This document shows, one piece after another, positions 1-64,000 of a stretch of DNA of 64,000 nucleotides. Numbering within the stretch: position 1 is the stretch's first letter; every line of letters begins with the position of its first letter. A program made the translations under genes and the position numbers. Below the pieces are notes generated by a model. It made no database searches. It saw only the letters and a list, made by a program, of their open reading frames with translations, and was not told the DNA's origin. Where the stretch lies: IMG/VR virus record IMGVR_UViG_3300029554_000001; one strand, written 5' to 3'. This stretch comes from a virus.

Positions 1-3000
1 GAAGGGGCCAAAGAAAGTACTTATGATGATAAGGGAGAGCTTTTACAATAGGGTATAAAAGATTTCTTGGCTGGCTTATCTGGTGACAAAGAATAGTTGC
101 ACAACGCTGTTTTAGCGCTGGTAGAACAAATAGTTCAAACCGCTGGTGTTGATATTGATGCAAAACAGCAAATGAGCGAGGTTATATCTCAACAATCTAT
201 TAATGTCCCTATAAAATATAAAGGAGAAGAGCGGAATAGTACGTTAGAAAGTGCAATCACTGGAACTTCAAGTGCTAAATATCAAGCTGTTTTAGAAGAA
301 CAAAGAAGTAAGATGGCTGGAGGGTTATCTGAAGGATTCCAACGTATTCAATCTGCATTAGCATTTCAACAAACTGGAACAGCAGGGGATGAAGCTGTCA
401 AGCAAGCAGTTGAGAGAATAAATTGGCTCGCTGATATTGTAAGTGAAATAGGTGGCAATTCTGAGCTAGAAGAAGGACTTCGTAAAATAGCAGAAGGTAA
501 TCCTCGGTTTACTGGAATGGACGCAAACACTATTGCAAATTCTATTTCTAAAATTTATGCTTTTTCCGAGGGGATGGACGCATCTCTTTCTCATAATTTA
601 AACAATTTAAACCAAGCGAGATAGGCACAAGGACTTAAACCTATCAAAGAAGAAAAATACAGAGAAAAATTCTTCAAAGAAAATCCTGAAATAGCTCAAA
701 AATATGAAGAATCTAAAGCTGCAAGAGAACGTTATGATTCAGTCGAATCTGACAAGGTAAGTGACAAATTACAAGCGTTCTTTTCTGTTGTTGGACAAAC
801 AGAAGAAGGGGTTAATAAGTTTATTACAGTTCTTGCTAAAGCTTACGAGAATTTGAACGGAACTATTTCTAAAGTTGTAAAAACAGATGAGGGAGACCGT
901 AGAGCTACTGCTTCTGCTCAAAGATGGGTGGAAGATACTGTAGAATATAGAGTGAGTTCTTCTGGCAATGCCATTAACCCAAACAAAGGAGTGAATGCTC
1001 CCTATTATCAAAGAGAGGGTATCAGAGGTTAGGATGTAAACTGGGAAGAAATTACAAGTAATCCTTCTCCTGCTTTAACTACCAATTTGTAGAACAAAGC
1101 TGGTTTAACTGGTAATATTTATGATGGTAACAGTCCCCAAGAAAATGCTGAGATTGCAAAAAGTATTCTTGAACAGAAAAAGAAAGAGCTTGCAAGAGTA
1201 CAAGCTTTAGTTGCTAATCCTAAGAGTGAAGCAAGTAAAAATAAAAATTTAAAACGTATTCAAGAAATTTAGGCTGAAATAGATTTTCATTATAAAAACT
1301 GGGATGAACTTGTTATGGCTCAAACCCCAGTTGTTAGAAAAGGTAAAAAGAATACAGGAAAAGATGATTTTAATGTTCCTGTTGCAACGCCCTTGAATCC
1401 TGAAGCTGAAAGAATCAAGAATTTAAAAGAAAGTGTAAAACAATCTGGTTTTTCTCAAGGGTCTTCTTTTACTGCTAAAAATTCTGTTAGGCGGACTTTT
1501 GGTGGAACAATTACTGGTATAAAAGGAGAAGGAGCTCGGCAAGTTATTGAAGCTCTTTTAGAAGACGGTAAAACTGTTAAATATACGTTTGATAGTTTAT
1601 TAAAATAGCTTATTACTTACTCAGAACAAGCTGCAACAACAGTTGAGGATGTTTCTGAACAAATTAAAACCAATGTAATTCAAGATTCTCAACAAATAGA
1701 ACAAGCAATTGAATCTACTCCTACTATGGCAAATGAAACGTCTCAAACAGAAAAAGCTTTACAACAAGAAGAGGCGGCTATAACCGATGTTAATACTGCT
1801 TTAGATAAACATGAAACAGAAGTTTTATCTGCGGCAGATGCAGAACAACAAAAGATTTTAGTGTCTCAAGATTTAGTTAAATAGTTAACTAAAGAAGAGG
1901 GCGCTTTAGATAAAGTAAGTGAAAGCGCCAAAGAAGCTGAAATTCAAAAAGGTGTTACATATACATATAAAGATTTGCAATCTTATGATGATGCAACACA
2001 TACTTATACCGATACTAATGGTAATAAGTTAAGAAGTATTACTCAACTTGGTGGAGCTTTAAAGGGCTTTATTCCTTCTGCAACAGCTATTGCTGACGAA
2101 AAAGCTTTTATGGCTGCTATTGCTAACACTCCTAAAGGAGAACAATTAACTGCTGAAAAAATTGGCATGACCGCGCAAGACTTTGCTAAAAAGAAAAATG
2201 CAATTATAAGTAGGGAAAAAGGCAATTTAGAGCATGAGGTTTTTGACCTTTTAAGTAAGACTGGATTTTCTGGAGTTGAAGGTTTTGCTGGAAAAGATGT
2301 TGAGGTAAAATGGAACGGTGCTACAGAGATAGTAGATGCTCAAGAACAATTCGCAAGAGTATTAAAAGAAAAAGCAGACCTTTTATCCAAGCTTGGTATT
2401 GACAATGCTGAACAACTTTTATTACAAGCTGTCGAGAGTTATACTAAAGCAATAAATAACGCTCATATTCAATTAACTCCTTTCTCTGAAACTCCTATGG
2501 CTGCGAGTTTTAGTGGTCCAAAAGGAACTTTTGATTATTCTTTTACACCCGACTAGATTGCAAGGAGTTCTGATGGTTCTCCACAGAATTTTATTCTTGA
2601 TACCAAAACTGGTAAGACTTATGGTACAGAAAGTTTCCAACTTGCAGGACAATTGTACGGTGTTTTAGCTAATGCTCAAAACCCTGAATTCCAAAAATTA
2701 TATCAAGAAAGTGGAATTGACACAGATAAAGATTTTTCACTTTTTATCGCCGATGTTAAAGATGGATTTACTCAATTAATTCAACACATGGCTTTAACTG
2801 AAGAGGAATTTTACGACCTCCTTGTTAGAGCAAATGATATTATAGATGGCAAGGCTGAACCTTTAACTAAAGATGAACAAGCAGCTCTCATGAATAGAGA
2901 GATGACCACAGGTAGAGTTTTTGGTAGGTCAGAATCTCCTGTATCTGAAAAAGCTGCTAATAATAATTTTGTTTCTTACGCTCCTGATGAAAATGGTAGC

Positions 3001-6000
3001 ATTGATAAAAGAGAGCAAGCTATTATTGGTAGTTATTTAACTGAGTATCAGAAATTAATAAATTATCAAACCCAATTAAATAATTTAAAGAAGCAACAAG
3101 AAGAATTAGCCCAAAATGGTGTCGGTTATACTAGTGAAGAATCACAAAAACTTGAACAACAAATATCGACCATGCAATCTACAGTTAATCTTCAAAAGAA
3201 GATTATGGCGGAAAAGAATCTTGATTATAAGGTTTTAAACACACCTCGGGAAGCTGACAAAGTTGCAATAGGGAATGTTCTTTTATCTGACAAGGGTAGC
3301 AAACTTGCTACGCTGCAATGGGCTAAAATAAATGCGCTTAGTAGTAATAAGCAGAGAAAAAATGACACCAGTGTTACTACTCAGCAAAATACAGAAGCAA
3401 CAAAGGATTTAGATTTACTTTTAAGTCAATATAAAGAACTTCTAAGTCTTCAAAATTAGTTGAAAGAGTCTAACATTAAAGCTGAAAGTTTAACAGGGGA
3501 CAAGCAAGCCGCTCAACAAAATGCTTCTGCTAATTTGCAAGAAAGAATTGATAAACTTCGTGAAATTTCTACTCTTACTGGTGAAATAACAGATGAGAAG
3601 AGAATTGAAGAAGAAATTACAAAAGCCACTTATTTAACTGAGAGTGAAAGAGCTAAGAAATTAAATACTCTTAGAACTACAGTAGGAGAAGCAAATCAAA
3701 AGAATTTAGACATTGACACTAAATATGCTCAAGCGGCAAGAAATAATAACCCAACTCTTCAAAATACTTTAACTGGTTATTATAGAAACCTTGAAGAACA
3801 AGGTAGAATTGAAAGAGAAATTGCTAGAGCAGAAAATAAAGGAATGTCTTTAACTGGAAATGCGGCTATTGAAAATAAATCCTTTATTCATTCTCTGCAA
3901 AGTTAGAAAAACAATTTAGCAAACCAATATAAATATGACGAGCAAAAGAAAACTTTAAATGGTATTGAATTAACAGAAGAGCAAATTAACAAATTAGAAC
4001 AAGAAAGAACTCGTATCTTAAACAACAACCAAATTGAGATGGATAGAGTTGGAAATTCTGTTAATCAAACTAAAGGCTTTTTAACTCAACTTAAGGATAA
4101 TTTTAAAGATAGCTTTTCTCAAATTGGAATGGCTATAATGCAAATATTTTCTTTCCAGTAGATATAGAAAGTATTTAATGATTTTATTTCTGCTACTGAA
4201 AGACTTGACTAGAAAATGGTTGACCTTCAAATTGCAAGTGGTTATACCAAGAGTAATATTCACGATATGATGCTTGAGTTTAATGACTTGGCAAAAGAAA
4301 TCGGTAAAACTACTGAAGAAATTGCTGAAGCTGCAAACGATTGGCTTCGTGCTGGTTACGAAGGACAAGAAGCATCTCAATTAACTAATGCTTCTATGCA
4401 ATTAAGTACGCTTGGTATGATTAATAGCGCTGATGCTACGAGTTATCTGATTAGTGTGCTTAAAGGATGGAAGTTAGAAGCAACCGAAATTCAAGGAGTA
4501 GTGGACAAATTAACTGCTGTTGACATGCAGGCCGCTATAAGTGCTGGTGATTTGGCAGAAGCTATGTCTCGTGCTAGTAATTCTGCACAAATGGCTGGTA
4601 CAAGTTTAGATAGATATATTGCGTATCTTACCACTATTACAGATGTAACTCAAAAGAGCGCTGCGTCTGTTGGTGAATCTATGAAAACGGTTTATGCACG
4701 TTATTAGAACATTGCCGCTGGTAAATTTGTAGCTGCTGAGTCTGATATTGAAAGCGAGAATTATAATGCCGATGAATGGGCTAACTTAAATGATGTTGAA
4801 AAAGCTCTTGGTGCGTTGGGTATTAATATTAGAGATTCTGTATCTAGCTTTAGAGACTTTGATGATATTATGGATGAAATTGCTAGCAAGTGGAATACAT
4901 ATACAGACGTTCAAAAATCTGGTATTGCTACTTCTCTGGCTGGTGTGAGACAGCGTGAAAACTTGCTTACCTTGTTTGAAAACTGGGACGCTGTTGAAAA
5001 ATTTGAAGAAATTTCTACTAATGCATATGGCACTGCTATTGAAAAAATGAAGTCTTATACTGATAGTGTTGAAGCTGCCAAGAATAGAGTTACTGTTGCT
5101 CTTGAAAAGTGGGTTTTAGCTCTTAATCAGTCTGATACTTTGATTTGGTTCTATAATGCTGTTGCAGACGTTTCTGATAATCTTGTAGCATGGGCGGGAG
5201 CTATTTTACTAGCAACTGCTGCAATGAACTCTGTTGGTTTTGGAAGTACAATGCAAAATGCATGGTCTAAATTTGTTTCATCTTGTATTAATGTTTCTAT
5301 GAAACTTGATAAAATGAATATTTCAACTCAGGGATATTTTACTCAAGGCGGAAGACAAAGTTTAGGAGAATCTTTAAAAGCAAATTATACTGAATCGTTT
5401 AATGTGGCTCTTAAAGAGAATTACGCAAAAAGCTTAACTAATACTATTAATAGTTTAGATAATTTAACTGATAGTACTAAAAAGATATTGGTTGATGGTT
5501 ATGTTCCAATGCAAAATTCCATGCTTAATTACAATACTAAAATAAAAGAAAATATTGCCAGTATTTTAAAAAACACTGCGCTTACCGACGAGTAGGCGGC
5601 ATTACAGCTACGAGAAAATTTGGCTGACCAAAACAATGCATGGGTAGATGCTATGTTGTCTACTATAGATTAGGAAGAGCTTCGTTTAAGGACTGAACAA
5701 ATCACTCAAGGTCAAAGAAGCTTGACTGATGAAGAAAAGCTTTAGATAGCCACAGAAGAATTGGCAAGAAGACGTAATGATGCGGCAGTCAGAACTGTTG
5801 CAGATGATTTAGAAGGCTCTTCTAGGATAAGTCCTCAAAGAGCGGCTTTAAAAGGTGGCGCAACCATGGTTGGGTCTGGTCTTGGTGCTTTAGCTGGTAT
5901 GGCTATTGGAGAAAATCTTCTTGGTGGTGGTTGGGCAACTTCTTTAGGAACCATGATAGGTATGGGTATTGGTGGAAAAGCTACTTCCACTATGGCTCTT

Positions 6001-9000
6001 GCATTTGCTGACGCTATGGCGGCAGGAGGTTCTATTTTTACTGGTATGAAGGCAGGCGCAATGGCTTTAGGTCCTGTTCTCGGTATTGGAGTTGCGGCTT
6101 TAGCTATTGGGGCTGGTTATGCTTTGTATAAAAAGCACCAACAAAAAATGATAGAAGAAGCTAAAACTGCTTTTACAGATGCAGCAGAAGAATTAACTAA
6201 TGCCAAATCTTTACAAGCTACCGCTTAGAAATATGATGAACTTTCTAAGGGTGTTGATTCTTTGGGAAGAAATGTTTCTCTTACTGATGAAGAATACGAA
6301 AAATTCCTTGATTATAGTAATCAATTAGTAGAAGCATTTCCTGAATTACGTATTCGTACAGATGAAAATGGCAACGCTATTGCTGATATGGGTAATGAAA
6401 TGGAAACCACTTCTGATAAGGTTAAGGGGTTAATAGATTCTTTACAAACATTGGCAGATTAGAGAATGGTTATGGGTTCTGATGGTGAAAAAGTATTACA
6501 AGATACTTTAGATACTGCGGCTCAGGAATATAAAGATGCGCTTTCAGATTTGAATAATGCAAGGGCTGACAGGGCTAATAATTATACCGATGTAATGGCT
6601 TTACAACAACAAAGAGACCAAGCACAAGAAGAATTAGACAAAGCCCGTGAAGATTACAATGATGCCGAAATAAAACAGCTTCAAGATGAATTAATCAATG
6701 CACAAAATAAATTGGCTGGATATCAGCAAAGACAAGCAAACGGAGAAAAGAATTTAGGTAGTGTCATAGTTCTTGCGCAAGATAATGTTGATAGAGCTAA
6801 AAGAGCTTATGAAAATAAAGTTGGACATCAAGATATTAATACCCTTGAAAATCAAGTTGCTGACCTTGACGTTAAGATAAAAGAAGCTCAAGCTGAAAAT
6901 AACGCTGGTGAAGCTGCTGTTGATGCAGCTCAAAATGCTTATGATAGAGCTATTATAAGTGCTAAAGAAACATTAAGTGAATCTGGTAAGGCTTATGCAA
7001 GACTTATTGGGGCTTATGAAGATGTTGATGATGTAACCAGCAACTTGTTTGATAATGCTATTGGTTCTATTGATGCTGTTGATAAAGCTGGAAATGCCTT
7101 GTCTCCTGAAATGTATAAGCAAAAAGTTAGAGACATGATTAATTCTGTCAATGGTCTTGTTTCTGATGAAACTGTAAAAACTTTAATTGAAGCAACAGAT
7201 GAAAAAATAAACACTGATATGACTGTTGCAGATGCTAATAAAGCTAGAACACAATTAAAGAAATATCTTGAAGATACTTTCCCGAATATTGAAGATGATG
7301 AAAATTTGATGAAAATTGTGGTTGGAATTGGATTTGAAGTTGTTGATGGTGAAATTGTTGATAAATAGAACATAGCACAACAATTTAAAGACAAGTATGG
7401 ATTTAGTAAACAACCACGGGGTATTACAGAGGATTATTTTAATTCTCTTACTGTTTCTCAAGGTCAAAAACTGTTTAATTGGATGGGTACAGATGGTTAT
7501 TTCTCTAATGGAGTGAATACAAATCAAAGCATTGTTAATTCTATGTTTTACGCAGATAGAGAAACTCCAACTAAATTAACTGGTGAAAATGGGTTAATTA
7601 ATAAATATCTTGAAGATATGAATGCTATGAATGACCTTGAAGCTAAGATTGATGAAGTTTTTAACGGTGATAAATACGATTTAAAGAACTCTAATCTTAA
7701 CGAACTTTTCGCCGAATTTCCTGAAACTGTTAGGAACAGTTTAAGTCAAGTATAGGAAGCCCTTAATAATGGAGACATTGATAAAAATGGATTAGCTGAT
7801 TAGCTGAGGGCGACTTATGATAATGCTTATTCTACTGTTTTGGACGAAGGTAAAAAGATTGCTGAAACTATGTCTTCACAATATTTTTCTGATTTGGAAT
7901 TACCTGACGGCTATATCAAATCTTGGTCTGAATTAAAAGAAGCTTTTTCTGATGTTTCTAGTATTTTTGACCAACTTGCTGATGCAAGAGAGGAAATGGC
8001 CTCTTCTGGCAGATTAAGTATCGAAACCACTCTTGAACTTCTCTCTACAAATGCTGATTATATTAATGCTTTGGAGATTGAGGGAGAGAATATTGTGCTT
8101 AAAACTGACGCCGAAGAAATAATGAATAAAGTTAGACTTTAGACTATTGCTGTTAGTTTACAAGCACAGATTCAAGAAGATAATTTAAGAGTTGCACAAT
8201 TAAAGAATCAACTTCAAACTTTAATGTTGTCTGGTACTTATATTGAAACTTCTGATGCTTTGGTTGAATCTACCAAGGCTAAAGTTTATGCTTATGATTC
8301 AGAAGGAGAAGCTCTTGCTAATTTAGCTAATCAATATTTAACGGCTGCGAATGCTGCTTCTTTGTTGAATAGAGCCCAAAATGGAGAAACAGTAGATATA
8401 GGCAGTGTAAAAGCTGTTAAAACTATTAAGTACACTCCTACAGATAAGTCGGCTTTGGAAAGTAAGACTATTGATTTATCTGGTAATACTGAAGCTCTGC
8501 AAAAATAGATTGAAGTTACCAAGTCTGAGTTGAAAAGTTTGGTTGGTAGTTTTGACGAAGTTGTTACTACAGATAAAACTGGCAAGGTTACTGGTTATGA
8601 TGTTAAATTTAAGACCCATACTGATAAAGATGGAAATATTCATTATGATGAAGGTAATATTGCTATGCGTGAGCACTTGCTTTATAGTGTTTAGGACATG
8701 CTTGAGTCTGGTAATTTAGCTAAAGCGTTCAAGAAAGGTTATACAAAACCAATAAAGAGTGCTGGCAAAGCTGCGAAAGATACTAAAGATAAAGTTCTTG
8801 ACCTTCTCAAAGCTTATGATTCTTTAATCGACAAAGAATGGGAAGCAATGAAAGTATTTGATGAAAATACTTTAACTCCTACTGGATATACCCAATATTT
8901 TGAAAAGAAGAGAGCAAGTCTTGAAAAATTAGCGGCTTATTATGAAGGTATGATGCAAAATACCAATCTCACAGAAGAAGAGAGATTAGATGCAGAAAAG

Positions 9001-10001
9001 AATTATATTGAGAATCAAAAAGCTATTAATAACCTTGATGATGAAGAGGTTGAAGACAAGTATAAGATTCTTGAATTATATGGAGCTTCTATTAATTCTT
9101 TGATTTTGATGAAGCAGCAATTAGTTAAGACTTCTGACACATATGAAGAACTTCTTGAGAATCAGAAAGACCTTAATAATCTGCTTCAAGACGAGATTGA
9201 TTTGCGTAAAGAGGTTTCTGAATGGCAACAGAAGTTAAGTGACCGTGAACTTGATTATGTAAAAGGAAGCGCGTGGAGTAATAGTTCTGCTTATGATGCA
9301 GCTATGAACGCTTCTCTTGCAGAAATTGAAAAGTAGATTGAAGCTACTAAAGCTTCTATTCAATTTAATTTTAGTCAAGCTGTTTATGGTTATATGACTG
9401 AAGGTATGAGTGAAATGGAAGCTCGTGCTCATGTTGCATTTGGTAATAGTGATTATTCCAAGGCATATCGTGAAGCACAGCAAGAATATCTTGATTTAAT
9501 TGACTCTAAGACTGAATATGTTGTTAATAGAACTTCTGCACAAATTGAAGAACTTTCTAATAAGCTACAACTTCTTGAAGATTCCAAACCTCAAGAGTGG
9601 ATTAGAATTTCTGATATTGAAAGCTACTATGCAAGTAGGAGCACTTTATTGCAAAATCAAGTTAGTGTTTATCAGAAGGCGTTGGAAGATGTGTCTGATT
9701 TAACTGATGAACAAATTAAAGACCTTGTTGATGGCTTAAATGAAGCTACGGTTGCTTTACATGAAGCTAAGATAAATGCTTTGGAAGATAAGACCGAGCT
9801 TCAAGAAAAGCAATATGATGCAATTGTTTATAGAATTAATCTTTATAAGGATGAGCTTCAGGATGCTATTGATGCTATTGAAAAGGCTTATGAAGATGAG
9901 ATAAAACCCTTGGAAGATGCCAATAAAGAGCGTCAAAGAGCTATAGAACTTGAAAATCTTCTCTTGGCTAAAAAGAACGCCAATAAAGAGAAGGAGAGAG
10001 T
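1..10001 (+). CDS. tail tape measure protein, exon 1 (5' partial, continues upstream of window; TAG read as sense)
   Basis: Frame 1 is open from nt 1 to the splice site with no TAA or TGA and 27 in-frame TAG (hand count). TP901-type tape-measure core at ~4300-4700 (AGYEGQEASQLTNASMQLSTLGMINSADATSYLISVLKGW...DLAEAMSRASNSAQMAGTSLD). Gly-rich hydrophobic segments at ~5850-6130. Long coiled-coil Q/E/K-rich stretches. Confidence 0.8.
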
Positions 10002-11394
10002 GAACCAAAATATGCTCTCTATAAAGATGGCTATATAAGTCAAACGCCAGAGATGGCAGAGACTTAGGAAAGACTTAATATGATTTGGTTTTATTTTAGG
10101 GAAAGGAGGAAATATGGGTTTAATTTATCAAGCTTATTTTAAAACTAATGGCAAAAGTTATATTGGATAGACAAGTAGAAATAATTTAGAAGACAGAAAA
10201 AAAGAACATTTACAAGCTTCTAAAGATAAGCCTTATCTTTTTTATAATGCTATCAGAAAATATGGTTGGAACGACATTGAATGGAGTGTTTTAGAAGAAT
10301 GCGATAATGAAGAATTAAATGAGAAAGAAATTTTTTATATAAAGAAATATAACACTTATATAGGATTTGATAATTGCAATGGTTATAATATGACAGAACG
10401 GGGAGATTGTATTAATCATTGCATGTTTGATACTAAAGATAAAATAAACGAATTGTTAGAAGAATATAAAAAATGTGGTAGTGTAAATGAATTAGCTAAA
10501 AAGCATGATTGCGGCTACACTGTCATTTATAATATTTTAACTGGTATTATTTGTTCCGAATTTACTGGTTTCTATTATAACGATAAAACCTTTTTGAAAA
10601 AATATATGAAAAAAGGCTTGAAATATACTAATGAACAAATAGATGAAGTAATTCAAAGAAATAAAAAAGGAGAATCTAATTCTTATATTTCAGAACAAAT
10701 GAATGTTCCTATTAAATGGGTTCAAGATATTTTATCGGGACGAATTATGTCAAAAAGAACTGGAATTAAACATATCACAAGAAATGAAAGACAATTATAT
10801 AATCCTGTAAATTCAAAGCGTTCTAAAGAAGAAGTTTTAAAGATGGTTGAAGATTATTATACAAACAAGCTATCGTCAAAAAAGATTTGTGAGAAATATA
10901 ATATTGTCTCTGCTCGTTTGAACGAAATCCTATCTGGTAAAACATGGAGTGCAATAACTCATTTAACAGAAGAGGATTACAAAGAAGAAAAATTAAAACG
11001 TAATCCTCCTAAAGAAAAAGCGAAAAAGAAATCCCTTTATTTATATACAGATAAGGATATTTTAGACATGGTAAATTTGTATAAGTTAGGTTATTCTAAA
11101 AAAGAGATAGCTGAAAAATATAATACAACAGAAGGATATATTTACAAAATTGTCACTGGACAAAGAAGAAACGATATAACTCATATTAAATAAATCATAT
11201 TAAGAATCCTAAGAGACTGTAATGGTTTTTATAGTAATATAAAGACCTTCGCCATCGTATTGTTGAAATATACAATATAAGATACAGTCCGAACTTACGA
11301 TATAATCTTGAAATAATAATGAAACGTAAGAGATAGGAAGAAACTCCTATCCGCTATTATTTTAATTAATAATAGTCATTAAAGTAACAGAATG
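10002..11394 (+). mobile_element. group I intron carrying a GIY-YIG homing endonuclease gene, inserted in the tape measure gene
   Basis: P1: exon AGAGAGU (9995-10001) pairs with GCUCUCU (10014-10020), with a U.G pair at the cut. P10: 10010-10013 pairs with exon-2 GUAU (11395-11398). R-like AAGAGACTGTAA (11211-11222) and S-like AAGATACAGTCC (11279-11290) give GACTGT/ACAGTC as P7. Terminal G at 11394. Splicing restores the frame (...KEKERV|YRKGLGWVFESNP...); exon lengths sum to a multiple of 3. Confidence 0.7.
10114..11193 (+). CDS. GIY-YIG homing endonuclease (intron-encoded, one in-frame TAG)
   Basis: RBS AAAGGAGGA then ATG. N-terminus is MGLIYQAYFKTNGKSYIG[TAG]TSRNNLEDRKKEH...YNAIRKYGW...E..YI..YN, the GIY-YIG module. 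The C-terminus has repeated HTH-like modules (ILTGIICSEFTG, ILSGRIMSKRTG, ILSGKTWSAITH, IVTGQRRNDITH). TAA stop. Confidence 0.85.
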
Positions 11395-12778
11395 GTATAG
11401 AAAAGGCCTTGGTTGGGTGTTCGAATCCAACCCAACAAAATTGCGTGAAGCTCAAAAAGACCTTGACGATTTCTATAAACAAGACCGTCTTGATGACCTC
11501 AACAATACGAAAGATGCAGAGCAACAAATTCTCCAAGACCGTATAGATGCTTGGGACAAATATCTTGAGCAACTTGAATGGGATTATAAGGAATATGAAC
11601 GTCTCGAGAATGAACGCATATTGAAAGAGCTTATGAATGCGAACTCCGAAGAAGAGATTCGTGCTCGTATTACAGCGGATATGCAGAAGTTTAATTCTAA
11701 TGTTCAATAGAACTACAAGAATTATACTACGATATTCCAAGACAACTTACTTACGCCTTATCGTCAAGCCAATGAACAATTAGCAGAATTGCGTAGACAA
11801 AGACTTGAATTATTAGACACTTCTGATTTCTATAATAAGAACAATAATCAAAATGGGTATATTAAAGAAGATGACCTGAACACTTATGATTTCTCTGACC
11901 TTGACATGAATACAGACTATGCTGCAAAAATGTTGGCTGCAAGGGATGAAGGAGAATTTAAGAAATGGGCTGCTTACCGTGATGAAAAAGCTCGTAGAAT
12001 GGGCATTACTCTTGATGGTAGTGGTTATGGTTATGATAAAGCTGGTAACAAGTTTAGATATCAAAGTAATGATGAACTTTATCAGCAATGGCTGTCTGGA
12101 CAGGGAAGGACCAATTCTTCTAATAGTACTCCAAATAGAGTTACTTCTTCTTCAAGTAATTCCAGTAGTAGTTCTAGTAGAAATAATTCTGGTAGTAGTT
12201 CAAGTGGGTCTAATAAAAACACTCCTACAATTGTTAAGCCCTCTCTAGGTGGTAGCGCAAGCAGTTCTTCTTGGGGCGGAAGTGACATTGGTACAGCAAT
12301 GCTCAATGCCAAGACTTCTGAGTAGTTCTGGCGTTTGGCAGACCAAAGAACTGCTAAAATTAAGCAAGCGAAAGCTGCTGGACAAGACACAAGTAAATGG
12401 CCTACGAACCAACAATTGTATGACCAGTGGTTGAAGTTGCATCCTAACACTAACAAATCTGGATTTACTGTAACTCCTTATGCTACTGGTATTGAAGAAG
12501 GACCAGTAACTTATACAGGACTTGCGATGTTACATGGTACGCCTTCTAAGCCTGAGTATGTCTTGAATAGTGACCAAGCTTATAATTTGTTACGCAATAT
12601 GGCAACCACGAGACTTCCTGAGATGGAACGCACTGGAACTGACAATAATTGTGGTACACAGTATATTGTTCAAGGTGATGTTGTACTTGAAGGAGTTAAT
12701 GACCCTGCCAAGTTCTGGAGTGGAGTAACTACAGCAATGGGGTCAAGGTGGAATGTAACTCGTAAAACCAGAGGATAA
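11395..12778 (+). CDS. tail tape measure protein, exon 2 (TAG read as sense)
   Basis: Frame 2 is open from the splice acceptor to TAA at 12776-12778, with 2 in-frame TAG (11708, 12323). Ser-rich linker at ~12100-12290. Typical TMP C-terminus (...LAMLHGTPSKPEYVLNSDQAYNLL...). Confidence 0.75.
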
Positions 12779-12831
12779 ATTTACCAAAAATAAAATCTTC
12801 AAAAAGAGGATAAAAAATTTGGAAAAGGTTA

Positions 12832-12860
12832 TTGACAATTAAATAAAAATAGCTTATAAT
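12832..12860 (+). promoter_or_regulatory. sigma70/sigmaA-type promoter (perfect consensus)
   Basis: TTGACA (12832-12837), 17-nt spacer, TATAAT (12855-12860), between the tape measure stop and the next structural gene. Confidence 0.7.
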
Positions 12861-12875
12861 AAGAGCAAGAAAAAA

Positions 12876-12917
12876 AGGGGTGTGGTGTGGAACAAAAACT
12901 CGCCACACCTCATCCCT
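12876..12917 (+). promoter_or_regulatory. long leader hairpin downstream of promoter
   Basis: AGGGGTGTGGTGTGG (12876-12890) pairs with CCACACCTCATCCCT (12903-12917), about 14 bp with one mismatch. No U-tract follows. It sits between the -10 box and the RBS AAAGGAG of the 12951 gene. Confidence 0.5.
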
Positions 12918-12950
12918 TAGACGAAAAAATAACGAAAGGAGTTAAAAGAA

Positions 12951-15900
12951 ATGATATATAAAGCATCTTCGCTAAGTCCAAACTTGAATGAAATAGATAT
13001 TTTATCTACCACTCGGAACCCATTTTAGGCTTAGGTTAACACCCTTGGAACATCTGTAAAAGCTTATTCTATCAATTTTTTGTCGGGAGATGGCGCTACA
13101 ATGATTCTTAATTAGCCTTCTCAAGCACTAGGACAAGAAATTAGGAATAAAGAGTAGCTTTCTTTAAATTTAACCGTGGATTCTTCTGGTAATTTTGTTA
13201 CTTTTAAAGAAGAAGGGAAAAAAGGATTATCAACGACAGCTTAGTGTGAAGAAAATTAGTCTTTTCAAAACGGAAAAGATTATCAATGGAATATTAGGAT
13301 GTATGAAAATCATTCTCCAAGGACAACAGACGAAGACCCAACAACTTTAGTTTGCTCTGGTTTTACCGTTGGTTCTACTACTTCTGTTATTTGGGTGGAT
13401 TTAAGTGGCATTAGTAGCGAAGAAACTAAGAAATTAGTTAAAGACTAGCTTAAATATGATAGATGGATAGAGATATCTGCTTCAAGTAAAAACGATGGCA
13501 TGATGGCTATCACTCTTCCAAACGAAGATAATTTGGCTTATCCTACTACTTGGCCTTATAGAGAACGTAGACAAATTAACTGGGTTTATACAGATTTAGG
13601 TTGGGATAAAGATGTTATAAAAATTGAACTCACTGAATCTTTTACATATAATTATACAAATGGTAAAACATTTACTCTTTATAACGTTTCTGATTAGCAT
13701 ACTTTAAATAATTTTTATGTCGAGCCCAATGATGATATTGAATTAGGCAATTATATTTCGTTAAATAGCGATGATAGTGTAAAAAGGAAAATTATTGGAT
13801 ATGGGCAAGAAACTGGCGAAATTAGATTATAGGAAGGTTTTGTGACCGTTCCTAAAAATGGAGATACTTATAAACTTTGGACAAAAGATTTGACTTCATC
13901 TTCTTCGCAATTTTCGCAAAAAACTTACCACAGTTCTGCCGAGAGAAAAGTAGGTGGAGCTCCTATTACGAATCCAAATTTTAAAATTATGACTTCTTAT
14001 TGGAATAGTGAAGCAGACCATCAAATTTTTGTTCAGCCAAATATAAATATTAAATCAGATACTTTAAACCCTCCTCAAATTGTTTGGGAAAATGGCGTGA
14101 GGTTAAATATAACACAAAAAATTAGTACATTAGGACAATATGTTGCAGGGAAGAAAACTGATATTACTTTTAATAAACTTGATAATACTCAATGGTTGTT
14201 AAAAGGAAATTGCAAAATTGCAACTCAAAGTACAGGTGATATTTAGCAAATAATTGTTCCTCAAACTGATTACACAGTTTATACTGATTTTATGGATTCT
14301 ATTCCAAATGCTGTTTTATATGCTCGACAAGCGCCAACATTAGGGATTAAATATAAAGATTACCGTGAATTGGATTTGGAAAATATACCGTATATAAGTA
14401 TTGACTAGTCTGTTCCTGCTCCATGGAGAGATGTGGCTTTTTTGGGTACATGGGATTCTATAAATAATGTTGAAATTAAATATTATCATTATTATTTATA
14501 TTCGATTGATAATTATAATAACGAAACTTTAATTGCTGAATCTGATGATATTTACGACTCTTCTCTTGAATGGAATTTTAAAGGTTTTGAGACAAACAAC
14601 TTCTATAAAGTTAGAATAACCATTCATGATAAATATGGTAAAGCATATAGTGAAGAAAATACTTTTTATATTGAATATGCAGTTTATAGCTCTGTAGTTC
14701 CTTTGGCTAATTCTTTGATTTGTGATGAACAAGCCATAAAACTTGAAGTAGTTAGTCCTGTTTATGTTATTTCTACAGATAAAGGCACAGAAAAAACAAT
14801 TACTTCGAATGATGTGTATTTAAGTAGTAATTCAAAATATTATTACGCAGACACAACTTCTGGAAGGGTGTTAAATTACACTCAAGTTGCAGATGCAAAC
14901 AACACCCCCATTTAGATTCCAGAGGTGTTTTCTTTTTTTACAAGATTTAGATTTCCATATATAACTTCTGATAACAAGGTTGGTTTCTTTAATAACATTA
15001 CAGGAACTGATTTAAAAACATTAATGGAAATTGCTCATGCAAGTTATACTCAATTTTATTTAAGTTAGGTAGACACTGTTCTTTATAATGAACTTTATTC
15101 TACTTTATATACAAGACAAGACAATCAAGCTCTTGCAGATGCAATTCCACTTTATCCTGACGGAATTTCTATTGTTTTGTATTCAGATGAAACTACTCCT
15201 ATAAAAGACAGTGATGGTAAAATTGTGTATTATACTTTAAGTAGTTATACAATGTCTTCCACTAAAATTGTCGTAGAAGAGAAAATTGATACTCCTGTTA
15301 CATCTTTTGACCATTATGTTTATTATGATAAGGTTACTAAAGATGAAATTGGTTCGTCAACTTCTTTAAATAATGGATAGCTTGATAGACGTTCGATTTA
15401 TCTTTCTATTTTCTCAGATGAAAATTCTGCGGATGAATACAAAAAATTACTTTCATATAATAAAGAAACAGGAGAACTTGTTATTGAAAGTAGTTTAAAG
15501 AGCGATAGTTATAATAATCTTAATTATAAAGCATACACTCTTAAGTCTGCAAATAATTATATTCCACTGCCATCTTCTACATCAGGTGATATATCTCTTG
15601 GCGGAGATGTTTATACTGTAAAAGTTGGAGGATTGGATTTACTTCTTGTTGACGAAAAAAATAAAATAATTCGTAAAAATCCTAATATGCTTAAAATGCA
15701 AGTATTTAAAAATGGTTCAAATGAACCTTTGGCTTGTTTTAATGGGGGCAAATCTACCAGTTATGATATACAAAGCATGTTAAGTAATATGACTGTTCCT
15801 GATAAATTTGGTTTCGCTCTTCAATACAAATATACAGATTCTAACAAAACTACATTAAAATATATGCTTGTAGAAAAATTTAAAGAAGAACCTGATTACA

Positions 15901-16970
15901 TGGATTAGAATATGGTTTATATTTTAACTAAAGATATTGTTTTTGCTCCTTTCGGGAAAGAAGCGAAAACTTATTATGTTGGTCAATATAAATATATTGT
16001 TAATGCAGATGGTTCTGCTGATTGGATTCTTTAGGTTGATACAGAATATTTGTACCTTGATGAAAGCGGAGATTACAAAGATGAAGAGGGCAAAGCTATT
16101 GATGTTGTAATTGATAAAGATTTGACTGAAGGAGAATCTACTGGTGGTGGTTAGACTTATACTTCTATTGCTACAAATTAGTATGATACTATTTTAGCTA
16201 ATGCTATAGCGGCAACAAAAGAAAATAGAATTTTTACTACAAATGAATATAATGAAGCGTTGGCAAATTATTTATCAGAACATAGCGAGGCTTACATCGG
16301 CTTTGCAATAAACGAAGCTGGAAATTCTATGTATTCTGAAAATGGGGTAATACAAAGATATAAGATTAACTCTTATACAGGAAATGTGTTAACTATAGAA
16401 AAAACCCTTCCTTACACTGGAACAATTTATGCGTATAGGATTTATTCTCGCAATTCAGAGACGGGGAATTATACATATGAAATAGCTTTGACTGTTGGAC
16501 TTACAGACAAAGGGATTGTTCCCAAAACATCTTTAGTGTATCTTTCAGTGACGAATGGCACAACAACATTAATAGATAAAAAGAAAATTTTAACCTACAC
16601 CGCCGATAAAAAATTAACTATTGAGGGTGGAGTTTCTATTTTACTCTCTGATTCTGACCTTAATTCTTTAACTTATACTGCTTATAATTATATCAGCAAT
16701 ACTTACACTGAATTGGGGAAAACTGGTGATGGTAAAATTATTGCAAGTGACCCAACAGGAGGTACTGTTAGTGGGCCTGTTAAATATCGTTGGGGGCCCA
16801 AAAACGGGTCAGGAAAAGAAGAATCAGATTATATTTGGATGCCTGATTCTCAAGCTGTTAAACAAACTAATATGGCTTAGATTTCTTAGAGATGGTTTGA
16901 TTTTAATTTAACAGTAGATAATTCTAAAGAAGTTCCTGTTAATTGTTCTATTGTTTTAGTTACAGAATAA
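12951..16970 (+). CDS. large virion structural protein, 1339 codons (function unknown; tail tip or receptor-binding candidate)
   Basis: RBS AAAGGAG then ATG 12951. A single frame links six ORF-track fragments (13500, 13842, 14433, 15177, 15633, 16260). 20 in-frame TAG by hand count, no TAA or TGA until TAA at 16968-16970. Confidence 0.75.
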
Positions 16971-16987
16971 AGAAAGGAGGATAATTA

Positions 16988-18007
16988 ATGAATATTAACA
17001 GCTATATTTATTATGCGCCACGGTTAGAAATTCGAGATGTTGGTATTGATACCGATATTACAAAATCTCCTGATACTATTCGTAAAGAAGTTACTGCAAA
17101 ATTGAAAGCTAATCCTTATTCTTCGCCTTTGTCCTCCGACTTGATTTTGTACAATAAATTTAATTTGAAGGATTAGGGTACTGGAACTTCAATTTTAGCT
17201 TATTATTTTCAAAGTTTACTTGGGTCAAATGGTGCTCTTTCTGTTTACAAAAAAGCTCCCGAAGATAGTTTTTATACATATATTTGTGATATGTATGGTA
17301 ACTATAGTATGTTGGATTATAATATTAAAGCCAATGCATTTTATCATTATTTAGTTGCTTATCGTCAAAGCAGTGGGTCTTATAAAATGTATGAGGATAC
17401 CATTGTAAATCTTGACGGTACAACCTCTCCCGCTTATATTTCTACTAAATGGGATTCTTGGACTATTTGTGATATTGAAGAGACTGAAACTGAAAAACTT
17501 TATGTTAAAACTGGCAACATTTGGAAACTTCGTTATAATATGGACAATGGAGAGTTAACTCAAAATAATAGCATTTCTACTTGGGATACTTTGGGACAGT
17601 TTCCAAAATATTCTAAAGGTAAGAAAGATTATATGAGTTCTACTGTTACTTGTTTGTTAGGTGATATTTCTGACTATTCAGAAACAGAAGCTATTACGAA
17701 AGAAGAAAATGGTTCAAGTATTACAACCTTCAAAGTTAAAACTGCAAATGGTTATACAGAACGAGTTAATAAAGAAGATATGTATTCTCGTGAAGTAGAA
17801 AAATATAATGCTTGGAGAGAATTTATTAATAATGGTAGTTTAAAATTATTAAAAGATTACAAAGGAAACTCTTGGGTTATTCAAGTAACTTCTGCTCCTA
17901 CTTATAATATAAATATGCAATCTAATCTTTTGCAAACAACAATTTCTTTCTCTTGGTAGGAAGCTTTAGACGTAGATTCGATTTCTATTGTTTCAAGTGC
18001 CAGATAA
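16988..18007 (+). CDS. tail structural protein (distal-tail-protein-like, tentative)
   Basis: RBS AAAGGAGG then ATG. Two ORF-track fragments lie in one frame joined by TAG (17174). A second TAG at 17957 is followed by 15 sense codons and TAA 18005-18007. Position downstream of the TMP. Similarity judged by eye only. Confidence 0.6.
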
Positions 18008-18016
18008 GGAGGAAAT

Positions 18017-19258
18017 ATGGCTGATAATATTTTTGGCGATGTGTTATTAAGGGATGAAAATGCTATTCCTTTTAACACTTTAAAAAGAATACTTGAGAGA
18101 CCTGTAATTCATCCTCGTTATAGACTATCTATTCTTACTCCTGATGAACAAGTATCATATATTATTCCAGAAAGCGATATTACTTTAGATGGCTTAAATT
18201 ATACTGAATCTTATCAAAATGGGCAAAGAAGAAGTATTACAGTTACTTTAGCAAACGAAAATGGACAATATACTCCTAATATTAATGGTATTTGGGTAAA
18301 TACAAGATTTGGATTTGATGTGGGTATTCAATATCAAGATACAACTATCTGGTTTCCTAAAGGAGTTTATATTTTAGGAGATGTTAGTTTGACAAGGGAT
18401 GATTCGAACAAAACTATTCAACTTCAACTTTCTGATAAATATGCTGTTTTTGAAGGTAAAACAGGTACTCTTGAGACGGCGTATGAAGTTGAATTGGGTA
18501 GCAATATTATTGATGCTGTTAAAGGGGTTTTAAATTTTTCTCTTGGAAATGGCTATATCTTAGATTATAAAGAACCTATTTTTGACCCAAGTTTTATTGG
18601 ATTGAAAACACAGCAAACAATTAGAGCGGAACAAGGAGAGACTTTGGGTTCGATTTTGGATGCTTTAGCAACACAATTATCTGCTGAATATTATTATAAT
18701 ACAGTTGGTAATTTATGTTTTTATCCAATTAACGAAACAGTTGATGACTCTGTTAAACCTGTTATTTGGACTTATCCCAAGCTTAGTAGAGATTTACATA
18801 ATATGGATTTGCAATATCAAAATGAGCAAATTATTAATTGTGTAAAAGTAGTGGGAGATAGTGTGGATTCTACTATTTACACCGCTACGGTTACAAATAA
18901 TAATCCTTCTTCTCCTATTTGTGTAGAACGTATTGGAAGGCGTATGGATGCTCCATATACATCTTCTCAGGTGTGGAGTGATGACTTAGCTTATGATTTG
19001 GCAAATTATTATTTGAGAAAATCAAGTTTTGTAGGAGTGCAATTTTCTGTTTCTGTTAGTTTCAATCCAATTTTGACAGTAAATAATTTATGTGAAGTTG
19101 AAGATGAATTTTTGTCTTTACAACGAGAAAAGTTGTTAATTACTTCTATTTCTTATAATAGTAAAGATGGTAAAATATCATTAAGTTGTTGTAATACTTC
19201 TGACTTACCTACTAATACATCCGAGAAGGAAAGTCAAGGAGAGAAAATAAGATGGTGA
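18017..19258 (+). CDS. tail/baseplate hub-like structural protein (gp27/XkdQ/Tal-N-like, tentative)
   Basis: RBS AAGGAGG then ATG. 413 aa, no TAG, TGA stop overlapping the next start. Position and general sequence character of phage minor structural or hub proteins. Confidence 0.6.
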   Translation: MADNIFGDVLLRDENAIPFNTLKRILERPVIHPRYRLSILTPDEQVSYIIPESDITLDGLNYTESYQNGQRRSITVTLANENGQYTPNINGIWVNTRFGFDVGIQYQDTTIWFPKGVYILGDVSLTRDDSNKTIQLQLSDKYAVFEGKTGTLETAYEVELGSNIIDAVKGVLNFSLGNGYILDYKEPIFDPSFIGLKTQQTIRAEQGETLGSILDALATQLSAEYYYNTVGNLCFYPINETVDDSVKPVIWTYPKLSRDLHNMDLQYQNEQIINCVKVVGDSVDSTIYTATVTNNNPSSPICVERIGRRMDAPYTSSQVWSDDLAYDLANYYLRKSSFVGVQFSVSVSFNPILTVNNLCEVEDEFLSLQREKLLITSISYNSKDGKISLSCCNTSDLPTNTSEKESQGEKIRW

Positions 19259-19261
19259 TTT

Positions 19262-19594
19262 ATGATAAATCAAAATAACAATTATGACCAATATGCAGAT
19301 GAAATGCTGAATAGAATACTTTAGTGCGTTACAGCAGAAATTAAAAGAACCTCACCGAGAATTGAAAGTGCTACGGTGACAAATGTAAATAGTGATGGTA
19401 CTGTGGATGTTATTTTGCCACGGGAACCTGAAACAGAATTTACAAGAATTCAAAATCAAACTCCTTTTGAATTAAGAGAAGGAGATTCTGTTGAAATAAT
19501 GCTTAAAAAAGGAAGTTTTAATAATTGCTGGGTTATGGCAAAACATGGAACAACAAAACGTTTTGGTGTCGATGATAATGGACTAACCGATTAA
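19262..19594 (+). CDS. small tail/baseplate protein (XkdR/DUF2577-like spike, tentative)
   Basis: ATG 19262 immediately after the upstream TGA. One in-frame TAG at 19322. The C-terminal part matches ORF-track 19376..19594. TAA stop. Confidence 0.6.
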
Positions 19595-19612
19595 AAAATT
19601 TTTGCCAAGTAC

Positions 19613-19641
19613 TTGACAAGATGAAAAAACTATGCTATATT
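19613..19641 (+). promoter_or_regulatory. sigma70/sigmaA-type promoter at the structural-to-replication module boundary
   Basis: TTGACA (19613-19618), 17 nt, TATATT (19636-19641). Confidence 0.65.
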
Positions 19642-19693
19642 TTATTCACAACCAAGGTAGGTTGATTTTTTTGAATAATTAGGAGATAGTAAA

Positions 19694-19879
19694 ATGGTTA
19701 ATAATCTTGCGTGTGAAGATTGTCGTTTTTTGGTAAAGTGCTCGGCGTATGCAAAGCTTAAGCCTTTTCTTGAGGACGCTCGAAGAGATTTGGGAGTTAC
19801 TTTGACGTTTGAGGCTTGTAATGATTACAAGTCTATTGACGATGATGACAATGACAACAATGATGAAAATGAAAATTAA
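19694..19879 (+). CDS. small Cys-containing protein with poly-acidic C-terminal tail
   Basis: RBS TAGGAG then ATG. 61 aa with four Cys (C7, C10, C16, C42), ending DDDDNDNNDENEN. First gene after the promoter. Confidence 0.6.
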   Translation: MVNNLACEDCRFLVKCSAYAKLKPFLEDARRDLGVTLTFEACNDYKSIDDDDNDNNDENEN

Positions 19880-19914
19880 AAATTAAAAGACAAAATTAAA
19901 GGAGTACAAAAATA

Positions 19915-20862
19915 ATGGCTACAAAAAATACTGACCAGATTCGTAGATTGACAAATAGCGTGACTCTTGCGGGTTATCTCGCTGATATTGAGTCCAAGTA
20001 GGGTGTGGACAAGAATGGTGTTGATTACATTCGTATTCGTGGGCAGATTCAGTGCGGCGAAGAAAGTGTAATGACTCGTTCTTTCACGTCTTTTATCAAG
20101 GCGAAGAAAGCTGATGGTACAGATAGTGAGAACTATGAAAAGGTTCTTGACTGGGTTAAAAAAGCAGTTCCTATGACTAAGGATAAGGAAAATGCCACTA
20201 TGGTGAGACTTGTTGGTTCTCTTAGTGCAAATGATTATGTTGGTTCTGATGAACAGCTTCACGAAGGTACTGTTGCTTCTATGCAATTCTTTAATGATTT
20301 TGAAGAATTTGCTTGTGACCTTGATATCGAGGGATATATTAAGAGTATTACTGATGAAGAGCGTGGCTCTGAAGATGATAAGAAGCCTACTGGTAGAAAG
20401 CGTTTAAATCTCATTAGTATGGATTTTTATCATAACGCTCTTGATATTAAGAATATTATTATTCCCAAGGATTTTGTGGATGCTCTTGAAGATAATGGCT
20501 ATGTTAAGGGTGCTACTGCTAAGATGTATGTTAGCTGGAAGCCCAATGAAAAGAGTGAAGCAAAGCCTAAGACCAAGGGTTTTGGTCAGCAGAGAGTAAC
20601 TGAGGGCAAGAGCTATCTTGAAATGGTTCTTACTGGTGGTGATATTGCTTATGATGAAGATGAGCAGGAAGATATGATTATCACTCCTCAGATGTGTAAG
20701 GCTATGCTCAATGAGAGAGCAAGTCGTTTGAAGGAACTTGAGGGAGCAGGATATCAGGGCTCTAAGGGCAGTAATGGTTCTTCTGCACCTACGGGCTTTG
20801 GTAAGAAGGGTTCTGGAAAGATGTCTCCTGTTGTTGATGATGACGATGATATTCCTTTCTAA
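19915..20862 (+). CDS. ssb: single-stranded DNA-binding protein
   Basis: RBS AAAGGAG then ATG 19915. TAG at codon 29 joins it to ORF-track 20005..20862. Gly/Ser-rich linker and the canonical acidic SSB tail DDDDDIPF at the C-terminus. Confidence 0.8.
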
Positions 20863-20917
20863 TTTCTAATCGACAACTAAAAATAATTCAAAATTTTTAA
20901 AAGGAGACATTTAAATA

Positions 20918-21937
20918 ATGGGTATTGATATTTTTAGCATTAAGCCTAATGTGGTCACTCGTGACCTTAGTGGTAAGAGTTTTCTCATTTATGGAGAAAG
21001 AAAGAGCGGCAAAACTACAAATGCTTGTAAATTTCCCAAGCCTATTTTGCTTGGTTTCGAAAAAGGCTATGGTTTCTTGGATGGCATTATTGCACAGCCA
21101 ATTAACACTTGGAAAGAAGCTCTTGAAGTAAAGAAGCAGTTACTTAAAGATGCAGATGCGGCTGAAAAAGAAAATAGAGAAACAATCTTTAAAACGGTAA
21201 TTGTTGATACTATTGATATTGCCTACGACCTTTGTGAGAAGTATATCGTAGACAAGGAAGGTGTAGATTATCTTGATGAGACTGAAAAGATGCGTGGCTA
21301 TCGTGCTTTGTCTCGTGAGTATGATAAGTTTTTCCAAGAGATTGTTAAGGCTGGTTATACTTTGATTTGTATTTCTCATGCCACCACTAAGCAGATTAAG
21401 GAAAACGGTGAGAAATATGATAAGACTATTCCTACTGTACCCGACCGTGGATTCCTTGTTGTTTCTCGTCTTGTTGACGTAACTGGTTACGCTTCTTATG
21501 AAACTGATGAACAGGGTAATGTTCATTCCATGCTTACTATGAGAGGCAATAAGCATCTTGAAGCTGGTTCTCGTAGTCCTTATATGTCTGAATGTATTCC
21601 ATTTACTTATGAAGCATTGCGTGATGATATGGCAAAGGCTATTGATAAACAAAAGGCTAATGGTGCGACAGTTGTTGATAATGAGGTTAATCTCTTTAAG
21701 GATAACGAAGTTACCGAAGATGAAAAGAAGAGCGTTGATGAGCTTATTGCTGAAATCGGTAGCTATGTAAAGGCTATTCATAATACTGGTAGTACAGAAT
21801 ATAAGAAGATTATTGCAGAGTATCTTGGAAAGGGTAAGAGTGTAAAAGATTGCGATGAATCTCAATTGGATATGCTTTTACTTATTCTCGATGATTTGAA
21901 GGATTACTGTACTGAAAATAATATTACAGTAGAATAA
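20918..21937 (+). CDS. AAA_24/Sak4-like RecA-fold ATPase
   Basis: Walker A in LIYGERKSGKTT, Walker B-like VIVDTID. Overall pattern of phage Sak4-type ATPases. No TAG. Confidence 0.75.
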   Translation: MGIDIFSIKPNVVTRDLSGKSFLIYGERKSGKTTNACKFPKPILLGFEKGYGFLDGIIAQPINTWKEALEVKKQLLKDADAAEKENRETIFKTVIVDTIDIAYDLCEKYIVDKEGVDYLDETEKMRGYRALSREYDKFFQEIVKAGYTLICISHATTKQIKENGEKYDKTIPTVPDRGFLVVSRLVDVTGYASYETDEQGNVHSMLTMRGNKHLEAGSRSPYMSECIPFTYEALRDDMAKAIDKQKANGATVVDNEVNLFKDNEVTEDEKKSVDELIAEIGSYVKAIHNTGSTEYKKIIAEYLGKGKSVKDCDESQLDMLLLILDDLKDYCTENNITVE

Positions 21938-21946
21938 ATAATTATT

Positions 21947-21991
21947 GGGGGATAGTAAAACTAATTACTATTCCCCTTTATTTTCCGTTTT
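21947..21991 (+). terminator. rho-independent terminator
   Basis: GGGGATAGTA (21947-21956) pairs with TACTATTCCCC (21967-21977, one bulge), followed by TTTATTTTCCGTTTT. Confidence 0.6.
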
Positions 21992-22014
21992 AATATTTTA
22001 AGAAAGGAGTGAGG

Positions 22015-22710
22015 ATTATAGCACCAAGAAAAAATAGAAAATGTAGTGTTTGTGGCAAAATGTTCCCTTTTGAAGAAATTATCACCGTAAATGGTAAAAA
22101 TTATTGTCCAGTTTGCGGCAAATAGCCTGCCCATGATGCTAAAGATTACAGACTTTTAACAGATTATCTTTGGGATAACTTGGGTATGAGAGAGTGGGTT
22201 AACGCTTCTCTTGTAACCACTTATATAAAAAAGATAAAAGAAAAATATGGTTTGACTAATTCTCAAATTCTTTATACTTTATATTATATGTACGAGTATG
22301 CTGATAATCCAGCTCCTCCCATAAAGACAGAATCAGACATCTTCATGGTTGTACGTTATTTTGCTGAATCCAGAGATTTTTGGCAAAAATATAAAGAAAT
22401 GAAGATGACTAAAACTGAATTAATTGAATATGTTTTAACAAAACAGCCTGTTGCAATAGATGTAGCTCGTTCTGAAATTATTAAAAAGCAGGAAGAAGAA
22501 GAGGAAAGACGTAATAAACGCAATCACAAGGAAGAAATTTCTGCTGAAGATATTATTGATGATGGAATAGTAAACACAGATTTTATAGGAGATTATAATT
22601 TTAGAAAAGATTTGCAAAAGCAAAAGGAAAAAGATAATATGTTTTTATCAGAATTACAAAGAGATGTTCAAGAAATAATGGCTGAACATCCCGAAGAATG
22701 GGAGGCTTAA
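22015..22710 (+). CDS. zinc-ribbon protein of unknown function (start uncertain, possibly non-AUG)
   Basis: The frame is open from 21994. CSVCG...CPVCG zinc ribbon lies upstream of the first ATG. One TAG at 22120 joins it to ORF-track 22180..22710. RBS AAAGGAG at 22003-22009. Only ATT (22015), ATA (22018) or GTG (22009) are available as starts. Confidence 0.5.
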
Positions 22711-22711
22711 C

Positions 22712-24526
22712 TTGGCGGATTATAGAGATTATCAAAGCAAATCTGCAATTAAAGAAGTTCTTGGCTGTTTACTGTAGAATCCAACTTTATTAACAAGTAA
22801 TAAAATCGACAAAAAAGATTTTGTTGAAGCTTTCCATCAACTTTTATTTGTAGCGATAAACAATCTTTTTTCTCAGGGTGCGGTAAAACTTGACCAATAT
22901 ATTATTGATGACTACTTAAAGAATAATCTTCAATCTCTGTATAATATTTATACAAGGAATAATGGCAATCTTTATGTTGAAAAGGCTAAAGAATTAGCTA
23001 CACCAGAAAACTTTAATACTAATTATCAGGAGATGAAAAAGTTTTCTCTCCTTCGTGCTTATCTCAAGTCAGGTATCGAAGTTGATGAAATTTACAATCC
23101 TGATGAAGAAGACCCTGAAATTGCAGATGAACAAAGATATCAATTTAGTCAAATGACTATTGATGATATACTTAATTATTTTAGGCAAAAAGTATCTAAT
23201 ATTACTCAAGAATACAGCCCCAAAGTTGGGCGTGATAGTGTTAAAGCTGGTAGTGATGAAGCTCGAAAGCAAAAAGAAGAATGGAAGAAAACTCCCGCTT
23301 ATGGTTTATCTTACGCAAGTAATTATATGACTACCGTAACAAGAGGTATGCAACCACGAAGATTTACTGTTTGTTCTGCACGGACAGGTTTAGGAAAAAC
23401 GAGAGTTACTATTGCCAATCTTTGTCATTCTTTTACCCCTAAATATTGGGATTCTAATGTTGGAGAATTCGTAAAAAATCCAAATGGTACTCAAAATGCT
23501 GCTCTTTATATTGGAACAGAAATGGAGCTTATTACAGAGATTGAGCCTATTTTATGGGCCTATATTGCAGATGTTCCTCAGCAACATATTATGACTGGTA
23601 AGTATGTTGGGGATGAAGAAGAAAGAGTTGATGAAGCTATTAGAATTCTTCATGAAGAGGGACATATTTATCTTGAATATGTACCTGACTATGATATCGG
23701 AACTTTAGAGAATGTTATTGAACAACACGTTCTTCAACATGGAATAACTCATGTTTTTTTTGATTATATTCATGTAACAACTGATTTGATTAGTGAGTTC
23801 CAAGCTAATGCCAAAGCAAGAATGCAAATTCGTGAAGACCAAGTTCTTGCAAATTTAAGTTTGAAATTAAAAGACCTTACTCGAAAATACGATATTTGCA
23901 TTGATACTTGGACACAGGTTACGGGGGATTTTAAGAACGAGCAAAATCGTGACCAAACAATTGTGCGTGGTGCTAAAGCCATCATTGATAAAGCTGACCA
24001 TGGAGCAATTTTGTCAGAGGTTACGAAGAAAGAAGAAAAATATTTAGAGAAAATTTTGAGAAGTAAATTCTTAAAATATAAGCCTAATAGATGTTTATCA
24101 GTTTATAAAAATCGTGGTGGAGAATACAATAAAGTTAAAATTTGGTTGTATATTGAATATTCTACAATGCGAGTTCATGATTTGTTTTGTACTGATTATG
24201 ACTATGAACTTTTAGATATTCCTCAAACATTTACTCGTGTTGAAGAAGACCAAAAGGTTCAATTCTTTAACAATAAAGACTTCTTACGAAGTCAAATGAT
24301 TAACGATGCAGTTGATATTGCTCAAACTGCCAAGGAAGAAGGAACTTTTGATGTTTTTGAAGATACGGAAGAAGTAACAAAAAAAATTAAAGAAGCTCTT
24401 GAAAATGAAGAGGACCCATTCTTAGAATCTCCTGAAAACAGGAAATTTAGAATGGTAGAAGATGATGAAGATGATGAAGAAGAAAAGAAAGCTTTATCAA
24501 AAGAGGAAGAAGAAATAGATTATTAA
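22712..24526 (+). CDS. DnaB-like replicative helicase
   Basis: RBS GGGAGG then TTG 22712. DnaB N-domain-like segment (EVLGCLL[TAG]NPTLL...HQLLFVAI) with TAG at codon 22. Walker A SARTGLGKT, Walker B FFDYIH. Acidic C-terminus. Confidence 0.75.
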
Positions 24527-24538
24527 TAGAGGTTGTTT

Positions 24539-25735
24539 ATGATAGATAAAGATGAACTGTTGAAGTTGGTAACAGAAAATGTGGTTATTAACATCATGGA
24601 AGAAAATGGTTCTCCTTTATATTCAACTTCTACAGATGGAAGAACACAACAAAAATGTCTTTGGTTTAAAACAATTTGTCATGGTGGAGATAGTCATAAA
24701 CTATGTTTCTTTACTGAAAGCAAAGATTTTTTTTGTTATACAAATTGTGGACGAATGAATTTTTTTGAGTTTATTAAAAGAATTCGTAATGCTAAAGAAG
24801 GAGAATTTTATAGCAAGGTAATTGTTTATATTGCTAAAAAAGTTGGTAAATCATTATCTCGAAGTCGTATTGGTTTTGGAAACGATATTTCACCAGAGTT
24901 GCGTGGACAATTATCTGAAATGGTAAAACAATCAGAAGATATTGAAAGAAGACAACAATTTTATGAAGCTAAAATTACGAAGTTTTATGATGACTATAAA
25001 TGTCTTTTTAATTATTTTGATTGTAATACTTTTTATAAAGGTTGGATTGATGAAGGAATTAGTATTTCTTCTATGGAAAAATTTGGTATTGAATGGTATG
25101 AATATCAAAAATATATAATTATTCCTCATTATAATATAGATGGTCATTTAGTTGGTATTAGACGAAGAAGTTTACAACCAGAAGATTCTAAAAGAAAATA
25201 TATGCCTTTGTTTATGACTGGTAAAGAATTTGACCATCCTCTTGGATTGAATTTATATGGTCTTTACGAGAATAAAGAAAATATAAAAAGATTTAAGAAA
25301 GCGGTTATAGTTGAGGGTGAGAAAAGTGTTTTAAAAGCAGACACTTATTTTAATGGTAAAAGTTGCGTAGTGGCAACTTGTGGCTTTAATGTTTCAGATT
25401 GGCAAATTAGGGCTTTAGAAAAACTTAGAGTAAATACAGTTTATTTAGGTTTTGATAAAGACTTTGATGATAAATATGAAGAAGTATATAAAGCTGACAA
25501 ATTGTTATATGATAACTATTTAAGGTATAATGAACGATTAAGGACTTTAGCTCAGAGACTTGCTTTAAGCTTTAATGTCTTTCTTATTAAGGACACCAAA
25601 GGATTGTTAGATATCAAAGATTCACCTCTTGATAAAGGAAAAGATGTTTACAATCAATTAATAAAATTAGCAAAACCTGTTTATTCTTACGGGGAAAGGC
25701 AAAGTTCTACGAGTATATTTTTAAGAGGTAATTAA
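24539..25735 (+). CDS. DnaG-like primase (zinc finger plus TOPRIM)
   Basis: Zn-binding CHGGDSHKLCF...CYTNCG and TOPRIM signature VIVEGEKSVLK...LGFDKD. RBS AGAGG then ATG 24539. No TAG. Confidence 0.75.
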   Translation: MIDKDELLKLVTENVVINIMEENGSPLYSTSTDGRTQQKCLWFKTICHGGDSHKLCFFTESKDFFCYTNCGRMNFFEFIKRIRNAKEGEFYSKVIVYIAKKVGKSLSRSRIGFGNDISPELRGQLSEMVKQSEDIERRQQFYEAKITKFYDDYKCLFNYFDCNTFYKGWIDEGISISSMEKFGIEWYEYQKYIIIPHYNIDGHLVGIRRRSLQPEDSKRKYMPLFMTGKEFDHPLGLNLYGLYENKENIKRFKKAVIVEGEKSVLKADTYFNGKSCVVATCGFNVSDWQIRALEKLRVNTVYLGFDKDFDDKYEEVYKADKLLYDNYLRYNERLRTLAQRLALSFNVFLIKDTKGLLDIKDSPLDKGKDVYNQLIKLAKPVYSYGERQSSTSIFLRGN

Positions 25736-27774
25736 TGGAAAAATTACTATGGGAGACAAAGTTTTAGAATAACTTTGATGATGAATATGATTTTCTTGAA
25801 ACTATTTTAAAAAGCTATGATATTTAGGATGTAAAGAGTTTTCTTCATCCTGTAAAAAACAAGGTCGTTAATGACCCCTTCCAAATGAAAAACATGGATA
25901 AAGCTGTATAGATTTTTCATGATAATATTAATACTGATAAGAAAATTGCAATTAAAGTGGACCCAGATACGGATGGCTTGACAAGTAGTGTTTTAATGAG
26001 TAAAATTATTAAATATTTTAATCCAGAGGCAAAGATAGAATATATTTTTAGTTTTAATAAAGAGCACGGACTAACCTATAAAGCATTAAGCGAATATTCA
26101 AAAGATGAAATCGGTTTAATTATTATTCCAGATGCTTCAATGATTTGCAAAGATGCAATTCAAATTATTAAAAATTACAATTGTCCTATCATTGTATTAG
26201 ACCACCACTTAGTTGAAATTGAATATTTAGACACTAATACAGGTAAATGGATTTCAAAAAATGAAGCAGACGAGATTAAAGAAAAAGAGTCTGACAGAAT
26301 TAAAGAGGATAGTTATGTTAATTATTGTGTAGCTGTAAATGATACTGATGGACACTATCCCAATCCTACTTTATCTGGTGTTGGTGTAGTTCGCAAATTT
26401 GGCGAAGCTTATTGTGAAAAGTATCACTGTAGTGATAGTTGGCTTGATGAATATCTTGATTTAGTTTCTCTTGGTATTATTGCAGATAGTATGGATTTAA
26501 GAGATTTAGAAACAAGATGGTATGTACTTGAGGGTTTAAAGGTTGAAAATCAAAAGAATGATTTTCTTAATGAACTTCAAGAAAGAATGGCTGATGAAAT
26601 TCATTTTGGTAGAACTATTACAAATGTCGGTTGGGTACTTGCTCCAAGAATTAATGGTGTAGTACGTTATGGTACAGAAAAAGAGCAAAGAGATTTATTT
26701 AGAGCTATGGTTGGGGAACAAGAAACTGTTATTTATCAACCGAGAAGAAAAAAAGCTACCGACCCGAAACCTCTTCCAGAAGAACACACACTTCAGTGGG
26801 AGATGGCGAGAGTAGCTAACAATGTAAAGTCTCGTCAAGATACAGCCGTTCGTAAATTTATGGAGCAAATTGTTGATAAAATTGACAAACAGGGACTAGA
26901 TAAAAATACTATTTTATTTGTCGATTGTACCGACATAGTTGATAAAAAATCTGTTACTGGATTAGTAGCTAATAAGATTGCTTCGAAATATTTGCGTCCA
27001 GTGGTGCTTCTTAAGGAAAGGAGTGCCTCAGAATTCGGTGGCTCCTGTCGCGGATATGATAAAGGAAATATTAAAAACTTGAAGGAGTTTTTAGAGCAAA
27101 CTGGACTTATAAGTTGTGCTGGACATGAAAATGCTGCTGGTGTATTTCTTAAAAAGAAAAATGTTGATGAAGTAATTGAAAAGTGTAACGAAATGCTTCC
27201 TCTTGACCAACTTAAAACTATTTATCCAGTTGATTGGGAAATTCCCGCTAATGAAATGCAAATAAGATTTGTAAAAGAAGTAGCTGAAAATTATGAAGTG
27301 TGGGGTAATACTGTTCCTACTCCTACTTTTGCAATTACAAATCTTCATATAAATGCCAGTCAAATTAATGGCTATGGCGAAACTAAGAGTTTTATTAGAT
27401 TTCAGCATAACGGTATTACTTATATTAAAAAGTATTGTCCTGCTACAGAATTTGATATGATGACTCTTAAGGATAGACATACCTTTGGCGTTAACAAAAA
27501 GAATTTGGTAATGAATTTAATTTGCCAATTCCAGTTAGAGTCTTGGGAAGATAAGATTTATCCAGAAGTTAAAATTTTATATTATGATGTTATGGAGGAT
27601 AAAACAAATGAGACTTCTGATTTAAAAAGTAAGACCAAATCTGACGCTATTCTTAATTCTAAAACGACTTCCTTAAATGCAAAATCTACTACAGATTTTG
27701 ATTGGGGTGAAATTGAAAAGCCTAAGAAGAAAAGAGTAATGTTAGATAAAGATTTAGAAGATTTGGATTTTTAA
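25735..27774 (+). CDS. RecJ-like DHH-family single-strand exonuclease
   Basis: ATG overlaps the primase TAA (TAATG). Three TAG within the first 74 codons join it to ORF-track 25957..27774. DHH motifs IAIKVDPDTDG and IIVLDHH. Confidence 0.75.
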
Positions 27775-27776
27775 GG

Positions 27777-27805
27777 TTGACAAATTAAAAGTAACATGAT
27801 ATAAT
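27777..27805 (+). promoter_or_regulatory. sigma70/sigmaA-type promoter (perfect consensus)
   Basis: TTGACA (27777-27782), 17 nt, TATAAT (27800-27805). Confidence 0.7.
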
Positions 27806-27816
27806 GAGATAAGAAA

Positions 27817-27842
27817 CCTTGATGGATTAATTTCCATCAAGG
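27817..27842 (+). promoter_or_regulatory. 10-bp leader hairpin upstream of the polymerase gene
   Basis: CCTTGATGGA (27817-27826) / TCCATCAAGG (27833-27842), 6-nt loop, no U-tract. Confidence 0.5.
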
Positions 27843-27883
27843 GCTATCTCATATAAAACAAATAAAAAGAAAGCGGGTGTGTT

Positions 27884-29506
27884 ATGGTTTTTTATAAGCC
27901 TGTTACAAATGAATAGGCATCAAAAATAGCAAAAGAATTAAAATTCTTTTCTACGCATAACCATACAGAAGTAAGCAATTTCAGATTGCGAGATTGCATA
28001 ATAAAAATACCCGACCTTATTAATCGTTCTATTGAATTAGGATATAATGGAGTGTGTTGTACAGACCACGAAGCTTTATCTGCTCATGTGCGATTTATTA
28101 GGCGTTACAAAGAAATTAAAGAAAATAAAGAAAAATATGACAAATTAAAAGTAGACAAAACAGAAGAAGAAATAGAATTAGAACTAAATAAAGATGAAAA
28201 TAAATCAATTAAAAAGAATTTAAAATATTATAAGAATTTTGATGGATTTAAAATTGGTTTAGGAAATGAAATTTATTTAGTAGATAGACCTATCGAAGAT
28301 GAAAAAATTAGCAAGTTTTTTCACTTTATTTTAATTGCAAAAGATAAAAAGGGTTATGAACAAATAAAAAGAATTTCTTCTGATAGCGCTTGGAAAAATT
28401 GGTATCGTTCTGGAATAATGGAAAGAGTTCCGACTTATAAAGATGAACTTGAGTCTATTATTGGGGATGAAAAAGGTCATATTATAGCACAATCTGCGTG
28501 TTTAGGTTCAGAATTGGATAATTTAATTCTTGAATATTTAAATACGAACGATAAAAGTATTAAACAAAAAATTGACGCTTTTATTAAATGGTGTATAAAA
28601 ATATTCGGAAAAGAAAATTTTTATTTGGAAATTCAACCTTGTGTAATTAAACAAGACAAAGATGGAAACAATTTACCACATGAACAAGCAATGGTAAATC
28701 AATTTATGTTTGTTTTAAGTAAAGCTTATGGATTGAAAGTCATTTGTAGTACTGATAGCCATTATTTAACAAAAAATGATGCAAAAATTCATGAGGCATA
28801 TTTAAAAGCAGATGACAATGAAAAATCTCGTAACAGAGAAGTGGCTAGTTTTTATGAAACGACTTATATGTTTTCTATAAGTGAACTAGTAGAAACGCTG
28901 TCATATCATTTAACAATTGACCAAATTAAAGAAGCTTTAATAAATACTCAACGTATTTATGATAGTATTGAAGTCTTTGATTTATATCACTCCACTATTG
29001 TTCCTACTGATAAAAAGATTCCTCCATTTAAGGTAAAGCATATTTTTAAAGATTGGTATGATAAATATGAATATTTAAAAAAGTATGCCGAATCTGAGGA
29101 TAAACAAGACCAGTATTTGCTTTATTTGGTAGAACAAGGGTTTGAAAAGAAAAAACAATGGGGAGATTCCTCTTATCATTTTGCCACTTATGATGAAAAT
29201 GGTAAAATTATAGAAGAACATGATAAAATAGTAACTCAAGAAGAAAAAATTGCTCGTATTAATGAAGAGTTTAGTAGCTTTTGGCAAATTTCTGAGCGTT
29301 TAAATCAAAAATTATCTGCATATTATGTACTTGTTAGAGGATTGGTACATGAAGTTATGTGGAAAGTTTCTTTTGTTGGTGTTGCGCGTGGTTCAGCAGG
29401 GGGTAGTTATATTTGCTATCTTTCTGAAATTACTCAAATTAATCCTCTAAAATATGACTTGCCTTTCTGGAGACATAGTTCTCCTTTAAGACCAGAGTTG
29501 CCAGAT
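27884..29506 (+). CDS. DNA polymerase III alpha-type replicase, exon 1 (PHP domain and start of palm)
   Basis: ATG 27884, TAG at codon 11. PHP motifs HNHTEVSNF and CTDHEAL. GSAGGSYICYLSEITQINPL. Ends ...WRHSSPLRPELPD, the first half of the conserved ...PE..MPDIDIDF motif. Confidence 0.8.
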
Positions 29507-30209
29507 TAAATTATTCTAACATTTATTTAAATATTTTAATGAAAGGGGGAATTATGAGCGTAGAAATAATAAAAGAAAAAGGAAAATATATTTTTAATCA
29601 AGAAGCTATTGATTGTGTTGTTAAAAAGTATCAAGAACATAAAGGGTCTGTTACAATATAGAAAGAATTAAAAACAGAGTATAATATAGATGTTAGTATT
29701 CATGGTATTTATTTAATTTTACATAATAGAGTAGAAATTAGAGATGACCGTGAATAGGCTTTAAAATATACTTGCGATGATAATTTCTTTAAAGAAATAG
29801 ATACAGAAGAAAAAGCTTATTGGTTATAAATAGGTTTTAAGATTAGTAACTTTACTTTATAAAGACGCTACTATTTATTTGGATAGAAAATATGAAAAAT
29901 ATTTAAAAATGTTAGAAATTAGTCGAGAACAGCAGTAATGTTGTTTGTTAAGTCCTGTAAACCTAAATTGCAATAGGGTGTGCAGAAATGTGCTAACGGT
30001 GAAAGCCTACAGTTAAAATAACCATGGTAATACCGTGCCAAGCTTATATGTAAATATATGAAGGTGTAACGACTAGCCCAAAGGGGCGTAGGGTGGAGAA
30101 GCTGCCACTCGAAAGACGGATACCCTAATAGTTCGGCTAAGGGTAAAAAGATAGTCTACTCCGACTCTGAATAGAGTGTTAAAGTATTAGGAAACTAACG
30201 GTAGTAAGG
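29507..30209 (+). mobile_element. group I intron in the DNA polymerase gene, with a decayed LAGLIDADG-type ORF
   Basis: The exon ends in U (29506) and the intron ends in G (30209). Joining gives ...RPELPD|IDVDSEALKRPLIFQNMHDYYG..., completing the Pol III alpha motif. R-like GTAACGACTAGCC (30066-30078) and S-like AAGATAGTCTAC (30148-30159) give GACTA/TAGTC as P7. A GC-richer core with several GAAA loops spans 29940-30209. Confidence 0.7.
29554..29829 (+). pseudogene. truncated LAGLIDADG-type homing endonuclease remnant
   Basis: 91 codons with 2 TAG, ending ...NFFKEIDTEEKAYWL then TAA, exactly where the LAGLIDADG helix (AYWLGF..ADG) should begin. A C-terminal-like piece (LYKDATIYLDRKYEKYLKMLEISREQQ) follows in another frame at ~29868-29938. 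Confidence 0.5.
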
Positions 30210-32798
30210 ATTGATGTAGATAGTGAGGCTTTAAAACGACCACTTATTTTCCAAAATATGCATGATTATTATGGAGATGAGAATGTTTTAAATACTCTTA
30301 CTTTAAAAACAGAGGGAACAAAATCTACAATTTTAGTGTGTGCTAAAGGGTTTGGAATAAATAATGATGATGCACAACATTTGGCAGATTTGGTTCCTTT
30401 TGAAAGAGGTTCAAACTGGTCATTAAAAGATTGTTTTTACGGGAATGAAGAAAATGGTAGAATGCCTGTAAAAGAATTTATTAATGAAGTAAATAAGTAC
30501 GAAGGGTTGAAAGATACTCTTTTTAAGATTGAAGGACTTATTTGTGGTAGGTCTATTCATGCTTCGGCATCTTATATTTTTGATGCTGGATATATTGTTC
30601 AAAATAGCAAAATGAGAGCGCCGAATGGTACAACTATCACTGCCTATAATATGGAAGATTCAGATTATATGGGTGGTTTGAAGATAGACACTTTGACTAT
30701 TGAAATGCTAGATAAGTTACATACAGCAATAGATTTGCTAATTGAAGCAAAAATAATTGAAGATAAAGGAAGTTATAAAGCTAATTATGATACTTATCTT
30801 CATCCTGATGTGCTTGATTATAATGATTATAAAATGTGGAATTTGTTAGACAAAAACCAAATTTTAGATGCATTTCAATTTGATAGTGCAATGGGACAAC
30901 AAGTTATTACAAAAACTCAACCTCGTTCTATGTTAGAACTTTCTACAGCTAATAGCTTAATGAGACTTATGGCGCAAGAAGGTGCAACAGAAGCCCCTAT
31001 GGATACTTATCGTCGTTATAAAAATAATATTCAATTATGGTATAACGAAATGAAAGAAAATAAATTATCCAACCATGAGCAAGAAATTATGAAGAAACAT
31101 TTAGGTAAACTTTATGGGGTTGCTGATACTCAGGAAAGTATTATGGAAATGAGTATGGACCCTGAAATAAGCGGGTTTGATGTAGTTCTTGCGAATAAGC
31201 TTAGAAAATCGGTGGCCAAAAAAAAGAAAGATTTGATTGCTGCTGTTCATGAAAAATTTTACAAAAAGGGCGCAGAATTAGGCACTTCAAAAGAACTGCT
31301 TAATTATGTTTGGGATGTACAAATTAAAAGACAGCTCGGATATTCTTTTTCAAAAAACCATTGTATGCCCTATACAGCCATTTGTCTTCAGTGTATGAAC
31401 ATTGTACAAAAATATGGGGCGTTATATTGGAATTGCGCTTGTTTAATTGTTAATAGTGGAAGTACAGATGAAGAAAATGTTGATAACAATAGTGGCGTTA
31501 ACTACGGTAGAATTGCTAAAGCTATGGGCAATATGATTAATGCTGGCATTAAAATTTCTTTACCTGATATTAATCGTGCTCGTTTTGGTTTTTACCCTGA
31601 CAAAGACAGCAATGAAATTATTTATGGCTTAAGACCTATTCAGGGATTAGGAGGGAAAATAGCTAAAGCAATCGTAGATAACAGACCTTATGCCTCAGTT
31701 GAAGATTTTTATTCTAAAATGCAAGAATTTAAAGAGTCTGCAAAAGAGAATAAGTTTGGCGATACGGCTATGATTTCTCTTATCAAAGCGCGGTGTTTTG
31801 ATAATCTTGAGAAAAAAGATAGAAGAGCAATTATGGAAGGCTTTATTAGGATTATTTCAAGTCCTGTTAAGTCTCTTAGTATGCCAAATATAGAAGATTT
31901 GGCAAATCTTGATTTATTAACTGAAAATCAAAAAAAGTTTGAATTAAGATTATATAGATTTAGAAACTATGTTTTCCAGAAAAAATTCTTTTATAAACAA
32001 ATAGGTAAAAGTGCAAGTACAGCTTATTATATCCTTGAAAATAAATTTGCATGGCCATTCTTTGAAAAATATTTCCTTAATGACATGATTGATAAAAAAG
32101 ATTACGACTGGAGCGATGAGGGACAAAGAGTTGTTAAAAGAGGTAGTTTAGACCGAGTTTTTAATAAACTCATGGCAGATTTTAAAGATGATGTCTTAAG
32201 TGACCCTAAAATGCTTGCGGCTGTAAATGAAGCAAAATTTAAGATGGTATGGGATGAAAAAGCGACGGGGAATCTGTCTAAATGGGAAATGGATTCTATG
32301 TGTTATTATTATCATTCTCATGAGTTGTCAAAAGTAAATAAAGAAAAATATAATATAATTAATTTTGAGGATTTGCCTCCTGATGGACCAGTTGTTCAAA
32401 CTTACCTGTATAGAGGACAAGAAAAGAGTCGTTTTGCATTAAGTAGGATTTGTGGAACTGTATTGGATAAAAATAAAAATAAGAATACTGTTGATTTATT
32501 AACTCCAACAGGGGTAGTAACTTTAAAATTTTATAAAGGTGCTTTTAATTTTTACGATAGGCAATTGTCGAAAGATAATGAAGATGGAACAAAGACCGTA
32601 ATTGAAAAGTCTTGGTTTTCCAGAGGTAATAAGTTATTGATTACTGGTTATAGACGTGATACACAATTTGTTCCTCGTAAATATTCTGACAGTTTATATA
32701 AACATTCTGTTCAATTAATTAAAAGTATTGATGATAATGGCGAGTTAGTTTTAACATCGGATAGAGCGGATAAAGAAAGGGAGGAAAATGAGTTCTGA
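30210..32798 (+). CDS. DNA polymerase III alpha-type replicase, exon 2
   Basis: Starts IDVDSEALKRP... in the frame of ORF-track 30258..32798. Long Pol III alpha-like body. No TAG. TGA stop overlapping the next gene. Confidence 0.8.
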   Translation: MDVDSEALKRPLIFQNMHDYYGDENVLNTLTLKTEGTKSTILVCAKGFGINNDDAQHLADLVPFERGSNWSLKDCFYGNEENGRMPVKEFINEVNKYEGLKDTLFKIEGLICGRSIHASASYIFDAGYIVQNSKMRAPNGTTITAYNMEDSDYMGGLKIDTLTIEMLDKLHTAIDLLIEAKIIEDKGSYKANYDTYLHPDVLDYNDYKMWNLLDKNQILDAFQFDSAMGQQVITKTQPRSMLELSTANSLMRLMAQEGATEAPMDTYRRYKNNIQLWYNEMKENKLSNHEQEIMKKHLGKLYGVADTQESIMEMSMDPEISGFDVVLANKLRKSVAKKKKDLIAAVHEKFYKKGAELGTSKELLNYVWDVQIKRQLGYSFSKNHCMPYTAICLQCMNIVQKYGALYWNCACLIVNSGSTDEENVDNNSGVNYGRIAKAMGNMINAGIKISLPDINRARFGFYPDKDSNEIIYGLRPIQGLGGKIAKAIVDNRPYASVEDFYSKMQEFKESAKENKFGDTAMISLIKARCFDNLEKKDRRAIMEGFIRIISSPVKSLSMPNIEDLANLDLLTENQKKFELRLYRFRNYVFQKKFFYKQIGKSASTAYYILENKFAWPFFEKYFLNDMIDKKDYDWSDEGQRVVKRGSLDRVFNKLMADFKDDVLSDPKMLAAVNEAKFKMVWDEKATGNLSKWEMDSMCYYYHSHELSKVNKEKYNIINFEDLPPDGPVVQTYLYRGQEKSRFALSRICGTVLDKNKNKNTVDLLTPTGVVTLKFYKGAFNFYDRQLSKDNEDGTKTVIEKSWFSRGNKLLITGYRRDTQFVPRKYSDSLYKHSVQLIKSIDDNGELVLTSDRADKEREENEF

Positions 32799-35253
32799 AT
32801 TCGTTGAAGAAAAATTCATAAAGATAAAAGCGTCTCATTCTAAGACCCTTTATCCGAGTGCTGGAATTGGGTCAGACGGTAAAAATTGGGGAATAGTTTC
32901 TTGGAATATTCTTGAGGTAGAACAAGGGACTCCTACCATGAGTGTTTATGGTGAAGTTACTTTTACGGGAGAATACACAGATGGAATTGACCCCAATTCT
33001 GCCTATGTGTTATTAGGCAAAGAGGTTGAGCATCCCAAATATGGTGTTCAATATCAATTAATTTATTATAATAAAGATATTGATTTTTCTAACCAGAAGA
33101 ATCAAAGAGCTTTTTTAAGAACTTTTTTATCAGAAGGTCAAATGGATGAGTTGTTTGCTGTATGCGATGACCCATTACAAGCTATTGCAGACCATGATAT
33201 AGAAACTTTAAAGAAAGCTAAAGGTATTGGAGATTATATTTCTAATTGTATTATTGAGCGTTTCGAAGCCAGTAAAGATATGTCTACTGTATATTTAGAG
33301 CTTGATAAGGTTGGTTTTTCTCCAAACTTTATTTCTAAACTAATTGAAAAATATAAAGCTCCACAAAAGGTAATTGATATTGTAAAAAACAATCCTTATC
33401 AGTTAGTAAAAGATATTAAAGGAGTAGGATTTTTTACTGCGGATAAAGTGGCTTTAAGGTCAGGTTATAAAACTTATGACACAAAGAGAATTAAATCTTA
33501 TATCTTATGGTATCTTGATGCCCAAGGAGAAGAAGGCCATTCTTGGGTGTCCGCTGGTGAATTAATGGGCTCGTTATATGAAGACCTTGGCGGAAAACAA
33601 AGTTTAATAGTAGAAGATGAAGATGGTAATCTTGTAAACAATGTTGGTAAAGCTATTAAAGAACTTCAAGATGAGGAGTTAATTCGTGTTGAAGAGGGCG
33701 ATACTAAATCAGGTCGAAGAGTTTATTTAATGAGCTTTTGGAATCTTGAAAAAGATATTGCTTATCATCTTAAAAGATTACTTCAAGGTAATAATTATTT
33801 TGTTGCTAATGATTTTGAAGAGAAAATAAAAAGAGCAGAAGAGAAACAAGGTTTTCAGTTTACTCAAGAGCAAATAGACGGAATTAAGCTGGGAATTGAA
33901 AAACAAGTTTGCGTAATTTCTGGTTTAGCTGGTTCTGGTAAAAGTTCGTTAGTTACAGGTATTTTATCTGTACTTGATGAATATACTTTTGCTCAATGTG
34001 CTTTAAGTGGTAAAGCGGCGGCAAGATTACAAGAAGTTACTGGCAAAGAAGGTTTTACTATTCACCGACTTCTTGGATATACTGGTGGTTGTGGTTTTTC
34101 TTATGGAGAAGATAATCCATTACCTTATGATATCATTATTTTAGATGAAGTTAGTATGGTGGGTGGAGAAATTTTTCTCGATTTAATTAGAGCAATTCCC
34201 ACAGGCAGTAAACTTTTAATGCTTGGTGATATGGGACAGCTTGAATCTATTGGTTCTCTTAATTTAGCTGCGGATATGATTAATAGCAAAGAAATTCCTA
34301 CTGTTGAACTTAAAGAAGTACATAGACAAGCAAAGGCTTCTGGTATTTTAACTACCGCTTATAATGTAAGAAATGGTATTCAATTATATCAAGATACTGA
34401 TTATGAAGGTGTTGAAATTCGCGGAGAACTGAAAGATATGGTACTTGATATTAGAAATGAAAAAGATGATGATAGAAAAGATACCATTGCTTATTTTGAA
34501 AAATATTTTAATAGCCCTCTTGTAAATGGTGACATTGAAAAAATTCAAATTATTTCTCCTGTGAAAGAACGTGGAGATGCTTGTGTTCACAATTTAAATC
34601 TTGATATTCAAAAATTAATTAATCCTGTTGATTTGAATGAATCTCGTCCAAGAATTTACGTTCAAAAGATGAAAGATGCTTCTGGAAATGACAGGTCTTT
34701 TTGGATTCAAGAAGGTGATAAAGTAATGTGTATTAAAAACAATTATAAAGTTTTTGATACAAGTGGAGCACAAACAGCTATGTATAATGGGTGGACTGGT
34801 GTAGTTACAAGTATTGATTATGAAAATGCCATCGTTGATTTCGATTTAGGAGATGCACCTATTATTTTAAAACACAAAGAAGTTAAGGAACATTTAATTC
34901 TAGGATATGCTTGTACTACTCATAAATATCAAGGTTCTGGTTGCCCTGTAATTATTGGAATAATAGATTATAGTACTCCTCCAATGATGCTTTGTCAGCA
35001 ACAGATTTACACTTTATTAACCAGAGCTAAGAAATTGTGTGTACTTGTAGCTCAAACTAAAGCCTTACGACGTTCTATTGATACAAATTTTGTTTCAACA
35101 AAAAGAACATTCCTACCTGAATTTTTGAAGTAGGAATACAGATAGCTTAGAGAATAGTATAATGTGCTTCATAGAAAAGAAGATGAAGAGCGTAGAACTT
35201 TAATTAGGCAACTAAAAGATTGGAAAGAAAAAGATGAAGTACAAGAGGAATAA
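32788..35253 (+). CDS. RecD/RecD2-like SF1 helicase with TAG-dependent C-terminal extension
   Basis: RBS AGGGAGG then ATG. Walker A GLAGSGKSS. Motifs IILDEVSMV, LGDMGQLESIG and TTHKYQGSGCPVII. The ORF-track end at 35133 is TAG; reading through 3 TAG gives 40 more codons to TAA 35251-35253. Confidence 0.75.
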
Positions 35254-35267
35254 TTTTTATTATCCTC

Positions 35268-35296
35268 TTGACAACTTCATTTGATTATGTTATTAT
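35268..35296 (+). promoter_or_regulatory. sigma70/sigmaA-type promoter
   Basis: TTGACA (35268-35273), 17 nt, TATTAT (35291-35296). Its -35 box overlaps the 3' arm of an imperfect hairpin (35243-35269). Confidence 0.5.
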
Positions 35297-35319
35297 ATGA
35301 ATGATTCAAAGGAGTAACT

Positions 35320-35766
35320 ATGAATCGAGAAGAACGTAGAGCGGTTGTAAAGAAGCTCACTAAAAAAGGTTTAACAAAAGAAAGCGCTATTACTTTTGTT
35401 AAAAGAATGGACAGTATTACCACCAATCCCATTACTGCATGGGAGGGTGAAAAAGTAACTTTAGATTATAATCGAATTATTACCTATCCAGATTGGAAAC
35501 AAATGAGAGAAGATTATAGAAATTGGGTTACTGAACACAAAAATGATATTTTTACAGTTGAGTTTGACTCTTTGAAAAAAGAAAGACAAACTGCTGATTA
35601 TAATAGCCTTGTTCAATTTGTAGAAGATGAAACTAAACCAAAATGGCTGTTTTGGGCAGGAGATTTAATTCCTGTTGAGGGACAAACAAGACCTGATACT
35701 GATAAAGAAAAGTTAGTAAAAGAATTCAACGAGAAGATTGATAGTATTCTATCTAAGATGGAATAA
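35320..35766 (+). CDS. hypothetical protein
   Basis: RBS AAAGGAG then ATG. 148 aa, no TAG, TAA stop. Confidence 0.65.
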   Translation: MNREERRAVVKKLTKKGLTKESAITFVKRMDSITTNPITAWEGEKVTLDYNRIITYPDWKQMREDYRNWVTEHKNDIFTVEFDSLKKERQTADYNSLVQFVEDETKPKWLFWAGDLIPVEGQTRPDTDKEKLVKEFNEKIDSILSKME

Positions 35767-35777
35767 GGAGGACAAAA

Positions 35778-36743
35778 ATGGAACATACGAATTTTATGAT
35801 GATGATTGGAGTTGTTGCAAGTGGTAAATCCACTCTTGCTCAAAATCTCAAAAATATGCTGACTAAAATGGGTCAGCCTACAATGATTGTTTCATCGGAT
35901 GAAATTCGTGAAACTGTTTTTGGAGATGTAAACGACCAGACTCATAATGACGAGGTTTTTAAGGAAGTTCGTCGCCGTATTAACAATTGCATTGATAAAA
36001 TGAATGTTATTGTTGATGCAACTAATATTAATGTTAAATCTCGTAAGAGCTTGTTGGATATTGTTCGCAATAAGGAGAATGTTACTAAAGTAGCTTATGT
36101 TATGACTACTCCCGTTGCTGTTTGTAAAAGACAGAATAAAGCGAGAACTCGTACAGTTCCCGAAGAAGTTATTGACAGACAGATTGGCAAGTTTGAAATT
36201 CCTTTTTATGAAGAAGGTTTTGATACAATTAATTTAATTGGTTGGAATTTTAATCAGTTTGAAGTAATTGTCCCTCAGTCTAATTGGACTACTGATGATG
36301 ATTATATTATGAGTTTGATGAAGGGCTTTGACCAGAAAACTTGTCATCATAAGTACACTTTAGATGAACATTGTAGAATTTGTGCCGAAGAAGTTGCTAA
36401 AAGAACTGATGATAAGATTCTTTATAGAGCTGCACAAATTCATGACTTAGGCAAGTTAACTACTGGACAGCCCAAGGAAGATGGTTCTGGAGATTATAGA
36501 TATTATAGTCATCATAATGTAGGAACGTATGACCTTTTAGCAAATCTTGATTGTATTGGATTTACTAACATGGACGATATCTTAAAATGTCTGTTTTATG
36601 TTAATTTTCATATGCTTCCATTCTTTCTTGAAACTGAAAAGTCTAAATCTAAATGGGAAAAGATTATGGGAAAAGAAAACCTTGATAAGCTTTTTTTGTT
36701 TAACGAATGCGATAAAATTGCAAGTGGGACTTCTGAAAAATAA
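35778..36743 (+). CDS. P-loop polynucleotide-kinase-like domain fused to an HD phosphohydrolase domain
   Basis: RBS AAGGAGG then ATG. Walker A GVVASGKST at the N-terminus. HD signature (HHKYTLDEH...AAQIHDLGK...YSHHN) in the C-terminal half. Confidence 0.7.
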   Translation: MEHTNFMMMIGVVASGKSTLAQNLKNMLTKMGQPTMIVSSDEIRETVFGDVNDQTHNDEVFKEVRRRINNCIDKMNVIVDATNINVKSRKSLLDIVRNKENVTKVAYVMTTPVAVCKRQNKARTRTVPEEVIDRQIGKFEIPFYEEGFDTINLIGWNFNQFEVIVPQSNWTTDDDYIMSLMKGFDQKTCHHKYTLDEHCRICAEEVAKRTDDKILYRAAQIHDLGKLTTGQPKEDGSGDYRYYSHHNVGTYDLLANLDCIGFTNMDDILKCLFYVNFHMLPFFLETEKSKSKWEKIMGKENLDKLFLFNECDKIASGTSEK

Positions 36744-36778
36744 TTCAGAAGATAAAAATTAGTAAAGGAGAGTTTAAG

Positions 36779-38137
36779 ATGAATTTTCATTTTAAGAAAG
36801 AGTTTCTTTGGCATCCTCTTTATGAATATGTTATGACTGTTAAAAGAAAGTATATTCAATCTTATACTCTCCTTAACAACGAACCTTGTCCTGAAAATTA
36901 CAATTTTAATGATTGGCTCGACAGAATTTTTGAGGCGTGGGAGAATATTACTCCTAAACTTAATGAAAAGTTGAGTAAGATTTTTGACCCTCTTCAGATT
37001 ACTTGTTATGACCATTATGTACTTTTTAAGTATAAAGGTTTTATTGAATTGTCTGATGATTATGATTTAAATTCTTTTTTTGAATTATATGATGGTCTTT
37101 ATAGGGAATGTCGTTCTTGTGTCTTTGATTTAAAGAATGACGAAATTGCTTTGGCTTCTTTGGCAAAGTTTAAGAATTATGGCGAGGATGATGGTGATTG
37201 GTCTCCTAAAAAAATTAGGTCTAAATATCATTTTGCTCATGCAGTTTTTATTACTAATAAACTTGATGGTTCTTATCAGCAATATAGATATATTGCAGAG
37301 GAAGACAGAATTTTAGGTTCTGGTTCTCAGGCATTAGACCCTGTAGAATCTTGGAGACTTGCGGCGGGTTATAAACTTTTATCTGAGGGACAAAAAGAAT
37401 TAATTAGGGATTACCCTGATTACACTTTTATTTTTGAATATATTTCTCCAAAAAATCCCATTGTTGTTAAGTATGATGAATCTCAAGAAGGATTGTATTT
37501 ACTTGCGGCAAGGGATGTTAAGGATGGCAAGGAAGTTTCTTTTGATATTCTTAGTGACATGGCTGAGGAATATGATTCTAAAATGACTCAATGGTATTAT
37601 AATGCTACTTTGTTTAGTGTTTTAGCCGATACCGATAATTATCTTTCTTCTGAAAAAGAAGGTTGGGTAGTTGATATGGTTGATGGATATAAAAATCATT
37701 TTAGATGCAAAATTAAAACATCAGATTATGTCTTGATACATAAAGCATTATCTAAAAATATATCTCCTAACGCAGTTATTAATGCTATTCATGAAGATAG
37801 ATTTGATGACTTTTTAGCAAAGTGTCCTGAAGCGTATAGAGAATTAATTATGCAGTATTATAATACTGTTCATGAATATCTTAATCTTTATAAAGAGCTT
37901 ATTGATAAAATTTTAATTAAAGGAAATGCAGAATGTGTAGATTTTTGGAATGATAAAAAAGAAGCAATGCTTTGGATGGATAAACTTCCCAAAGTGTTAA
38001 AGGGCAGAACAAAGACCAAATATCTTGGACAGGAAAATGATTTCTTGTTAAAGAGACAGTTTTGCTATAAATATTCTGAAATTACAAAAGCCCTACACAA
38101 TTTAAAGCGTTTTAAAAATTCTATGGTGGAAGGGTAA
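36779..38137 (+). CDS. ATP-dependent RNA ligase (Rnl-type nucleotidyltransferase)
   Basis: RBS AAAGGAG then ATG. Motif I KLDGS (ITNKLDGSYQQY), motif IV-like EKEGWVV, motif V-like RCKIKT. Immediately downstream of the kinase/HD gene. Confidence 0.7.
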   Translation: MNFHFKKEFLWHPLYEYVMTVKRKYIQSYTLLNNEPCPENYNFNDWLDRIFEAWENITPKLNEKLSKIFDPLQITCYDHYVLFKYKGFIELSDDYDLNSFFELYDGLYRECRSCVFDLKNDEIALASLAKFKNYGEDDGDWSPKKIRSKYHFAHAVFITNKLDGSYQQYRYIAEEDRILGSGSQALDPVESWRLAAGYKLLSEGQKELIRDYPDYTFIFEYISPKNPIVVKYDESQEGLYLLAARDVKDGKEVSFDILSDMAEEYDSKMTQWYYNATLFSVLADTDNYLSSEKEGWVVDMVDGYKNHFRCKIKTSDYVLIHKALSKNISPNAVINAIHEDRFDDFLAKCPEAYRELIMQYYNTVHEYLNLYKELIDKILIKGNAECVDFWNDKKEAMLWMDKLPKVLKGRTKTKYLGQENDFLLKRQFCYKYSEITKALHNLKRFKNSMVEG

Positions 38138-38155
38138 CTTTCCACCATTTTTATA
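38124..38155 (+). terminator. rho-independent terminator
   Basis: GGTGGAA...TTCCACC stem spanning the stop codon of the ligase gene, followed by ATTTTTAT. Confidence 0.6.
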
Positions 38156-38210
38156 TATTATACAATAAAACAGAAACAAATTAAAATTAAACAAAAAAGG
38201 ATTGACAAAT

Positions 38211-38684
38211 ATGGATGTAAAGATTAAATTGCTGTCTAAGACAGCTAAAATGCCTACTAAGGCGCACGAGACTGATGCTTGCTTCGACCTTTATGCTGAT
38301 TGTCCTGATGATAGTTATTATAGTTGGGATGTTCAGAAAGATGTTGCAGGAATCAAGATTCGTCCTCACGAAACGGTAAAGGTAAAGACTGGTATTGCAA
38401 CGGCAATTCCTGTTGGATATTGGGGTGCTGTCTTTGCTCGTAGTGGGTTGGCTACAAAGCAAAGTTTGCGTCCTGCAAATTGCGTTGGAGTAATTGATGC
38501 AGATTATCGTGGTGAATGGATTGTTGCTCTTCATAATGATAGTACTGAAACACAAATTATTAGACACGGAGATAGGATTGCTCAAGCTATGATTCTTCCT
38601 GTGCTTCCCACTACTTTTGAACAAGTAGAAGAACTTCCCGATACTGAGCGCGGCGCTGGCGGATTTGGAAGTTCTGGTAATTAA
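38211..38684 (+). CDS. dut: dUTP pyrophosphatase
   Basis: Classic dUTPase motifs: DACFDLYA, ARSGLA, GVIDADYRGEW, GDRIAQ and C-terminal RGAGGFGSSG. Confidence 0.9.
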   Translation: MDVKIKLLSKTAKMPTKAHETDACFDLYADCPDDSYYSWDVQKDVAGIKIRPHETVKVKTGIATAIPVGYWGAVFARSGLATKQSLRPANCVGVIDADYRGEWIVALHNDSTETQIIRHGDRIAQAMILPVLPTTFEQVEELPDTERGAGGFGSSGN

Positions 38685-38702
38685 AATTTAAAGGAGAAAG
38701 TT

Positions 38703-39146
38703 ATGTAGGATTTTTGGAAATTAGCCTTAGAAAATCTTTTGGCAGCTTTGGTGGGATTTTCTATTTTTGGCATGGCATATCTTTCTAATGTTAGTTTCTC
38801 TTTGTATTATAATATTAAAATTGCAGGAGAGACTTTTGAAAAACAAAGATTAATAAATAGCCTTTATAAAATTTTAGCTTTTGCGGGTGGTACAATGTTA
38901 CTTGTACTTTCTACCTCTTTAATTATTCCTTGGGCAAACAAAAACAATCTTCCTATTCCTGCTGAATATAGTACTGTTATTTCAACAGTGGCAACTTTAG
39001 GAGTATGTTTATCTGGTTCTTTGAAATATATTTTAGAAGCTTTTAATAAGATGAAGAAAATTCTGGCTATTAAAGATGAAAATAATACTATTGAAACAGC
39101 AAGAGCAAATGCTCTGAAATCTAATAAAGATGTAGAGGGAGAGTAA
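38703..39146 (+). CDS. three-TM membrane protein (holin-like, tentative) with TAG as codon 2
   Basis: RBS AAAGGAGAAAG then ATG TAG GAT... in the frame of ORF-track 38739..39146. Three hydrophobic helices and a charged C-terminus. Confidence 0.6.
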
Positions 39147-39148
39147 TT

Positions 39149-39691
39149 ATGGCTCTCCCTAATTATAATAAGCTCGTTATAGGAGATACTGAAACTACTG
39201 GATTTAAAGAAAATAGAATTGTTAGTATTGCAATTTTAGTGTATGAAAACGGCAAAAAAATTGCTGATAAATATATATTAGTAAATCCGTAGACCTAGAT
39301 TGAAAGTGGAGCATCTAAAGTTAATGGTATCACTTATGATACTATTAAAAATTGCCCTACATTTGACGAAGTTTGGGAAGAAATAAAAGATTATATGACA
39401 GATAGTGTTTGGATTTTTCATAATGCTAAATATGATGCTAACAAAGTAATCTATCCAGAATTAAAAAGATATCACATTCCAATTCCAAATCATGCTGTTT
39501 GTTGTACCTTAGAAAATGCGAAACGTTTAATTCCAAAAGCAGAAGTAGCTAATTATAAATTAGGGACTTTGCTTGAACATTTTGGCTATACTTTAGAAAA
39601 TGCTCATAGCGCAGATGCAGATACTTGGGGTTGTATGAAATTATATAATTAGTTAGTTAAATTATCTGATGGTAATTTAGATGTTACATAA
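39149..39691 (+). CDS. DnaQ/epsilon-like DEDDh 3'-5' exonuclease
   Basis: ExoI IGDTETTG, ExoII HNAKYD, ExoIII HSADADT. Two TAG at 39290 and 39296. The TAG at 39650 is followed by 12 codons and TAA 39689-39691. Confidence 0.8.
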
Positions 39692-39714
39692 AAGGACAAA
39701 AGGAGATTGATGTT

Positions 39715-39918
39715 ATGGTTGTTTTGTATACCACTAATTGCCCTCGTTGTATTGTTTTAGAAAAAAAACTTAAGCAAAAGGGAATTGAATTTGAAGCCAG
39801 AACTGATTTCGATATAAAGGAAATGATTAAAAAGGGTTTTGCTTCTGCTCCATTACTTGAAGTTGATGGAGAAATTATGGCTTTTAATGAAGCAAATCAA
39901 TGGATTAATAATAATTAA
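39715..39918 (+). CDS. glutaredoxin/NrdH-like redoxin
   Basis: 67 aa thioredoxin-fold protein with CPRC active site (VVLYTTNCPRCIVLEKKL). Directly upstream of nrdD. Confidence 0.8.
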   Translation: MVVLYTTNCPRCIVLEKKLKQKGIEFEARTDFDIKEMIKKGFASAPLLEVDGEIMAFNEANQWINNN

Positions 39919-39936
39919 AAAGGAGGAAAATTTTAT

Positions 39937-41865
39937 ATGGACATTTCACTTCGTTTAACAAAAGATTTTGAAAGATGCCTTGAAGATTTAAAAAAGAAAT
40001 ATGGTGAAGATTTCGAATATATTAATGGGGTTCATTCTAGTTAGTTAGATTTTTCAGAATTCTTAGATAAATTCGTAAATCAAAGCACAATGGCAGATGC
40101 TACTATCGACCCTAATGCAAATGCTAGCCATAGAGATATTCGTTCTTTTATGACTGAAAAGGGGAAGAGTGAAGATAAGCTTTTTGGTTTAAATAAAATT
40201 TTCCTTGAAATTAAGAAAAAATGGGGGCTGCGTACTGCTAAAGCTTGGTTAGAATAGGAATTTAGCAAGGGTTTTTATCTTAACGATTCTGCTACGGCAA
40301 GTTATTTTCCCTATTGCTGGGCAAACGATTTAACTCGTTTGGCAAGAGAGGGATTATTTTTCCTTGGAGGATATAATAATCAGCCTCCTAAACATTTGGA
40401 CACATATTTTGATGATGTTATTGAGTTTGTTTCGTTCCTCAGTAACCGTCAATCTCGGGCCGTTGGTCTCCCAAATGTAATTATTTGGGCTTATTATTTC
40501 TGGAAAATGGATATAAAGAATGGGCATTATTTTAAAGACCCAGATACTTATTTAAGACAATATTTTCAGAAATTTGTTTACAGATTAAATCAGCCATTCC
40601 TTAGAATTGACTAGTGCGCTTTTACAAATGTAAGTATTTTTGACCGTCCTTATCTTGAATCTTTGTTTGGTGGTTTGGAATTCCCAGATGGGTCTTTCGC
40701 TATTGACCAAATTGAAGAAATTATGAAGTGCCAGCGTTTATTTATGGATGTAGTAAGTGATATTCGCAGTGAAAACATGTTTACTTTCCCTGTTTTAACT
40801 TATTCTTTACTTTATAAAGATGGCAAATTTGAAGATGAAGAAACTGCTCGATGGGCTTGTTATCATAACATTAAGTGGTCTGATTCTAATTTCTTTGTAT
40901 CTGATAATGTTGGAGTACTTTCAAATTGTTGTCGTTTGCTTTCTGACACTCAAAAGCTTGATGCTTTTGTTAATTCTATTGGTGGTACAGCATTGTCTGT
41001 TGGGTCTTGTCGTGTGAGTACAATTAATCTTATGCGCATTGCATATGAGACTAAATTTAATAAAAAGAAATATATTGAACTTCTTAAAGACCGTGTACTT
41101 TTGGATTGTAAGGCATTAACTAGTATGCGTCACATTTTAGAGCGCAATATAGAAAAAGGTTTACTTCCTAACTATCAAGAAGGAGCAGTCGAACTTGACA
41201 AGCAATATTGTACTATTGGTATTCTTGGAATGTATGAAGTTATTGATTCTTTTGGATTAATTAATACTGACGAGTTTGGTAATAAATATTATACAGAAGA
41301 GGGATTGGAATTTGCTTGCCAGATTCTTGATACTATCAATGAAGTAAAAGATAATTTTGAATGTGATTTTTCTTTTAATGTTGAATCTATTCCTCGGGAA
41401 AATTGCGCTGGTGTAATTTGTACCGCAGATAATCTCTTGTTTGAGCAAGATAAATATTTTATTTACTCAAATTAGTGGGTCTCATTAACCGAACAATGCA
41501 CTATTAAAGAAAAGTGTCGTTTAGGAAGCGTACTTGATGAAAAATGTGGTGGCGGCTGCATTGCTCATATTGATATTGAAAATCGTTTTGCAACAAAAGA
41601 AAGTGCTTGGGATATGCTTAATTACATTGCTTCTAAAGGTGTAATTTATTTTGCGTTTACAACTAAAATTAATGTTTGTGAAGATAAACATTCTTTCATT
41701 GGAACTCAAACATGTCCTATTTGTGGAAAGCCTGTAGCAGACCAATATGCAAGAGTAGTAGGTTTTTATACTCCAGTAAGTAGTTATCAAAAGATTAGAA
41801 AAAAGGAATTTAATTTAAGACGTTGGTATAATGTTTTAGATGCAGATTCTATTATGAAAGGATAA
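39937..41865 (+). CDS. nrdD: anaerobic (class III) ribonucleoside-triphosphate reductase
   Basis: RBS AAAGGAGG then ATG. Four ORF-track pieces in one frame joined by 4 TAG (40042, 40255, 40612, 41473). LSNCCRL active-site region, C-terminal Zn site CPICGK and glycyl-radical motif RVVGFYTPVSSY. Confidence 0.85.
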
Positions 41866-41869
41866 ATTT

Positions 41870-42364
41870 ATGGAAGAGAAGATTCATCTTAAAGGTGTTG
41901 TCATGGAGGACTTTGTTAATTATGCGAAGCCCTCCCTCTTCCTTATCACTTGTAAATGTGATTGGAAATGTTGTCATGAAGCTAATATTCCAATTACTGT
42001 ATGTCAAAATGAACCTGTGGTAAGACAAGCTACTAAAGAATTTTTAATTTCTTCTATTTATAAAGCTTATATAGATAATGAAATTACAAAGGCAGTCGTA
42101 ATAGGAGGTTTAGAGCCTATGTTGCAATTTGAAGAAGTTTTGTCTTTGTTGGATTATTTTAGAAAGCAAAATTGTAATGATGACTTTGTAATTTATACGG
42201 GATATTATAAAGAAGAAATAGGAAAAGAAATTGAGCAATTAAAAAAATATCCCAATGTAGTTTTAAAATATGGTCGTTACAAACCAAATTCAATTTCACG
42301 TTATGATGATGTTTTACAAATTACATTAGTTTCTGATAACCAATATGCAGAGAGGATATCTTAA
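41870..42364 (+). CDS. nrdG: class III RNR activating enzyme (small radical-SAM NrdG type)
   Basis: Immediately downstream of nrdD. Cys cluster CKCDWKCCHE...CQNE. About 164 aa, the size of phage/Firmicutes-type NrdG. Confidence 0.7.
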   Translation: MEEKIHLKGVVMEDFVNYAKPSLFLITCKCDWKCCHEANIPITVCQNEPVVRQATKEFLISSIYKAYIDNEITKAVVIGGLEPMLQFEEVLSLLDYFRKQNCNDDFVIYTGYYKEEIGKEIEQLKKYPNVVLKYGRYKPNSISRYDDVLQITLVSDNQYAERIS

Positions 42365-42573
42365 TGTTAAAAATTGTATTGAATGATGACAAAGATTTAG
42401 TAGACGAAACAAATCGTCAGCTTGTAGAAATGAAAGAGAAATATGGAAAACAATATTGTCCATGTGGTTTAACTCGAACTGATGATATGGTTTGTATTTG
42501 CAAAGCCTTTAGAGAACAAAATTATGCTGGTGAATGTAATTGCGGAAAATATAAAAAGATAGAAGTTGATTAA
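42364..42573 (+). CDS. ferredoxin-thioredoxin-reductase catalytic-subunit-like Cys-rich protein
   Basis: TAATG overlap with nrdG. 69 aa with a CPC...CIC...CNC pattern (YCPCGLTRTDDMVCICKAFREQNYAGECNCGKY), reminiscent of the FTR catalytic chain. Confidence 0.55.
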   Translation: MLKIVLNDDKDLVDETNRQLVEMKEKYGKQYCPCGLTRTDDMVCICKAFREQNYAGECNCGKYKKIEVD

Positions 42574-42590
42574 GGGGTATTATACCCCTT
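42572..42590 (+). terminator. hairpin after the RNR operon (weak terminator)
   Basis: AAGGGGTA / TACCCCTT, 8 bp with a 3-nt loop. The downstream U-tract is poor. Confidence 0.4.
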
Positions 42591-42612
42591 TCAACTTATT
42601 TCTTATAACTTC

Positions 42613-42641
42613 TTGACAAGACAAAATTTATTTGTTATAAT
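42613..42641 (+). promoter_or_regulatory. sigma70/sigmaA-type promoter (perfect consensus)
   Basis: TTGACA (42613-42618), 17 nt, TATAAT (42636-42641). Confidence 0.7.
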
Positions 42642-42708
42642 GTCATTAAGTAAGAATAGATAAATGTATTTATATATTGTTACTTATTTACATTAAGGAA
42701 GGTAAATT

Positions 42709-43524
42709 ATGAATTTAGAAAAAGTTAACAACAGAGTTCATTCAGATTATGAATTTTTGAATGAACTTGGATATAATGTAGTCGGCGTATTTGTTTATGG
42801 TAGTAATAATTACGGAATGGCTACGGAACATTCTGATGTTGACACAAAAGCAATTGTGCTTCCTCATTTTGATGATATTGTTGATTCTAAAGATTGGGTT
42901 AGTAAAGAATATCATCGAGATGAAGATGGAGGAAAGCTTGAAGTTAAAGACATTCGCTTAATGTTTAATAGTTATTTAAAACAAAACATTAATTTTACAG
43001 AAACTTTATTTACTAAATATTTTGAGCTTAATCCTGAATATGCTGGACTGTGGTTGGGGGCTGTTGTTAAAAATAGAGAAGCTATTGCGCATTATTGTCC
43101 TCACAAAGCTGTATTAACAATGTATGGTAACATGAAAACAAAATACAAACAAATGTTTCATAGAGCCCCTCACAATGAATTTGATATTGATAATTATGGA
43201 TATGGGTTGAAGGATTTTCATCATATTGCAAGATTAGCAGATTTTATTAAAAGATATATAGCAGATGAACCATATGAAAAAATTTTAATTCCTAAAAATC
43301 CAGAATTATTAATTAGTTATAAAACCACTCCTATTCCAGTTGAAGATGCTAAAAGAATTGCAGAAAACTTAATTACCGAAGCAGAAGTTTTGGTAGATGA
43401 ATATGTAATGGATAAGCATTTTGAGACTAACAAAGAAGTAGAAGATGTTTTAAGAAATGTACAAAGGACAATGATAGCTAATTTTTTAAAGAAAGAGCTT
43501 TTAGAAAGTGAGACTAAATTATGA
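42709..43524 (+). CDS. Pol-beta-superfamily nucleotidyltransferase (RlaP-like, RNA-repair associated family)
   Basis: N-terminal motif VFVYGSNNYGMATEHSDVDTKAIV, typical of this nucleotidyltransferase family. No TAG. TGA stop. Confidence 0.65.
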   Translation: MNLEKVNNRVHSDYEFLNELGYNVVGVFVYGSNNYGMATEHSDVDTKAIVLPHFDDIVDSKDWVSKEYHRDEDGGKLEVKDIRLMFNSYLKQNINFTETLFTKYFELNPEYAGLWLGAVVKNREAIAHYCPHKAVLTMYGNMKTKYKQMFHRAPHNEFDIDNYGYGLKDFHHIARLADFIKRYIADEPYEKILIPKNPELLISYKTTPIPVEDAKRIAENLITEAEVLVDEYVMDKHFETNKEVEDVLRNVQRTMIANFLKKELLESETKL

Positions 43525-43597
43525 GTTATGCAGTAGTTGGTATTTTAGTTGTTTGGGTTGTTTTATCTTTTCTTATTATGAGCACAATTGACAAGTA

Positions 43598-45586
43598 ATG
43601 GAGATTAATATGAATAATTACGAAAATATTGCACGCATTAAGGAATTAACGAGTTTGTTAAATAAGTATCGAGATAAATATTATAATTATAGCGAATCTC
43701 TGGTTTCTGATGCAGAATATGATAAGCTGTTTGACGAATTGCGTGAATTAGAAACAGAAGAGAATTTTATTCTTTCAAATTCTCCCACTCAAACTGTTGG
43801 CTATGAAACTGTTGATTCGCTAAAAAAGGTTAAACATGACCATTTAATGCTTTCACTTGATAAAACAAAAAGTTGTCAGGATTTGCTTAATTTTGCAGAA
43901 GATAGAGAAGTAGCTTTATCTATGAAGTTAGACGGTCTTACTATGTCTGTTAAATATGAAAATGGCAAGCTTGTTTCTGCTGAAACTCGTGGCAATGGTG
44001 TTGAAGGCACTGATGTTCTTAATAATGCCAAAGTTATGAAGAATCTTCCTTTAACTATTGATAGCGAAGAAACCCTTGTTATTGATGGTGAATGTATTAT
44101 TCTTAGAGAAGATTTTGAACGAATTAACGCAGAACTTCCTGATGGAGAGCAATATGCTACTCAGCGCAACCTTGCAAGTGGTAGTCTTTCTCTTTTGGAC
44201 AATAAAATTACGTCTCAGAGAGGTCTTCAATTTTGGGCTTGGAGTTTGATTGAGGGAACTACGGGTAGTTTTAGAAAAGATATGAATAAGCTTCAGTCTT
44301 TGGGATTTACTATTGTTCCCTGTATTTATTTCAATGGTGGTAATGTTGACCTTTATGGAATTGAAGATTTAACTATTAAATTGAAACAGACTGCTGATAA
44401 GAAAGGCATTCCTGTTGATGGCTGTGTTATTACTTATGATGACATTGCTTATGGTTTAAGTCTTGGTAACACTGGTCATCATTTCCGTAAGAGTTTAGCT
44501 TTTAAGTATGAAGATGAAACTGCTGGAACTATTCTTAGAGACATTGAATGGGCAGTTGGTAAAACTGGCGTAATTACTCCTACTGCTGTGTTTGAGTCTG
44601 TTATTCTTGATAATACAGAAGTAAGTCGCGCATCTGTTCATAATATTAGTATTATCAAGTCTCTTGGTTTGAGAAAAAATTGTACTGTTAAAGTTGCAAA
44701 AATGAACATGATTATTCCCCAGATTGTTTTTTGTAACAAAGATGGTGATGCAGATTTTGAAATTCCAAAGACTTGCCCGTGCTGTGGTAAGCCTACTACA
44801 ACTAAAATTTCTGAATCTGGTGCTGAGACTCTTTGGTGCGAAAATCCAGATTGCCCTGAAAAAAATTTAGCTAAGTTTGTTCAGTTTGTATCTAAGCCAG
44901 CAATGAATATTGATGGTTTAAGTGAAGCTACCCTTAAGAGATTTATTGATGCTGGGTATGTTAAGAAGTATGCAGACCTTTATCATCTTGATAAGTATAA
45001 AAACGAAATTATTGAGATGGATGGTTTTGGGGAAAAGTCTTATAGTAAGTTAATTGAATCTATTGAAAAGTCTCGCCATGTTAAACTTGAAAATCTTCTT
45101 GTCGCTTTAAGTATTCCCAATATTGGCAAGACAGCGGCAAAGGAAATCAGTAAACATTTTAATGGAGATTGGGTGGCTTTTGAAGAAGCTCTTGATTTTA
45201 ATAATTTTGATTTCTCTACTTTAGATGGCTTTGGTGAAACAATGTCTCAGGCTATGCATAACTGGTGGAATAGTGAAGATTTATTGTTTACAAATCTTAT
45301 TTTTGAATTAAATTTAGTTTGGGATAAGCCAGTACAGATTGCAACGAATGAGTTTATCAATGGTAAAACTTTCTGTGTTACAGGTGCTTTTAATACCATG
45401 AAACGTTCGGAAATCGAAAAGATTATTACTGATAATTGTGGTAAGTTAACTGGTTCTGTTTCTAAAAAAACTGATTATCTTTTAACGAACGAAGCTAATA
45501 GTGGTTCATCTAAAGCTAAGAAAGCCGCTGAATTAGGGACTTCTATTATGAACGAAGAAGAATTTTTGAAAAGGATTGGAAAATAA
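43598..45586 (+). CDS. ligA: NAD-dependent DNA ligase
   Basis: Adenylation motif KLDGLTMSVKYENGKLVSAETRGNGVEGTDV. Zn finger CPCCGKPT...CENPDCPEK. HhH region. C-terminal BRCT (GKTFCVTGAF). 662 aa, no TAG. Confidence 0.9.
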   Translation: MEINMNNYENIARIKELTSLLNKYRDKYYNYSESLVSDAEYDKLFDELRELETEENFILSNSPTQTVGYETVDSLKKVKHDHLMLSLDKTKSCQDLLNFAEDREVALSMKLDGLTMSVKYENGKLVSAETRGNGVEGTDVLNNAKVMKNLPLTIDSEETLVIDGECIILREDFERINAELPDGEQYATQRNLASGSLSLLDNKITSQRGLQFWAWSLIEGTTGSFRKDMNKLQSLGFTIVPCIYFNGGNVDLYGIEDLTIKLKQTADKKGIPVDGCVITYDDIAYGLSLGNTGHHFRKSLAFKYEDETAGTILRDIEWAVGKTGVITPTAVFESVILDNTEVSRASVHNISIIKSLGLRKNCTVKVAKMNMIIPQIVFCNKDGDADFEIPKTCPCCGKPTTTKISESGAETLWCENPDCPEKNLAKFVQFVSKPAMNIDGLSEATLKRFIDAGYVKKYADLYHLDKYKNEIIEMDGFGEKSYSKLIESIEKSRHVKLENLLVALSIPNIGKTAAKEISKHFNGDWVAFEEALDFNNFDFSTLDGFGETMSQAMHNWWNSEDLLFTNLIFELNLVWDKPVQIATNEFINGKTFCVTGAFNTMKRSEIEKIITDNCGKLTGSVSKKTDYLLTNEANSGSSKAKKAAELGTSIMNEEEFLKRIGK

Positions 45587-45587
45587 T

Positions 45588-46022
45588 ATGGAAGCAATTA
45601 AAAATTTTTTTGATGCCTATGCTTTTCTCTCTAATTTTTATAATGCACCTGTAAGTTATAATGGCTTAACCTATCACAATTCAGAAGCAGCGTTTCAAGC
45701 ACAAAAAGAAATTAGAGATGAAGACCGTAAAAAATATATTTTCATGAATCCAGCTCAAGCAAAACTTGCTGGTAGGAATTGTAAGTTGCGTAAAGATTGG
45801 GAAGATATTAAAGAGCAAACAATGTATGAAATTGTTAGTGCAAAATTTACTCAGAACAAAAATCTCGCCAAACTTCTTCTTGATACTGGTGACGCTTATC
45901 TTGAAGAGGGAAATTGGTGGCATGATACTACATGGGGAGTTTGCAATGGTGTTGGAGAAAATAAGTTAGGAAAGATTCTTATGCGCGTAAGAGAAGAACT
46001 TGATGGAGGAATTTGGGAATGA
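45588..46022 (+). CDS. NADAR (YbiA/DUF1768) family protein
   Basis: FLSNFYNAPVSYNGLTYHNSEAAFQAQK...W...TWG pattern characteristic of NADAR domains. ATG directly after the ligA TAA. Confidence 0.7.
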   Translation: MEAIKNFFDAYAFLSNFYNAPVSYNGLTYHNSEAAFQAQKEIRDEDRKKYIFMNPAQAKLAGRNCKLRKDWEDIKEQTMYEIVSAKFTQNKNLAKLLLDTGDAYLEEGNWWHDTTWGVCNGVGENKLGKILMRVREELDGGIWE

Positions 46023-46450
46023 ATAGTCAGATGGCTAATAAAGTAGACCATACTATTGATGGTAAATGTTCTGGATGTGGAGCTTGTTGTTCTGCAATTC
46101 TTTGTGTAAGTGATGCAGAAGTAAAGAAGATTAAAAAGTATCTTGGTCAGCATCCAGAAGTAAAAATGATTAATCGTAATACTGCTTTAGATAAAGATTT
46201 TAAAGATATTTGTCCTTTTTTGAACAAGGAAAACAAGTGCCAAATTTATGAAGTACGACCTGAGATTTGTTCTCGTTTTATTTGTTCTGCTTTTAAGGAT
46301 ACTTCTATTCCTCCTCTTAATCATAGAAATAAGAGAATCATTAATATGATTACTACATTTATGGGAGAAAAGACTTGTCCAAATGCTCCTGACCTCGTAG
46401 GGTTGAATAAGTTTTATGAAAGTAAAAAGAAAGAGGTTTATGGGAAATGA
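46019..46450 (+). CDS. YkgJ-family Cys-cluster (Zn/Fe-binding) protein
   Basis: CSGCGACC near the N-terminus, then CPFL...NKCQIYEVRPEICSRFIC. ATGA overlap with the upstream gene. Confidence 0.6.
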   Translation: MNSQMANKVDHTIDGKCSGCGACCSAILCVSDAEVKKIKKYLGQHPEVKMINRNTALDKDFKDICPFLNKENKCQIYEVRPEICSRFICSAFKDTSIPPLNHRNKRIINMITTFMGEKTCPNAPDLVGLNKFYESKKKEVYGK

Positions 46451-46716
46451 CAATTAAATATTGTTGTGAAAAGTGTGGAAAAGAGTTTTAGTCTTTAGGC
46501 GAATGTTATTTACATGAGAGAAAATGTATTGACGGGATAGATGGAAAGAAAGCCGTTTTAATGCTTGAAGAATTAAGTTATCCTTATGGGCAAGCTGTTT
46601 GTAAACATTGTGATAATCATTATATGGTTTATGGATGTGAGCTTTCTTGTAAGTATGAAAGGTCTTGTAAAAAGAGAGATAATTATCCTTTCTGGAAAGA
46701 AGAGGAAAAGGAATGA
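46447..46716 (+). CDS. small Cys-rich zinc-finger-like protein (missed by ORF track because of TAG)
   Basis: ATGA overlaps at both ends. 89 codons with one TAG (codon 15). CEKCGKEF[TAG]SLGECYLHERKC resembles a C2H2-like finger. Confidence 0.5.
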
Positions 46717-46982
46717 ATTTTCCAAAAAAGCAGCCTTTAGAATCTACTAAATGGCTAAAATATAAATTTAATAGAAAAGAAGATAATATTGAAGATGCTC
46801 AGACAAATTTGTTAAACTGGACAATTCTTAGTTATAATCCTGTTCAAAAAGATTATGTTTTAGCTGGTGTAATTACTAAAGTTACAGAAGATTATGTGGA
46901 ATTTTTAGGAGACCCTTCTGTTGTTAATACCAGATGGTTTCAGGAATCGTCTGTAGGGCATAGTTTGGAGTGTTTAAGTTAA
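46713..46982 (+). CDS. hypothetical protein
   Basis: ORF in a translationally coupled chain (ATGA overlap upstream, TAATG downstream). Confidence 0.5.
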   Translation: MNFPKKQPLESTKWLKYKFNRKEDNIEDAQTNLLNWTILSYNPVQKDYVLAGVITKVTEDYVEFLGDPSVVNTRWFQESSVGHSLECLS

Positions 46983-47593
46983 TGAATTATTATATTTCAG
47001 ATTTGCACTTTGGGCATAAAAACATTATTAATTTTGACCATCGCCCATATGATACAACAGAAGAAATGGAGCTTGGCTTAATTTCTCGTTGGAATAAACA
47101 AGTTTCAAATGCAGACCATGTATATGTACTTGGAGATTTTCTGTGGAAAGCAGGGTCAGATGAATGGATTCGTATTTTAAATAAGTTAAACGGTAATGTT
47201 CATTTAATTCAAGGCAATCATGACTGTAACCAATATTCTACAGGAGTTAGGAAAAAATTAGCTGAAATTTGTCATTATAAAGAAGTAACTGAGACAGTTG
47301 ATGGTAAACTTTATAGAGTAATTCTTTCTCATTTTGCAATTCTTTCATATTATGGGTCTTGTTATGATAATTGTTTCCATTTACATGGACATACTCATAC
47401 AACCAAAGAACAAGACTTGGTAGAAGATTTTGCTAAAATGGCAAAAGAAAAATTAAAAAATTCCAATGGGAATGAATATTTAAATAGAGCACAGATGATT
47501 AATGTTGGATGTATGATGCCTTATATGAATTATACTCCACAAACTTTTGAATATCTTTTGATGAAATATAAGAAGGGAGAAATAAAGGCGTAA
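46982..47593 (+). CDS. calcineurin-like metallophosphoesterase
   Basis: Motifs ISDLHFGH, VLGDF, GNHD and GHTH. Confidence 0.75.
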   Translation: MNYYISDLHFGHKNIINFDHRPYDTTEEMELGLISRWNKQVSNADHVYVLGDFLWKAGSDEWIRILNKLNGNVHLIQGNHDCNQYSTGVRKKLAEICHYKEVTETVDGKLYRVILSHFAILSYYGSCYDNCFHLHGHTHTTKEQDLVEDFAKMAKEKLKNSNGNEYLNRAQMINVGCMMPYMNYTPQTFEYLLMKYKKGEIKA

Positions 47594-48372
47594 TGAAAGT
47601 AACCCTTTTGAATCCTACTGTATTAGAGGATTTATATAAAAACCACGGTGAATTTGCTTGTGAATGTTATAATACAGATAAAAAATATGCTGAACGAGTG
47701 GGGAAGAAATGTGAAGATTCAGGTCACATGAGTGGTTCTCGTTGTGAATATATTAAATTTGAAATTGAAGCAGATAGAGGCACTTTAGAACAGATGATGC
47801 GCTCTGAAATTGGAGTGCGTTATGATAATCAGGACAAGTATGCTTACATGGATTTGATTGAAGCAATTCCCCGTGTAAGTCCTGATGAGATTGTTAAGAA
47901 TCTGGCTTCATTTAGATATATTGACAAAAATAATTTTACTTATATTATACCAAGTAATATTGAAAAAAATGAGAAAGCCAAGGCTTTGTATCAAAACCTT
48001 ATGAGTAATATTGATACAACTCGTAGGCTTATTCGTGATATCCTTACTGAGAATGGTGTTAAGATTAATGCCGCAGTAGAAGATGCTAATTTTGTTTTGC
48101 CAAGAGCAACTAATACCACTTTAGCGATAGGTTTTACTCCTGAAGCTTTAATTACATTTATGCATAAACGTTTATGTACCCGTGCTCAAGAACCTATTCG
48201 CAAAATTGCTGTTGAAATGAAAAGACAAATTGCAGGAATTAATCCAGTGTTTGCTAAAGAACTTGTTCCTCATTGTCAATATCTTCTTTGGTGTCCAGAG
48301 GGCGATAAGTGTTGTGGTAGATATCCTACTCGTGAAGAATTGAGGGATAAATTATGGAAGCAAGAATTGTAA
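47593..48372 (+). CDS. ThyX-like flavin-dependent thymidylate synthase (divergent)
   Basis: SGHMSGSRCEYIKFEIEADRGTLEQMMR...SFRYI resembles the ThyX SGH.S..EH...F.I.G.SR....L.RHR...S.RY core, with an insertion. TAATG overlap upstream. Confidence 0.5.
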   Translation: MKVTLLNPTVLEDLYKNHGEFACECYNTDKKYAERVGKKCEDSGHMSGSRCEYIKFEIEADRGTLEQMMRSEIGVRYDNQDKYAYMDLIEAIPRVSPDEIVKNLASFRYIDKNNFTYIIPSNIEKNEKAKALYQNLMSNIDTTRRLIRDILTENGVKINAAVEDANFVLPRATNTTLAIGFTPEALITFMHKRLCTRAQEPIRKIAVEMKRQIAGINPVFAKELVPHCQYLLWCPEGDKCCGRYPTREELRDKLWKQEL

Positions 48373-48905
48373 TAATTAATGGCTCTGGAGGTAGTGGAAA
48401 ATCTACTTTCGTAAGGTTGTGTAAAGAAATTTTAGAAAGTCAAACAAATTGGAATGTGCTGGAATTATCTACCGTAGATTGGGTAAAAGCAGTAGCTCAG
48501 TTCGCTGGATGGGATGGTAGCAAAGAAGAAAAAGATAGAAAATTTCTTCACGAATTAAAGATGGCGTTGGAAGAGTGGGATAATTCTCCCAATCAAAAAG
48601 TGTTTGACCAGATTAACACAGTGCTCAACAATGAAATGCTAAACAAAAGAAATTGGCTTTTCTTTGTTAATATTAGAGAACCTAAGTGTATTGGAGCTTT
48701 TATTAAACAAAATGAAACAGCAACAGGTTTATCTTGTAAAACTATGTTGGTTGAAAATGCAAATGTAGCCCCTATTATTTCCAATCCTGCTGATGGAGAA
48801 GTTCATTATTATCATTATGACACAATAATTAGCAATAGCTCTGATTTAGAAAATCTTAAAAAATGGGCTCATGATTATTTAGAATACGTTCAAAAAATAA
48901 TTTAA
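48354..48905 (+). CDS. P-loop NTPase/kinase-like protein (dNMP kinase candidate)
   Basis: Walker A NGSGGSGKST at the N-terminus. 183 aa. Confidence 0.5.
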   Translation: MEARIVIINGSGGSGKSTFVRLCKEILESQTNWNVLELSTVDWVKAVAQFAGWDGSKEEKDRKFLHELKMALEEWDNSPNQKVFDQINTVLNNEMLNKRNWLFFVNIREPKCIGAFIKQNETATGLSCKTMLVENANVAPIISNPADGEVHYYHYDTIISNSSDLENLKKWAHDYLEYVQKII

Positions 48906-48911
48906 AAAGTA

Positions 48912-48941
48912 TTGACAATATGGTTCTACTTATGATATACT
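48912..48941 (+). promoter_or_regulatory. sigma70/sigmaA-type promoter embedded in a 14-bp inverted repeat
   Basis: TTGACA (48912-48917), 18 nt, TATACT (48936-48941). The IR GGTTCTACTTATGA (48922-48935) / TCATAGGTAGAATC (48945-48958) covers the spacer and -10 box. Confidence 0.5.
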
Positions 48942-48969
48942 TACTCATAGGTAGAATCATATTTTTAAT

Positions 48970-49242
48970 ATGGAGTATATTATGAAGAGAAAATTAAGTT
49001 TCATCGCTTTACAAAACATGGACGGTCATACAGTATGGGTTCATGATTTAGCAAATGATTACTATGACCAAGAATGTATTGTAAAAGTTAATGTTGTTAG
49101 GACTATTAATCCTTTTAAGAATCAAAAAAAGAAAATTGTTGAATTTGTAGAATCTATTGAATTAACTAATGAAGAGTTTAGATTCGTGTATGGATTAAAC
49201 GGAAAATGTTTAGATGGAGAATTTGAGGTGTACGTAAAATGA
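48970..49242 (+). CDS. hypothetical protein
   Basis: ORF after the promoter. TGA stop overlaps the next start (ATGA). Confidence 0.5.
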   Translation: MEYIMKRKLSFIALQNMDGHTVWVHDLANDYYDQECIVKVNVVRTINPFKNQKKKIVEFVESIELTNEEFRFVYGLNGKCLDGEFEVYVK

Positions 49243-49502
49243 TTTGTCAAGTTAATGCTTACCATTATGAAAAAGGTAATAAGGTTGTTGTTTCTCTTGG
49301 GCGTGTAGAAGAAAAGGGAACTGATATTATTCTTAACGCTCAATATCCAGAATGTTTTAAGCTTATTAAAAAATATATTGACAACAAAGGGTTTAAGAGT
49401 TATTATTATAATTGTTATGTTACTCCAGAAGGGGTTTATAATGTAGATTATGGTAGTTACTCGGATTTTTGTGAGTTTTATAAGGTGAATGATGATGAGT
49501 AA
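49239..49502 (+). CDS. hypothetical protein
   Basis: Translationally coupled ORF, no TAG. Confidence 0.5.
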   Translation: MICQVNAYHYEKGNKVVVSLGRVEEKGTDIILNAQYPECFKLIKKYIDNKGFKSYYYNCYVTPEGVYNVDYGSYSDFCEFYKVNDDE

Positions 49503-50085
49503 AAAGAATTATAGCTGGCTTAATTTAAGCTATTTAAATAAATCTTATAAAGGATTACCTTTTTTACATCCAAAAAATTTAAAAGACCTTTATCCTGTAC
49601 ACAAGCAGAGAAAAGATAGAGCTTTTAAGGGTTGGTGTAATAGGGACATTTGGAATTTTGATGGTTGGTTTCAACAGGTAATCCCTGAAATGTTAGAAGA
49701 ATTAGCTAAAACTCATGTTGGCTACCCAATGATTGATTTTGACAAAACTCGTCAAACTGGCAAACGAGAATATCGTGGTTGGAATGAGCTTACAAGAGAA
49801 AAGTTCAATTCTGACGAAGAATACAAAACCGCAGAAGAAGCCCAGTGTAAGGCATGGGAAGATTACCTGAAAGAAATTGCAACTCATATTCGCAATTCTA
49901 CTGAAGAGACTTGTCCTAAGAAAAACTCTGTTCTTGAAAAGTATGACGGATGGGCAAATAAAATTCCCGAAGAAGAACAAGAACAGTATTATCAAGAAAG
50001 CGCTGAAATTGATAAGTATATGCAAGCTGAAATTGAAAAAGCTTTAGATATGATTAAGCCTATCTTTTTTGATTTGTGGGATTAA
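49489..50085 (+). CDS. hypothetical protein
   Basis: 198-aa ORF. Three consecutive ATG at the start. Confidence 0.5.
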   Translation: MMMSKKNYSWLNLSYLNKSYKGLPFLHPKNLKDLYPVHKQRKDRAFKGWCNRDIWNFDGWFQQVIPEMLEELAKTHVGYPMIDFDKTRQTGKREYRGWNELTREKFNSDEEYKTAEEAQCKAWEDYLKEIATHIRNSTEETCPKKNSVLEKYDGWANKIPEEEQEQYYQESAEIDKYMQAEIEKALDMIKPIFFDLWD

Positions 50086-50089
50086 AAAA

Positions 50090-50269
50090 ATGAGTAAAAA
50101 AAGAGTAAAAATTTTAACCTATGATTCACTAATTTTTGAATCTCGTTTAAATATGTGGCTTAGTAGTTCTAAAAAGAATATTACAGATATTCAATTTACT
50201 ACAAGATACGATGACGTGTTAGGCAGGGAAAGATATACTGCTTTTATTAAATATGAGGTAGATAAATGA
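50090..50269 (+). CDS. hypothetical small protein
   Basis: ATG 50090 after the upstream TAA. TGA overlaps the next start. Confidence 0.4.
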   Translation: MSKKRVKILTYDSLIFESRLNMWLSSSKKNITDIQFTTRYDDVLGRERYTAFIKYEVDK

Positions 50270-51384
50270 TTTATTTAGACCATGCGGCTACAACTTTTGT
50301 ATCGTCTGAAATCATTGATATTATTAAAGATGATTTAGCTGAATATTGGGGTAATGCAAGCACGACCTATGGTTTAGGGCGTAAGAGTAAAAATTTAATT
50401 GAGGAAAGTCGTGCAAAAATTGCGCATGTTATGTGTGCTTTTCCAGAAGAAATTTATTTTACTTCTGGTAGTAGCGAAGGTAATGCGTGGGCTTTAGCTC
50501 AAAAAAGCAAATGTTTATGTAGTCCTTATGAGCATCATAATATCACAGAAAATCCCAAGTCAATAATTATTGATAAGAATTATCTTATTGATGCTGTTAA
50601 AGTTACAGAGAAAAGTGAAGAGTTGGGTTTTCTGTGGGGAGATTATAGTGGATTTCTTTTGTCTTGGATGTATGTAAATAATGAGACAGGAGAAATTTTT
50701 AATCCTCGTGAACATATGGATTTAGCTCATAGACTTAATATGTATTATCATTGTGATATGACACAGGCTTTAGGTAATGTTCCTATTGATATTAGACACA
50801 TGGCTGACATTGCTACTTTTAGTGGACATAAGGTGCATTCTCCTAAAGGTGTTGGCTTTATTTATTTTTCAAAAGATACTTTTCCTGTTGAGAAGATTAA
50901 GCCTTTAATTTATGGTGGAGACCAAGAAAGTAATCGTAGAGCTGGTACTGAAAATATTCCTTATATTCATGCTTTAGCTTTAACTGTTGATAAAGCTGTT
51001 GCCCATCAAAAAGAAAAAGATTTAGCTTGTAAGAAAATGAAGAGAGCTTTTCTTGAAGAACTTGGTAAATTATTTGAACCAAATGATTATATGATTGTTT
51101 CTCCTGCAAATAGTATTAATTCTACAGTGTGTGTTTGCTTTCACAATGTAGAGGGAGAAATTCTTCAATCTATGTTAGATGAAAAGGAAATTTATGTAGG
51201 GACAGGAAGTGCGTGTAATACAGGAGATATGAAAGCATCTGCTGTGTTAGAAGCTATGAAGATTCCAGAAGATTATATTCGTGGAGAAATTAGAATTTCT
51301 ATGAATGAAACTCAAAATACAGTTGAAGATGTAATTGAAACTGCAAGAGTATTACATGAATGTTATAAAATGGTTAGGAGTTGA
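50266..51384 (+). CDS. class V aminotransferase / cysteine desulfurase (NifS/IscS-like)
   Basis: IYLDHAATT N-terminal motif and PLP-lysine motif SGHKVHSPKGVGFIY. Confidence 0.75.
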   Translation: MIYLDHAATTFVSSEIIDIIKDDLAEYWGNASTTYGLGRKSKNLIEESRAKIAHVMCAFPEEIYFTSGSSEGNAWALAQKSKCLCSPYEHHNITENPKSIIIDKNYLIDAVKVTEKSEELGFLWGDYSGFLLSWMYVNNETGEIFNPREHMDLAHRLNMYYHCDMTQALGNVPIDIRHMADIATFSGHKVHSPKGVGFIYFSKDTFPVEKIKPLIYGGDQESNRRAGTENIPYIHALALTVDKAVAHQKEKDLACKKMKRAFLEELGKLFEPNDYMIVSPANSINSTVCVCFHNVEGEILQSMLDEKEIYVGTGSACNTGDMKASAVLEAMKIPEDYIRGEIRISMNETQNTVEDVIETARVLHECYKMVRS

Positions 51385-51389
51385 TTATA

Positions 51390-53168
51390 ATGAACTTTAA
51401 GCCAAGTACATATCAACAAGATATTTTAGATTTTTTTCTTAACAATCCTCAAAGTAACATGCTTGTAAATGCTTTGGCTGGAAGTGGTAAGTCAACAACT
51501 GCTTGTATGCTTTCTGAACATTCAAAAACTTCTGATTTATATATTGCATTTAATGCAAGTGTAGTTGAGGAGTTTAAGAAAAAGATTAAGAATCCTAAGA
51601 CTAAGGTTATGACGATGCATTCTTTAGCATATTCTATTATGCTTTATAATGTAGAACAAGAATCTAAGGATTCAGGAGAAAAGCCAAAAGGTTTTGGTTC
51701 TCAGCGCTCTAAAAGAACTGTGAGTTTAGATAATTTTAAGCCACATAAAATTCTTGATGAAGAAATCACAAAACGTTATGGTAGATATATTGAATTTGCC
51801 AAGCGAGTTTTCTTGAAAGATAATTATGTAAATCTTTATAATTTGTGCAGATTAACTCTTACCGATATGTCTTCAAATAAAGATGTATCTCGTTTAATTG
51901 ATGACCATGTATTATTTTTGTATTATGGTGACGAAGGTTATTCTGCGCCTGATATTAGTGAAATTACTTCTACATTGAAGATTCTTGATACTAAAAGTAG
52001 ACAACAATTTGAAACTCAAGGTGTAATTGATTTTACTGATATGTTGTGGATTACTTTTAATAAACTGAAATATGATAATTGGGAAGTCCCTTATTGGGCT
52101 TTGTATACAAATATTTATTGTGATGAGGTTCAAGATTTTTCTAATATTCAATTAAATTTTCTAAAGTTTATTAAAAGAACTAAGGGTAGATATGTTTTTA
52201 TTGGAGATTTTCATCAGGCCATTTATAATTTTGCTGGTGCTAATGCTCAAGCTTTTAATCAAATTCCTAAGATGTTTGCTCCTGTAGAAACTTTTGATTT
52301 ACCTATTTGTTATCGTTGTGCTAAGTCTCATCTTAGTAGAGTAAATAGAGAATATGGGATTCCTATTCTTCCTTGTGATGATGCTCCAATGGGGTTTGTT
52401 AAAACTATTGACAAAAACAAAATTTCAGAGTATGCTAAAGCAGGAGATATGGTAATTTCCAGAAAAAACAAATGGATAGCTGAGGTAGTGCTTGATTTAG
52501 CTCGAAATGGAACACCTATTTTTATTGAGGATAAAGATATGGTAGCGGCAATTAAAAGACAGATTTTATCATCCAAATGCACCTCGGTTGGCACACTCGA
52601 AAAATTCCTTCAAAAAGTAATAAGTAATTATAATAAAAAACTCTTTGAAATCGTTTCAAAAAATGTCCGTGAGGGGGGACACGAGGAAGAGCGTTTGGAA
52701 GCCGTGGCGGAGACAAATTCTAAGATAGATAATACGAGCTTTTTGTTAGAGATTTTGGAAGGGTATCTTGAAAATCATGCCTCTTCTGATAGTATTTCTA
52801 AATTTTCTAATTTTATTGATAAACTATTAAATACTACACCTTCTCCTAATTGTGTTAGACTTTGTAGTATTCATAAAGCTAAAGGCCTTGAAGCTACGAA
52901 TGTTTTTGTTTTGAATGAAGCTAAAATTAATTATGATTTTAGGAACAGTAAAGAACAAAATATTCAGGAAAAGAATTTAAGTTATATTGCAACTACTCGT
53001 GCAAAAGAGGGTTTGTATCTTGTTAAAGAACCTTCTAAGACAATAACTACTAGAAAGACTGATTATCTTCTTTCAGATAACTATCTTCTTCCAGATAACG
53101 ATGTTTTAAAGAAAAGGGAACAGGATTTTAAGAAAGCTATTGTACGAGAAATTATGAGTTGTTTTTAA
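51390..53168 (+). CDS. UvrD/Rep/PcrA-like SF1 helicase
   Basis: Walker A ALAGSGKST, motif II YCDEVQDF, motif VI-like IHKAKGLEA. RBS AGGAG then ATG 51390. No TAG. Confidence 0.75.
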   Translation: MNFKPSTYQQDILDFFLNNPQSNMLVNALAGSGKSTTACMLSEHSKTSDLYIAFNASVVEEFKKKIKNPKTKVMTMHSLAYSIMLYNVEQESKDSGEKPKGFGSQRSKRTVSLDNFKPHKILDEEITKRYGRYIEFAKRVFLKDNYVNLYNLCRLTLTDMSSNKDVSRLIDDHVLFLYYGDEGYSAPDISEITSTLKILDTKSRQQFETQGVIDFTDMLWITFNKLKYDNWEVPYWALYTNIYCDEVQDFSNIQLNFLKFIKRTKGRYVFIGDFHQAIYNFAGANAQAFNQIPKMFAPVETFDLPICYRCAKSHLSRVNREYGIPILPCDDAPMGFVKTIDKNKISEYAKAGDMVISRKNKWIAEVVLDLARNGTPIFIEDKDMVAAIKRQILSSKCTSVGTLEKFLQKVISNYNKKLFEIVSKNVREGGHEEERLEAVAETNSKIDNTSFLLEILEGYLENHASSDSISKFSNFIDKLLNTTPSPNCVRLCSIHKAKGLEATNVFVLNEAKINYDFRNSKEQNIQEKNLSYIATTRAKEGLYLVKEPSKTITTRKTDYLLSDNYLLPDNDVLKKREQDFKKAIVREIMSCF

Positions 53169-53182
53169 GAAAGGATAATTTG

Positions 53183-53395
53183 ATGGCTAAGATTGAATGT
53201 AAAGGTTGTACTCCTAATTGTCCTTATTTTCCATATATGGATGGAACAGTTGATTGGGAATATAATGAGGAAGGATTGAAAGTCAGAAAGAAGAAAAAAA
53301 TTTTTGTTTGTTCTTATGACGGTCATCAAATTACAAATTGGACTGATGCGTGTCCAAAAGAATTAGATAGAATACTTAGTGAAAAAATTAATTAA
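53183..53395 (+). CDS. small Cys-rich protein
   Basis: RBS AAGAAAGGA then ATG 53183. 70 aa with CKGC..C and C...C pairs. Confidence 0.45.
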   Translation: MAKIECKGCTPNCPYFPYMDGTVDWEYNEEGLKVRKKKKIFVCSYDGHQITNWTDACPKELDRILSEKIN

Positions 53396-53415
53396 TTATA
53401 AAAGGAGTATTTAAA

Positions 53416-54144
53416 ATGGCTAATATTTTTAGTCGCAATTACAAGTTCGATGAGCCAAAAGTAACTTCTACTCAGGACAAGGGTTATTTTACTACCGAAG
53501 TTGCTTCTACTGATGAAGATGGTAAGATTGTTTCTTCTTCTGGTTATGTTTCTGTTTGGAAGCCCAAGGTAATGCATTGTCCTGACTGTGGTTGTCCTCT
53601 TATCCTTAATAACGGTGAGCTTGAATTTGCCGATGAAGATGATGACCTCTATGACTCTGACGATGACCTCTATGAAACTTGTGTTGAGTATGAGGAAGTA
53701 AATAAAGATATGTTTGACCTTCCTCCTTATTACAACATTTGTTATGGCATTCCTGCGGACCTTTCTTTGGGTAGTGATACTGCTCGTAGACTTGATAATT
53801 ATTATCATATTGTTGATAAGATTTCTGATAAGTTTGATGAGCGTTGTGCTGGTGAAACTATTTGGCTTCGGAATTTGTTTTTGCTTATGATTGCTAACAA
53901 GAAGTATGAACCAATTACTATGACCAATCTTGAACATTGTATTGAAGACCTCGCTCAGTATTGCATTAATGAAGAGATTTCTTATCTTGCTATGCCTTTT
54001 ATTGGGTGTGGTAAGGGGAAACTTGATTGGACGGATGTTCGTGCTATGATTATTAAAGTTTTTACTGAAGCTATCAACGAGGCTAAAAAGTTTGATTCTG
54101 AATATAATGGTTACAAGATTCATCTTACATTTTGCTACCAGTAA
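53416..54144 (+). CDS. macro-domain protein with acidic zinc-ribbon N-terminal region
   Basis: RBS AAAGGAG then ATG. The C-terminal half has macro-domain hallmarks (...NICYGIPADLSLGSDTARRL...SYLAMPFIGCGKGKLDWTDVRAMI...). The N-terminal part has CPDCGC and a tandem acidic DDLY repeat. Confidence 0.65.
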   Translation: MANIFSRNYKFDEPKVTSTQDKGYFTTEVASTDEDGKIVSSSGYVSVWKPKVMHCPDCGCPLILNNGELEFADEDDDLYDSDDDLYETCVEYEEVNKDMFDLPPYYNICYGIPADLSLGSDTARRLDNYYHIVDKISDKFDERCAGETIWLRNLFLLMIANKKYEPITMTNLEHCIEDLAQYCINEEISYLAMPFIGCGKGKLDWTDVRAMIIKVFTEAINEAKKFDSEYNGYKIHLTFCYQ

Positions 54145-54185
54145 ATTTGACCGATTGGATTAGTAAAAAATAACTGAATAAACCC

Positions 54186-54214
54186 TTGACAAATGTAAAT
54201 CTCTATGGTAATCT
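54186..54214 (+). promoter_or_regulatory. sigma70/sigmaA-type promoter overlapping an 11-bp perfect inverted repeat
   Basis: TTGACA (54186-54191), 17 nt, TAATCT (54209-54214). IR AAATCTCTATG (54197-54207) / CATAGAGATTT (54218-54228). Confidence 0.5.
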
Positions 54215-54252
54215 AATCATAGAGATTTACTTATTAAGAAAGGAAGTGGAAA

Positions 54253-55179
54253 ATGCCCTATAAAAAAAGAAAAGATAATTTGTGGTGTGTTTATAAGCAT
54301 ACAAGCCCTTCTGATGGAGTATATATAGGAATAACAAGTGATTATCCTTTAGCAAGATGGAGAAATGGTCGAGGATATGATTGTTGTGAAGTTATGAATA
54401 AAGCTATAAAAAAATATGGCTGGGAAAATTTTACTCATGAAATATTATTTGATAATTTAACAAAAGAAGAAGCTTGTTAGAAAGAAATAGAATTAATAGC
54501 CTTTTACAAAAATTAGGGACATTGTTATAATTTAGCTGAGCGGGGAACTAATGGATTAGCTTCAGAAGAAACTAAAAAGAAAATGTCTTCAAATAGACAG
54601 CGGAAAAACGCTCATGGTTGGCGGCATATTGTTTCTTCAGAAACTAAACAAACGGTAGCTAAAAAAATAAAAGGTATTAAAAGAAATTCAAAGACTAAAG
54701 AAAAATTAAGTAGCACGCATAGTAAAAAAGTTTATTAGTATAATTTAAACGGAGAATTAATTCAGGAATGGGACAGTGTATATCAAGCATCTAATATATT
54801 AGGATTAGCTCGAAGCCCAATTACACGTTGTAGATTATATTAGCAAAAAATTTATTAGAACTGTTTATGGCTGCTTGATTATATTGATGCTATATTAATA
54901 TAGAAATATTTAAACAATGAAATCATTATTCCTCCGATTAAAAATAAGTCTTTATTACAAAAGAAAGTAAGTTGTTTTTAGGATGAGAAAAAAATTAAAA
55001 CTTTTGATTCTATAAAAGAAGCTTCAAAATGGTCAAAAATTACTGAACAGCAAATTCGGTATGCTTGTAAAAACAATAAAATTGCAGGAGAATATTATTG
55101 GAAATATGAAGAAGATTATTTTGGTGACAATTATTTTCTTTATTGGGCCAATAATCAGGATAAAATAAAATAGGAGTAA
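54253..55179 (+). CDS. free-standing GIY-YIG homing endonuclease (8 in-frame TAG)
   Basis: RBS AAGGAAG then ATG. WCVYKHTSPSDGVYIGITSD...RW...G...KAIKKYGWENF..EIL is a GIY-YIG module. The frame continues through 8 TAG (hand count) to TAA 55177-55179. The C-terminal part has NUMOD/IENR-like DNA-binding repeats (YNLNGELIQEWDSVYQASNILGL..., KTFDSIKEASKWSKITEQQIRYACKN). Confidence 0.75.
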
Positions 55180-55180
55180 T

Positions 55181-56440
55181 ATGGAATATTGTAAATATCT
55201 TATTTTAGTAGACCCTAATAATAATGGGGTTGATTCAAATAAATTCTACAAAATGGCTGGAAATGGTGATGATACGTTTACTGTAGAATTTGGTCGTGTT
55301 GGTGCCACTCCTCAGACTAAAACTTATCCTATGTCTAAATGGAATTCTACTCTTGCCTCTAAGTTGAAGAAGGGATATGTTGACCGTTCTGATTTGATGC
55401 AGGAAGTTATTGCTGATTCCAAAATTGAGGATAAGTCTAATGGAGTAGATGAATTTAGTTTGGTTCAAAACCTATCTGTCCGAGAGATTGTTAAACGTCT
55501 TTGGGATTATGCTAATAAGACTATTCAATCTGCTTATTCTGTTCGTGCTGAAGCTGTTACTCAGGCTATGATTGATGCTGCTCAGGAAAAGATTGACTAT
55601 ATTGCAGCGAATTACAAAAACTGGTCTGTTGAGGAATTTAACAAGAATTTAAATGAGTTGTTCATTATTGTCCCTCGTAAGATGAAGCGTGTTTCTGACT
55701 GTCTTGTTTCTGATTCTTCTGAATACGACAAAAAGCTTTCTGAGGAACAAAGCTTGCTTGATACTATGGCTGGTCAGGTTTATAAGCCAAAGGCGAGAAT
55801 TGTTGATGCTGGTTCTGAAATTAAGGCTTCTGAAAGTATTTTACAGAAGATGGGTATTACCATGGAAGAAGCTACTCAGGAAGATATTGCTAAAATTAAA
55901 AAGGCAATGGGGGATTCTGCTGGAAAGTTTTACAAGGCTTGGCGTGTTACTAATCTTGAGACTGAAGAAAGATATCAGAAATTTACTTCAGAAAATAATA
56001 TTGGTAATGTAAAATTATTCTGCCATGGTAGCCGAAATCAGAATTGGTTTAACATTCTTAAGATGGGTTTAAAGATTCGCCCCGCAGGAGTTATTACAAC
56101 AGGTTTGATGTTTGGAAAGGGCGCCTATTTCTCGAATAGTGAGAAGTATCATGGAGGGGTAGCCAAATCTATTGGTTATACTTCTTTAGGTGGATATTGG
56201 ACTCGTGATTATCAGAATTGCGGCTTTATTGCTTTCTTTGATGTGGCTATTGGAGATAGTGTTGATGCCTATTCTTTTGATTCTAAGTATTATTCTTATA
56301 ATCTTGAGAGGCTAAAAAAGGACAATCCTAAAGCTTGGAGTTTGTGGGCTCATGGCAATACTTCTATGCTTCGCAACGATGAAATTATCGTTTACGATGA
56401 TAGACAAATGACTATTCGATATTTAGTGGAGATTAGATAA
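55181..56440 (+). CDS. WGR-domain poly(ADP-ribose)-polymerase-like ADP-ribosyltransferase
   Basis: N-terminal WGR-like segment (LILVDPNNNGVDSNKFYKM...FTVEFGRVGATPQTK). C-terminal PARP catalytic H-Y-E type motifs (LFCHGSRNQNWFNILKMGL, MFGKGAYFSN). No TAG. Confidence 0.75.
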   Translation: MEYCKYLILVDPNNNGVDSNKFYKMAGNGDDTFTVEFGRVGATPQTKTYPMSKWNSTLASKLKKGYVDRSDLMQEVIADSKIEDKSNGVDEFSLVQNLSVREIVKRLWDYANKTIQSAYSVRAEAVTQAMIDAAQEKIDYIAANYKNWSVEEFNKNLNELFIIVPRKMKRVSDCLVSDSSEYDKKLSEEQSLLDTMAGQVYKPKARIVDAGSEIKASESILQKMGITMEEATQEDIAKIKKAMGDSAGKFYKAWRVTNLETEERYQKFTSENNIGNVKLFCHGSRNQNWFNILKMGLKIRPAGVITTGLMFGKGAYFSNSEKYHGGVAKSIGYTSLGGYWTRDYQNCGFIAFFDVAIGDSVDAYSFDSKYYSYNLERLKKDNPKAWSLWAHGNTSMLRNDEIIVYDDRQMTIRYLVEIR

Positions 56441-57193
56441 ATGAAAGAGCCTGTAAAAATTGGAGACGTTTTCGGTCGTTTGAAGGTTTTGTACAAGTGT
56501 GATTACTAGTATCATGGACCTAATCGGAAACGAGCTAATTTGTGGCATGTGCAATGTTAGTGCGAAAATAAAACAGAATTTGATGTTTTAACAAATAGTT
56601 TGACTTCTGGTAACACAAGGTCTTGTGGTTGTTTACAAAAAGAGGCTACTATTGAGAGTGGAAAGAAAAGAAGAAAATTAAACAAATATGATTTAAGTGG
56701 AGAATATGGGATAGGATATACTTCTAAAAATGAACCTTTTTATTTTGATTTAGAAGATTATGATAAAATAAAAGAATATGTTTGGGTATATAATAAAGAA
56801 AAATATCCTGTTACAACTGTTTATAAAAATAATCAGCCTCATTATTTACATTTAAAAAGATTTGTTTTAGATATTACTGACTCTAAAATAGATGTAGACC
56901 ATAAAAACCATGTTCCTTATGATTGCAGAAAAGAAAACTTAAGACCTTTAGAACATTATCAAAATATTGGTCATTGTAAAATTTATACTAATAATACTTC
57001 TGGTGTTAAAGGCGTAAGTTACGATAAAATGCGAAATAAATGGAAAGCTTCTTTAGTTGTAAATAAAGAAACTAAATTAAACAAACGTTTTGATACTTTT
57101 GAAGAAGCTGTAAAAGCACGTCAAGACGCAGAAGAAAAATATCAACAAGGATTTAGATACAATTCTGATGAAGATTTGTATAATAGAGGATAA
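56441..57193 (+). CDS. HNH-type homing endonuclease with AP2 DNA-binding domain
   Basis: ATG abuts the PARP TAA. 2 TAG (codons 22 and 38) join it to ORF-track 56600..57193. HNH region VDHKNHVPYDCRKENLRPLEHYQN. AP2-like SGVKGVSYDKMRNKWKASLVVNKETKLNKRFDTFEEAVKARQDAEEKY. Confidence 0.75.
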
Positions 57194-57198
57194 ATAAA

Positions 57199-57687
57199 AT
57201 GATTGGTGAAATGCAGACTGTTTCTAGCGTAACTTTTGGTATTCCTTCTGATTTTCCTTCTCTTGTAGACTCTGTTGTGGGTTCTCTTAAAAAGGGATAT
57301 AGAGATTATTGTTTTACAAATAAGCAACTAAAAGAAATTATTGAAAAATGCCACGAGGCAAATGTAAGTTTTGCTTATCGTAAGCAGTTAGATGAAGATT
57401 ACAAGATTGAATATATTGAACTTATTCCTTGTACTTTTTATTTCGCAGAAACAGTCGAGGAAAATAAAGTCGAAAACATTCAGGTAGCAATGGAAAATCT
57501 TCCTGTGGCATTAATTTTCTGTCCTAAAAATAATAAGACTGATATTACTATTGATGCTGATTATCAGGAAAAGAATGAAAAAAGGGCAAAGAGTTATAAG
57601 AAGCTTGCATATTTCGATGATGATGGTTGTCCAGTATATATTGAAGACCTTACGAGAATGAGAAAGGAAAAAGAAAATGGAGTATAA
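57199..57687 (+). CDS. hypothetical protein
   Basis: 162-aa ORF, no TAG. Overlaps the next start. Confidence 0.5.
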   Translation: MIGEMQTVSSVTFGIPSDFPSLVDSVVGSLKKGYRDYCFTNKQLKEIIEKCHEANVSFAYRKQLDEDYKIEYIELIPCTFYFAETVEENKVENIQVAMENLPVALIFCPKNNKTDITIDADYQEKNEKRAKSYKKLAYFDDDGCPVYIEDLTRMRKEKENGV

Positions 57688-58510
57688 AACATTAGGCGAT
57701 AGAATGAAAGGAGCTTACGAGAATAAATATCGCAATTATCTTCCTGAGAATCTTCCTGTTATTGTTAGGCTTGATGGGCAGCACTTTCATTCCTTCTGTC
57801 GTGGTATGAAGAAACCTTTTGACCCAATTTTTGTTAAAACTATGCAACAAACTATGCTTAAGCTCTGTGAAATTATTCCTAATGTTAAGTTTGGTTATGT
57901 TGAATCTGATGAAATTTCTCTTGTCATGATTCAAAGTGAAAGAAATTCTCAGCCTTGGTTTGATAATAATATTCAAAAGATTGTTAGTACATCTGCTGCG
58001 CTTTGCACTCTTTGGTTTAATAATTATTTTGCTGAGAATACTATTATTGATACAACTTTGGATATCTTTAATATGGACCAAGATTCTTATGATTGGCGAA
58101 TGGTTCGTAAGGGAAAAGAAATGCCTACTTTTGATAGTAGAGTATTTGTTGTCCCTGCCTTTGAAGTGCATAATTATTTTGTTTGGAGACAGCAGGATTG
58201 TACTCGAAATTCTATTCAGGCAGTTGCTCAATCTTTGTATCCTCAAAAAGAACTTCATGGTATTAACACTACTAAATTGCAGGATAAGATGTTTACTGAA
58301 AAGGGTGTAAATTGGAACGATTATACGACAGTAGAGAAACGTGGTACTTGTGCTTATCGTGTTCCTACTACTGTTATTGGCAAAGATGGTCAGGAGGCTA
58401 TTCGTTATAAATGGGTTCTTGATTATGAAATGCCGATTTTAACAAGTGAAGAGGGTAAAAACTTTATTAGTCAAAAGGTATTTACCAATGAGTTTATTCA
58501 AAAATCCTGA
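57677..58510 (+). CDS. Thg1-like protein (tRNA-His guanylyltransferase family, 3'-5' nucleotidyl transferase)
   Basis: The N-terminus LGDRMKGYE...LPVIVRLDGQHFHSFCRGMKKPFD is the hallmark Thg1/TLP opening. Size ~277 aa. TGA stop. Confidence 0.75.
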   Translation: MEYKTLGDRMKGAYENKYRNYLPENLPVIVRLDGQHFHSFCRGMKKPFDPIFVKTMQQTMLKLCEIIPNVKFGYVESDEISLVMIQSERNSQPWFDNNIQKIVSTSAALCTLWFNNYFAENTIIDTTLDIFNMDQDSYDWRMVRKGKEMPTFDSRVFVVPAFEVHNYFVWRQQDCTRNSIQAVAQSLYPQKELHGINTTKLQDKMFTEKGVNWNDYTTVEKRGTCAYRVPTTVIGKDGQEAIRYKWVLDYEMPILTSEEGKNFISQKVFTNEFIQKS

Positions 58511-58904
58511 ACGTGCTAAATAGCTTGTAGATTTTAGCGGACTAAATGTTGAGGGAACTAGTATATATCCTTCTGATTTAGATTTTATCTTAGAACTTTG
58601 GGATGTCGGATATATGTTCGGAGAGTTTAAATATAAAGGAAAAGAAGTCGAAAGAGGGCAAGATTTATATTTAACTCGTATTGTAAGAGCTACAGAAAAA
58701 GCAGATAAATTTACTATTAGCTTTGTTGCAGACCATTATATATCTGACACTCACGAAATGATTCCTGCCGATAAATGTATTGTAAGAAAATATATGTTTA
58801 CTGGTATATATACATGGCTGTATCCAAAAGAGAAAACTACAGTCAAAGAGTTGCAGGATTGGTTTGTCCAAAAATGTAGATTTAAAAAACAATATAAAAA
58901 CTAA
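58488..58904 (+). CDS. hypothetical protein (one in-frame TAG)
   Basis: ATG 58488 overlaps the Thg1-like 3' end. TAG at codon 12 joins it to ORF-track 58614..58904. Confidence 0.5.
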
Positions 58905-58914
58905 TATTAATCTA

Positions 58915-58943
58915 TTGACAAAAAATTAAAATTGTGCTATATT
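58915..58943 (+). promoter_or_regulatory. sigma70/sigmaA-type promoter
   Basis: TTGACA (58915-58920), 17 nt, TATATT (58938-58943). Confidence 0.6.
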
Positions 58944-58973
58944 ATTTTTATAAAAAGAAAGGAGATAAATCCA

Positions 58974-59501
58974 ATGCAGTTTCAAGTTATGAGTCGTAGA
59001 GATTGTGTTAAGTATAGTTATGGTTCTCATGAAGAATCTTCTATTGTAATTAGCATTAACGATTCTGCCGATATTGGAGTGCGTCAACTTCCTAACAAGT
59101 TTAATAATATTAAAGCGCAATTATCTCTCTTTTTTGATGATATTCAGCCATATAGAGGTATGAAATACTGGAAGAAAGATGAAGGCGTAATTATAGAAAA
59201 TTATACAAACGCAGATGGGTTTGTATATGAGTCTCGCATGTATCAGCTTATGACTGAAAAAGATGCTAAGAAAATTATTGGTTTTGTCAATAAATGGTAT
59301 AATAAAGTAGATAAGATTATTGTTCATTGTAATGCTGGTATTAGTCGTTCTTCTGGAGTTTGTGCTGGTATTATGAAATGTTTTACTGGGGATGATAGCC
59401 AGATTTATGATAATCCGTATTATCATCCAAATACTTTGTGTTATAATCTTATTTTAAATGAATATTACAAGGAAGGAGGAAAAAGCAATGGAGAGGATTA
59501 A
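58974..59501 (+). CDS. Cys-based (CX5R) protein/dual-specificity phosphatase-like protein
   Basis: RBS AAAGGAG then ATG 58974. Active-site signature VHCNAGISRSSG. Confidence 0.65.
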   Translation: MQFQVMSRRDCVKYSYGSHEESSIVISINDSADIGVRQLPNKFNNIKAQLSLFFDDIQPYRGMKYWKKDEGVIIENYTNADGFVYESRMYQLMTEKDAKKIIGFVNKWYNKVDKIIVHCNAGISRSSGVCAGIMKCFTGDDSQIYDNPYYHPNTLCYNLILNEYYKEGGKSNGED

Positions 59502-59811
59502 TGCAAAAGTGGGGACGCTTGATACGGGTCGAGGAGTATGCGGTATTTGTTCAGGATGCGAAAACGAATTGATTTGCAAATACACAGACGATGTGTTCGA
59601 AGCAGAGAAGGCTTTTAATGAGCTCAAGAAAAGTATTAAAGATTATCCTGAGTGTCTTTCTGTAAAGCTTACTTGTAAATATAAGAAGTATGTTACTACC
59701 AAGGCTGACATGTGGGGGTCAGATTGGGCTGGTTCTACTTATACTCGTACAAGTGCGAATTCTAATTTAGATATTACTCCTACATTGAAAAAGTCAGAAT
59801 TTTTTTATTAA
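59488..59811 (+). CDS. hypothetical Cys-containing protein
   Basis: RBS GGAAGGAGG then ATG 59488. 107 aa. Confidence 0.5.
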   Translation: MERINAKVGTLDTGRGVCGICSGCENELICKYTDDVFEAEKAFNELKKSIKDYPECLSVKLTCKYKKYVTTKADMWGSDWAGSTYTRTSANSNLDITPTLKKSEFFY

Positions 59812-59815
59812 ACCA

Positions 59816-59844
59816 TTGACAAATTAATGTTTGTGTGGTAATAT
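59816..59844 (+). promoter_or_regulatory. sigma70/sigmaA-type promoter driving a region without a convincing CDS
   Basis: TTGACA (59816-59821), 17 nt, TAATAT (59839-59844). Confidence 0.55.
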
Positions 59845-60063
59845 AAATATACAGTTGGTTAATCGGCAGTTACGAGAAGACAAGATAACTCGTAAAGAAA
59901 TGTGGTGCAACAGCTTTCTTGTCAAAGTGCCTAATATGTTGCCAAAAGACACCTTGCATCCAACTATAAAATCAAAAGGTAGCGAGTGTATCATTTTAAC
60001 GGTTTTGGGTACACATCTAAATAAAACTTTGAGAAAAAATAAAAAGAAAGTTTTATTAAAGCC

Positions 60064-60092
60064 TTGACAATTTGATGATTGTATGTTATGAT
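60064..60092 (+). promoter_or_regulatory. sigma70/sigmaA-type promoter upstream of tRNA-Leu
   Basis: TTGACA (60064-60069), 17 nt, TATGAT (60087-60092). tRNA-Leu starts 40 nt downstream. Confidence 0.6.
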
Positions 60093-60131
60093 TATCATGT
60101 TGAAAGGGAAAAGACAAACAATAAAAAATAT

Positions 60132-60217
60132 GCGGGTATGGTGGAATTGGTAGACACACTTGATTTAAGTTCAAATGTCTTGCAGACGTGAGGGTTCGAG
60201 TCCCTCTACCCGTACCA
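60132..60217 (+). tRNA. tRNA-Leu (anticodon UAA), type II with long variable arm, CCA encoded
   Basis: Hand-folded cloverleaf. Acceptor GCGGGTA/TACCCGT. D arm GTGGAATTGGTAGACAC. Anticodon loop TT-TAA-GT. Variable stem GTCT/AGAC. T arm GAGGG-TTCGAGT-CCCTC. A-CCA end. Confidence 0.85.
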
Positions 60218-60307
60218 TTCGCTTTTGCGGAACAAACTTGAGGCGAGGGAAGTTAGAAAACAGTAGTACCTGTACTATGAATTGATTTATAACTCGCCCA
60301 CATATTA

Positions 60308-60383
60308 CGGGGATTAGCGCAGTTGATAGCGCGCGTGGTTTGGGACCATGAGGCCGTGGGTTTGAGTCCCACATCTCCGACCA
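60308..60383 (+). tRNA. tRNA-Pro (anticodon UGG), CCA encoded
   Basis: Acceptor CGGGGAT/ATCTCCG. D arm GCGC-AGTTGATA-GCGC. Anticodon arm CGTGG-TT-TGG-GA-CCATG. T arm GTGGG-TTTGAGT-CCCAC. A-CCA end. Confidence 0.85.
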
Positions 60384-60421
60384 TATTTTTTAAATTTGTT
60401 ACAAAAAGTGAGGAATTAATT

Positions 60422-60733
60422 ATGCAGAAGAGTTGGAATAAGTTTGTTGCTGGTCTTCTTGTTGTTGTGATTTTTGTTGCAGTTTTGGCATTGTCTGGTT
60501 GTAACAATAGCAAGAATAGTATCGGGGCTGATGTAGATAGCGTTCCTGTTGGTTTTACTGATACTGGTTATATGGTAAAGAATGAACAAAATCGTGTTTA
60601 TCATATTGTTTCTGATATGAATGGCTGGCTTTATTATTGTTCTGATGTTGAAGGCAATCTTACTCCTATTCTAAATGCCTTTGGTACTCCTACTAAGGAT
60701 ACTACTCCTTTTGAGGAAATTAATAATGGTTGA
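60422..60733 (+). CDS. predicted lipoprotein
   Basis: RBS AGTGAGGA then ATG 60422. Signal peptide with lipobox: MQKSWNKFVAGLLVVVIFVAVLALSGC. Confidence 0.65.
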   Translation: MQKSWNKFVAGLLVVVIFVAVLALSGCNNSKNSIGADVDSVPVGFTDTGYMVKNEQNRVYHIVSDMNGWLYYCSDVEGNLTPILNAFGTPTKDTTPFEEINNG

Positions 60734-61088
60734 AAATTATTCTCCCGATGAAAAGTTCCTTACTCAAGAATTTACTCTAAAGAGAGATGAGTTGGGAAGC
60801 TGGCTTACAGATGCAATGTGGGAAGGTCTTAAAGATTGTTTTAGGACTCCCATTTGCGAAGAAATGACTTGTGAGAAAGATATTGGCTATGAAAGAGTCG
60901 TTGGGTTTGTAAGAACTCTTTATGTTGACCCTGAAAATAATTTTGTAACATTTGAGGGGCTTTTTTGGCCTACGTATTCTTCTAAAACTAAAGAAGAGTG
61001 GAATAATATTAATCTTTCTGGTGTTTCTTTTTATGTTGTAGGAGAAAAGAATCCTACAAAGATTCCTGTGTCTTGTTTTACAGTGTGA
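60726..61088 (+). CDS. hypothetical protein
   Basis: ATG 60726 overlaps the upstream TGA. 120 aa. TGA stop. Confidence 0.5.
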   Translation: MVENYSPDEKFLTQEFTLKRDELGSWLTDAMWEGLKDCFRTPICEEMTCEKDIGYERVVGFVRTLYVDPENNFVTFEGLFWPTYSSKTKEEWNNINLSGVSFYVVGEKNPTKIPVSCFTV

Positions 61089-61096
61089 GGTAAATT

Positions 61097-61531
61097 ATGT
61101 CTAAGAAGAGTTTTAAATATCGTAATTAGGTTGTTTGTCCGAAATGTCATCAAAAGTATTCAGCTAATTCTAATTATGAATGTCCTTATTGTCATACAAA
61201 ATTCTACGACTTGAGTTTTGTTGATACAAAAACAGAAAATGGTTCGCCTGTTTATGTAAGATATAAATGTAATGGGTATACTGGCTTTGCAGAAAATCCT
61301 AAAGAAGAGTATGATGTATTTATTACAGTAGCAACATTAGGGATTAATGTCGAAAACAATTTTAGTCATAATTATGATTATGTTTATAATTTTCGAAATG
61401 AATTTTATGCAAGACATTTACAAACCTCTTCTTTTAATGTAAAGGCAGAAATGGAAGCATTAGCTACTTCAGGAGAAAACGGTGAGCCTATTCTCTTTGT
61501 AGTTGAAGCTGTCCCTAAGAAGAAAAAATAA
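61097..61531 (+). CDS. zinc-ribbon protein (one in-frame TAG)
   Basis: ATG 61097. TAG at codon 11. CPKC...CPYC ribbon upstream of ORF-track 61211..61531. Confidence 0.55.
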
Positions 61532-61536
61532 GGTAT

Positions 61537-61612
61537 GCGTCTATAGTCTAACTGGATAAAACAAATCTCTCCTAAAGATTAGTTCTGAGTTCGAGTCTCG
61601 GTAGGCGTGCCA
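61537..61612 (+). tRNA. tRNA-Arg (anticodon CCU), CCA encoded
   Basis: Acceptor GCGTCTA/TAGGCGT (two G.U pairs). D arm GTCT-AACTGGATA-AAAC (one mismatch). Anticodon arm AATCT-CT-CCT-AA-AGATT. T arm CTGAG-TTCGAGT-CTCGG. G-CCA end. Confidence 0.75.
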
Positions 61613-61625
61613 GAAAGGAAAAGAT

Positions 61626-61865
61626 ATGCCCAAGTGGTTGATTATTGGAATTGTTTTAATTCTTAATCATATTCTGTGGATTTTCTTTGCTCATGTAATG
61701 AAGTGCATCGCAGAAAAAAATGAAAATTATTGGGATTTTAAGGCTGACCCATTTGAATCTTTGGGCGCATTTTTCTTTCCCTTATTTGTATTTATTTTTT
61801 CTGCTGCTAAGTTTGTCAGTAGAAAAGCCATTTATTCTGGCAAATTTGATGATAATGAAAAGTAA
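61626..61865 (+). CDS. small two-TM membrane protein
   Basis: RBS AAAGGAAAAG then ATG. Hydrophobic segments WLIIGIVLILNHILWIFFA and LGAFFFPLFVFIFSAA. Confidence 0.55.
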   Translation: MPKWLIIGIVLILNHILWIFFAHVMKCIAEKNENYWDFKADPFESLGAFFFPLFVFIFSAAKFVSRKAIYSGKFDDNEK

Positions 61866-61947
61866 AGGAAATAAAAAAATTCTTTTATTAAATACTTGAC
61901 AGATTTAAATATCTGTGTTACCCTATAAGAGAAGTGAGGAACATAAG

Positions 61948-62235
61948 TTGGAACTTTCTAAGAATCCTTCAATTAGATTCCTAACAGTTGTAAATGGTAA
62001 GGCTTGGTGTGATAATGATTCCGAAACTAAAAAGTTTAAGTTGACTAATACACCTCCTGAGCCTTTAAGAAAAGCTGTAGATGTTATTGCAGAAGATTTG
62101 GGAATTGATTTTCCTATGAGTTCTGCTAATTATGTTGCTAAAGTATACAAAGATTTTCTTGTAAAACATTTTGATTCATACCATCAGTATTATAAAAAGT
62201 TACAGGAAAATTTGCAAGAAACAGATAAAGAATAA
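61948..62235 (+). CDS. hypothetical protein (TTG start inferred)
   Basis: RBS AGTGAGGAA then TTG 61948, in the frame of ORF-track 61915..62235. A TTGACA box at 61895-61900 has only a poor -10 (TACCCT). Confidence 0.45.
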   Translation: MELSKNPSIRFLTVVNGKAWCDNDSETKKFKLTNTPPEPLRKAVDVIAEDLGIDFPMSSANYVAKVYKDFLVKHFDSYHQYYKKLQENLQETDKE

Positions 62236-62246
62236 AGGAGAAGGTT

Positions 62247-62720
62247 ATGTCAGTGTCTATTATTCAGGGAGATGTCCTTAAGACTTCGGCAAAGTATATT
62301 TGTCATCAGGTTAATACCTTTGGTGTAATGGGCGCTGGTGTTGCTCTTCAAATTAAGAAGAATTATCCTCATGTTTATTTGGAGTATAATAAGTTTTGTA
62401 GTTATCATACTCCTGAAGAGCTCTATGGTAAAGTTCTTCGAATTGAGGAAAATAAAGATAGAGTTTTCTTGAACATGTTTTCTCAGATTGGTATTGGTGG
62501 ACCAAATGTAAACACCAATTATGAATATTTTCATGAATGTCTTCTTAAGATTCGTGAAATGATTCCTATTGGAGAAGAGATTGCTATGCCTTATATGATT
62601 GGGTGTGGTCTTGCTGGTGGAGATTGGTCTATTATTAGCGCAGATATTTCTGATACTTTAGGACTAAGCCATATTGTACGTTTGTATGATTTTAATGGCG
62701 TGACTTCTGTGAAAAAGTAA
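62247..62720 (+). CDS. macro-domain protein (ADP-ribose binding/hydrolase)
   Basis: RBS AAAGGAGAAGG then ATG. IIQGDVL...YICHQVNTFGVMGAGVALQIKK...IAMPYMIGCGLAGGDW is a macro-domain signature. Confidence 0.75.
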   Translation: MSVSIIQGDVLKTSAKYICHQVNTFGVMGAGVALQIKKNYPHVYLEYNKFCSYHTPEELYGKVLRIEENKDRVFLNMFSQIGIGGPNVNTNYEYFHECLLKIREMIPIGEEIAMPYMIGCGLAGGDWSIISADISDTLGLSHIVRLYDFNGVTSVKK

Positions 62721-62722
62721 TT

Positions 62723-63196
62723 ATGAAAGTTTGGCTTAAATATATAGATTATTGTTATGAAGATTATTCTCTTGATGCTGTAATGACAGAAGAGGCTATG
62801 CTTAAAGATAAACAGAGTTATTATCTTGAAGCGACTGTTAAACTTTCTGAGGATATTAAATATCTTACAGATAAAGTAGAAATTGCTAAAAAAGAAAGAC
62901 AACCTTATATTGAACAGCATAAAGAATATTGTCAGAGAAAGAATGACTTAATTAAATCTTTAGATTCATTAGCAACTCTTTCTGATGACCAACAAAAACG
63001 TATTTATATTTTACTTAAAGATGTAAAAGCAAAGTTGCGCAAATATACAAAAGAGATTGAAAGAAAAAGTTTTTATATCAAAGATTTAGAACGAAAAATT
63101 GAAAGACTCAAAAACCAAACTGAGGAAGAAATTCTTGATTCTTATTTAAGAGAAAATCGTATTGCTTATGAGAGTTGGGAAGTTCTTGAACATTAA
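62723..63196 (+). CDS. hypothetical coiled-coil protein
   Basis: 157-aa ORF rich in K/E heptads. TAA stop. Confidence 0.5.
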   Translation: MKVWLKYIDYCYEDYSLDAVMTEEAMLKDKQSYYLEATVKLSEDIKYLTDKVEIAKKERQPYIEQHKEYCQRKNDLIKSLDSLATLSDDQQKRIYILLKDVKAKLRKYTKEIERKSFYIKDLERKIERLKNQTEEEILDSYLRENRIAYESWEVLEH

Positions 63197-63353
63197 ATAT
63201 TAATTAAGATAGATACTCCATTGGTTAAGTCTACGTTTGTCTGGTTAAGCTCATTACTTTACTGGTATCTTAGTAGGAAACCTATCAGGCTAGCATGAGG
63301 TCTCTACGGAGCGTGGGGTTTGATACCATTCATGCGTGAGTGGTATCATATAT

Positions 63354-63429
63354 GCAGGATTAGTGTTAGCGGTTAGCACGACGGTCTTCCAAACCGTAAG
63401 GGCGAGTTCGAATCTCGTATCTTGCTCCA
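63354..63429 (+). tRNA. tRNA-Gly (anticodon UCC), CCA encoded
   Basis: Acceptor GCAGGAT/ATCTTGC. D arm GTGT-TAGCGGTTA-GCAC. Anticodon arm ACGGT-CT-TCC-AA-ACCGT. T arm GCGAG-TTCGAAT-CTCGT. U-CCA end. Confidence 0.8.
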
Positions 63430-63451
63430 TTAAATTTTATTTAATAAACAC

Positions 63452-63480
63452 TTGACAAAGCGTTTGTTAGATGTTATAAT
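63452..63480 (+). promoter_or_regulatory. sigma70/sigmaA-type promoter (perfect consensus)
   Basis: TTGACA (63452-63457), 17 nt, TATAAT (63475-63480). Confidence 0.7.
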
Positions 63481-63507
63481 TCAAAATGTAAAAAGGAAGT
63501 ACGAAAA

Positions 63508-63954
63508 ATGACTGATATTACCCCTATCGTAGTTGCTGTAATTGGTTTGTGCTCTTTGATTTTTACAATCGTTCTTATTCCTTATCTTAAGAAGAAGGGT
63601 AAGTTGGACGATGTTAATCATGCTCTTACTCAAGCAGAACTTATTCATAAGTATGCTTTGATTGCAGTTAAGGCTGTTGAGCAGATGTTCCCTCGGGAAA
63701 TTGAAAAGCGTTTACAGGAAGCAACAAAGTATTTTAATCGGCAGATGGAAGCTCTTGGTATTACTCTTGATGCAGATGAAGTTCGTAAGGCTATTGAAGC
63801 CGCTGTTTATGAGGTGAATCGTGAACTTCACGATGAAAAGTTGAAGGAGAGCCAGCTTCAAAATACCAATCCTGTTCCTTCGAATGACAAGATTGACAAC
63901 ACTGGTAATGTTATCCCTGATGAAGATACTGTAACTGAAGAAGCAGTAGGCTAA
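63508..63954 (+). CDS. N-terminally anchored membrane protein, LL-H-type holin-like
   Basis: RBS AAAAGGAAG then ATG. A single N-terminal TM (ITPIVVAVIGLCSLIFTIVLIPYL) followed by an amphipathic region (...ALIAVKAVEQMF...RKAIEAAVYEVN), resembling LL-H family holins. Judged by eye. Confidence 0.5.
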   Translation: MTDITPIVVAVIGLCSLIFTIVLIPYLKKKGKLDDVNHALTQAELIHKYALIAVKAVEQMFPREIEKRLQEATKYFNRQMEALGITLDADEVRKAIEAAVYEVNRELHDEKLKESQLQNTNPVPSNDKIDNTGNVIPDEDTVTEEAVG

Positions 63955-64000
63955 GATAATTTTCCTTTCTTATCTTAATAAATGTGTTGTTGAGACGCAA

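Follow-up and report, generated by a model that had tools for sequence, protein, structure and literature searches.

Does TAG terminate translation in this phage, or is it a sense codon, and if so, for which amino acid? The question is raised by a 64-kb window (the whole stretch of 64,000 nucleotides analyzed here) of a human-gut phage genome of roughly 215 kb, which the first-pass annotation had read as amber-recoded throughout. Gut phages that have recoded TAG to Gln (‘code 15’) were described by Borges et al. (bioRxiv 10.1101/2021.08.26.457843), and the window agrees with this known phenomenon. Our analysis argues, with a probability of about 93%, for a phage in which TAG no longer means stop but glutamine (translation table 15 pattern), is read by the phage’s own suppressor tRNA and is used unevenly.

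Results and discussion

TAG in the genes of the window

With TAG read as sense and a minimum length of 50 aa, 61 CDS were obtained, which cover 94% of the window; all genes, and every long ORF, lie on the + strand (Table 1). In-frame TAGs (n = 87) are spread over 22 CDS (36%), and not a single in-frame TAA or TGA is found. As had been claimed, no CDS ends in TAG: the terminators are TAA (48) and TGA (13), and coupled gene ends occur as ATGA overlaps (n = 5) and one-base TAATG-type overlaps (n = 3). When single stops flanked by at least 60 open codons on either side were counted, 23 of the 24 on the + strand were TAG and the remaining TAA (20405) lies in a non-coding frame, in agreement with the earlier statement that interruptions between same-frame fragments are TAG. 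The same count on the - strand gave 11 TAA, 2 TGA and no TAG. TAA and TGA together make up 8.8% of off-frame codons, and the probability of meeting none by chance is ~1e-151 for 3794 codons and ~1e-53 for 1339 codons, which excludes chance as the source of the open frames. Pfam domains also run across TAGs, namely NRDD (residues 90-631) and, in the DnaQ-like protein, RNase_T (residues 10-166), which covers two of its three TAGs. About ten TAGs fall within the first 30 codons of a gene and depend on start codon choice; if start codons were miscalled, these could drop outside the true CDS. TAG is in frame and conserved in the window genes, and it is not a terminator there; independent homology evidence is given below.

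Table 1. Features of the window, with positions in window coordinates and in-frame TAG codons.
Feature	Position	Strand	TAG	Remarks
Tape-measure gene, exon 1	1-10001	+	27	cut by window start
Intervening sequence, 1393 nt	10002-11394	+		no counterpart in L010, L014, L017, L020
GIY-YIG-type homing endonuclease gene	10114-11193	+	1	inside intervening sequence
Tape-measure gene, exon 2	11395-12778	+	2	TAA end
Large gene downstream of tape measure	12951-16970	+	20	1339 codons; presumed tail or baseplate protein
Tail-region gene	16988-18007	+	2	function unassigned
Small gene ending tail region	19262-19594	+	1	kept in 9/10 related loci
SSB-like gene	19915-20862	+	1	conserved in 10/10 relatives
Gene upstream of DnaB	22060-22710	+	1	kept in 10/10 related loci
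DnaB-like helicase	22712-24526	+	1	TAG at 22775
RecJ-like exonuclease	25735-27774	+	3	Pfam DHH + RecJ_OB; TAGs near N-terminus
DNA polymerase III alpha, 5' part	27884-29509	+	1	PHP domain + polymerase domain start
Putative 96-codon ORF	29539-29829	+	2	in Pol III alpha intervening sequence; from ORF list
Group I intron core	29927-30179	+		between Pol III alpha halves
DNA polymerase III alpha, 3' part	30183-32798	+	0	
RecD2-like helicase	32788-35253	+	3	Pfam domains; TAGs in C-terminal tail
Small gene	38703-39146	+	1	TAG is second codon; AAGGAG ribosome-binding site before ATG
DnaQ-like 3'-5' exonuclease	39149-39691	+	3	CAA/CAG 0
NrdD, anaerobic ribonucleotide reductase	39937-41865	+	4	key test of TAG = Gln
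Small gene	46447-46716	+	1	codon 15; depends on start choice
Gene	46934-47593	+	1	codon 10; start-dependent; called start overlaps upstream gene by 49 nt
Free-standing NUMOD1-domain gene	54253-55179	+	8	homing-endonuclease-type; Pfam NUMOD1; 308 codons
Possible HNH endonuclease gene	56441-57193	+	2	HNH_3 weak, 19.3 bits vs Pfam cut-off 24.8
Gene	58488-58904	+	1	codon 12; depends on start choice
tRNA array, start	60132-63429	+		continues beyond window, ends with amber-suppressor tRNA(CUA)
tRNA Leu-UAA	60132-60217	+		
tRNA Pro-UGG	60308-60383	+		
Gene within tRNA array	61097-61531	+	1	codon 11; depends on start choice
tRNA Arg-CCU	61537-61612	+		
tRNA Gly-UCC	63354-63429	+		
Holin gene	63508-63954	+	0	

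The tape-measure frame had been described as open for 11.4 kb, with 29 TAG in 3794 codons. These figures hold once the 1393-nt insertion is removed, but not for the raw frame, which is open from 1 to 10038 (3345 codons, 27 TAG as the sole stop triplet) and stops at TAA 10036. Joining the two exons, which lie in different frames, gives back a single ORF with all 29 TAGs (3794 codons plus stop); the end of exon 1 was set by alignment to relatives without the insertion. In PHROG, exon 1 hits families of the tail length tape measure (phrog_4211, E 1e-44). We take the intervening sequence to be a probable group I intron. The last base is T in the 5' exon and G in the insert, the enclosed gene matches PHROG homing endonuclease families (phrog_7168, E 1e-20), and a search of the insert against Rfam gave no match at E<=1. 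The endonuclease gene, and with it its TAG site, was found in only two relatives. For the large gene downstream, the reported 1339 codons and 20 TAG were reproduced exactly. TAG accounts for 40% of its Gln-type codons, a family search gave no match, and its TAGs are kept in up to 12/12 related loci and are otherwise mostly CAA or CAG.

The replication and accessory genes named at first pass do carry TAGs (DnaB 1, RecJ 3, N-terminal part of Pol III alpha 1, RecD2-like 3, DnaQ-like 3, NrdD 4, SSB-like 1); the further TAGs outside the two large genes, given earlier as ~31, number 38 in our count. Those of RecJ are conserved in 8/8 relatives. DnaB starts at a TTG (22712) preceded by a GGGAGG ribosome-binding site, and the gene before it weakly matches phrog_4680 (unknown function). 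The SSB-like assignment is inferred from a C-terminal DDDDDIPF tip; neither this gene nor the small gene at 38703 has a Pfam match. Between the Pol III alpha halves the intron core scores 46.8 bits against Rfam Intron_gpI (E 1.4e-10), slightly below the gathering score of 50, and in the 3' part Pfam DNA_pol3_alpha resumes at position 122/260, and the finger and HHH_6 domains come after it. A 60-nt intron-like match (30152-30215) lies in or adjoining terminase large subunit genes of Twort-like Staphylococcus phages; apart from it, window positions 30000-54000 showed no nucleotide similarity to GenBank phage records.

TAG might still be a leaky stop that is passed by partial readthrough, with full-length products in the minority. 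In its favor, a suppressor would have to compete with host release factor 1, neither a phage release factor 2 nor an anti-RF1 function turned up, and uneven TAG use is what one expects if every TAG has a cost. Against this, the tape measure would demand 29 successive readthroughs and the tail gene 20, which even at 90% per site would leave yields of ~5% and ~12%, respectively. The base after TAG is distributed as after all codons, and therefore no context for readthrough surrounds TAG. That TAG terminates none of the 61 genes points to a full loss of its stop meaning in this genome. We consider the leaky stop very unlikely.

A suppressor tRNA on the same contig

The suppressor tRNA gene is present on the same contig as the window. 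Positions 53508-64000 are 100% identical to L004, a related locus from a 215,558-bp human-gut contig, in which a tRNA(CUA) lies at 19584-19654; this corresponds to about window coordinate 73091-73161, 9.1 kb past the window end. The gene reaches 36.8 bits with the Rfam tRNA model (gathering score 29) and is equally placed in two further genomes, one of which has a tail gene only 61% identical. Its T stem is imperfect and CCA is not encoded. Identity to the phage tRNA-Gln(UUG) is ~63%, no closer than to other tRNAs, so that a Gln identity of the suppressor follows from the codon alignments only. A scan of the window proteins turned up neither a release factor nor an aminoacyl-tRNA synthetase, and the relatives’ IMG/VR contigs yielded no gene bearing the release-factor motif GAGGQHVN. 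A probable group I intron splits the anticodon of the suppressor tRNA gene in some relatives.

TAG and glutamine

Alignments of TAG-containing proteins with their homologues favor Gln at TAG columns. In NrdD the four TAGs are codons 36, 107, 226 and 513. Across 150 diverse NrdD representatives (642 columns), Q occupies column 513 in 123/123 homologues, column 226 in 99/123 and column 36 in 64/~110, and these three of the four TAG sites rank among the nine most Gln-rich columns, while codon 107 falls on a variable column where Q is rare in distant homologues. The Thermotoga maritima NrdD structure sequence (4COI) shows Q, A, Q, Q at the four sites. Three relatives (L001-L003) have no TAG in 5347 codons, and their NrdD reads CAG, CAG, CAG, CAA there. 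In an alignment of 17 related loci, 160 columns contain TAG and 150 of these are variable, with Q as the alternative residue in 92 and E next in 24. Seen from the other side, 10.3% of window Gln columns have TAG in some relative, as compared to <=1.0% for any other residue, and exchanges of TAG with CAA/CAG are ~10x as frequent as those with any other residue. Exchanges with CAA are as frequent as those with CAG, two mutations separating CAA from TAG. Individual sites are uninformative, since NrdD 107 is variable and the residues opposite the DnaQ and RecD TAGs in a 50%-identical relative are D, P, E, H; the alignment of the RecD2-like protein to L001-L003 spans TAG codons 782 and 786, the first two of three, and there L001-L003 read GAG and CAT. 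Taken over all columns, the alignments show that TAG corresponds to Gln.

A sense codon for another residue, e.g. pyrrolysine, glutamate, lysine, tyrosine or leucine, would be in line with the ARAGORN label ‘tRNA-Pyl’ for tRNA(CUA), with the low resemblance of the suppressor to the phage tRNA-Gln and with the second rank of Glu at TAG columns. The label, however, is the default for a CUA anticodon, a mere naming convention, and no pyrrolysine synthesis or charging genes were found among the window proteins scanned. The predominance of Gln at variable columns, an exchange about ten times that with Glu or Lys, and the invariant Gln of NrdD column 513 make any other residue very unlikely. That TAG still means stop, as in the standard code, and that the interrupted frames (returned as fragments by public code-11 calls) reflect pseudogenes, misassembly or gene decay in a defective phage, has next to no probability and is effectively refuted already, since decay would also bring TAA and TGA (0 in 20,000 codons), as many as 12 independent assemblies (IMG/VR, ENA, Logan) show identical TAGs, an essential enzyme has TAGs at invariant Gln columns, the essential tape measure, NrdD, RecJ and DnaB would all be inactivated, and the phage is abundant, with one NrdD variant on 293 contigs.

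Uneven use of TAG

The reading of TAG as glutamine does not extend to uniform use. The earlier wording ‘throughout the window’ overstates the distribution of TAG, which is significantly uneven across modules (chi-square p = 9e-4). Forty TAG-free genes hold 274 CAA/CAG codons, with a probability of 4e-15 under uniform use; this figure predates the moving of the DnaB start upstream, which adds one TAG and leaves 39 TAG-free genes. TAG concentrates in tail and homing-endonuclease genes; replication genes have few, and 39/61 genes have none. Strong enrichment is seen in one tail gene and in one homing-endonuclease gene, the free-standing NUMOD1-domain gene (TAG 47% of Gln-type codons, p = 3e-4), which appears to be of the GIY-YIG class as read by eye, without a profile match. 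Replication genes too carry TAGs, and a split into early standard-code and late recoded genes is therefore not clean.

Comparison with known recoded phages

By description only, the closest known group is the large ‘Sapphire’ clade of Borges et al., with a TAG-recoded representative, a mean genome of ~201 kb and in-frame stops in 26% of genes (10.1101/2021.08.26.457843). The Borges phages share with the window phage, whose complete or near-complete relatives measure 207-221 kb, the human-gut origin, TAGs aligned with Gln, a suppressor tRNA(CUA), a minority of recoded genes (36% here), and TAG use that is heaviest in structural and variable in replication genes. A preferentially recoded homing-endonuclease gene, reported from an Agate phage, likewise has its counterpart here. 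In contrast, no ‘code-change module’ (release factor or synthetase) was found for the window phage, and its holin gene is free of TAG, whereas the Borges model stresses recoded lysis genes.

In crAss-like phages, also from the human gut, metaproteomics confirmed the same reading of TAG as Gln (Peters et al. 2022, PMC9523058). There the assignment is proteomically proven, whereas for the window phage it is read from sequence comparison. The crAss-like phages, with genomes of about 100 kb, are another lineage. In the human-gut phages of the phAss-1 group (proposed ‘Phassvirus’), 28% of ORFs contain TAG, the tape measure and DNA-processing genes among them, and a large tRNA set including tRNA-Sup(CTA) is carried without a dedicated aminoacyl-tRNA synthetase (PMC10607447). 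TAGs in these kinds of genes, a tRNA set with tRNA-Sup(CTA) and the finding of no dedicated synthetase are shared by the window phage, but genomes of that group measure ~136 kb, as opposed to roughly 215 kb.

Conclusions

The low GC and the ribosome-binding sites (AGGAGG) are suggestive of a Bacillota-like host, which would itself use the standard code. The phage-encoded amber-suppressor tRNA(CUA) would decode TAG after being charged with Gln, presumably by a host enzyme. The uneven use is in line with the gene-class-dependent partial recoding already published, and with a published model in which the host machinery, unmodified, can translate TAG-free genes, whereas TAG-bearing genes, mostly late, await the accumulated suppressor; in the window phage uneven TAG use may act as such a timing device. 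TAG-to-Gln recoding in itself is not new, as the first pass had rightly said; it matters mainly because standard gene calling fragments such genes, as had been anticipated at first pass and as is seen in NrdD, which public code-11 calls split into fragments of 322 + 327 aa.

Gene structure and in-frame TAG

Our analysis shows that TAG is a sense codon wherever it lies in frame in the window. Every long open reading frame is carried by the plus strand. With TAG as a stop no open frame exceeds 871 codons, whereas with TAG as sense, a comparison proposed in the first-pass annotation, the longest has 3345. Read in this way, 61 coding sequences of at least 50 amino acids cover 94% of the window (GC content 32.5%), and most of them are preceded by AGGAGG-type ribosome-binding sites. 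Together they hold 86 in-frame TAG codons, or 87 after the start of the DnaB-like helicase gene is moved to the TTG at 22712, and these are spread over 22 of the 61 genes (36%). As had been claimed from the sequence, no coding sequence ends in TAG; the terminators are TAA in 48 cases and TGA in 13. A TAG terminator is required by none of the genes, protein tails 3' of late TAGs align with homologues, and Pfam domains continue across in-frame TAGs. Single stops flanked by at least 60 open codons on either side were also counted, independently of any gene calls. On the plus strand 23 of 24 such stops are TAG, the sole exception being a TAA at 20405 that sits in a non-coding frame; the identical count on the minus strand returned 11 TAA, 2 TGA and no TAG.

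Off-frame, TAA and TGA together make up 8.8% of codons, so that the chance of 3794 codons staying open is about 1e-151 and that of 1339 codons about 1e-53. The latter is the length of the gene at 12951-16970, presumably a tail or baseplate gene, for which the earlier figures of 1339 codons and 20 TAG were both reproduced, and to which a PHROGs search assigned no function. For the genes beyond this one and the tape measure, the earlier estimate of about 31 further TAGs was too low: we count 38, about 10 of which fall within the first 30 codons and depend on the chosen start codon. At most TAG positions of the window the TAG is retained across independent assemblies, which excludes sequencing error. 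Programmed readthrough, in which a special context or a downstream signal renders one stop leaky, does not describe 87 sites, and the base after TAG is distributed as it is after all codons, so that a readthrough context is absent.

Insertions in the tape-measure and polymerase genes

The raw tape-measure frame, cut by the start of the window, contains 27 TAG in 3345 codons and closes at the TAA at 10036-10038. Joining 1-10001 to 11395-12778 restores the frame, which then contains 29 TAG and is exactly 3794 codons long, not counting the stop. Since 3794 codons and 29 TAG are reached only after this join, the identical figures of the first-pass annotation describe the spliced gene, with 10002-11394 removed, and do not apply to the raw frame. 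The insertion is wholly absent from four related loci (L010, L014, L017 and L020); in other relatives both of its ends align with the window, but the middle, the region of the endonuclease gene, does not. The 5' exon terminates in T and the insertion in G. The insertion is probably a group I intron; an Rfam search of it gave no group I intron match, and the likely reason is that the ribozyme core is interrupted by the endonuclease ORF.

The gene for DNA polymerase III alpha is split as well, into 27884-29509 and 30183-32798. Between the two parts lies a group I intron (29510-30182), which has an Rfam match at 29927-30179 (46.8 bits, slightly short of the gathering score) and holds a 96-codon ORF with two TAG. 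Positions 30152-30215 are about 90% identical to a stretch that lies within or beside the terminase genes of Twort-like Staphylococcus phages. When 30000-54000 was compared with GenBank phages by megablast, no relative emerged, and a 60-nt intron-like match to Twort-like phages was the only hit. In the related locus L001 the Pol III alpha gene is split elsewhere, and a gene with a faint LAGLIDADG match lies between the parts.

Selected features of the window, with plus-strand coordinates
Feature	Coordinates	Strand	Remark
Intervening sequence in tape-measure gene	10002-11394	+	1393 nt
Homing-endonuclease gene inside the insertion	10114-11193	+	PHROG homing endonuclease families
Kinase-like P-loop protein	35778-36743	+	
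T4 Rnl1-type RNA ligase	36779-38137	+	
NADAR domain protein	45588-46022	+	ADP-ribosylation-related
Macro-domain protein (weak)	53416-54144	+	ADP-ribosylation-related
NUMOD1-domain gene, homing-endonuclease type, free-standing	54253-55179	+	8 TAG
WGR/PARP-like protein	55181-56440	+	ADP-ribosylation-related; precomputed Pfam hits of identical L004 genes
Thg1-like tRNA-His guanylyltransferase / 3'-5' polymerase (tRNA 5'-end)	57677-58510	+	PHROG E 5e-77

TAG corresponds to glutamine

The anaerobic ribonucleotide reductase NrdD (39937-41865), whose residues 90-631 are covered by the Pfam NRDD domain, has TAG at codons 36, 107, 226 and 513. NrdD of Thermotoga maritima, the structure of which is solved (4COI), has Q, A, Q and Q at these sites. 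A set of 150 diverse homologues, each representing a 50%-identity cluster, has glutamine at column 513 in 123 of 123, and at no other column of the protein is Gln so conserved; glutamine occupies column 226 in 99 of 123 and column 36 in 64 of about 110, column 107 is variable, and the mean glutamine fraction per column is 3.3%. In three related loci (L001-L003; NrdD 84% identical) the four sites read CAG, CAG, CAG and CAA. Alignment of TAG-containing proteins with homologues, suggested in the first-pass annotation as a check, points to glutamine, both at three of the four NrdD sites and in a codon-level comparison across 17 related loci taken from IMG/VR and from ENA. In that comparison TAG is present in at least one genome at 160 columns. 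Of these, 150 vary, and TAG alternates with Gln in 92, with Glu in 24 and with Thr in 18. Glutamine columns of the window have TAG in some relative in 10.3% of cases, columns of any other residue in at most 1.0%. CAA, which is two mutations away from TAG, exchanges with it as readily as CAG does, a sign that the exchange is synonymous and does not merely reflect closeness by mutation. For the DnaQ-like protein, alignment to a solved structure was of no help in naming the residue, its TAG sites being in variable positions. Pyrrolysine decoding, with Lys or Pyl at the TAG sites and pylS and pylBCD encoded, is very unlikely, as TAG columns align with Gln; no pylS or pylBCD genes were detected among the window proteins scanned.

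In the same three loci, L001-L003, 18 replication-module genes (5347 codons) contain no TAG at all, either in frame or as a terminator. Their lineage may be a sister group that avoids TAG or is less recoded and, if so, would be of use for dating the reassignment.

Suppressor tRNAs

None of the four tRNA genes in the window is a suppressor. Positions 53508-64000 are, however, 100% identical to locus L004 of a 215,558-bp human-gut contig on which the tRNA array continues, and its last member there, 9.1 kb beyond the window, is a tRNA with anticodon CUA (19584-19654 of L004; Rfam tRNA model, 36.8 bits, gathering score 29), which ARAGORN labels 'Pyl' by convention. This 71-nt tRNA, for which no CCA is encoded, also follows tRNA-Arg(UCU) in two further genomes, the tail gene of one of which is only 61% identical. 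A simple origin as an anticodon mutant of the phage tRNA-Gln(UUG) is contradicted by an identity of about 63%, no closer than to other tRNAs. Aligned in the Rfam register, the 71-nt tRNA has an acceptor end with an unpaired U1-U72, a G2-C71 pair and G73. By the identity rules of tRNA-Gln, a weak first pair, G73 and U35 would be compatible with charging by glutamine. No release factor or synthetase genes were found among the window proteins scanned, and a scan of IMG/VR for the release-factor motif GAGGQHVN matched none of the relatives' contigs, a weak negative. The host may be Bacillota-like, judging only by the AGGAGG ribosome-binding sites and the GC content.

Sister strains carry a second type of suppressor tRNA (L026 17723-17797; also L027, L029 and L032). 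It is 75-77 nt long including CCA and is unrelated to the first, the two being about 55-66% identical. Both types share one slot at the end of the tRNA array, between tRNA-Arg(UCU) and a gene starting MCDNCK (checked in L004 versus L005), and the acceptor-end features just described are common to both, given Rfam-placed ends for the 71-nt type. In at least two relatives, about 10 kb past the window end, the gene for this second type (L005 19824-20117, L034 20019-20312) has its anticodon interrupted by 219 nt. The insert is a weak hit to the group I intron model of Rfam (35.2 bits, E 3e-7), and once exactly these 219 nt are taken out, the remaining 75-nt tRNA is the same as the intron-less allele of the sister genome L026. 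The suppressor gene of L005 and L034 is very probably split by an intron. Published surveys have found a suppressor tRNA in only about 40% of TAG-to-Gln phage genomes; as default ARAGORN misses the split genes, surveys may undercount suppressors.

The Thg1-like, kinase-like and Rnl1-type ligase proteins of the window, together with a phage array of more than 17 tRNA genes, look like a toolkit for tRNA repair and maturation. Self-splicing of the suppressor, editing of its 5' end, or both, could set the time at which TAG becomes readable. That the timing of the code switch is gated by suppressor maturation, beyond mere transcription, is a speculation that we consider improbable.

Uneven use of TAG

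TAG is used at 8.4 per 1000 codons in the tail module, at 2.35 in the block for replication and nucleotide metabolism and at 0.74 in the small-ORF block (46-54 kb), differences that are significant between blocks (chi-square p = 9e-4). In gene 12951 TAG accounts for 40% of the Gln-type codons. The densest gene in the window is the NUMOD1-domain gene, in which TAG occupies 8 of 308 codons and 47% of the Gln-type codons, a density that suggests that its expression depends on the suppressor. An intron endonuclease of an Agate phage has been reported as a precedent. Conversely, before the DnaB start correction 40 TAG-free genes (39 after it) held 274 CAA and CAG codons, which has a probability of 4e-15 under uniform use. 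The first-pass annotation had TAG as sense throughout the window. This holds wherever TAG is in frame, but about two thirds of the genes avoid it, and recoding is partial and biased to structural or late genes.

Discussion

That amber-to-glutamine recoding is already known from gut phages, as the first-pass annotation noted, agrees with the literature. Borges et al. (bioRxiv 10.1101/2021.08.26.457843) described it in phages together with suppressor tRNAs, with partial recoding favouring structural and lysis genes and being variable in replication genes, and with preferential recoding of an intron endonuclease of an Agate phage. Their 'Sapphire' clade (a TAG-recoded representative, genomes of about 201 +/- 22 kb, about 26% of genes recoded) is closest to our phage by description only, the relatives' contigs measuring 207-221 kb and 36% of the window genes containing TAG; the terminase gene lies outside the window. 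In crAss-like phages TAG as glutamine has been proven by proteomics (PMC9523058), and a similar gut phage group of 136 kb has been reported (PMC10607447).

The reassignment is correct and useful for annotation. Under code 11, as predicted, genes shatter: the tape measure falls into about 30 pieces, and 22 of the 61 genes are truncated or split. The full-length NrdD of the phage, its TAG sites translated as Q, is already present in the protein database, whereas the IMG gene calls give fragments of 322 and 327 aa, so some pipelines cope with the code and others fragment the genes. The current understanding of phage recoding is unchanged by the finding, and the lead with more novelty, the second suppressor type and the split gene, lies outside the window. 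The window and its abundant gut phage lineage need to be annotated with TAG as Gln, and one more large gut phage lineage joins the amber-recoded phages. Suppression is needed here by replication genes as well as by tail genes, few genes are as heavily recoded as the resident homing-endonuclease genes, and the suppressor tRNAs differ between sister strains, some of which have a gene that is probably intron-split.

Follow-up and report, generated by a model that had tools for sequence, protein, structure and literature searches.

Group I introns within tape-measure protein (TMP) genes have been described in prophages of the Bacillus cereus group, where they belong to subgroup IA (Tourasse & Kolstø 2008; PMC2504315). 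In those genes several sites are occupied, the P1 pairing and its guide sequence are adapted to the site, and alleles with and without the intron are found (PMC2504315). Cluster J mycobacteriophages have spliced introns in capsid and tail genes (PMC3706429), phages of Bacillus and Lactobacillus have introns in terminase genes (PMC4299906), and crAss-like phages harbor many introns, some with ORFs that contain reassigned TGA codons (Yutin et al. 2021, PMC7886860). A recoded endonuclease of a group I intron was described by Borges et al., who proposed that it is synthesized only late (10.1101/2021.08.26.457843). Two further systems serve as points of reference: the td intron of phage T4, which encodes the endonuclease I-TevI, and the orf142 introns of Staphylococcus phage Twort, which are likewise group I introns in a phage gene for a structural protein of the tail ('tail tube protein', MT151386).

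The locus analyzed here lies in a 64,000-nucleotide stretch of viral DNA (IMG/VR record IMGVR_UViG_3300029554_000001), referred to below as the window. We are confident that the 1,393 nt between positions 10002 and 11394 of the plus strand constitute a phage-type group I intron that is mobile, carries a homing-endonuclease gene and resides in the TMP gene of a phage in which TAG encodes glutamine. Its headline features, namely an intron in a TMP gene, retargeted guide sequences and a recoded intron endonuclease, are all known already, and it does not overturn current understanding. A sequence-only reading of the window had considered introns in virion structural genes to be much rarer than those in nucleotide-metabolism or polymerase genes. 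This was overstated, because introns in TMP, tail-tube, capsid and terminase genes have been published (PMC2504315, PMC3706429, PMC7886860); the argument from rarity is therefore weak and, since recoded intron endonucleases have been published as well, the present one is not a first. The details that the locus adds are modest: three introns within 24 nt, an endonuclease swap in an unchanged ribozyme and a lineage that is invisible to Rfam.

The window intron resembles those of the B. cereus group in being an IA-like intron of a TMP gene, with several insertion sites, retargeted guides and both intron-plus and intron-minus relatives. It differs from them, as far as a likening by description goes, in its hosts and phage lineage, in the TAG recoding of its phage and in the crowding of its three sites within 24 nt of each other. 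Like T4 td, it has a GIY-YIG ORF in a loop of the P6 region, an additional hairpin lying between P7 and P3, and an S element of the form GAUA(U/C)AGUC. In contrast to td, whose host gene encodes an enzyme of nucleotide metabolism, it interrupts the gene of a virion tail protein, it lacks P2 and it has only one P7.x hairpin; its endonuclease, unlike I-TevI, has a string of helix-turn-helix (HTH) modules and no relative in the PDB by sequence. The recoded endonucleases of Borges et al. and Yutin et al. are also products of intron genes with reassigned stop codons, but there the codon is TGA, in Agate and crAss-like phages, and one of the host genes is early, whereas here TAG specifies Gln and the host gene is late.

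Translated with the standard code, the region breaks up into short ORFs. With TAG taken as a sense codon, one plus-strand frame is open from base 1 of the window to a TAA at 10036-10038 and a second is open from 11366 to 12778; the same recoding extends the long ORFs of the plus strand, taken together, from 15,182 to 19,079 residues, with no change on the minus strand. The break of the TMP frame at 10038 and its resumption near 11395, noticed in the sequence-only reading, are thus borne out, as the exon-1 frame meets the TAA and the other frame resumes at 11395. Exon 1 (1..10001, plus strand) is open from the start of the window with TAG as Gln, contains 3,333 codons plus 2 nt with 27 in-frame TAGs, and ends with U10001. 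Exon 2 (11395..12778, plus strand) contains 461 codons, two of them TAG, and a TAA stop, and has neither a start codon nor a ribosome-binding site of its own at 11395. The profile PF10145 (PhageMin_Tail) matches exon 1 with 100.5 bits and also matches the homologous exon-1 product of a related contig, L003. After splicing, the window would encode a TMP of at least 3,794 aa, so that the TMP should be annotated as a single gene of no fewer than 3,794 codons and not as two genes and a 'hypothetical protein'. Neither gene callers that use the standard code nor Rfam recognize this split TMP, and introns of this lineage disrupt gene calls just as stop-codon recoding does.

Sequence comparison indicates that TAG is decoded as Gln in this phage, because the TAG positions in the TMPs of relatives align with Q in the window and because the YIG-TAG-T of the window endonuclease corresponds to YIGQT, written with an ordinary Gln codon, in a homologous endonuclease. 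The host TMP gene has 29 in-frame TAGs in total, and therefore TAG must be decoded during late-gene expression. A search for a suppressor tRNA in the window returned none, and the decoding route is not visible within it. The large ORFs downstream of the TMP gene are also TAG-rich, as are the late genes here, and are followed by replication genes; none of these large ORFs gave a significant Pfam match.

Excision of 10002-11394 fuses the two TMP frames in frame to give …KEKERV|YRKGLGW…. In this fusion U10001 is joined to G11395 (…KEKERV|YRKGLGWVFESNP…), and the predicted ligated-exon junction in RNA is …GAGAGAGU|GUAUAG or, in a longer form, …GGAGAGAGU|GUAUAGAAAAGG…. The earlier proposal to compare the locus with intron-less TMP alleles was carried out with eleven IMG/VR loci of close relatives. 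In three of them (L007, L011 and L016) the exon landmarks are 39 nt apart versus 1,432 nt in the window; hence, the insert is exactly 1,393 nt, and it is absent from these alleles to the nucleotide. These three and L008, for which continuity was seen at the protein level, have uninterrupted TMPs that are 87-97% identical over the junction segment. The intron-less site of the L016 type reads …GAGAGAGTTTATCGTTAGGGCC… (also given as …AAGGAGAGAGTTTATCGTTAGGGCCTTGG…), and two intron-less homologues with about 51% identity, P0036 and P0041, run unbroken through …REKERVYRSGIGWTYETP…, which includes KERVYRSGIGW. As both 10002 and 11395 are G, the boundary could slide by one base. The introns of L010 and L015, however, start with A, and we therefore place the 5′ splice site after GAGAGAGU. 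Six of the first ten nucleotides of exon 2 differ between intron-plus and intron-minus alleles, and the changes are mostly synonymous; such differences fit co-conversion, or a self-immunity of the homing site, as judged from the alleles.

The endonuclease gene occupies 10114..11193 of the plus strand (359 aa), and a Shine-Dalgarno-like AGGAGG can be read from the sequence at 10104..10109, 4 nt 5′ of its ATG. The product matches PF01541 over residues 1-81 with 33.9 bits (cut-off 22.6), HTH_7, HTH_28 and HTH_Tnp_1 on the C-terminal side of the GIY-YIG domain, and PHROG families annotated as homing endonucleases, among them phrog_7168 'homing endonuclease' at 1.8e-21. A phmmer search against PDB sequences returned none at E <= 1, and NCBIfam searches with the intron ORFs yielded no informative match. 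A comparison with I-TevI by eye shows that the presumed catalytic positions (GIY, YIG, Arg, Glu and Asn) are present. One in-frame TAG (10168-10170, codon 19) is read as the Gln of a YIG-Q-T motif, which bears out the view that the endonuclease itself needs TAG suppression. If this codon is translated, three genomes have an unbroken ORF of 359 codons. The pN/pS ratio of 0.12-0.22 indicates that the gene is under purifying selection, and the description of the ORF as an active-looking GIY-YIG gene within the intron agrees well with these data.

The gene sits in the loop of P6a, and the same loop in L010 and L015 holds a different GIY-YIG gene of 397 aa that is only 27% identical, although their 3′ ribozyme domains differ from that of the window at 0-2 of 201 positions. 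Between genomes, 0-3 of the 201 positions of the 3′ domain and 3-10 of the 112 nt of the 5′ segment differ. An all but identical ribozyme around endonucleases with 27% identity leads us to conclude that the endonuclease gene was exchanged within a constant ribozyme. By analogy with I-TevI, the enzyme, translated from its own ribosome-binding site, would, in co-infected cells, cut intron-less TMP alleles close to where the intron inserts, and repair of the cut would introduce a copy of the intron. Because the gene holds an in-frame TAG, the full-length protein would be made only once TAG is decoded as Gln. A second, free-standing GIY-YIG ORF is located at about 54250-55179 of the window.

Could the intron splice but be immobile, its endonuclease being inactive or silenced by the TAG functioning as a true stop? 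The TAG at codon 19 would truncate the protein under the standard code, and the window is without a suppressor tRNA. Against it, the ORF has been kept intact in three genomes at a pN/pS of 0.12-0.22, the presumed catalytic positions are there, and the 29 in-frame TAGs of the host gene imply decoding at the time of late-gene expression. Moreover, intron-plus and intron-minus alleles coexist among TMPs that are 87-97% identical, as expected of an active homing element. We regard an immobile element as unlikely, and we favor a functional homing endonuclease.

The non-coding parts of the intron can be folded into a group I structure with strands and junctions in the canonical order (all coordinates on the plus strand). 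P1 is formed by the last 7 nt of exon 1, AGAGAGU (9995-10001), with GCUCUCU (10014-10020), and its 7 bp include the U10001·G10014 wobble at the splice site. The internal guide sequence (10010..10020) consists of this P1 part and a P10 part, AUAU (10010-10013), which pairs with the first four nucleotides of exon 2, GUAU (11395-11398), through 4 bp, one of which is G·U. Thus, the P1 helix with its wobble, the guide 12 nt into the intron and the 4-bp P10 are as the sequence-only reading drew them. P3 is a long-range helix between GAUGGC (10026-10031) and 11251-11256 that crosses P7 as a pseudoknot. P4 (10036-10041 with 10061-10066) encloses P5 (10046-10049 with 10054-10057), which is capped by a GAGA loop. 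P6 has only 2 bp, GG (10067-10068) with CC (11208-11209), and together with the 11 bp of P6a (CUUAAUAUGAU at 10074-10084 with 11194-11204) it closes the ORF-bearing loop. The R-like GACUGU (11215-11220) and the S-like ACAGUC (11284-11289), which form the guanosine-binding helix P7, both lie 3′ of the ORF; the placement of the ORF between the 5′ elements and R, as in T4 td, is correct in this respect. The R and S elements, AAGAGACUGU and AAGAUACAGUCC, are comparable to AaAGACUA and AAGAUAUAGUC of the RF00028 consensus.

The 3′ half of the catalytic core (11215..11289) comprises P7, the P7.1 hairpin with a GUAA loop (11224-11247) between P7 and the 3′ strand of P3, this P3 strand, P8 (11257-11278) and J8/7 (AAGAU). 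P9 (11294-11299 with 11325-11330), P9.1 (11332-11351) and P9.2 (11353-11376) follow, and the region 11294..11394 ends with a conserved tail, AAAGUAACAGAAUG, and the terminal G at 11394. The minimum free energy fold of 11205-11394 yields exactly P7, P7.1, P8, P9, P9.1 and P9.2, with a z-score of −4.96. The extra hairpin between P7 and P3 is as in subgroup IA, and we would call the intron IA-like at most. The 3′ part of the Twort orf142 introns has a similar order, with an S element, GAAC, P9, P9.1 and a tail resembling GUAACAnAAUUG.

To find further members of the family, IMG/VR was searched with a 19-base pattern, TATAATCT-N50-80-AAAGTAACAGA, which derives from the 3′-terminal parts of the TMP introns. 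It occurred at no fewer than 119 loci. Among the matches listed, about half combined a complete 3′ domain with a 5′ core that matched further upstream, around 60 loci were judged to be true members of the lineage, and 10 were compact, ORF-less introns of about 280-300 nt. Covariation was determined in 29 non-redundant cores with the ORF deleted (set A1), in which the pairs of the structure drawn for the window intron were counted and P7 was treated as a pseudoknot; as the members were found by the intron's own 3′-end pattern, two conserved motifs are fixed by design in this set. In these cores 91.6% of the cells pair, as compared with 33.8-39.0% after the 3′ partners have been shifted by 1-3 columns. 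Compensatory changes on both sides were found in 49 of 63 pairs, and the covariation score was 0.523 versus 0.185 in shuffles that ignore relatedness, none of the 500 shuffles attaining it. The shifted controls make up for this disregard of relatedness only in part, since the structure was derived from the window sequence itself.

The individual helices contributed unequally. P3 was paired in 98.3% of its cells, with compensatory changes in all six pairs; P4 and P6 were paired in 100%, and both pairs of P6 covaried; P5 was paired in 99.1%, with covariation in four of four pairs. In P9, P9.1 and P9.2, 93-98% of the cells were paired. P7 is near-invariant in the family (four of six pairs are unchanged, and there is one G-C to A-U exchange), and P8, which is variable in length and poorly aligned, was paired in only 66% of its cells. 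We consider the group I call to be beyond chance because an in-frame splice product, an exact 1,393-nt difference from intron-less alleles and helix covariation over 29 relatives coincide; that a group I intron lies within the tape-measure gene, as first proposed, therefore stands, with a complete layout and a junction that matches the intron-less alleles at the nucleotide level.

A covariance model, R1, was built from 19 family members (set A2) that included no TMP-locus intron. Because P7 is missing from its RNAalifold consensus, in which GACU pairs with the 3′ tail, R1 serves as a detector of homology only and not as a model of structure; as such it gave a single match in the window, 11207-11394, over the full model length with 117.2 bits (E = 2.6e-27), and nothing significant elsewhere in the window. 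The match ends on G11394, and so this independently built model agrees with the terminal G of the sequence-only reading. An nhmmer profile of the 5′ core found one copy in the window, at 10021-10065. A covariance model of the lineage would recover many unannotated introns of gut phages.

A search with the Rfam group I model had been suggested as a check on the intron. RF00028 had no match in the whole window at the gathering score, nor at E <= 10 in 9700-11700 or 11194-11400. The compact, ORF-less relative L126 also gave none at E <= 10. At 14 loci of the family searched at the gathering score, none of the pattern-matched members was detected, and other introns were found in two of the loci. 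As controls, the ORF-bearing T4 td intron scored 40.3 bits with RF00028 (E = 2.7e-8), which is below the gathering score of 50, and three Twort introns, of which the two ORF-less ones are compact, scored 64-101 bits. The silence of L126, the score of td below the gathering score and the 64-101 bits of the Twort introns make the RF00028 negative uninformative, and Rfam silence as an argument against an intron was rejected after these controls; the suggested check could neither confirm nor refute the intron. Conversely, R1 detected neither td nor the Twort introns. Against 64-101 bits with RF00028, the latter reach only about 8 bits with R1 and hence represent a different ribozyme lineage. We conclude that the window intron belongs to a ribozyme lineage beyond the reach of RF00028, from whose consensus its P4 and Q segments are especially divergent; in this it differs from td, which RF00028 sees and which, as an ORF-bearing intron under the gathering score, it otherwise resembles. 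Neither megablast of 8600-13000 nor blastn of a family core against INPHARED produced a match.

If the RNA acts as its structure suggests, it would fold after transcription into the P3-P8/P7 and P4-P6 domains of the core. P1 would present the 5′ splice site for attack by an external guanosine after U10001, P10 would then align exon 2, and the terminal G11394 would be exchanged, resulting in a continuous TMP mRNA that encodes …KEKERV-YRKGLGW…. Without splicing, translation would halt at 10036-10038 and leave a TMP short of its final 461 residues. It might be argued that the intron, albeit a genuine group I intron, is no longer autocatalytic, having decayed or come to depend on a protein cofactor, and many organellar group I introns do require protein helpers. 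The missing P2, the short P6 and the distance of the P and Q core segments from the Rfam consensus, which is so large that RF00028 finds no match, are in keeping with this idea. However, the 3′ domain is near-constant (0-3 of 201 positions) between genomes with endonucleases that are 27% identical, and all of the core helices are retained across the family. In addition, the TMP needs its C-terminal 461 residues, so that loss of splicing should kill the phage. We think that a ribozyme that has lost autocatalysis is very unlikely, and self-splicing remains the probable route to the TMP mRNA.

The TMP motif that carries the intron is also occupied at two neighboring sites in related phages. The window intron is at site A, where the exon sequence AGAGAGU is matched by the guide GCUCUCU; in the more distant TMPs of L066 and L096 the same site reads AGAGGGU and the guide GCCCUCU. 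Site B, 13 nt downstream (L003-5 and L014), combines the exon GAGGGU with the guide GCCCUC, and site C, 24 nt downstream (L009), combines AUGGGU with GCCCAU. The guide thus covaries with the exon in five variants. The P10 pairing also varies, being GUAU/AUAU in the window versus GUUUA/UAAAU in L066. This places three related introns within 24 nt of each other, at a single conserved motif of the TMP. Because the ribozymes of the three sites are about 70% identical in the core and that of site C is closer to introns at other loci, they look, by sequence, like separate colonizations of this motif and not like the outcome of recent sliding. At sites B and C the intron endonuclease is unrelated to that of the window (it matches phrog_559, phrog_9084 and phrog_7140 'intron encoded nuclease'), and the helices that close the ORF loops differ as well, having 14 bp and 12 bp, respectively. 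At these two sites an upstream GACUGU/GACUAU had been considered as the P7 strand, which would put the ORF in P7.1; this was rejected because of the 14-bp and 12-bp helices and of a second GACUGU/GACUAC 3′ of the ORF, at the position homologous to P7 in the window. With its intron-less alleles, three sites and two swapped endonucleases, the locus is a compact natural series for the study of intron and endonuclease reassortment and of retargeting.

These data also bear on the notion that the region consists of two separate genes with a free-standing GIY-YIG gene between them, the TMP being made as two polypeptides without splicing. Free-standing endonuclease genes do exist in the window, as the ORF at about 54250-55179 illustrates, and public gene callers list the pieces as separate proteins. 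Yet the intron-less alleles are continuous at exactly this point and deletion restores the frame, the roughly 310 nt of non-coding sequence on either side of the ORF adopt a group I fold that is conserved and covaries, exon 2 begins at 11395 without start codon or ribosome-binding site, and the guide tracks changes in the exon. The relatives, in other words, show a continuous TMP gene and a core that covaries, which leaves two unspliced genes hardly credible and a single interrupted gene as the reading that we adopt. An intein, a programmed frameshift and a translational bypass were rejected, given that the TMP frames are closed by stops within the insert, which moreover has a conserved RNA fold and an ORF with its own ribosome-binding site.

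Taken together, the observations might be read, tentatively and with rather less than even confidence on our part, as reflecting a large, Rfam-invisible lineage in phages of gut Firmicutes in which ribozyme and endonuclease move separately and in which in-frame TAGs time homing to late infection. The locus is well suited to testing whether recoded stops time the expression of endonucleases. The phage lineage concerned is TAG-recoded and comes from gut and rumen metagenomes, in which relatives lie on contigs of about 120-220 kb.

The intron of the window (10002-11394), which interrupts the tape-measure protein (TMP) gene, carries a 359-aa GIY-YIG gene in the loop of P6a. Comparison with the introns of two related loci (L010 and L015) showed 0-2 differences in the 201-nt 3′ ribozyme domain and 10 differences in the 112-nt 5′ part, and the gene that these introns contain encodes a different GIY-YIG protein of 397 aa that is 27% identical to that of the window. 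The GIY-YIG gene in the P6a loop has been swapped within an essentially unchanged ribozyme. Introns of the same ribozyme family also occupy two other sites in the same TMP gene of relatives, one located 13 nt (site B; L003-L005 and L014) and the other 24 nt (site C; L009) downstream of the window's insertion site. Their endonucleases are non-GIY (phrog_559/9084/7140), and the stop codon lies just past the P7 5′ strand, where P7.1 begins; the ORF therefore overlaps the ribozyme core. Two further loci that harbor a member of this family, which is invisible to Rfam, also contain group I introns detected by the Rfam model RF00028 with 60-70 bits (L027, 1570-1936 and 3439-3746; L045, 4436-4765); several intron lineages coexist in these phage genomes.

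RNAalifold, applied to an alignment of 19 family members from outside the TMP locus (the basis of our covariance model), joined columns 10-12 to columns 196-198, which places ACU from the 5′ strand of P7 opposite AGU in the invariant 3′ tail (AAAGUAAC) rather than opposite P7′, the partner of that strand in P7. Because both segments are invariant, covariation is undecided on this pairing. It may represent an alternative or tertiary contact close to the 3′ splice site, or it may be spurious.

In-frame TAG codons, read as Gln, cluster in the late genes of the window: TMP exon 1 contains 27 and the ORF that follows TMP (12933-16970) contains 20. The replication genes AAA_24 (20915-21937) and DnaB-like (22679-24526) are nearly TAG-free. 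Most early-region genes near two endonuclease-like ORFs have 0-1 TAG. The first of these ORFs, a second GIY-YIG-like gene (54250-55179, + strand), is free-standing between two unrelated ORFs and has 8 TAGs; the second ORF after it, HNH/AP2-type by eye (56441-57193, + strand), has 2. Recoding in the window seems to favor selfish endonuclease genes. No CUA suppressor is present among the four tRNA genes of the window (60132-63429), which are Leu-UAA, Pro-UGG, Arg-CCU and Gly-UCC.

The 3′ signature of the family was also found in contigs of GTDB genomes (L136-L145) from human and animal guts, which are probably phage or prophage DNA. Their bins, which include Oscillospiraceae, Lachnospiraceae, Agathobacter, Clostridia, Paludibacteraceae, Saccharibacteria and others, offer a hint of the host range.

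The TMP itself (1-10001 joined to 11395-12778) has at least 3,794 residues in the window, its N-terminus being lost at the window edge, and in L003 the exon-1 product by itself has 3,816 residues. So large a TMP implies a very long phage tail. Exon 2 contains a low-complexity Ser-rich stretch.

Follow-up and report, generated by a model that had tools for sequence, protein, structure and literature searches.

The window analysed here (the whole 64,000 nt stretch of IMG/VR virus record IMGVR_UViG_3300029554_000001) carries on its plus strand a gene that is identified by its sequence as a replicative DNA polymerase of the Pol III alpha/YorL-like kind. The gene is interrupted as follows.

27884–29506 (+), polymerase exon 1: 541 codons encoding the PHP domain and the beginning of the palm, with one in-frame TAG (27914); last residues ...RPELPD
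29507–30209 (+), group I intron: 703 nt; its first base follows exon U29506 and its last base is G30209 (omega-G)
30210–32798 (+), polymerase exon 2: 862 codons and TGA; begins IDVDSEALKRPL

The last codons of exon 1 are CCA GAT (P D), ending at 29506 and followed directly by TAA; the ORF ending at 29509 reads ...LPFWRHSSPLRPELPD and then stops at this TAA. Exon 2 opens at 30210 with ATT GAT GTA GAT. Joining 29506 to 30210 gives RPELPD/IDVDSE and a single gene for a 1403 aa protein. The true start is ATG 27884, 34 codons upstream of the start given in the program-made ORF list, which missed it because the in-frame TAG at 27914 hid it. The 1403 aa protein shows PHP, DNA_pol3_alpha (residues 451–703), finger and HHH domains by Pfam, and the DNA_pol3_alpha domain crosses the junction at residues 541/542. 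About 870 uninterrupted phage polymerases match a 280 aa segment over the join in a single alignment, and the junction is gapless against the polymerases of Geobacillus phage GR1, SPbeta (YorL) and Sextaecvirus, where RPELPD/IDVDSE is matched by RIELPDIDLDSE, RPDLPDIDIDTE and RPELADIDLDSE, respectively. An earlier sequence-only reading of this DNA had proposed that exon 1 (...RPELPD) and exon 2 (IDVDSEAL...) together rebuild a polymerase motif, and had suggested aligning uninterrupted homologues to fix the junction; the alignments place it at 29506/30210 and bear the proposal out.

By alignment to solved Pol III alpha chains, the aspartates flanking the junction correspond to residues 463 and 465 of the T. 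aquaticus enzyme and to 401 and 403 of the E. coli enzyme. Asp401, Asp403 and Asp555 are the catalytic carboxylates of E. coli Pol III alpha (recent structural preprint), so the intron separates the first two catalytic aspartates; that it splits the polymerase within the catalytic PDxDxD motif had been read correctly from the letters. Two intron sites were mapped in the polymerase family, site 1 between the Asp401 and Asp403 equivalents and site 2 directly after the Asp555 equivalent, and the two sites coincide with the three catalytic aspartates. In one relative (L004) the called gene of 541 aa ends at the same place as exon 1. Removal of the intron restores a frame that is colinear with uninterrupted homologues, including an intron-less allele (L010) at 98% amino-acid identity.

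Sequence and predicted structure identify the insert as a phage group I intron of type IA, a relative of the introns of Twort and of T4 td. Its placement in subgroup IA (IA2-like) follows from the P7.1 and P7.2 hairpins between P7 and the P3 3′ strand, rather than from a classifier. The elements of the ribozyme from P4 to the 3′ end are:

29996–30065 (+), P4-P5-P5a-P6-P6a domain, from the Rfam alignment; compensatory changes in P6a
30071–30156 (+), P7 (30071–30075 with 30152–30156), enclosing P7.1, P7.2, the P3 3′ strand and P8
30076–30087 (+), P7.1; compensatory changes in two pairs
30091–30110 (+), P7.2; compensatory change in one pair
30122–30144 (+), P8, inside the P7 enclosure
30161–30209 (+), P9 three-way junction (30161–30163 with 30199–30201; P9, 30164–30177; P9.1, 30187–30198) and 3′ tail, ending at G30209

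In a 1.1 kb scan, the Rfam family RF00028 (Intron_gpI) matches 29927–30179 over the full model length with 46.8 bits (E 1.5e-10), a small shortfall from the gathering score of 50. Neither the two extra P3–P4 hairpins nor the long P7.1/P7.2 insert is represented in the RF00028 model. Whole-window Rfam scans, in both gathering and E-value modes, returned four tRNAs only and did not recover the intron, and a scan of relatives L006 and L009 (4.9 kb) gave no match; the longer scans miss the intron because of their speed filters, and not because it is absent. The 57–64 nt at the 3′ end of the intron are the sole megablast matches of the 5 kb polymerase region in the phage collection, and are 88–91% identical to terminase-gene introns of Twort-like Staphylococcus phages.

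A secondary structure of 78 pairs was built, comprising P2, P3, two extra hairpins, P4, P5/5a, P6/6a, P7, P7.1, P7.2, P8 and the P9 three-way junction. Standard pairs occupy 98.4% of the 546 cells (78 pairs in seven distinct relatives, which fall into about two lineages and are the same sequences from which the structure was derived), compared with 28–46% when the partners are slid by 1–3 columns. Compensatory changes occur in five pairs (two in P6a, two in P7.1 and one in P7.2) and in none of the slid versions, with few independent events behind them since the relatives are essentially two lineages. The window forms 77 of the 78 modelled pairs, and its ribozyme is almost the same as in relatives whose endonuclease gene is intact. 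The introns of all seven relatives end in ...AAGG, the terminal G in the window being G30209.

The claim of a group I intron at 29507–30209 is therefore upheld by the RF00028 match (a search that the earlier reading had itself recommended), by the Twort-like 3′ end and by the 78-pair model with its compensatory changes. The borders obey the U/terminal-G rule as proposed, with a U29506–G29922 wobble and G30209 as the last base, and the GACTA/TAGTC elements that had been singled out as R-like and S-like prove to be the two strands of P7, at 30071–30075 and 30152–30156.

The 5′ part of the intron contains the splice-site helix, the stem that closes an ORF insertion, P2, P3 and two hairpins:

29504–29509 (+), P1 5′ strand GAU/UAA with the 5′ splice site; pairs with 29919–29924 and is recovered by a mini-construct fold
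29514–29520 (+), closing stem of the ORF insertion, 5′ arm UUCUAAC; exact complement of 29911–29917
29911–29917 (+), closing stem of the ORF insertion, 3′ arm GUUAGAA; pairs with 29514–29520
29919–29924 (+), internal guide sequence UUAGUC (P1 3′ strand), from the fold and from ORF-less relatives
29927–29946 (+), P2; 8 bp with a GUAA tetraloop, the loop UAA (29936–29938) being the stop codon of the endonuclease ORF
29952–29958 (+), P3 5′ strand GUCC(U)GU; pairs with 30116–30121; covariation in 33 of 40 introns of the same architecture
29962–29993 (+), two extra hairpins between P3 and P4 (29962–29977 and 29980–29993), recurrent in this phage intron class

P1 is formed by the pairs G29504–C29924, A29505–U29923, U29506–G29922 (the wobble at the splice site), U29507–A29921, A29508–U29920 and A29509–U29919, so that the exon contributes 3 bp only. 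Three ORF-less relatives (L014, L016 and L017; introns of 296–298 nt) have a P1 that is a plain hairpin, GAUUAA-AUUCA-UUAGUC, with the splice site at GAU/UAA, and it is this that identifies UUAGUC at 29919–29924 as the guide sequence. Relatives that contain the ORF keep the closing stem UUCUAAC/GUUAGAA, which the ORF-less ones lack. Both P1 and the closing stem come out of a mini-construct fold, and the comparison places the endonuclease ORF within the loop of P1. A GUAA-capped P2 appears to stand at the corresponding place of the Twort intron as well. Neither of the two guide candidates put forward from sequence alone is retained: GTCTG at 29642–29646 is part of the ORF and lacks conservation, since relatives that share the exon read GGTTCAATA and GGCTCAATT there, while GTTTG at 29943–29947 is the 3′ strand of the 8 bp P2. 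For P10, no convincing pairing of the 3′ exon AUUGAU with bases 5′ of G29922 was found.

Thermodynamic folding alone did not resolve P3. A pattern scan of IMG/VR with the P4′/P6/P7 consensus returned more than 120 phage introns, many of which share the layout P3-AAC-hairpin-GGUGU-hairpin-GCUA-P4. In 33 out of 40 introns with this layout, at least six contiguous pairs link the 8 nt that precede AAC to the 9 nt that follow GAAG and lie upstream of P8; contiguous runs average 6.5 bp, compared with 3.96 in shuffles, and the strands covary. This class-wide covariation assigns P3 to 29952–29958 with 30116–30121, although the P3 of the window intron, having 6 bp and a bulged U, is weaker than those of its class. 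The Rfam alignment puts the P3 5′ strand at AUGUGCUA, just before P4, a placement that was rejected in view of the covariation and of the better pairing at 29952–29958.

The ORF held in the P1 loop is the remainder of a homing endonuclease gene, the parts of which are:

29542–29549 (+), Shine-Dalgarno sequence AAAGGGGG of the endonuclease ORF; the start position is kept as ATG or GTG in relatives
29554–29829 (+), endonuclease N-terminal remnant; 91 codons and TAA, with sense TAGs at 29659 and 29755
29826/29827 (+), junction of a 524 nt deletion, from alignments to relatives
29828–29938 (+), endonuclease C-terminal remnant; 36 codons and TAA, with TAG at 29831, out of frame with the N-terminal part

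The N-terminal remnant corresponds to residues 1–93 of the intact protein of relative L012, with 94% identity (tblastn), and the C-terminal remnant to residues 265–302, with 92% identity; the last codons of the latter overlap the guide sequence and P2. PHROG 4645 ('endonuclease') matches the ORF starting at ATG 29554 over profile positions 44–113 of 308, and all Pfam matches to the 91 codons lie below the cut-off. Short database homologues of the ORF exist, one of which continues ...EKAYWLGFMYTDGY. Relative to L012 the window is without 524 nt, so that residues from about 94 to 264 are gone, both LAGLIDADG motifs included; members of this family have one or two LAGLIDADG helices, each with a catalytic acidic residue. 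As 524 is 3n+2, the frame shifts and the TAA at 29827–29829 comes after AYWL, which explains why the ORF ends just at the expected start of the LAGLIDADG helix. The earlier observation that the ORF ends ...EEKAYWL-TAA at this point is matched by the relatives, which go on after AYWL with GFLYADGY, the first LAGLIDADG motif; the out-of-frame C-terminal fragment it described was likewise found, as the 36 codons at 29828–29938.

The deletion is recent, because its flanks are nearly identical to L011 and L012. Compared with the nearest relatives these flanks show only TGGnnA or 1 nt of microhomology, and an origin by recombination between two TATTGGT repeats was discarded on these grounds. No JGI metagenome or IMG/VR contig was found to contain a 29-mer that spans the deletion junction, so the deletion allele rests on this one assembly. 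No second copy of the endonuclease gene was found in the window, and a search of PDB sequences with the intact endonuclease gave no match at E ≤ 1. From these comparisons the endonuclease gene of the window is classed as a remnant, and not as a functional member of the LAGLIDADG family.

Part of the apparent decay of this gene comes from the reading of TAG, which on sequence evidence is a sense codon in this genome. When it is so translated, plus-strand ORFs fall from 73 to 57 and the coding total rises from 18,011 to 20,613 aa. In-frame TAGs number 27 in the ORF at 1–10038, 20 in 12933–16970 and eight in 54238–55179; the first of these ORFs is longer than 3345 aa and the second is 1345 aa long. 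Of the first 60 codons of a RecJ-like gene three are TAG; the polymerase gene has a single TAG. The three TAGs of the endonuclease gene (29659, 29755 and 29831) are still TAG in the intact ORFs of L011 and L012, and the other relatives have CAA or CAG at all three sites, except L006, which has AAA (Lys) at the first and TAG at the second. In this small sample TAG stands opposite Q at three of three endonuclease sites and at one of three RecJ sites, and elsewhere opposite N, E, R or K; glutamine is probably the residue, as a best guess. The window encodes four tRNAs (Leu-UAA, Pro-UGG, Arg-CCU and Gly-UCC), and no suppressor tRNA (anticodon CUA) was found in it or in the fetched pieces of relatives, a search that covered about one third of a genome of some 180–220 kb. 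A gap at 19594–19900 was checked as a possible intron, and holds a promoter-like sequence and a small ORF.

With TAG 29659 and 29755 read as sense, two of three apparent stops turn out to be codons, and the decay of the gene amounts to less than it seems, with a single lesion. Taking all three in-frame triplets for stops is therefore not upheld. The sequence-only description of a decayed LAGLIDADG gene is supported, both motifs being lost; the lesion is one out-of-frame deletion of 524 nt rather than an accumulation of stops.

For the intact endonuclease gene the ratio TAG/(TAG+CAA+CAG) comes to 0.375, compared with 0.022 for the polymerase gene (Fisher p = 0.009); in structural genes, to which the endonuclease gene is similar, it ranges from 0.13 to 0.47. 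The TAG density of the endonuclease gene is at the level of late genes, and the host polymerase gene almost avoids TAG. A tentative and rather doubtful idea is that a mid-infection switch of the genetic code acts as a putative timer of the endonuclease, and that the TAGs also form a barrier confining the element to TAG-recoded phages. If the timer existed, early ribosomes would halt at the first TAG, far from P1 and P2, the intron would fold and the polymerase mRNA be spliced, and the endonuclease would be made only once TAG became readable. If the barrier existed, the element would be kept to TAG-recoded phages although its 26 nt target occurs in other polymerases.

The same position of the polymerase gene in related contigs is occupied by a range of alleles:

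L011 and L012: the same intron of 1226–1228 nt with an intact ORF of 302 aa; exons 97–100% identical to the window, on contigs of 182 and 221 kb
L013 and L006: the same intron with an intact ORF of 302 aa
L004: one-base deletion in an A-run, giving a frameshift at EEK/AYWLGF
Window: 524 nt missing from the endonuclease ORF
L014, L016 and L017: ORF-less intron of 296–298 nt
L010: no intron; 98% amino-acid identity

The intact ORF, found in four relatives, encodes a double-motif protein (WLGFLYADGY and FIRGIIDGDGS) that passes Pfam LAGLIDADG_3 (PF14528) with 25.8 bits against a cut-off of 22.5; a search for such an intact version in relatives had been suggested with the original claim. In the ORF-less relatives the insert lies at exactly the same phosphodiester, and the polymerase frame is restored across the same junction. 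The intron-less site of L010 reads CCCGAC/ATCGACCTCGAT; a further locus, L144, shares the 26 nt intron target site and reads GAGTTACCAGAT/ATTGATGTTGATAG. Judged by these sequences, both are candidate substrates of the intact endonuclease. ORF-less introns may represent the ancestral state instead of having arisen by loss. The presence of intact, frameshifted, deleted, ORF-less and empty alleles among relatives agrees with the suggestion that the endonuclease was caught late in the homing cycle, and such a late stage of the window intron is supported by the aligned sequences.

These observations can be assembled into the following model. The polymerase pre-mRNA would fold into the ribozyme, the last exon bases GAU pairing with the guide sequence UUAGUC (29919–29924) and leaving a U–G wobble at the splice site, and guanosine would attack after U29506. 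G30209 would next occupy the P7 pocket, and ligation of the exons to ...RPELPD-IDVDSE... would restore the catalytic Asp-x-Asp motif. Splicing of the window intron is strongly expected, because the predicted ribozyme is intact and the catalytic motif is restored only by splicing. Comparison with relatives shows that the intron once bore a double-motif LAGLIDADG homing endonuclease of 302 aa in its P1 loop, and that the out-of-frame deletion of 524 nt removed both catalytic motifs, leaving the 91-codon stub and the 36-codon fragment. With the endonuclease dead, this copy of the intron would be unable to home by itself; autonomous homing has presumably been lost, and the intron would persist as a vertically inherited passenger that depends on splicing. 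Taken as a whole, a self-splicing group I intron in the polymerase gene, with its endonuclease destroyed by the 524 nt deletion, is a reading in which confidence is high.

Split DnaE genes and DnaE genes with inteins exist in bacteria, and the locus might be viewed in the same way, with the polymerase made as two translated fragments, or the insert being an intein, and no RNA splicing taking place. Exon 1 does end in an in-frame TAA, and the first ATG in the frame of exon 2 is at 30258. However, the cut parts the Asp401 equivalent from that of Asp403, IDVDSE... has neither a start codon nor a ribosome-binding site, and a product started at ATG 30258 would be missing catalytic residues. Since no open frame connects the insert to the exons, it cannot be an intein; it holds a conserved ribozyme with compensatory changes, and relatives have either a contiguous gene or an ORF-less insert of 296–298 nt at the exact phosphodiester. 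The intein or split-gene organisation that the earlier reading had named as contrary evidence was not found in relatives, whose alleles are intron-less, ORF-less or ORF-containing, and an arrangement without splicing is extremely improbable.

The remaining alternatives concern the deletion. It could be an artefact of assembly or consensus, the real phage having an intact endonuclease like those of L011 and L012, and this would be consistent with the failure to find the junction 29-mer in JGI metagenome or IMG/VR contigs and with the intact gene of the nearest relatives, whose exons are 97–100% identical. An artefact is nonetheless unlikely: there is no long flanking repeat to collapse an assembly, only the TGGnnA microhomology, and relatives carry independent degenerate alleles (the frameshift in L004 and the ORF-less forms), indicating that decay of the endonuclease is under way in this clade. 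If the deletion is real, the 91-codon ORF at 29554–29829 might have been retained as a small functional protein, for example a DNA- or RNA-binding maturase or regulator, selected after loss of the nuclease. Maturase activity of LAGLIDADG proteins resides in their core fold, and this fold has been deleted. The stub keeps an intact Shine-Dalgarno sequence and ATG and is 94% identical to the N-terminus of the intact protein, but the deletion is recent, as judged by the near-identity to L011 and L012, and an intact stub would be expected without selection. That LAGLIDADG proteins can serve as maturases is stated in a review; yet the ORF-less introns of the family, with their restored polymerase frame, suggest that no intron protein is needed, and the stub shows no family match to an independent domain, its Pfam matches being below the cut-off. 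A selected function of the stub is therefore very unlikely, and a recently inactivated endonuclease in an otherwise intact intron is the preferred reading.

That phage genes for polymerases, ribonucleotide reductases and terminases can hold group I introns is textbook knowledge. No paper on a group I intron in a phage DnaE-type polymerase was found in a literature search of incomplete coverage, and no claim of priority is made. Endonucleases that target codons for catalytic residues are already known, and the endonucleases of phage introns are usually of the GIY-YIG, HNH, PD-(D/E)xK or EDxHD types according to a review, a list that omits LAGLIDADG and so makes it the less common case. For annotation, the intron and the recoding of TAG explain how a standard gene caller would fragment the polymerase, RecJ-like, tail and other genes, and the correct annotation of the polymerase is one protein of 1403 aa. 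Current understanding is not overturned; the merits of the locus are the homing-cycle series and the TAG-recoded setting.

The closest known ribozymes are those of Staphylococcus phage Twort, where Landthaler and Shub reportedly described group I introns in the terminase and orf142 genes in 1999, and for which Golden and colleagues are said to have determined a ribozyme structure in 2005. Both the Twort introns and the window intron are phage IA-type ribozymes with P7.1 and P7.2, both lie in an essential, conserved phage gene, and the P7′-P9-P9.1 region with the 3′ tail is about 90% identical over about 60 nt to that of Twort-like introns. They differ in the host gene (terminase in Twort, a DnaE-type polymerase here), in the position of the ORF, which in Twort (IepA) is downstream of P7, just before the P7 3′ strand, and here is in the P1 loop, and in the two extra P3–P4 hairpins of the window intron.

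The nrdB intron of T4 carries a defunct I-TevIII gene that is intact in phage RB3 (PMC2790892, PMC1865063). The two cases agree in an endonuclease gene truncated by deletion, a ribozyme that still serves an essential gene, and an intact version in a close relative; I-TevIII is of the HNH type, in contrast to LAGLIDADG here, and the host gene and the genetic-code context also differ.

Borges et al. (bioRxiv 10.1101/2021.08.26.457843) reported on Agate phages, in which an intron of an early gene encodes a TGA-recoded endonuclease, and proposed that reassigned codons delay production of the endonuclease until late infection. The window shares with the Agate phages an intron endonuclease in an early gene of a large recoded gut phage, enriched in the reassigned codon, and the 180–220 kb genome and gut origin fit the large recoded clades of that study. 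Unlike the Agate case, the codon is TAG (probably Gln) and not TGA (Trp), and the endonuclease is of the LAGLIDADG family and already destroyed in this genome. The present case extends this proposed idea of delayed expression from TGA-recoded Agate phages to a TAG-recoded phage and a LAGLIDADG enzyme.

The cyclical model of gain, degeneration and loss of homing elements is reportedly due to Goddard and Burt (1999), from a yeast mitochondrial intron. Phages lie outside the system for which that model was described, but its stages are paralleled here by empty, intact, frameshifted, internally deleted and ORF-less forms at one site among close relatives. This single site in gut phages thereby gives a complete natural series of alleles, and a clean data set on the homing cycle for phages.

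An exact 26 nt sequence across the insertion site of the polymerase intron, reading GAGTTACCAGAT before the junction and ATTGATGTTGATAG after it, occurs at L144:9395-9420 (IMG/VR UViG_3300042923_000619), where the polymerase gene is uninterrupted and nucleotide identity is only ~60%. This is a potential naive homing target. The site is also intron-less in the relative L010 (L010:3298-3321), but there 8 of 24 nt differ from the joined window flanks (29495-29506 plus 30210-30221), and the sequence reads CCCGAC followed by ATCGACCTCGATTCAGAG, a C replacing the U required for P1; identity outside the insertion site is ~88%. The L010 site could be resistant to cleavage, or the intron-bearing alleles could instead be products of co-conversion.

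The polymerase genes of relatives carry further insertions. L010, L016 and L017 share a second one at the equivalent of window ~30708/30709 (between GGLKID and TLTIEML), directly 3′ of the codon for the third catalytic aspartate (equivalent to E. coli Asp555), where the window polymerase is uninterrupted. In L010 it holds an intact LAGLIDADG ORF; in L016 and L017 the ORF appears to be decayed or absent. Another LAGLIDADG-type ORF (...LLFGYLLADGYFRIRE) lies within the upstream part of L010, L014 and L016 that matches polymerase exon 1 of the window, suggesting a third insertion site. In L004, a Logan relative, an element (L004:880-2350) encoding a 344 aa LAGLIDADG_3 protein splits the RecJ/DHH-like gene after ...IKVDCD. 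The equivalent position in the window is ~25950-25970, at VDPDTDG of its own RecJ-like gene, which is continuous there.

A further group I intron is probably present in the window at 10037-11375 (+), as judged from exact complements that are arranged in the canonical group I order and place a GIY-YIG endonuclease ORF in the P5 loop.

Features of the candidate intron at 10037-11375
10052-57 with 11251-56, +, P3, exact complement
10063-68 with 11208-13, +, P4, exact complement
10074-84 with 11194-204, +, P5, exact complement
10114-11193, +, GIY-YIG endonuclease ORF, in the P5 loop
11215-20 with 11284-89, +, P7, exact complement
11258-77, +, P8, exact complement

The predicted cuts, after T10036 and G11375, would join an ORF of more than 3345 aa in frame to ORF 11366-12778. 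P6 is not evident, and an Rfam scan of 10950-11750 gave no match. This may be the element that the sequence-only reading had counted as its first intron.

TAG is a sense codon in this genome, probably specifying Gln, and ORF calling with the standard code breaks up many window genes. In-frame TAGs number 27 in ORF 1-10038, 20 in 12933-16970 and 8 in 54238-55179, and others are read as sense at 25765, 25825 and 25909 (RecJ-like gene) and 27914 (polymerase). Structural-looking genes carry many TAGs, unlike several replication genes, with none internally in DnaB, primase and helicase and one in the polymerase; the RecJ-like gene (three) and an nrdD-like gene (four) are exceptions. None of the four tRNAs of the window has the anticodon CUA. 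The terminal stretch of the RecD-like helicase ORF has TAGs at 35131, 35143 and 35155, all inside 27 nt, with a TAA (35251-53) shortly downstream; where the protein truly ends depends on how TAG is read, as stop or as sense, when the gene is expressed.

Among phage group I introns, an unusual layout with two hairpins between P3 and P4 is common to at least 40 (IMG/VR loci L024-L143), in the order P3-AAC-hairpin-GGUGU-hairpin-GCUAACGGUG.

Follow-up and report, generated by a model that had tools for sequence, protein, structure and literature searches.

Bacterial WGR-PARPs synthesize poly(ADP-ribose) (PAR) in vitro, with the Herpetosiphon PARP requiring DNA (PMC8120803), and in the bacterial PARP-PARG pairs the PAR made in vitro is reversed by the cognate PARG, HaPARP being DNA-dependent (PMC8120803, PMC5966428, PMC4245714). 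Phage PARPs have been recorded in earlier surveys, in Cellulophaga phi4:1, XacN1 and gut 'NAD-jumbo' phages, and the same surveys found that macro and NADAR domains are abundant and that viral TARG1-like proteins mostly lack catalytic residues (PMC4245714, PMC7824862, PMC9503650, PMC11662467). At least one macro domain is encoded by 56% of jumbo phages (PMC9503650), so that carriage alone is not beyond expectation, and the same study favors the view that phage macro domains act on soluble ADPr signals (PMC9503650). Both TARG1 and SCO6735 remove Glu-linked ADP-ribose, and cleavage of thymidine-linked ADP-ribose has been reported for SCO6735 (PMC11833690). Orphan phage NADARs of several independent origins neutralize DarT1 (PMC11825919), and YbiA-family enzymes cleave guanine-linked ADP-ribose in vitro (PMC11825919, PMC11125620); E. 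coli YbiA does not rescue cells from YarT toxicity.

The window analyzed here, a stretch of 64,000 nucleotides, belongs to a phage of ~215 kb from the human gut. A first-pass annotation had described a dispersed toolkit of one ADP-ribose writer and three putative erasers. The coordinates given for the four genes were exact (macro1 occupies 53416-54144; for the others, see Table 1), and the products are a NADAR protein of 144 aa, macro1 of 242 aa, a PARP of 419 aa and macro2 of 157 aa. The dispersed arrangement applies to macro2 and NADAR, which are separate genes, but not to macro1, which is the conserved adjacent partner of the PARP. Our preferred reading, to which we give a probability of about one half, is that the region consists of one functional macro1-PARP module and two independent hydrolases, working as proposed below.

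Table 1 Coordinates of the ADP-ribose genes and neighboring features in the window
Feature	Position	Strand	Characteristics
NAD-dependent DNA ligase (LigA)	43598..45586	+	Pfam Nlig-Ia, DNA_ligase_aden, OB_DNA_ligase, BRCT
NADAR, YbiA family, 144 aa, no N-terminal extension	45588..46022	+	catalytic-type E33, K40, E107
UvrD-type helicase	51381..53168	+	Pfam UvrD-helicase, UvrD_C
macro1 N-terminal extension, aa 1-88	53416..53679	+	MANIFSRNYK start (conserved), CPDCGCP motif, acidic tract
macro1 macrodomain, aa 89-242	53680..54144	+	TARG1-derived, catalytic dyad absent
Homing-endonuclease-like ORF, 308 codons	54253..55179	+	NUMOD1; between macro1 and PARP
WGR-helical-ART poly(ADP-ribose) polymerase homologue, 419 aa	55181..56440	+	
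Second homing-endonuclease-like ORF, 250 codons	56441..57193	+	HNH_3 and AP2, weak matches
Conserved 162-aa ORF	57199..57687	+	directly 3' of PARP in homing-endonuclease-free relatives
Thg1-like tRNA-His guanylyltransferase / 3'-5' polymerase	57677..58510	+	PF04446; same gene string
macro2, standalone macrodomain, SCO6735/BT1257 subclass	62247..62720	+	NMFSQ, IGCGLAGGDW motifs

The PARP has a WGR domain (aa 1-70; PF05406, 28.6 bits, cut-off 22), a helical domain (aa 98-197) and an ART domain (aa 226-419; PF00644, 67.6 bits, cut-off 26.7), and it matches the human PARP1 catalytic domain (E 2e-10) and phrog_23333 (E 3e-57). The expected H-Y-E triad is intact, with H282, Y316 and E401 aligning in invariant columns with PARP1 H862, Y896 and E988, and the top Foldseek matches of the AF2 model (pLDDT 75.5) are PARP1 and PARP2 WGR-CAT structures bound to DNA breaks. 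The two macro proteins both fall narrowly below the Pfam Macro cut-off of 22 bits, macro1 at 20.8 bits and macro2 at 18.5 bits; the fold is nevertheless supported, in macro1 by a match of residues 95-217 to human TARG1 (4j5q, E 3.4e-9) and a model TM of up to 0.85, target-normalized, to TARG1 (4j5r, Foldseek), and in macro2 by full-length matches to the DarG, SCO6735 and BT1257 macrodomains (E 5e-8 to 2e-7; PDB matches 5m3i, 5e3b, 2afc, 2fg1 and 6lfu). Both are of the TARG1/DarG/SCO6735 class. The NADAR protein matches PF08719 (E 3.7e-27, 96 bits, cut-off 35.1), the E. coli YbiA structure 2b3w (E 1.2e-19) and the NADAR structure 8bau (E 2e-8), and scores just 16 bits with Phage_30_3; subfamily criteria were taken from PMC11125620 and PMC11543638. 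Since the folds and the triad hold, neither a failed profile search nor a missing catalytic residue of the PARP speaks against the first-pass annotation, and what has to be given up is its anatomy of one writer and three dispersed erasers.

Macro1 and the PARP form a conserved, operon-like adjacent pair. A macro gene adjoins the PARP gene in 41 of 43 evaluable loci, spanning three PARP clusters with 41-48% identity to one another, and the pair is additionally present in L094, L099, L101, L104 and L105. The UvrD-type helicase gene is a syntenic anchor 5' of the pair in all relatives examined, and the order UvrD, small ORF(s), macro, PARP is common to L099, L101 and L103. Distant phage PARPs (≤39% identity) have no macro neighbor, so the pairing is lineage-specific. 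Downstream, the conserved 162-aa ORF is present in 19 clade loci, with a 167-aa version in L099; it matched no family in Pfam or PHROG and has a dN/dS of 0.04-0.17. The Thg1-like gene is syntenic in L099 and L103 and missing from L006.

This conservation bears on a reading in which the four genes are independent, the PARP being an offensive enzyme that ADP-ribosylates host proteins in taking over the cell, like T4 Alt/ModA/ModB, and the two macro proteins and NADAR each being an eraser of its own, directed against ADP-ribosylation by the host or against immune signals derived from NAD. Surveys have proposed that phage PARTs act on host proteins like other ARTs, and that phage macro and NADAR proteins degrade soluble ADPr signals (PMC7824862; PMC9503650). 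The ability of phage NADARs to neutralize DarT1 is in line with such a role, and the ART domain occurs as two alleles, ~54% identical, in otherwise near-identical phages, a pattern that an arms race over some target in the host could produce. However, adjacency maintained across 41-48% PARP identity argues that macro1 is not independent, and as an eraser macro1 would have to do without the TARG1 dyad. The WGR-HD architecture is that of a DNA-break sensor, unlike a packaged or injected ART, and the neighbors of the gene are replication/repair genes, not head genes. The divergent ART allele also has a raised dS, 0.85, which suggests recombination and not positive selection alone. We consider this reading as a whole unlikely. 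Gene neighborhoods across many phages likewise point to DNA/RNA end repair over offense: a DNA ligase lies 3' of the PARP in L001, L048, L095 and L096, distant phage PARPs are near RNA ligase, RlaP, a LigA fragment and RNase HII, and RecJ, a PNK-type kinase and a phosphatase accompany the macro-PARP pair in L094.

The partner exists in two forms. Standalone partners, found in diverged phages 0-20 nt 5' of the PARP or overlapping its start, keep D20, GAGIA, K84 and D125 in nine of nine cases. N-terminally extended partners lack both K84 and D125 in all 32 cases, keep D20 in 30 of the 32, and mostly keep the MP.IGCG loop. Macro1 is of the extended form: K84 and D125 of TARG1 are replaced by A160 and G201 and the GAGIA loop has become GSDTA, with D98 (the equivalent of TARG1 D20) and the MPFIGCG loop retained. 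Because both catalytic residues are missing, the eraser label attached to macro1 is unsupported. Its macrodomain is under purifying selection (dN/dS 0.14-0.26), and a role as reader or regulator is possible, as is a rewired active site. SCO6735 is active without the dyad, so the loss of K84 and D125 is no proof of inactivity, and the extended partners have a conserved basic residue (H/K/R) at position 124, another two to three residues past position 84, and mostly an acidic residue at position 43, which could constitute a new active site. Loci L026 and L029-L031 carry a dyad-intact TARG1 partner together with a macro2-type gene, which indicates that macro2 alone cannot account for the degeneration of macro1. 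The N-terminal extension (dN/dS 0.18-0.58) had been called an acidic zinc-ribbon region. The acidic stretch is real, but a zinc ribbon is not supported: only C55, C58 and C60 are conserved, C88 varies, residues 1-87 have a pLDDT below 50, and Pfam matches there are sub-threshold. The extension resembles the first half of a W.C.CP.CG...C..C motif in the longer relatives P0276-P0297.

The layout of the pair could also suggest an addiction module resembling a toxin-antitoxin system, in which the PARP would be potentially toxic, by depleting NAD+ or by modifying DNA or proteins, and the upstream macro protein would be its antidote, the standalone form acting by hydrolysis and the dyad-less extended form by binding, analogous to DarT-DarG; superinfection exclusion or control of self-toxicity would be possible uses. 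A macro gene placed first, with junctions of 0-20 nt or overlapping, is typical of antitoxin-toxin loci, these macro proteins are in NCBIfam and PADLOC the nearest relatives of the DarG macrodomain, DarG blocks DarT by both hydrolysis and direct binding (PMC11125620), and an ART-YbiA toxin-antitoxin pair is known. In contrast, autoinhibition keeps WGR-HD PARPs inactive until there are DNA breaks, and no toxicity was reported when bacterial PARPs were expressed and purified. In the P0276 genome the macro fusion is retained with no PARP gene called within 5 kb downstream, although an antitoxin deprived of its toxin is usually lost; the partner may thus serve a PARP-independent role. The pair also lies in a lytic-type replication block and not in a mobile defense island. 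We judge an addiction module decidedly improbable.

In this genome the macro1-PARP pair is interrupted and flanked by two homing-endonuclease ORFs. The first has a GIY-YIG-like N-terminus (by eye) and a NUMOD1 match of 39.9 bits (cut-off 22.8) that spans TAG codon 162. All eight of its internal stops are TAG and its terminal stop is TAA; because of these eight in-frame TAG codons it is open only with readthrough. It is absent from L014-L024 and L099. Loci with this ORF have a macro-PARP gap of ~1,039 nt; where it is missing, most clade loci have 105-106 nt, the exceptions being 88 nt in L099 and 255 nt in L021 (from the assigned ORF start). The second ORF begins directly after the PARP stop, contains two in-frame TAG codons, and is absent from L008, L014 and L099, where an ORF of 162-167 aa directly follows the PARP. 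In some of its genes, the phage decodes TAG as sense. None of the four ADP-ribose genes contains TAG, their stops being TAA or TGA, and the macro1-PARP pair sits in a TAG-free replication/repair gene block, which fits expression before any switch in TAG reading.

With macro1 set aside, macro2 and NADAR are the only independent candidate erasers. Macro2 is under strong constraint (dN/dS 0.02-0.09) and aligns with the DarG macro region of NCBIfam/PADLOC (E 1e-16 to 1e-17), reaching 60 bits against the 250-bit DarG equivalog cut-off; it has neither a DarG-type catalytic lysine (NLFGQ aligns with DarG FPTKKHW) nor a DarT-binding domain. A macro2-type protein replaces the TARG1 partner directly 5' of the PARP in L044 and L063. 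The NADAR gene has a dN/dS of 0.11-0.35, except for 0.71 in one near-identical comparison at a dS of 0.024, and one related genome has a nonsense mutation in this gene, which indicates that it is dispensable. From these resemblances macro2 and NADAR are plausible anti-DarT-type erasers, and a role in counter-defense, as first envisaged, seems reasonable for both.

The same two proteins might instead perform housekeeping or repair chemistry with no ADP-ribosylation conflict. NADAR would then be a YbiA-type N-glycosidase acting on small-molecule intermediates or on NAD-derived by-products of LigA, and macro2 a Poa1p-like ADP-ribose-1''-phosphate phosphatase in tRNA/RNA repair with a PNK-HD kinase, Rnl1, Thg1 and phosphatases. 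NADAR passes the cut-off of TIGR02464 (NCBI, riboflavin-intermediate N-glycosidase; 80 bits, cut-off 73.7), and its start lies one base after the TAA stop codon of the LigA gene. Macro2 matches yeast Poa1p (E 2e-5) and phrog_335 (E 1e-33), which is labelled 'phosphatase', and the window encodes a PNK-like kinase (weak HD-domain match) and Rnl1 at 35778-38137, a Pol-beta nucleotidyltransferase, Thg1 and a DSP phosphatase; a review of jumbo phages ties macro domains to KptA-dependent RNA repair. However, no Tpt1/KptA or 2H enzyme, needed to make ADP-ribose-1''-phosphate, was found in the window, and SCO6735, BT1257 and DarG surpass Poa1p as full-length matches of macro2. All NADAR subfamilies tested, YbiA included, strip guanine-linked ADP-ribose in vitro, and a macro2-type gene occupies the slot 5' of the PARP in two loci. 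Pure housekeeping is in our judgment quite unlikely.

We infer the following mechanism for the module and the two hydrolases. The PARP would be of the PARP1-3 type, its WGR domain sensing DNA breaks or nicks, relieving the helical domain and so activating the H-Y-E ART domain, which would attach ADP-ribose, probably as chains, either to Glu/Asp residues of the enzyme itself and of proteins nearby or to the ends of DNA. In most phages of the lineage, the standalone, catalytically complete TARG1 orthologue directly upstream would remove the mark. In the lineage of the window, the partner would have gained its N-terminal module and lost K84 and D125 while keeping its ADP-ribose-binding features, and macro1 most likely either binds the PARP product, in the role of reader, adaptor or brake, or hydrolyzes it through a rewired site. 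That would leave erasure in this phage to macro2. Together with the LigA-coupled YbiA-type NADAR, macro2 could also strip base-linked ADP-ribose from phage DNA, for which host DarT-like toxins would be the source.

The bacterial PARP-PARG pairs of Herpetosiphon aurantiacus and Clostridioides difficile CD160 share with the phage pair a WGR(-helical)-ART PARP with an H-Y-E triad and a macro-fold partner. The phage partner differs in being of the TARG1 and not the PARG class (no PARG family is among the Pfam annotations of the window), in having a catalytic standalone and a dyad-less extended form, and in being phage-borne within a replication/repair block. Human TARG1/OARD1 (C6orf130) resembles macro1 in fold, sequence (E 3e-9), D20 and the P-x-I-G-C-G phosphate loop, and the standalone phage partners keep its every key residue, including K84 and D125; the K84 to A and D125 to G substitutions, the GSDTA loop and the 88-aa N-terminal extension place macro1 outside the catalytic definition of TARG1. 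Macro2 has the NM[IF][GS]Q and IGCGLAGG.W motifs of Streptomyces coelicolor SCO6735 and Bacteroides BT1257, and differs from the DarG antitoxin in lacking the FPTKKHW lysine (Mtb DarG), the C-terminal DarT-binding domain and an adjacent darT. The phage anti-DarT NADARs (AdfN of T4, Bas32, Bas60) and E. coli YbiA share with the NADAR protein here the fold and the Glu/Lys pair; the residue of the last strand is Glu in this YbiA-type protein, which has no fold extension, His in the T4 gp30.3 type and Asp in the DarG1 type. The literature searched holds no description of the writer-partner pairing or its two forms, and the phage inventories, as searched, do not report the TARG1-type to PARP pair, the two partner forms or the N-terminal accretions. 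Large phages with such gene sets of PARP, macro and NADAR have already been catalogued, and what appears new is the pairing of the PARP with a TARG1-type macro gene and the division of the partner into catalytic and dyad-less forms.

The first-pass annotation treated the four ADP-ribose genes of the window as one writer and three putative erasers dispersed along the genome. All four ORFs are found at exactly the coordinates it claimed, and macro2, a standalone macrodomain protein, and the NADAR protein do stand apart, but macro1, an extended macrodomain protein, and the WGR-helical-ART protein (hereafter PARP) form a conserved pair. In 80 phage PARP loci the flanking sequence was searched with an iterated macro profile; across the three PARP lineages that show the pairing, a macro gene adjoins PARP in 41 of 43 evaluable loci. 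The PARPs of two of these lineages are 41-48% identical to the window PARP and to each other, and there PARP either overlaps a standalone macro gene of ~140 aa or starts 0-20 nt after it. Within the window clade, macro1 mostly ends 105-106 nt before PARP where no ORF intervenes, and ~1,039 nt before it in genomes like the window. The pairing is also present in a contig from a Clostridium MAG (L094) and in the diverged syntenic relatives L099, L101, L104 and L105, and at two loci (L044 and L063) a macro2-type protein occupies the slot upstream of PARP, which suggests that two macro types can fill the same PARP-linked role. The same profile found no macro near the PARPs of 13 more distant lineages (at most 39% identity), many of which adjoin an RNA ligase, RlaP, a DNA ligase or a LigA fragment. 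When 138 neighbours of such distant PARPs were scanned with Pfam, no Macro, PARG or ARH appeared among the 25 of 52 families listed, and no PARG family appears in the Pfam annotations of the window. The idea of an independent toolkit for offence and counter-defence is at odds with the conserved pair, and we consider it unlikely.

Coordinates of features in the window and in related phage loci
Feature	Sequence	Coordinates	Strand	Length	Remark
Open frame 1	Window	1-10038	+	at least 3,345 codons	27 in-frame TAG; runs off the left edge
PhageMin_Tail match	Window	4216-4707	+		inside open frame 1
Single ORF	Window	12933-16970	+	1,345 codons	20 TAG
PolIII alpha, PHP/N-terminal part	Window	27986-29509	+
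PolIII alpha spacer, part without any ORF of at least 60 aa	Window	29662-30182
PolIII alpha, main body	Window	30258-32798	+
Polynucleotide-kinase-like protein and RNA ligase	Window	35778-38137	+		RNA-repair set
NrdD	Window	39919-41865	+	648 codons	single ORF, 4 TAG
Pol-beta-type nucleotidyltransferase	Window	42709-43524	+		RNA-repair set
NADAR	Window	45588-46022	+	144 aa
macro1	Window	53416-54144	+	242 aa
Upstream homing-endonuclease-like element	Window	54145-55180	+		intact ORF 54253-55179, 8 TAG
PARP	Window	55181-56440	+	419 aa
PARP ART domain	Window	55856-56440	+		two alleles
Downstream homing-endonuclease-like element	Window	56441-57198	+		intact ORF 56441-57193, 2 TAG
macro2	Window	62247-62720	+	157 aa
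NADAR equivalent	L006	391-837			nonsense codon
P0276, extended macro fusion	L103	5001-5981		326 aa	no dyad
Conserved protein directly after PARP	L068	11279-12019		~240 aa
macro2-type 'putative phosphatase'	L002	3064-3579			Klebsiella phage vB_KpM_FBKp34

The surroundings of PARP vary. The homing-endonuclease-like ORFs on either side of it are polymorphic for presence and absence (L003-L025, L099): in relatives that lack the upstream element, a clean 105-nt spacer mostly separates macro1 from PARP, and in those without the downstream element a 162-aa ORF follows 1-4 nt past the PARP stop. In locus L103 the macro fusion P0276 is kept in the string of genes from UvrD to Thg1, and the 5 kb downstream of it contain no called PARP gene, and an ORF of 148 aa and a Hydrolase_2 protein lie there instead; this genome hints at a PARP-independent role for the macro partner. 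One distant PARP lineage (~37% identity) encodes a conserved protein without Pfam match directly after PARP (L068, L071, L074, L076, L077, L079, L082 and L084-L086), and the commonest annotated neighbour family of distant phage PARPs is RNA ligase (PF09414), with 5 of the 138 neighbours scanned. The ~155-aa proteins encoded downstream of Cellulophaga and Klebsiella phage PARPs were considered as a shared partner and rejected, being unrelated to macro1, macro2 and the 162-aa ORF of the window. The 'putative phosphatase' of Klebsiella phage vB_KpM_FBKp34 belongs to the macro2 type of macrodomain (E 3e-31 with the macro profile) and is encoded 2.4 kb upstream of the PARP of that phage. An unrelated phage that is in culture, and could serve for experiments, therefore has PARP together with a macro2-type protein.

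The assignments of PARP and NADAR made in the first-pass annotation exceed the curated Pfam thresholds. For PARP, the ART domain scores 67.6 bits with PF00644 (cut-off 26.7) and the WGR domain 28.6 bits with PF05406 (cut-off 22). The H-Y-E triad is present: H282, Y316 and E401 align with H862, Y896 and E988 of human PARP1 and are invariant across 58 diverse phage and bacterial homologues. In its ART domain with this triad and its N-terminal WGR domain, the protein agrees with the clade-1-like ARTDs of the PARP1-3 type. The AlphaFold model (pLDDT 75.5) consists of the WGR domain (residues 1-70, a β-sheet plus helix), a helical bundle (98-197) and the ART domain (226-419). The helical region has no match to Pfam PARP_reg; the structural alignments with PARP1 and PARP2 extend over ~490 columns, and the best Foldseek matches of the full-length protein are PARP1/PARP2 WGR-HD-ART chains on DNA breaks. 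DNA-break-dependent PAR synthesis is known only for the Herpetosiphon and Clostridioides difficile homologues (PMC8120803). The ART domain exists as two alleles that are ~54% identical (dN 0.47, dS 0.85, window versus L018-L021, L023 and L024), and in the same phages the WGR/helical part is 86%, macro2 99% and Thg1 94% identical. Both alleles keep H-Y-E, and in that of the window an additional SEKYHGGVA is inserted behind the triad tyrosine. Either recombinational domain replacement or fast evolution produced these alleles, which adjoin an HNH insertion site.

The macro domains proposed for macro1 and macro2 fall below the Pfam Macro cut-off by a small margin and are confirmed by other evidence. 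Residues 95-217 of macro1 match human TARG1 (4j5q, phmmer E 3.4e-9), and its model matches TARG1 4j5r with a TM score of up to 0.85 (Foldseek E 4e-11), which places its macro fold in the TARG1/ALC1 class. The standalone phage partners retain D20, the GAGIA loop and the catalytic K84 and D125 of human TARG1 in 9 of 9 cases and so resemble genuine TARG1 orthologues; in L049 the partner also exceeds the Pfam Macro threshold. The extended group has 32 members, namely the window macro1, seven proteins of its clade and 24 more distant relatives that an exhaustive profile search brought up. Here K84 and D125 are both absent without exception (32/32), D20 is present in 30 of the 32, and the MP.IGCG phosphate loop is retained in most; most have His, Lys or Arg at position 124 and most have Glu or Asp at position 43, and a basic residue recurs 2-3 positions past position 84. 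The adjacency common to both partner types could also be that of a toxin-antitoxin-like PARP/macro pair, an arrangement that we find hard to favor.

At the N-terminus every extended partner has ~40-370 additional aa, in which a W.C.CP.CG...C..C cysteine motif is common; the window macro1 has only the first half of this motif. The zinc ribbon attributed to this region of macro1, which would need two CxxC-type knuckles with four conserved zinc ligands, is not borne out, with only C55, C58 and C60 conserved and C88 variable; the full C..C...C..C motif is present in longer relatives. The first 87 residues are modeled with pLDDT below 50, and the N-terminus gives Pfam matches to DNA_ligase_ZBD (E 0.7) and DUF7828 (E 0.03). 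Of the elements that bind ADP-ribose in TARG1, D98 (equivalent to Asp20) and MPFIGCG (the P-x-I-G-C-G phosphate loop) are conserved in the macro domain, and the GAGIA (G-x-G) loop has become GSDTA. A160 takes the place of Lys84 and G201 that of Asp125, and because this dyad is missing we do not class macro1 as a TARG1 enzyme. The macro fold claimed for this protein stands, but its designation as an eraser is unsupported. It is not a decaying pseudogene, an option ruled out by a domain dN/dS of 0.14-0.26 together with motifs that are invariant across the clade, and the purifying selection on the domain indicates that it is functional. SCO6735, a member of its class without the dyad, still hydrolyzes (PMC8120803). 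The macro1 protein may be a binder or a rewired enzyme, and the annotation of the gene set is corrected in that a hydrolase role for macro1 should not be presumed.

Residues 3-149 of macro2 align with 5e3b, 2afc and 2fg1 (E 1e-7 to 2e-7), and the protein is similar over its whole length to the DarG, SCO6735 and BT1257 macrodomains. It has the features of the SCO6735/BT1257 subclass, namely the NM[IF][GS]Q and IGCGLAGG.W motifs and no K/D dyad. It lacks the catalytic lysine of DarG (K80), with NMFSQ where Mycobacterium tuberculosis DarG has FPTKKHW, and DarG possesses a C-terminal DarT-binding domain whereas macro2 has no second domain; macro2 scores 60 bits against the 250-bit DarG cut-off. 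The window annotations contain no DarT-like gene. Among the four genes macro2 is the most constrained (dN/dS 0.02-0.09).

NADAR scores 96 bits with PF08719 (cut-off 35.1) and 80 bits with the riboflavin-intermediate N-glycosidase model TIGR02464 (cut-off 73.7). Alignment places it in the YbiA family, which is characterized by a Glu/Lys pair, a last-strand Glu and no fold extension (PMC11125620, PMC11543638): SEAAFQAQK provides E33 and K40, YLEE provides E107 in the last strand, and the protein has no fold extension. AdfN is defined by function, namely neutralization of DarT1 or removal of guanine-linked ADP-ribose from phage DNA during infection; by sequence, the window protein does not belong to the T4 gp30.3 type (Phage_30_3, 16 bits; cut-off 36). 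Every NADAR subfamily tested cleaves guanine-linked ADP-ribose in vitro (PMC11125620), orphan phage NADARs from several origins counter DarT1 (PMC11825919), and specificity inside cells is narrow (PMC11125620, PMC11825919). The NADAR start codon lies one base past the LigA stop codon. In the otherwise near-identical genome of L006, the NADAR equivalent has a TGG to TGA nonsense change at codon 71, other sequence replaces LigA upstream and Thg1 is absent downstream; the accessory genes changed in L006 appear dispensable.

The region containing the four genes is a block for replication, nucleotide metabolism and repair, in the order DnaB, RecJ, split PolIII alpha, RecD2-like helicase, PNK-like kinase, Rnl1, dUTPase, NrdD/G, Pol-beta nucleotidyltransferase, LigA, NADAR, metallophosphatase, ThyX, NifS-like protein, UvrD, macro1, PARP, Thg1, DSP phosphatase, tRNAs and macro2. 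Pure housekeeping chemistry is a further reading, to which we attach a low probability. No further NAD or ADP-ribose genes occur among the 10 unannotated ORFs surrounding the four genes, and a promoter and terminator scan of 53000-58600 gave matches no better than shuffled sequence. The two ORFs of PolIII alpha are ~750 nt apart. In the RNA-repair set, a polynucleotide-kinase-like protein of the AAA_33/KTI12 type, in which an HD domain is weakly matched, precedes an RNA ligase of the T4 Rnl1 type; the set also includes the Pol-beta-type nucleotidyltransferase encoded directly upstream of LigA. A kinase-phosphatase-ligase set of this kind accompanies the Deinococcus radiodurans PARG operon (PMC11833690).

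The window has a GC content of ~32% with every gene on the plus strand, and its proteins recur as identical copies on metagenome contigs of ~205-228 kb from many human-gut samples; it corresponds to roughly 43.5-107.5 kb of ENA ERZ1309208 NODE_21 (216,084 bp). A megablast of positions 53000-57000 against 50,697 phage records gave no match, so this is a phage without a close sequenced isolate. The host of the phage is likely a member of the Bacillota, since the replication genes are similar to those known from SPbeta-like Bacillus phages (YorL-type PolIII alpha, 44% identity) and contigs of relatives were binned into 'uncultured Clostridium sp.' MAGs.

In a subset of its genes the phage reads through or recodes TAG, as becomes clear when ORFs are re-read with TAA and TGA as sole stops. 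Long frames interrupted by TAG then become single ORFs, and both PARP-flanking homing-endonuclease ORFs are intact, a NUMOD1 match in one of them extending across a TAG codon; a truncated homing endonuclease is ruled out because every in-frame stop is TAG. No TAG occurs in the four ADP-ribose genes, LigA, UvrD, Thg1 or the phosphatase, all of which stop at TAA or TGA and are thus readable under either code. Of the stop triplets on the window strand, TAG is the least frequent (898, versus 2,079 TAA and 1,725 TGA), and no suppressor tRNA is found among the 4 tRNAs within the window. Table-11 gene calls are consequently fragmented, and gene calling in this phage hinges on recognizing the read-through.

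From the anatomy, conserved adjacency, residue patterns and selective constraint that are directly observed, we propose, with a probability of about one half, a module of a break-activated PARP and a TARG1-type partner, to which macro2 and NADAR are added as candidate erasers. By analogy with the protein families, the PARP would place ADP-ribose on itself, on neighboring proteins or on DNA ends, and the TARG1-type partner would reset this mark. In the window clade the partner may now serve for binding or regulation or be an enzyme that has altered, and macro2 could provide the erasure. Together with NADAR, macro2 could also strip base-linked marks left by host DarT-type toxins. A bolder and rather doubtful suggestion is that the macro1-type proteins are a new class of phage ADP-ribose readers or adaptors that bind to the marks of their cognate break-sensing PARP and bring their variable N-terminal modules, which are Cys-rich and probably DNA-binding, or acidic, to damaged or cleaved phage DNA.

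Earlier surveys have catalogued phage PARPs, the abundance of macro and NADAR domains in phages, and PARP and LigA in gut jumbo phages, and most viral TARG1-like proteins were remarked to be without catalytic residues (PMC4245714, PMC7824862, PMC9503650, PMC11662467). Phage NADARs are established as anti-DarT1 factors (PMC11825919). In an incomplete coverage of the literature, we found no description of a conserved TARG1-type/PARP pair in phages, of its catalytic and dyad-less forms, or of the N-terminal accretions.

PARP signaling is a central DNA-damage pathway of eukaryotes whose prokaryotic and viral roots are poorly understood, and we know of no phage PARP with a known function. In a phage lineage that is common in the human gut, a PARP1-like enzyme is coupled to a dedicated TARG1-type partner that is either catalytic or dyad-less and domain-accreting. 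With only two small genes, this system is compact and genetically tractable, and nature supplies both active and inactive forms of the partner as well as two ART alleles; it could serve to ask what a PARP of the bacterial world modifies, whether its mark is read as well as erased, and how it intersects with host ADP-ribosylating defenses such as DarTG. The bacterial PARP-PARG operons present the same kind of arrangement, a writer with a macro-fold partner; however, there a PARG-type enzyme lies beside PARP, whereas the phage partner is of the TARG1 class. If the macro1-type proteins were indeed readers or adaptors, the phage would encode a PAR circuit of writer, reader and eraser operating in the infected bacterium, analogous to eukaryotic PARP1-ALC1/macroH2A-TARG1 signaling.
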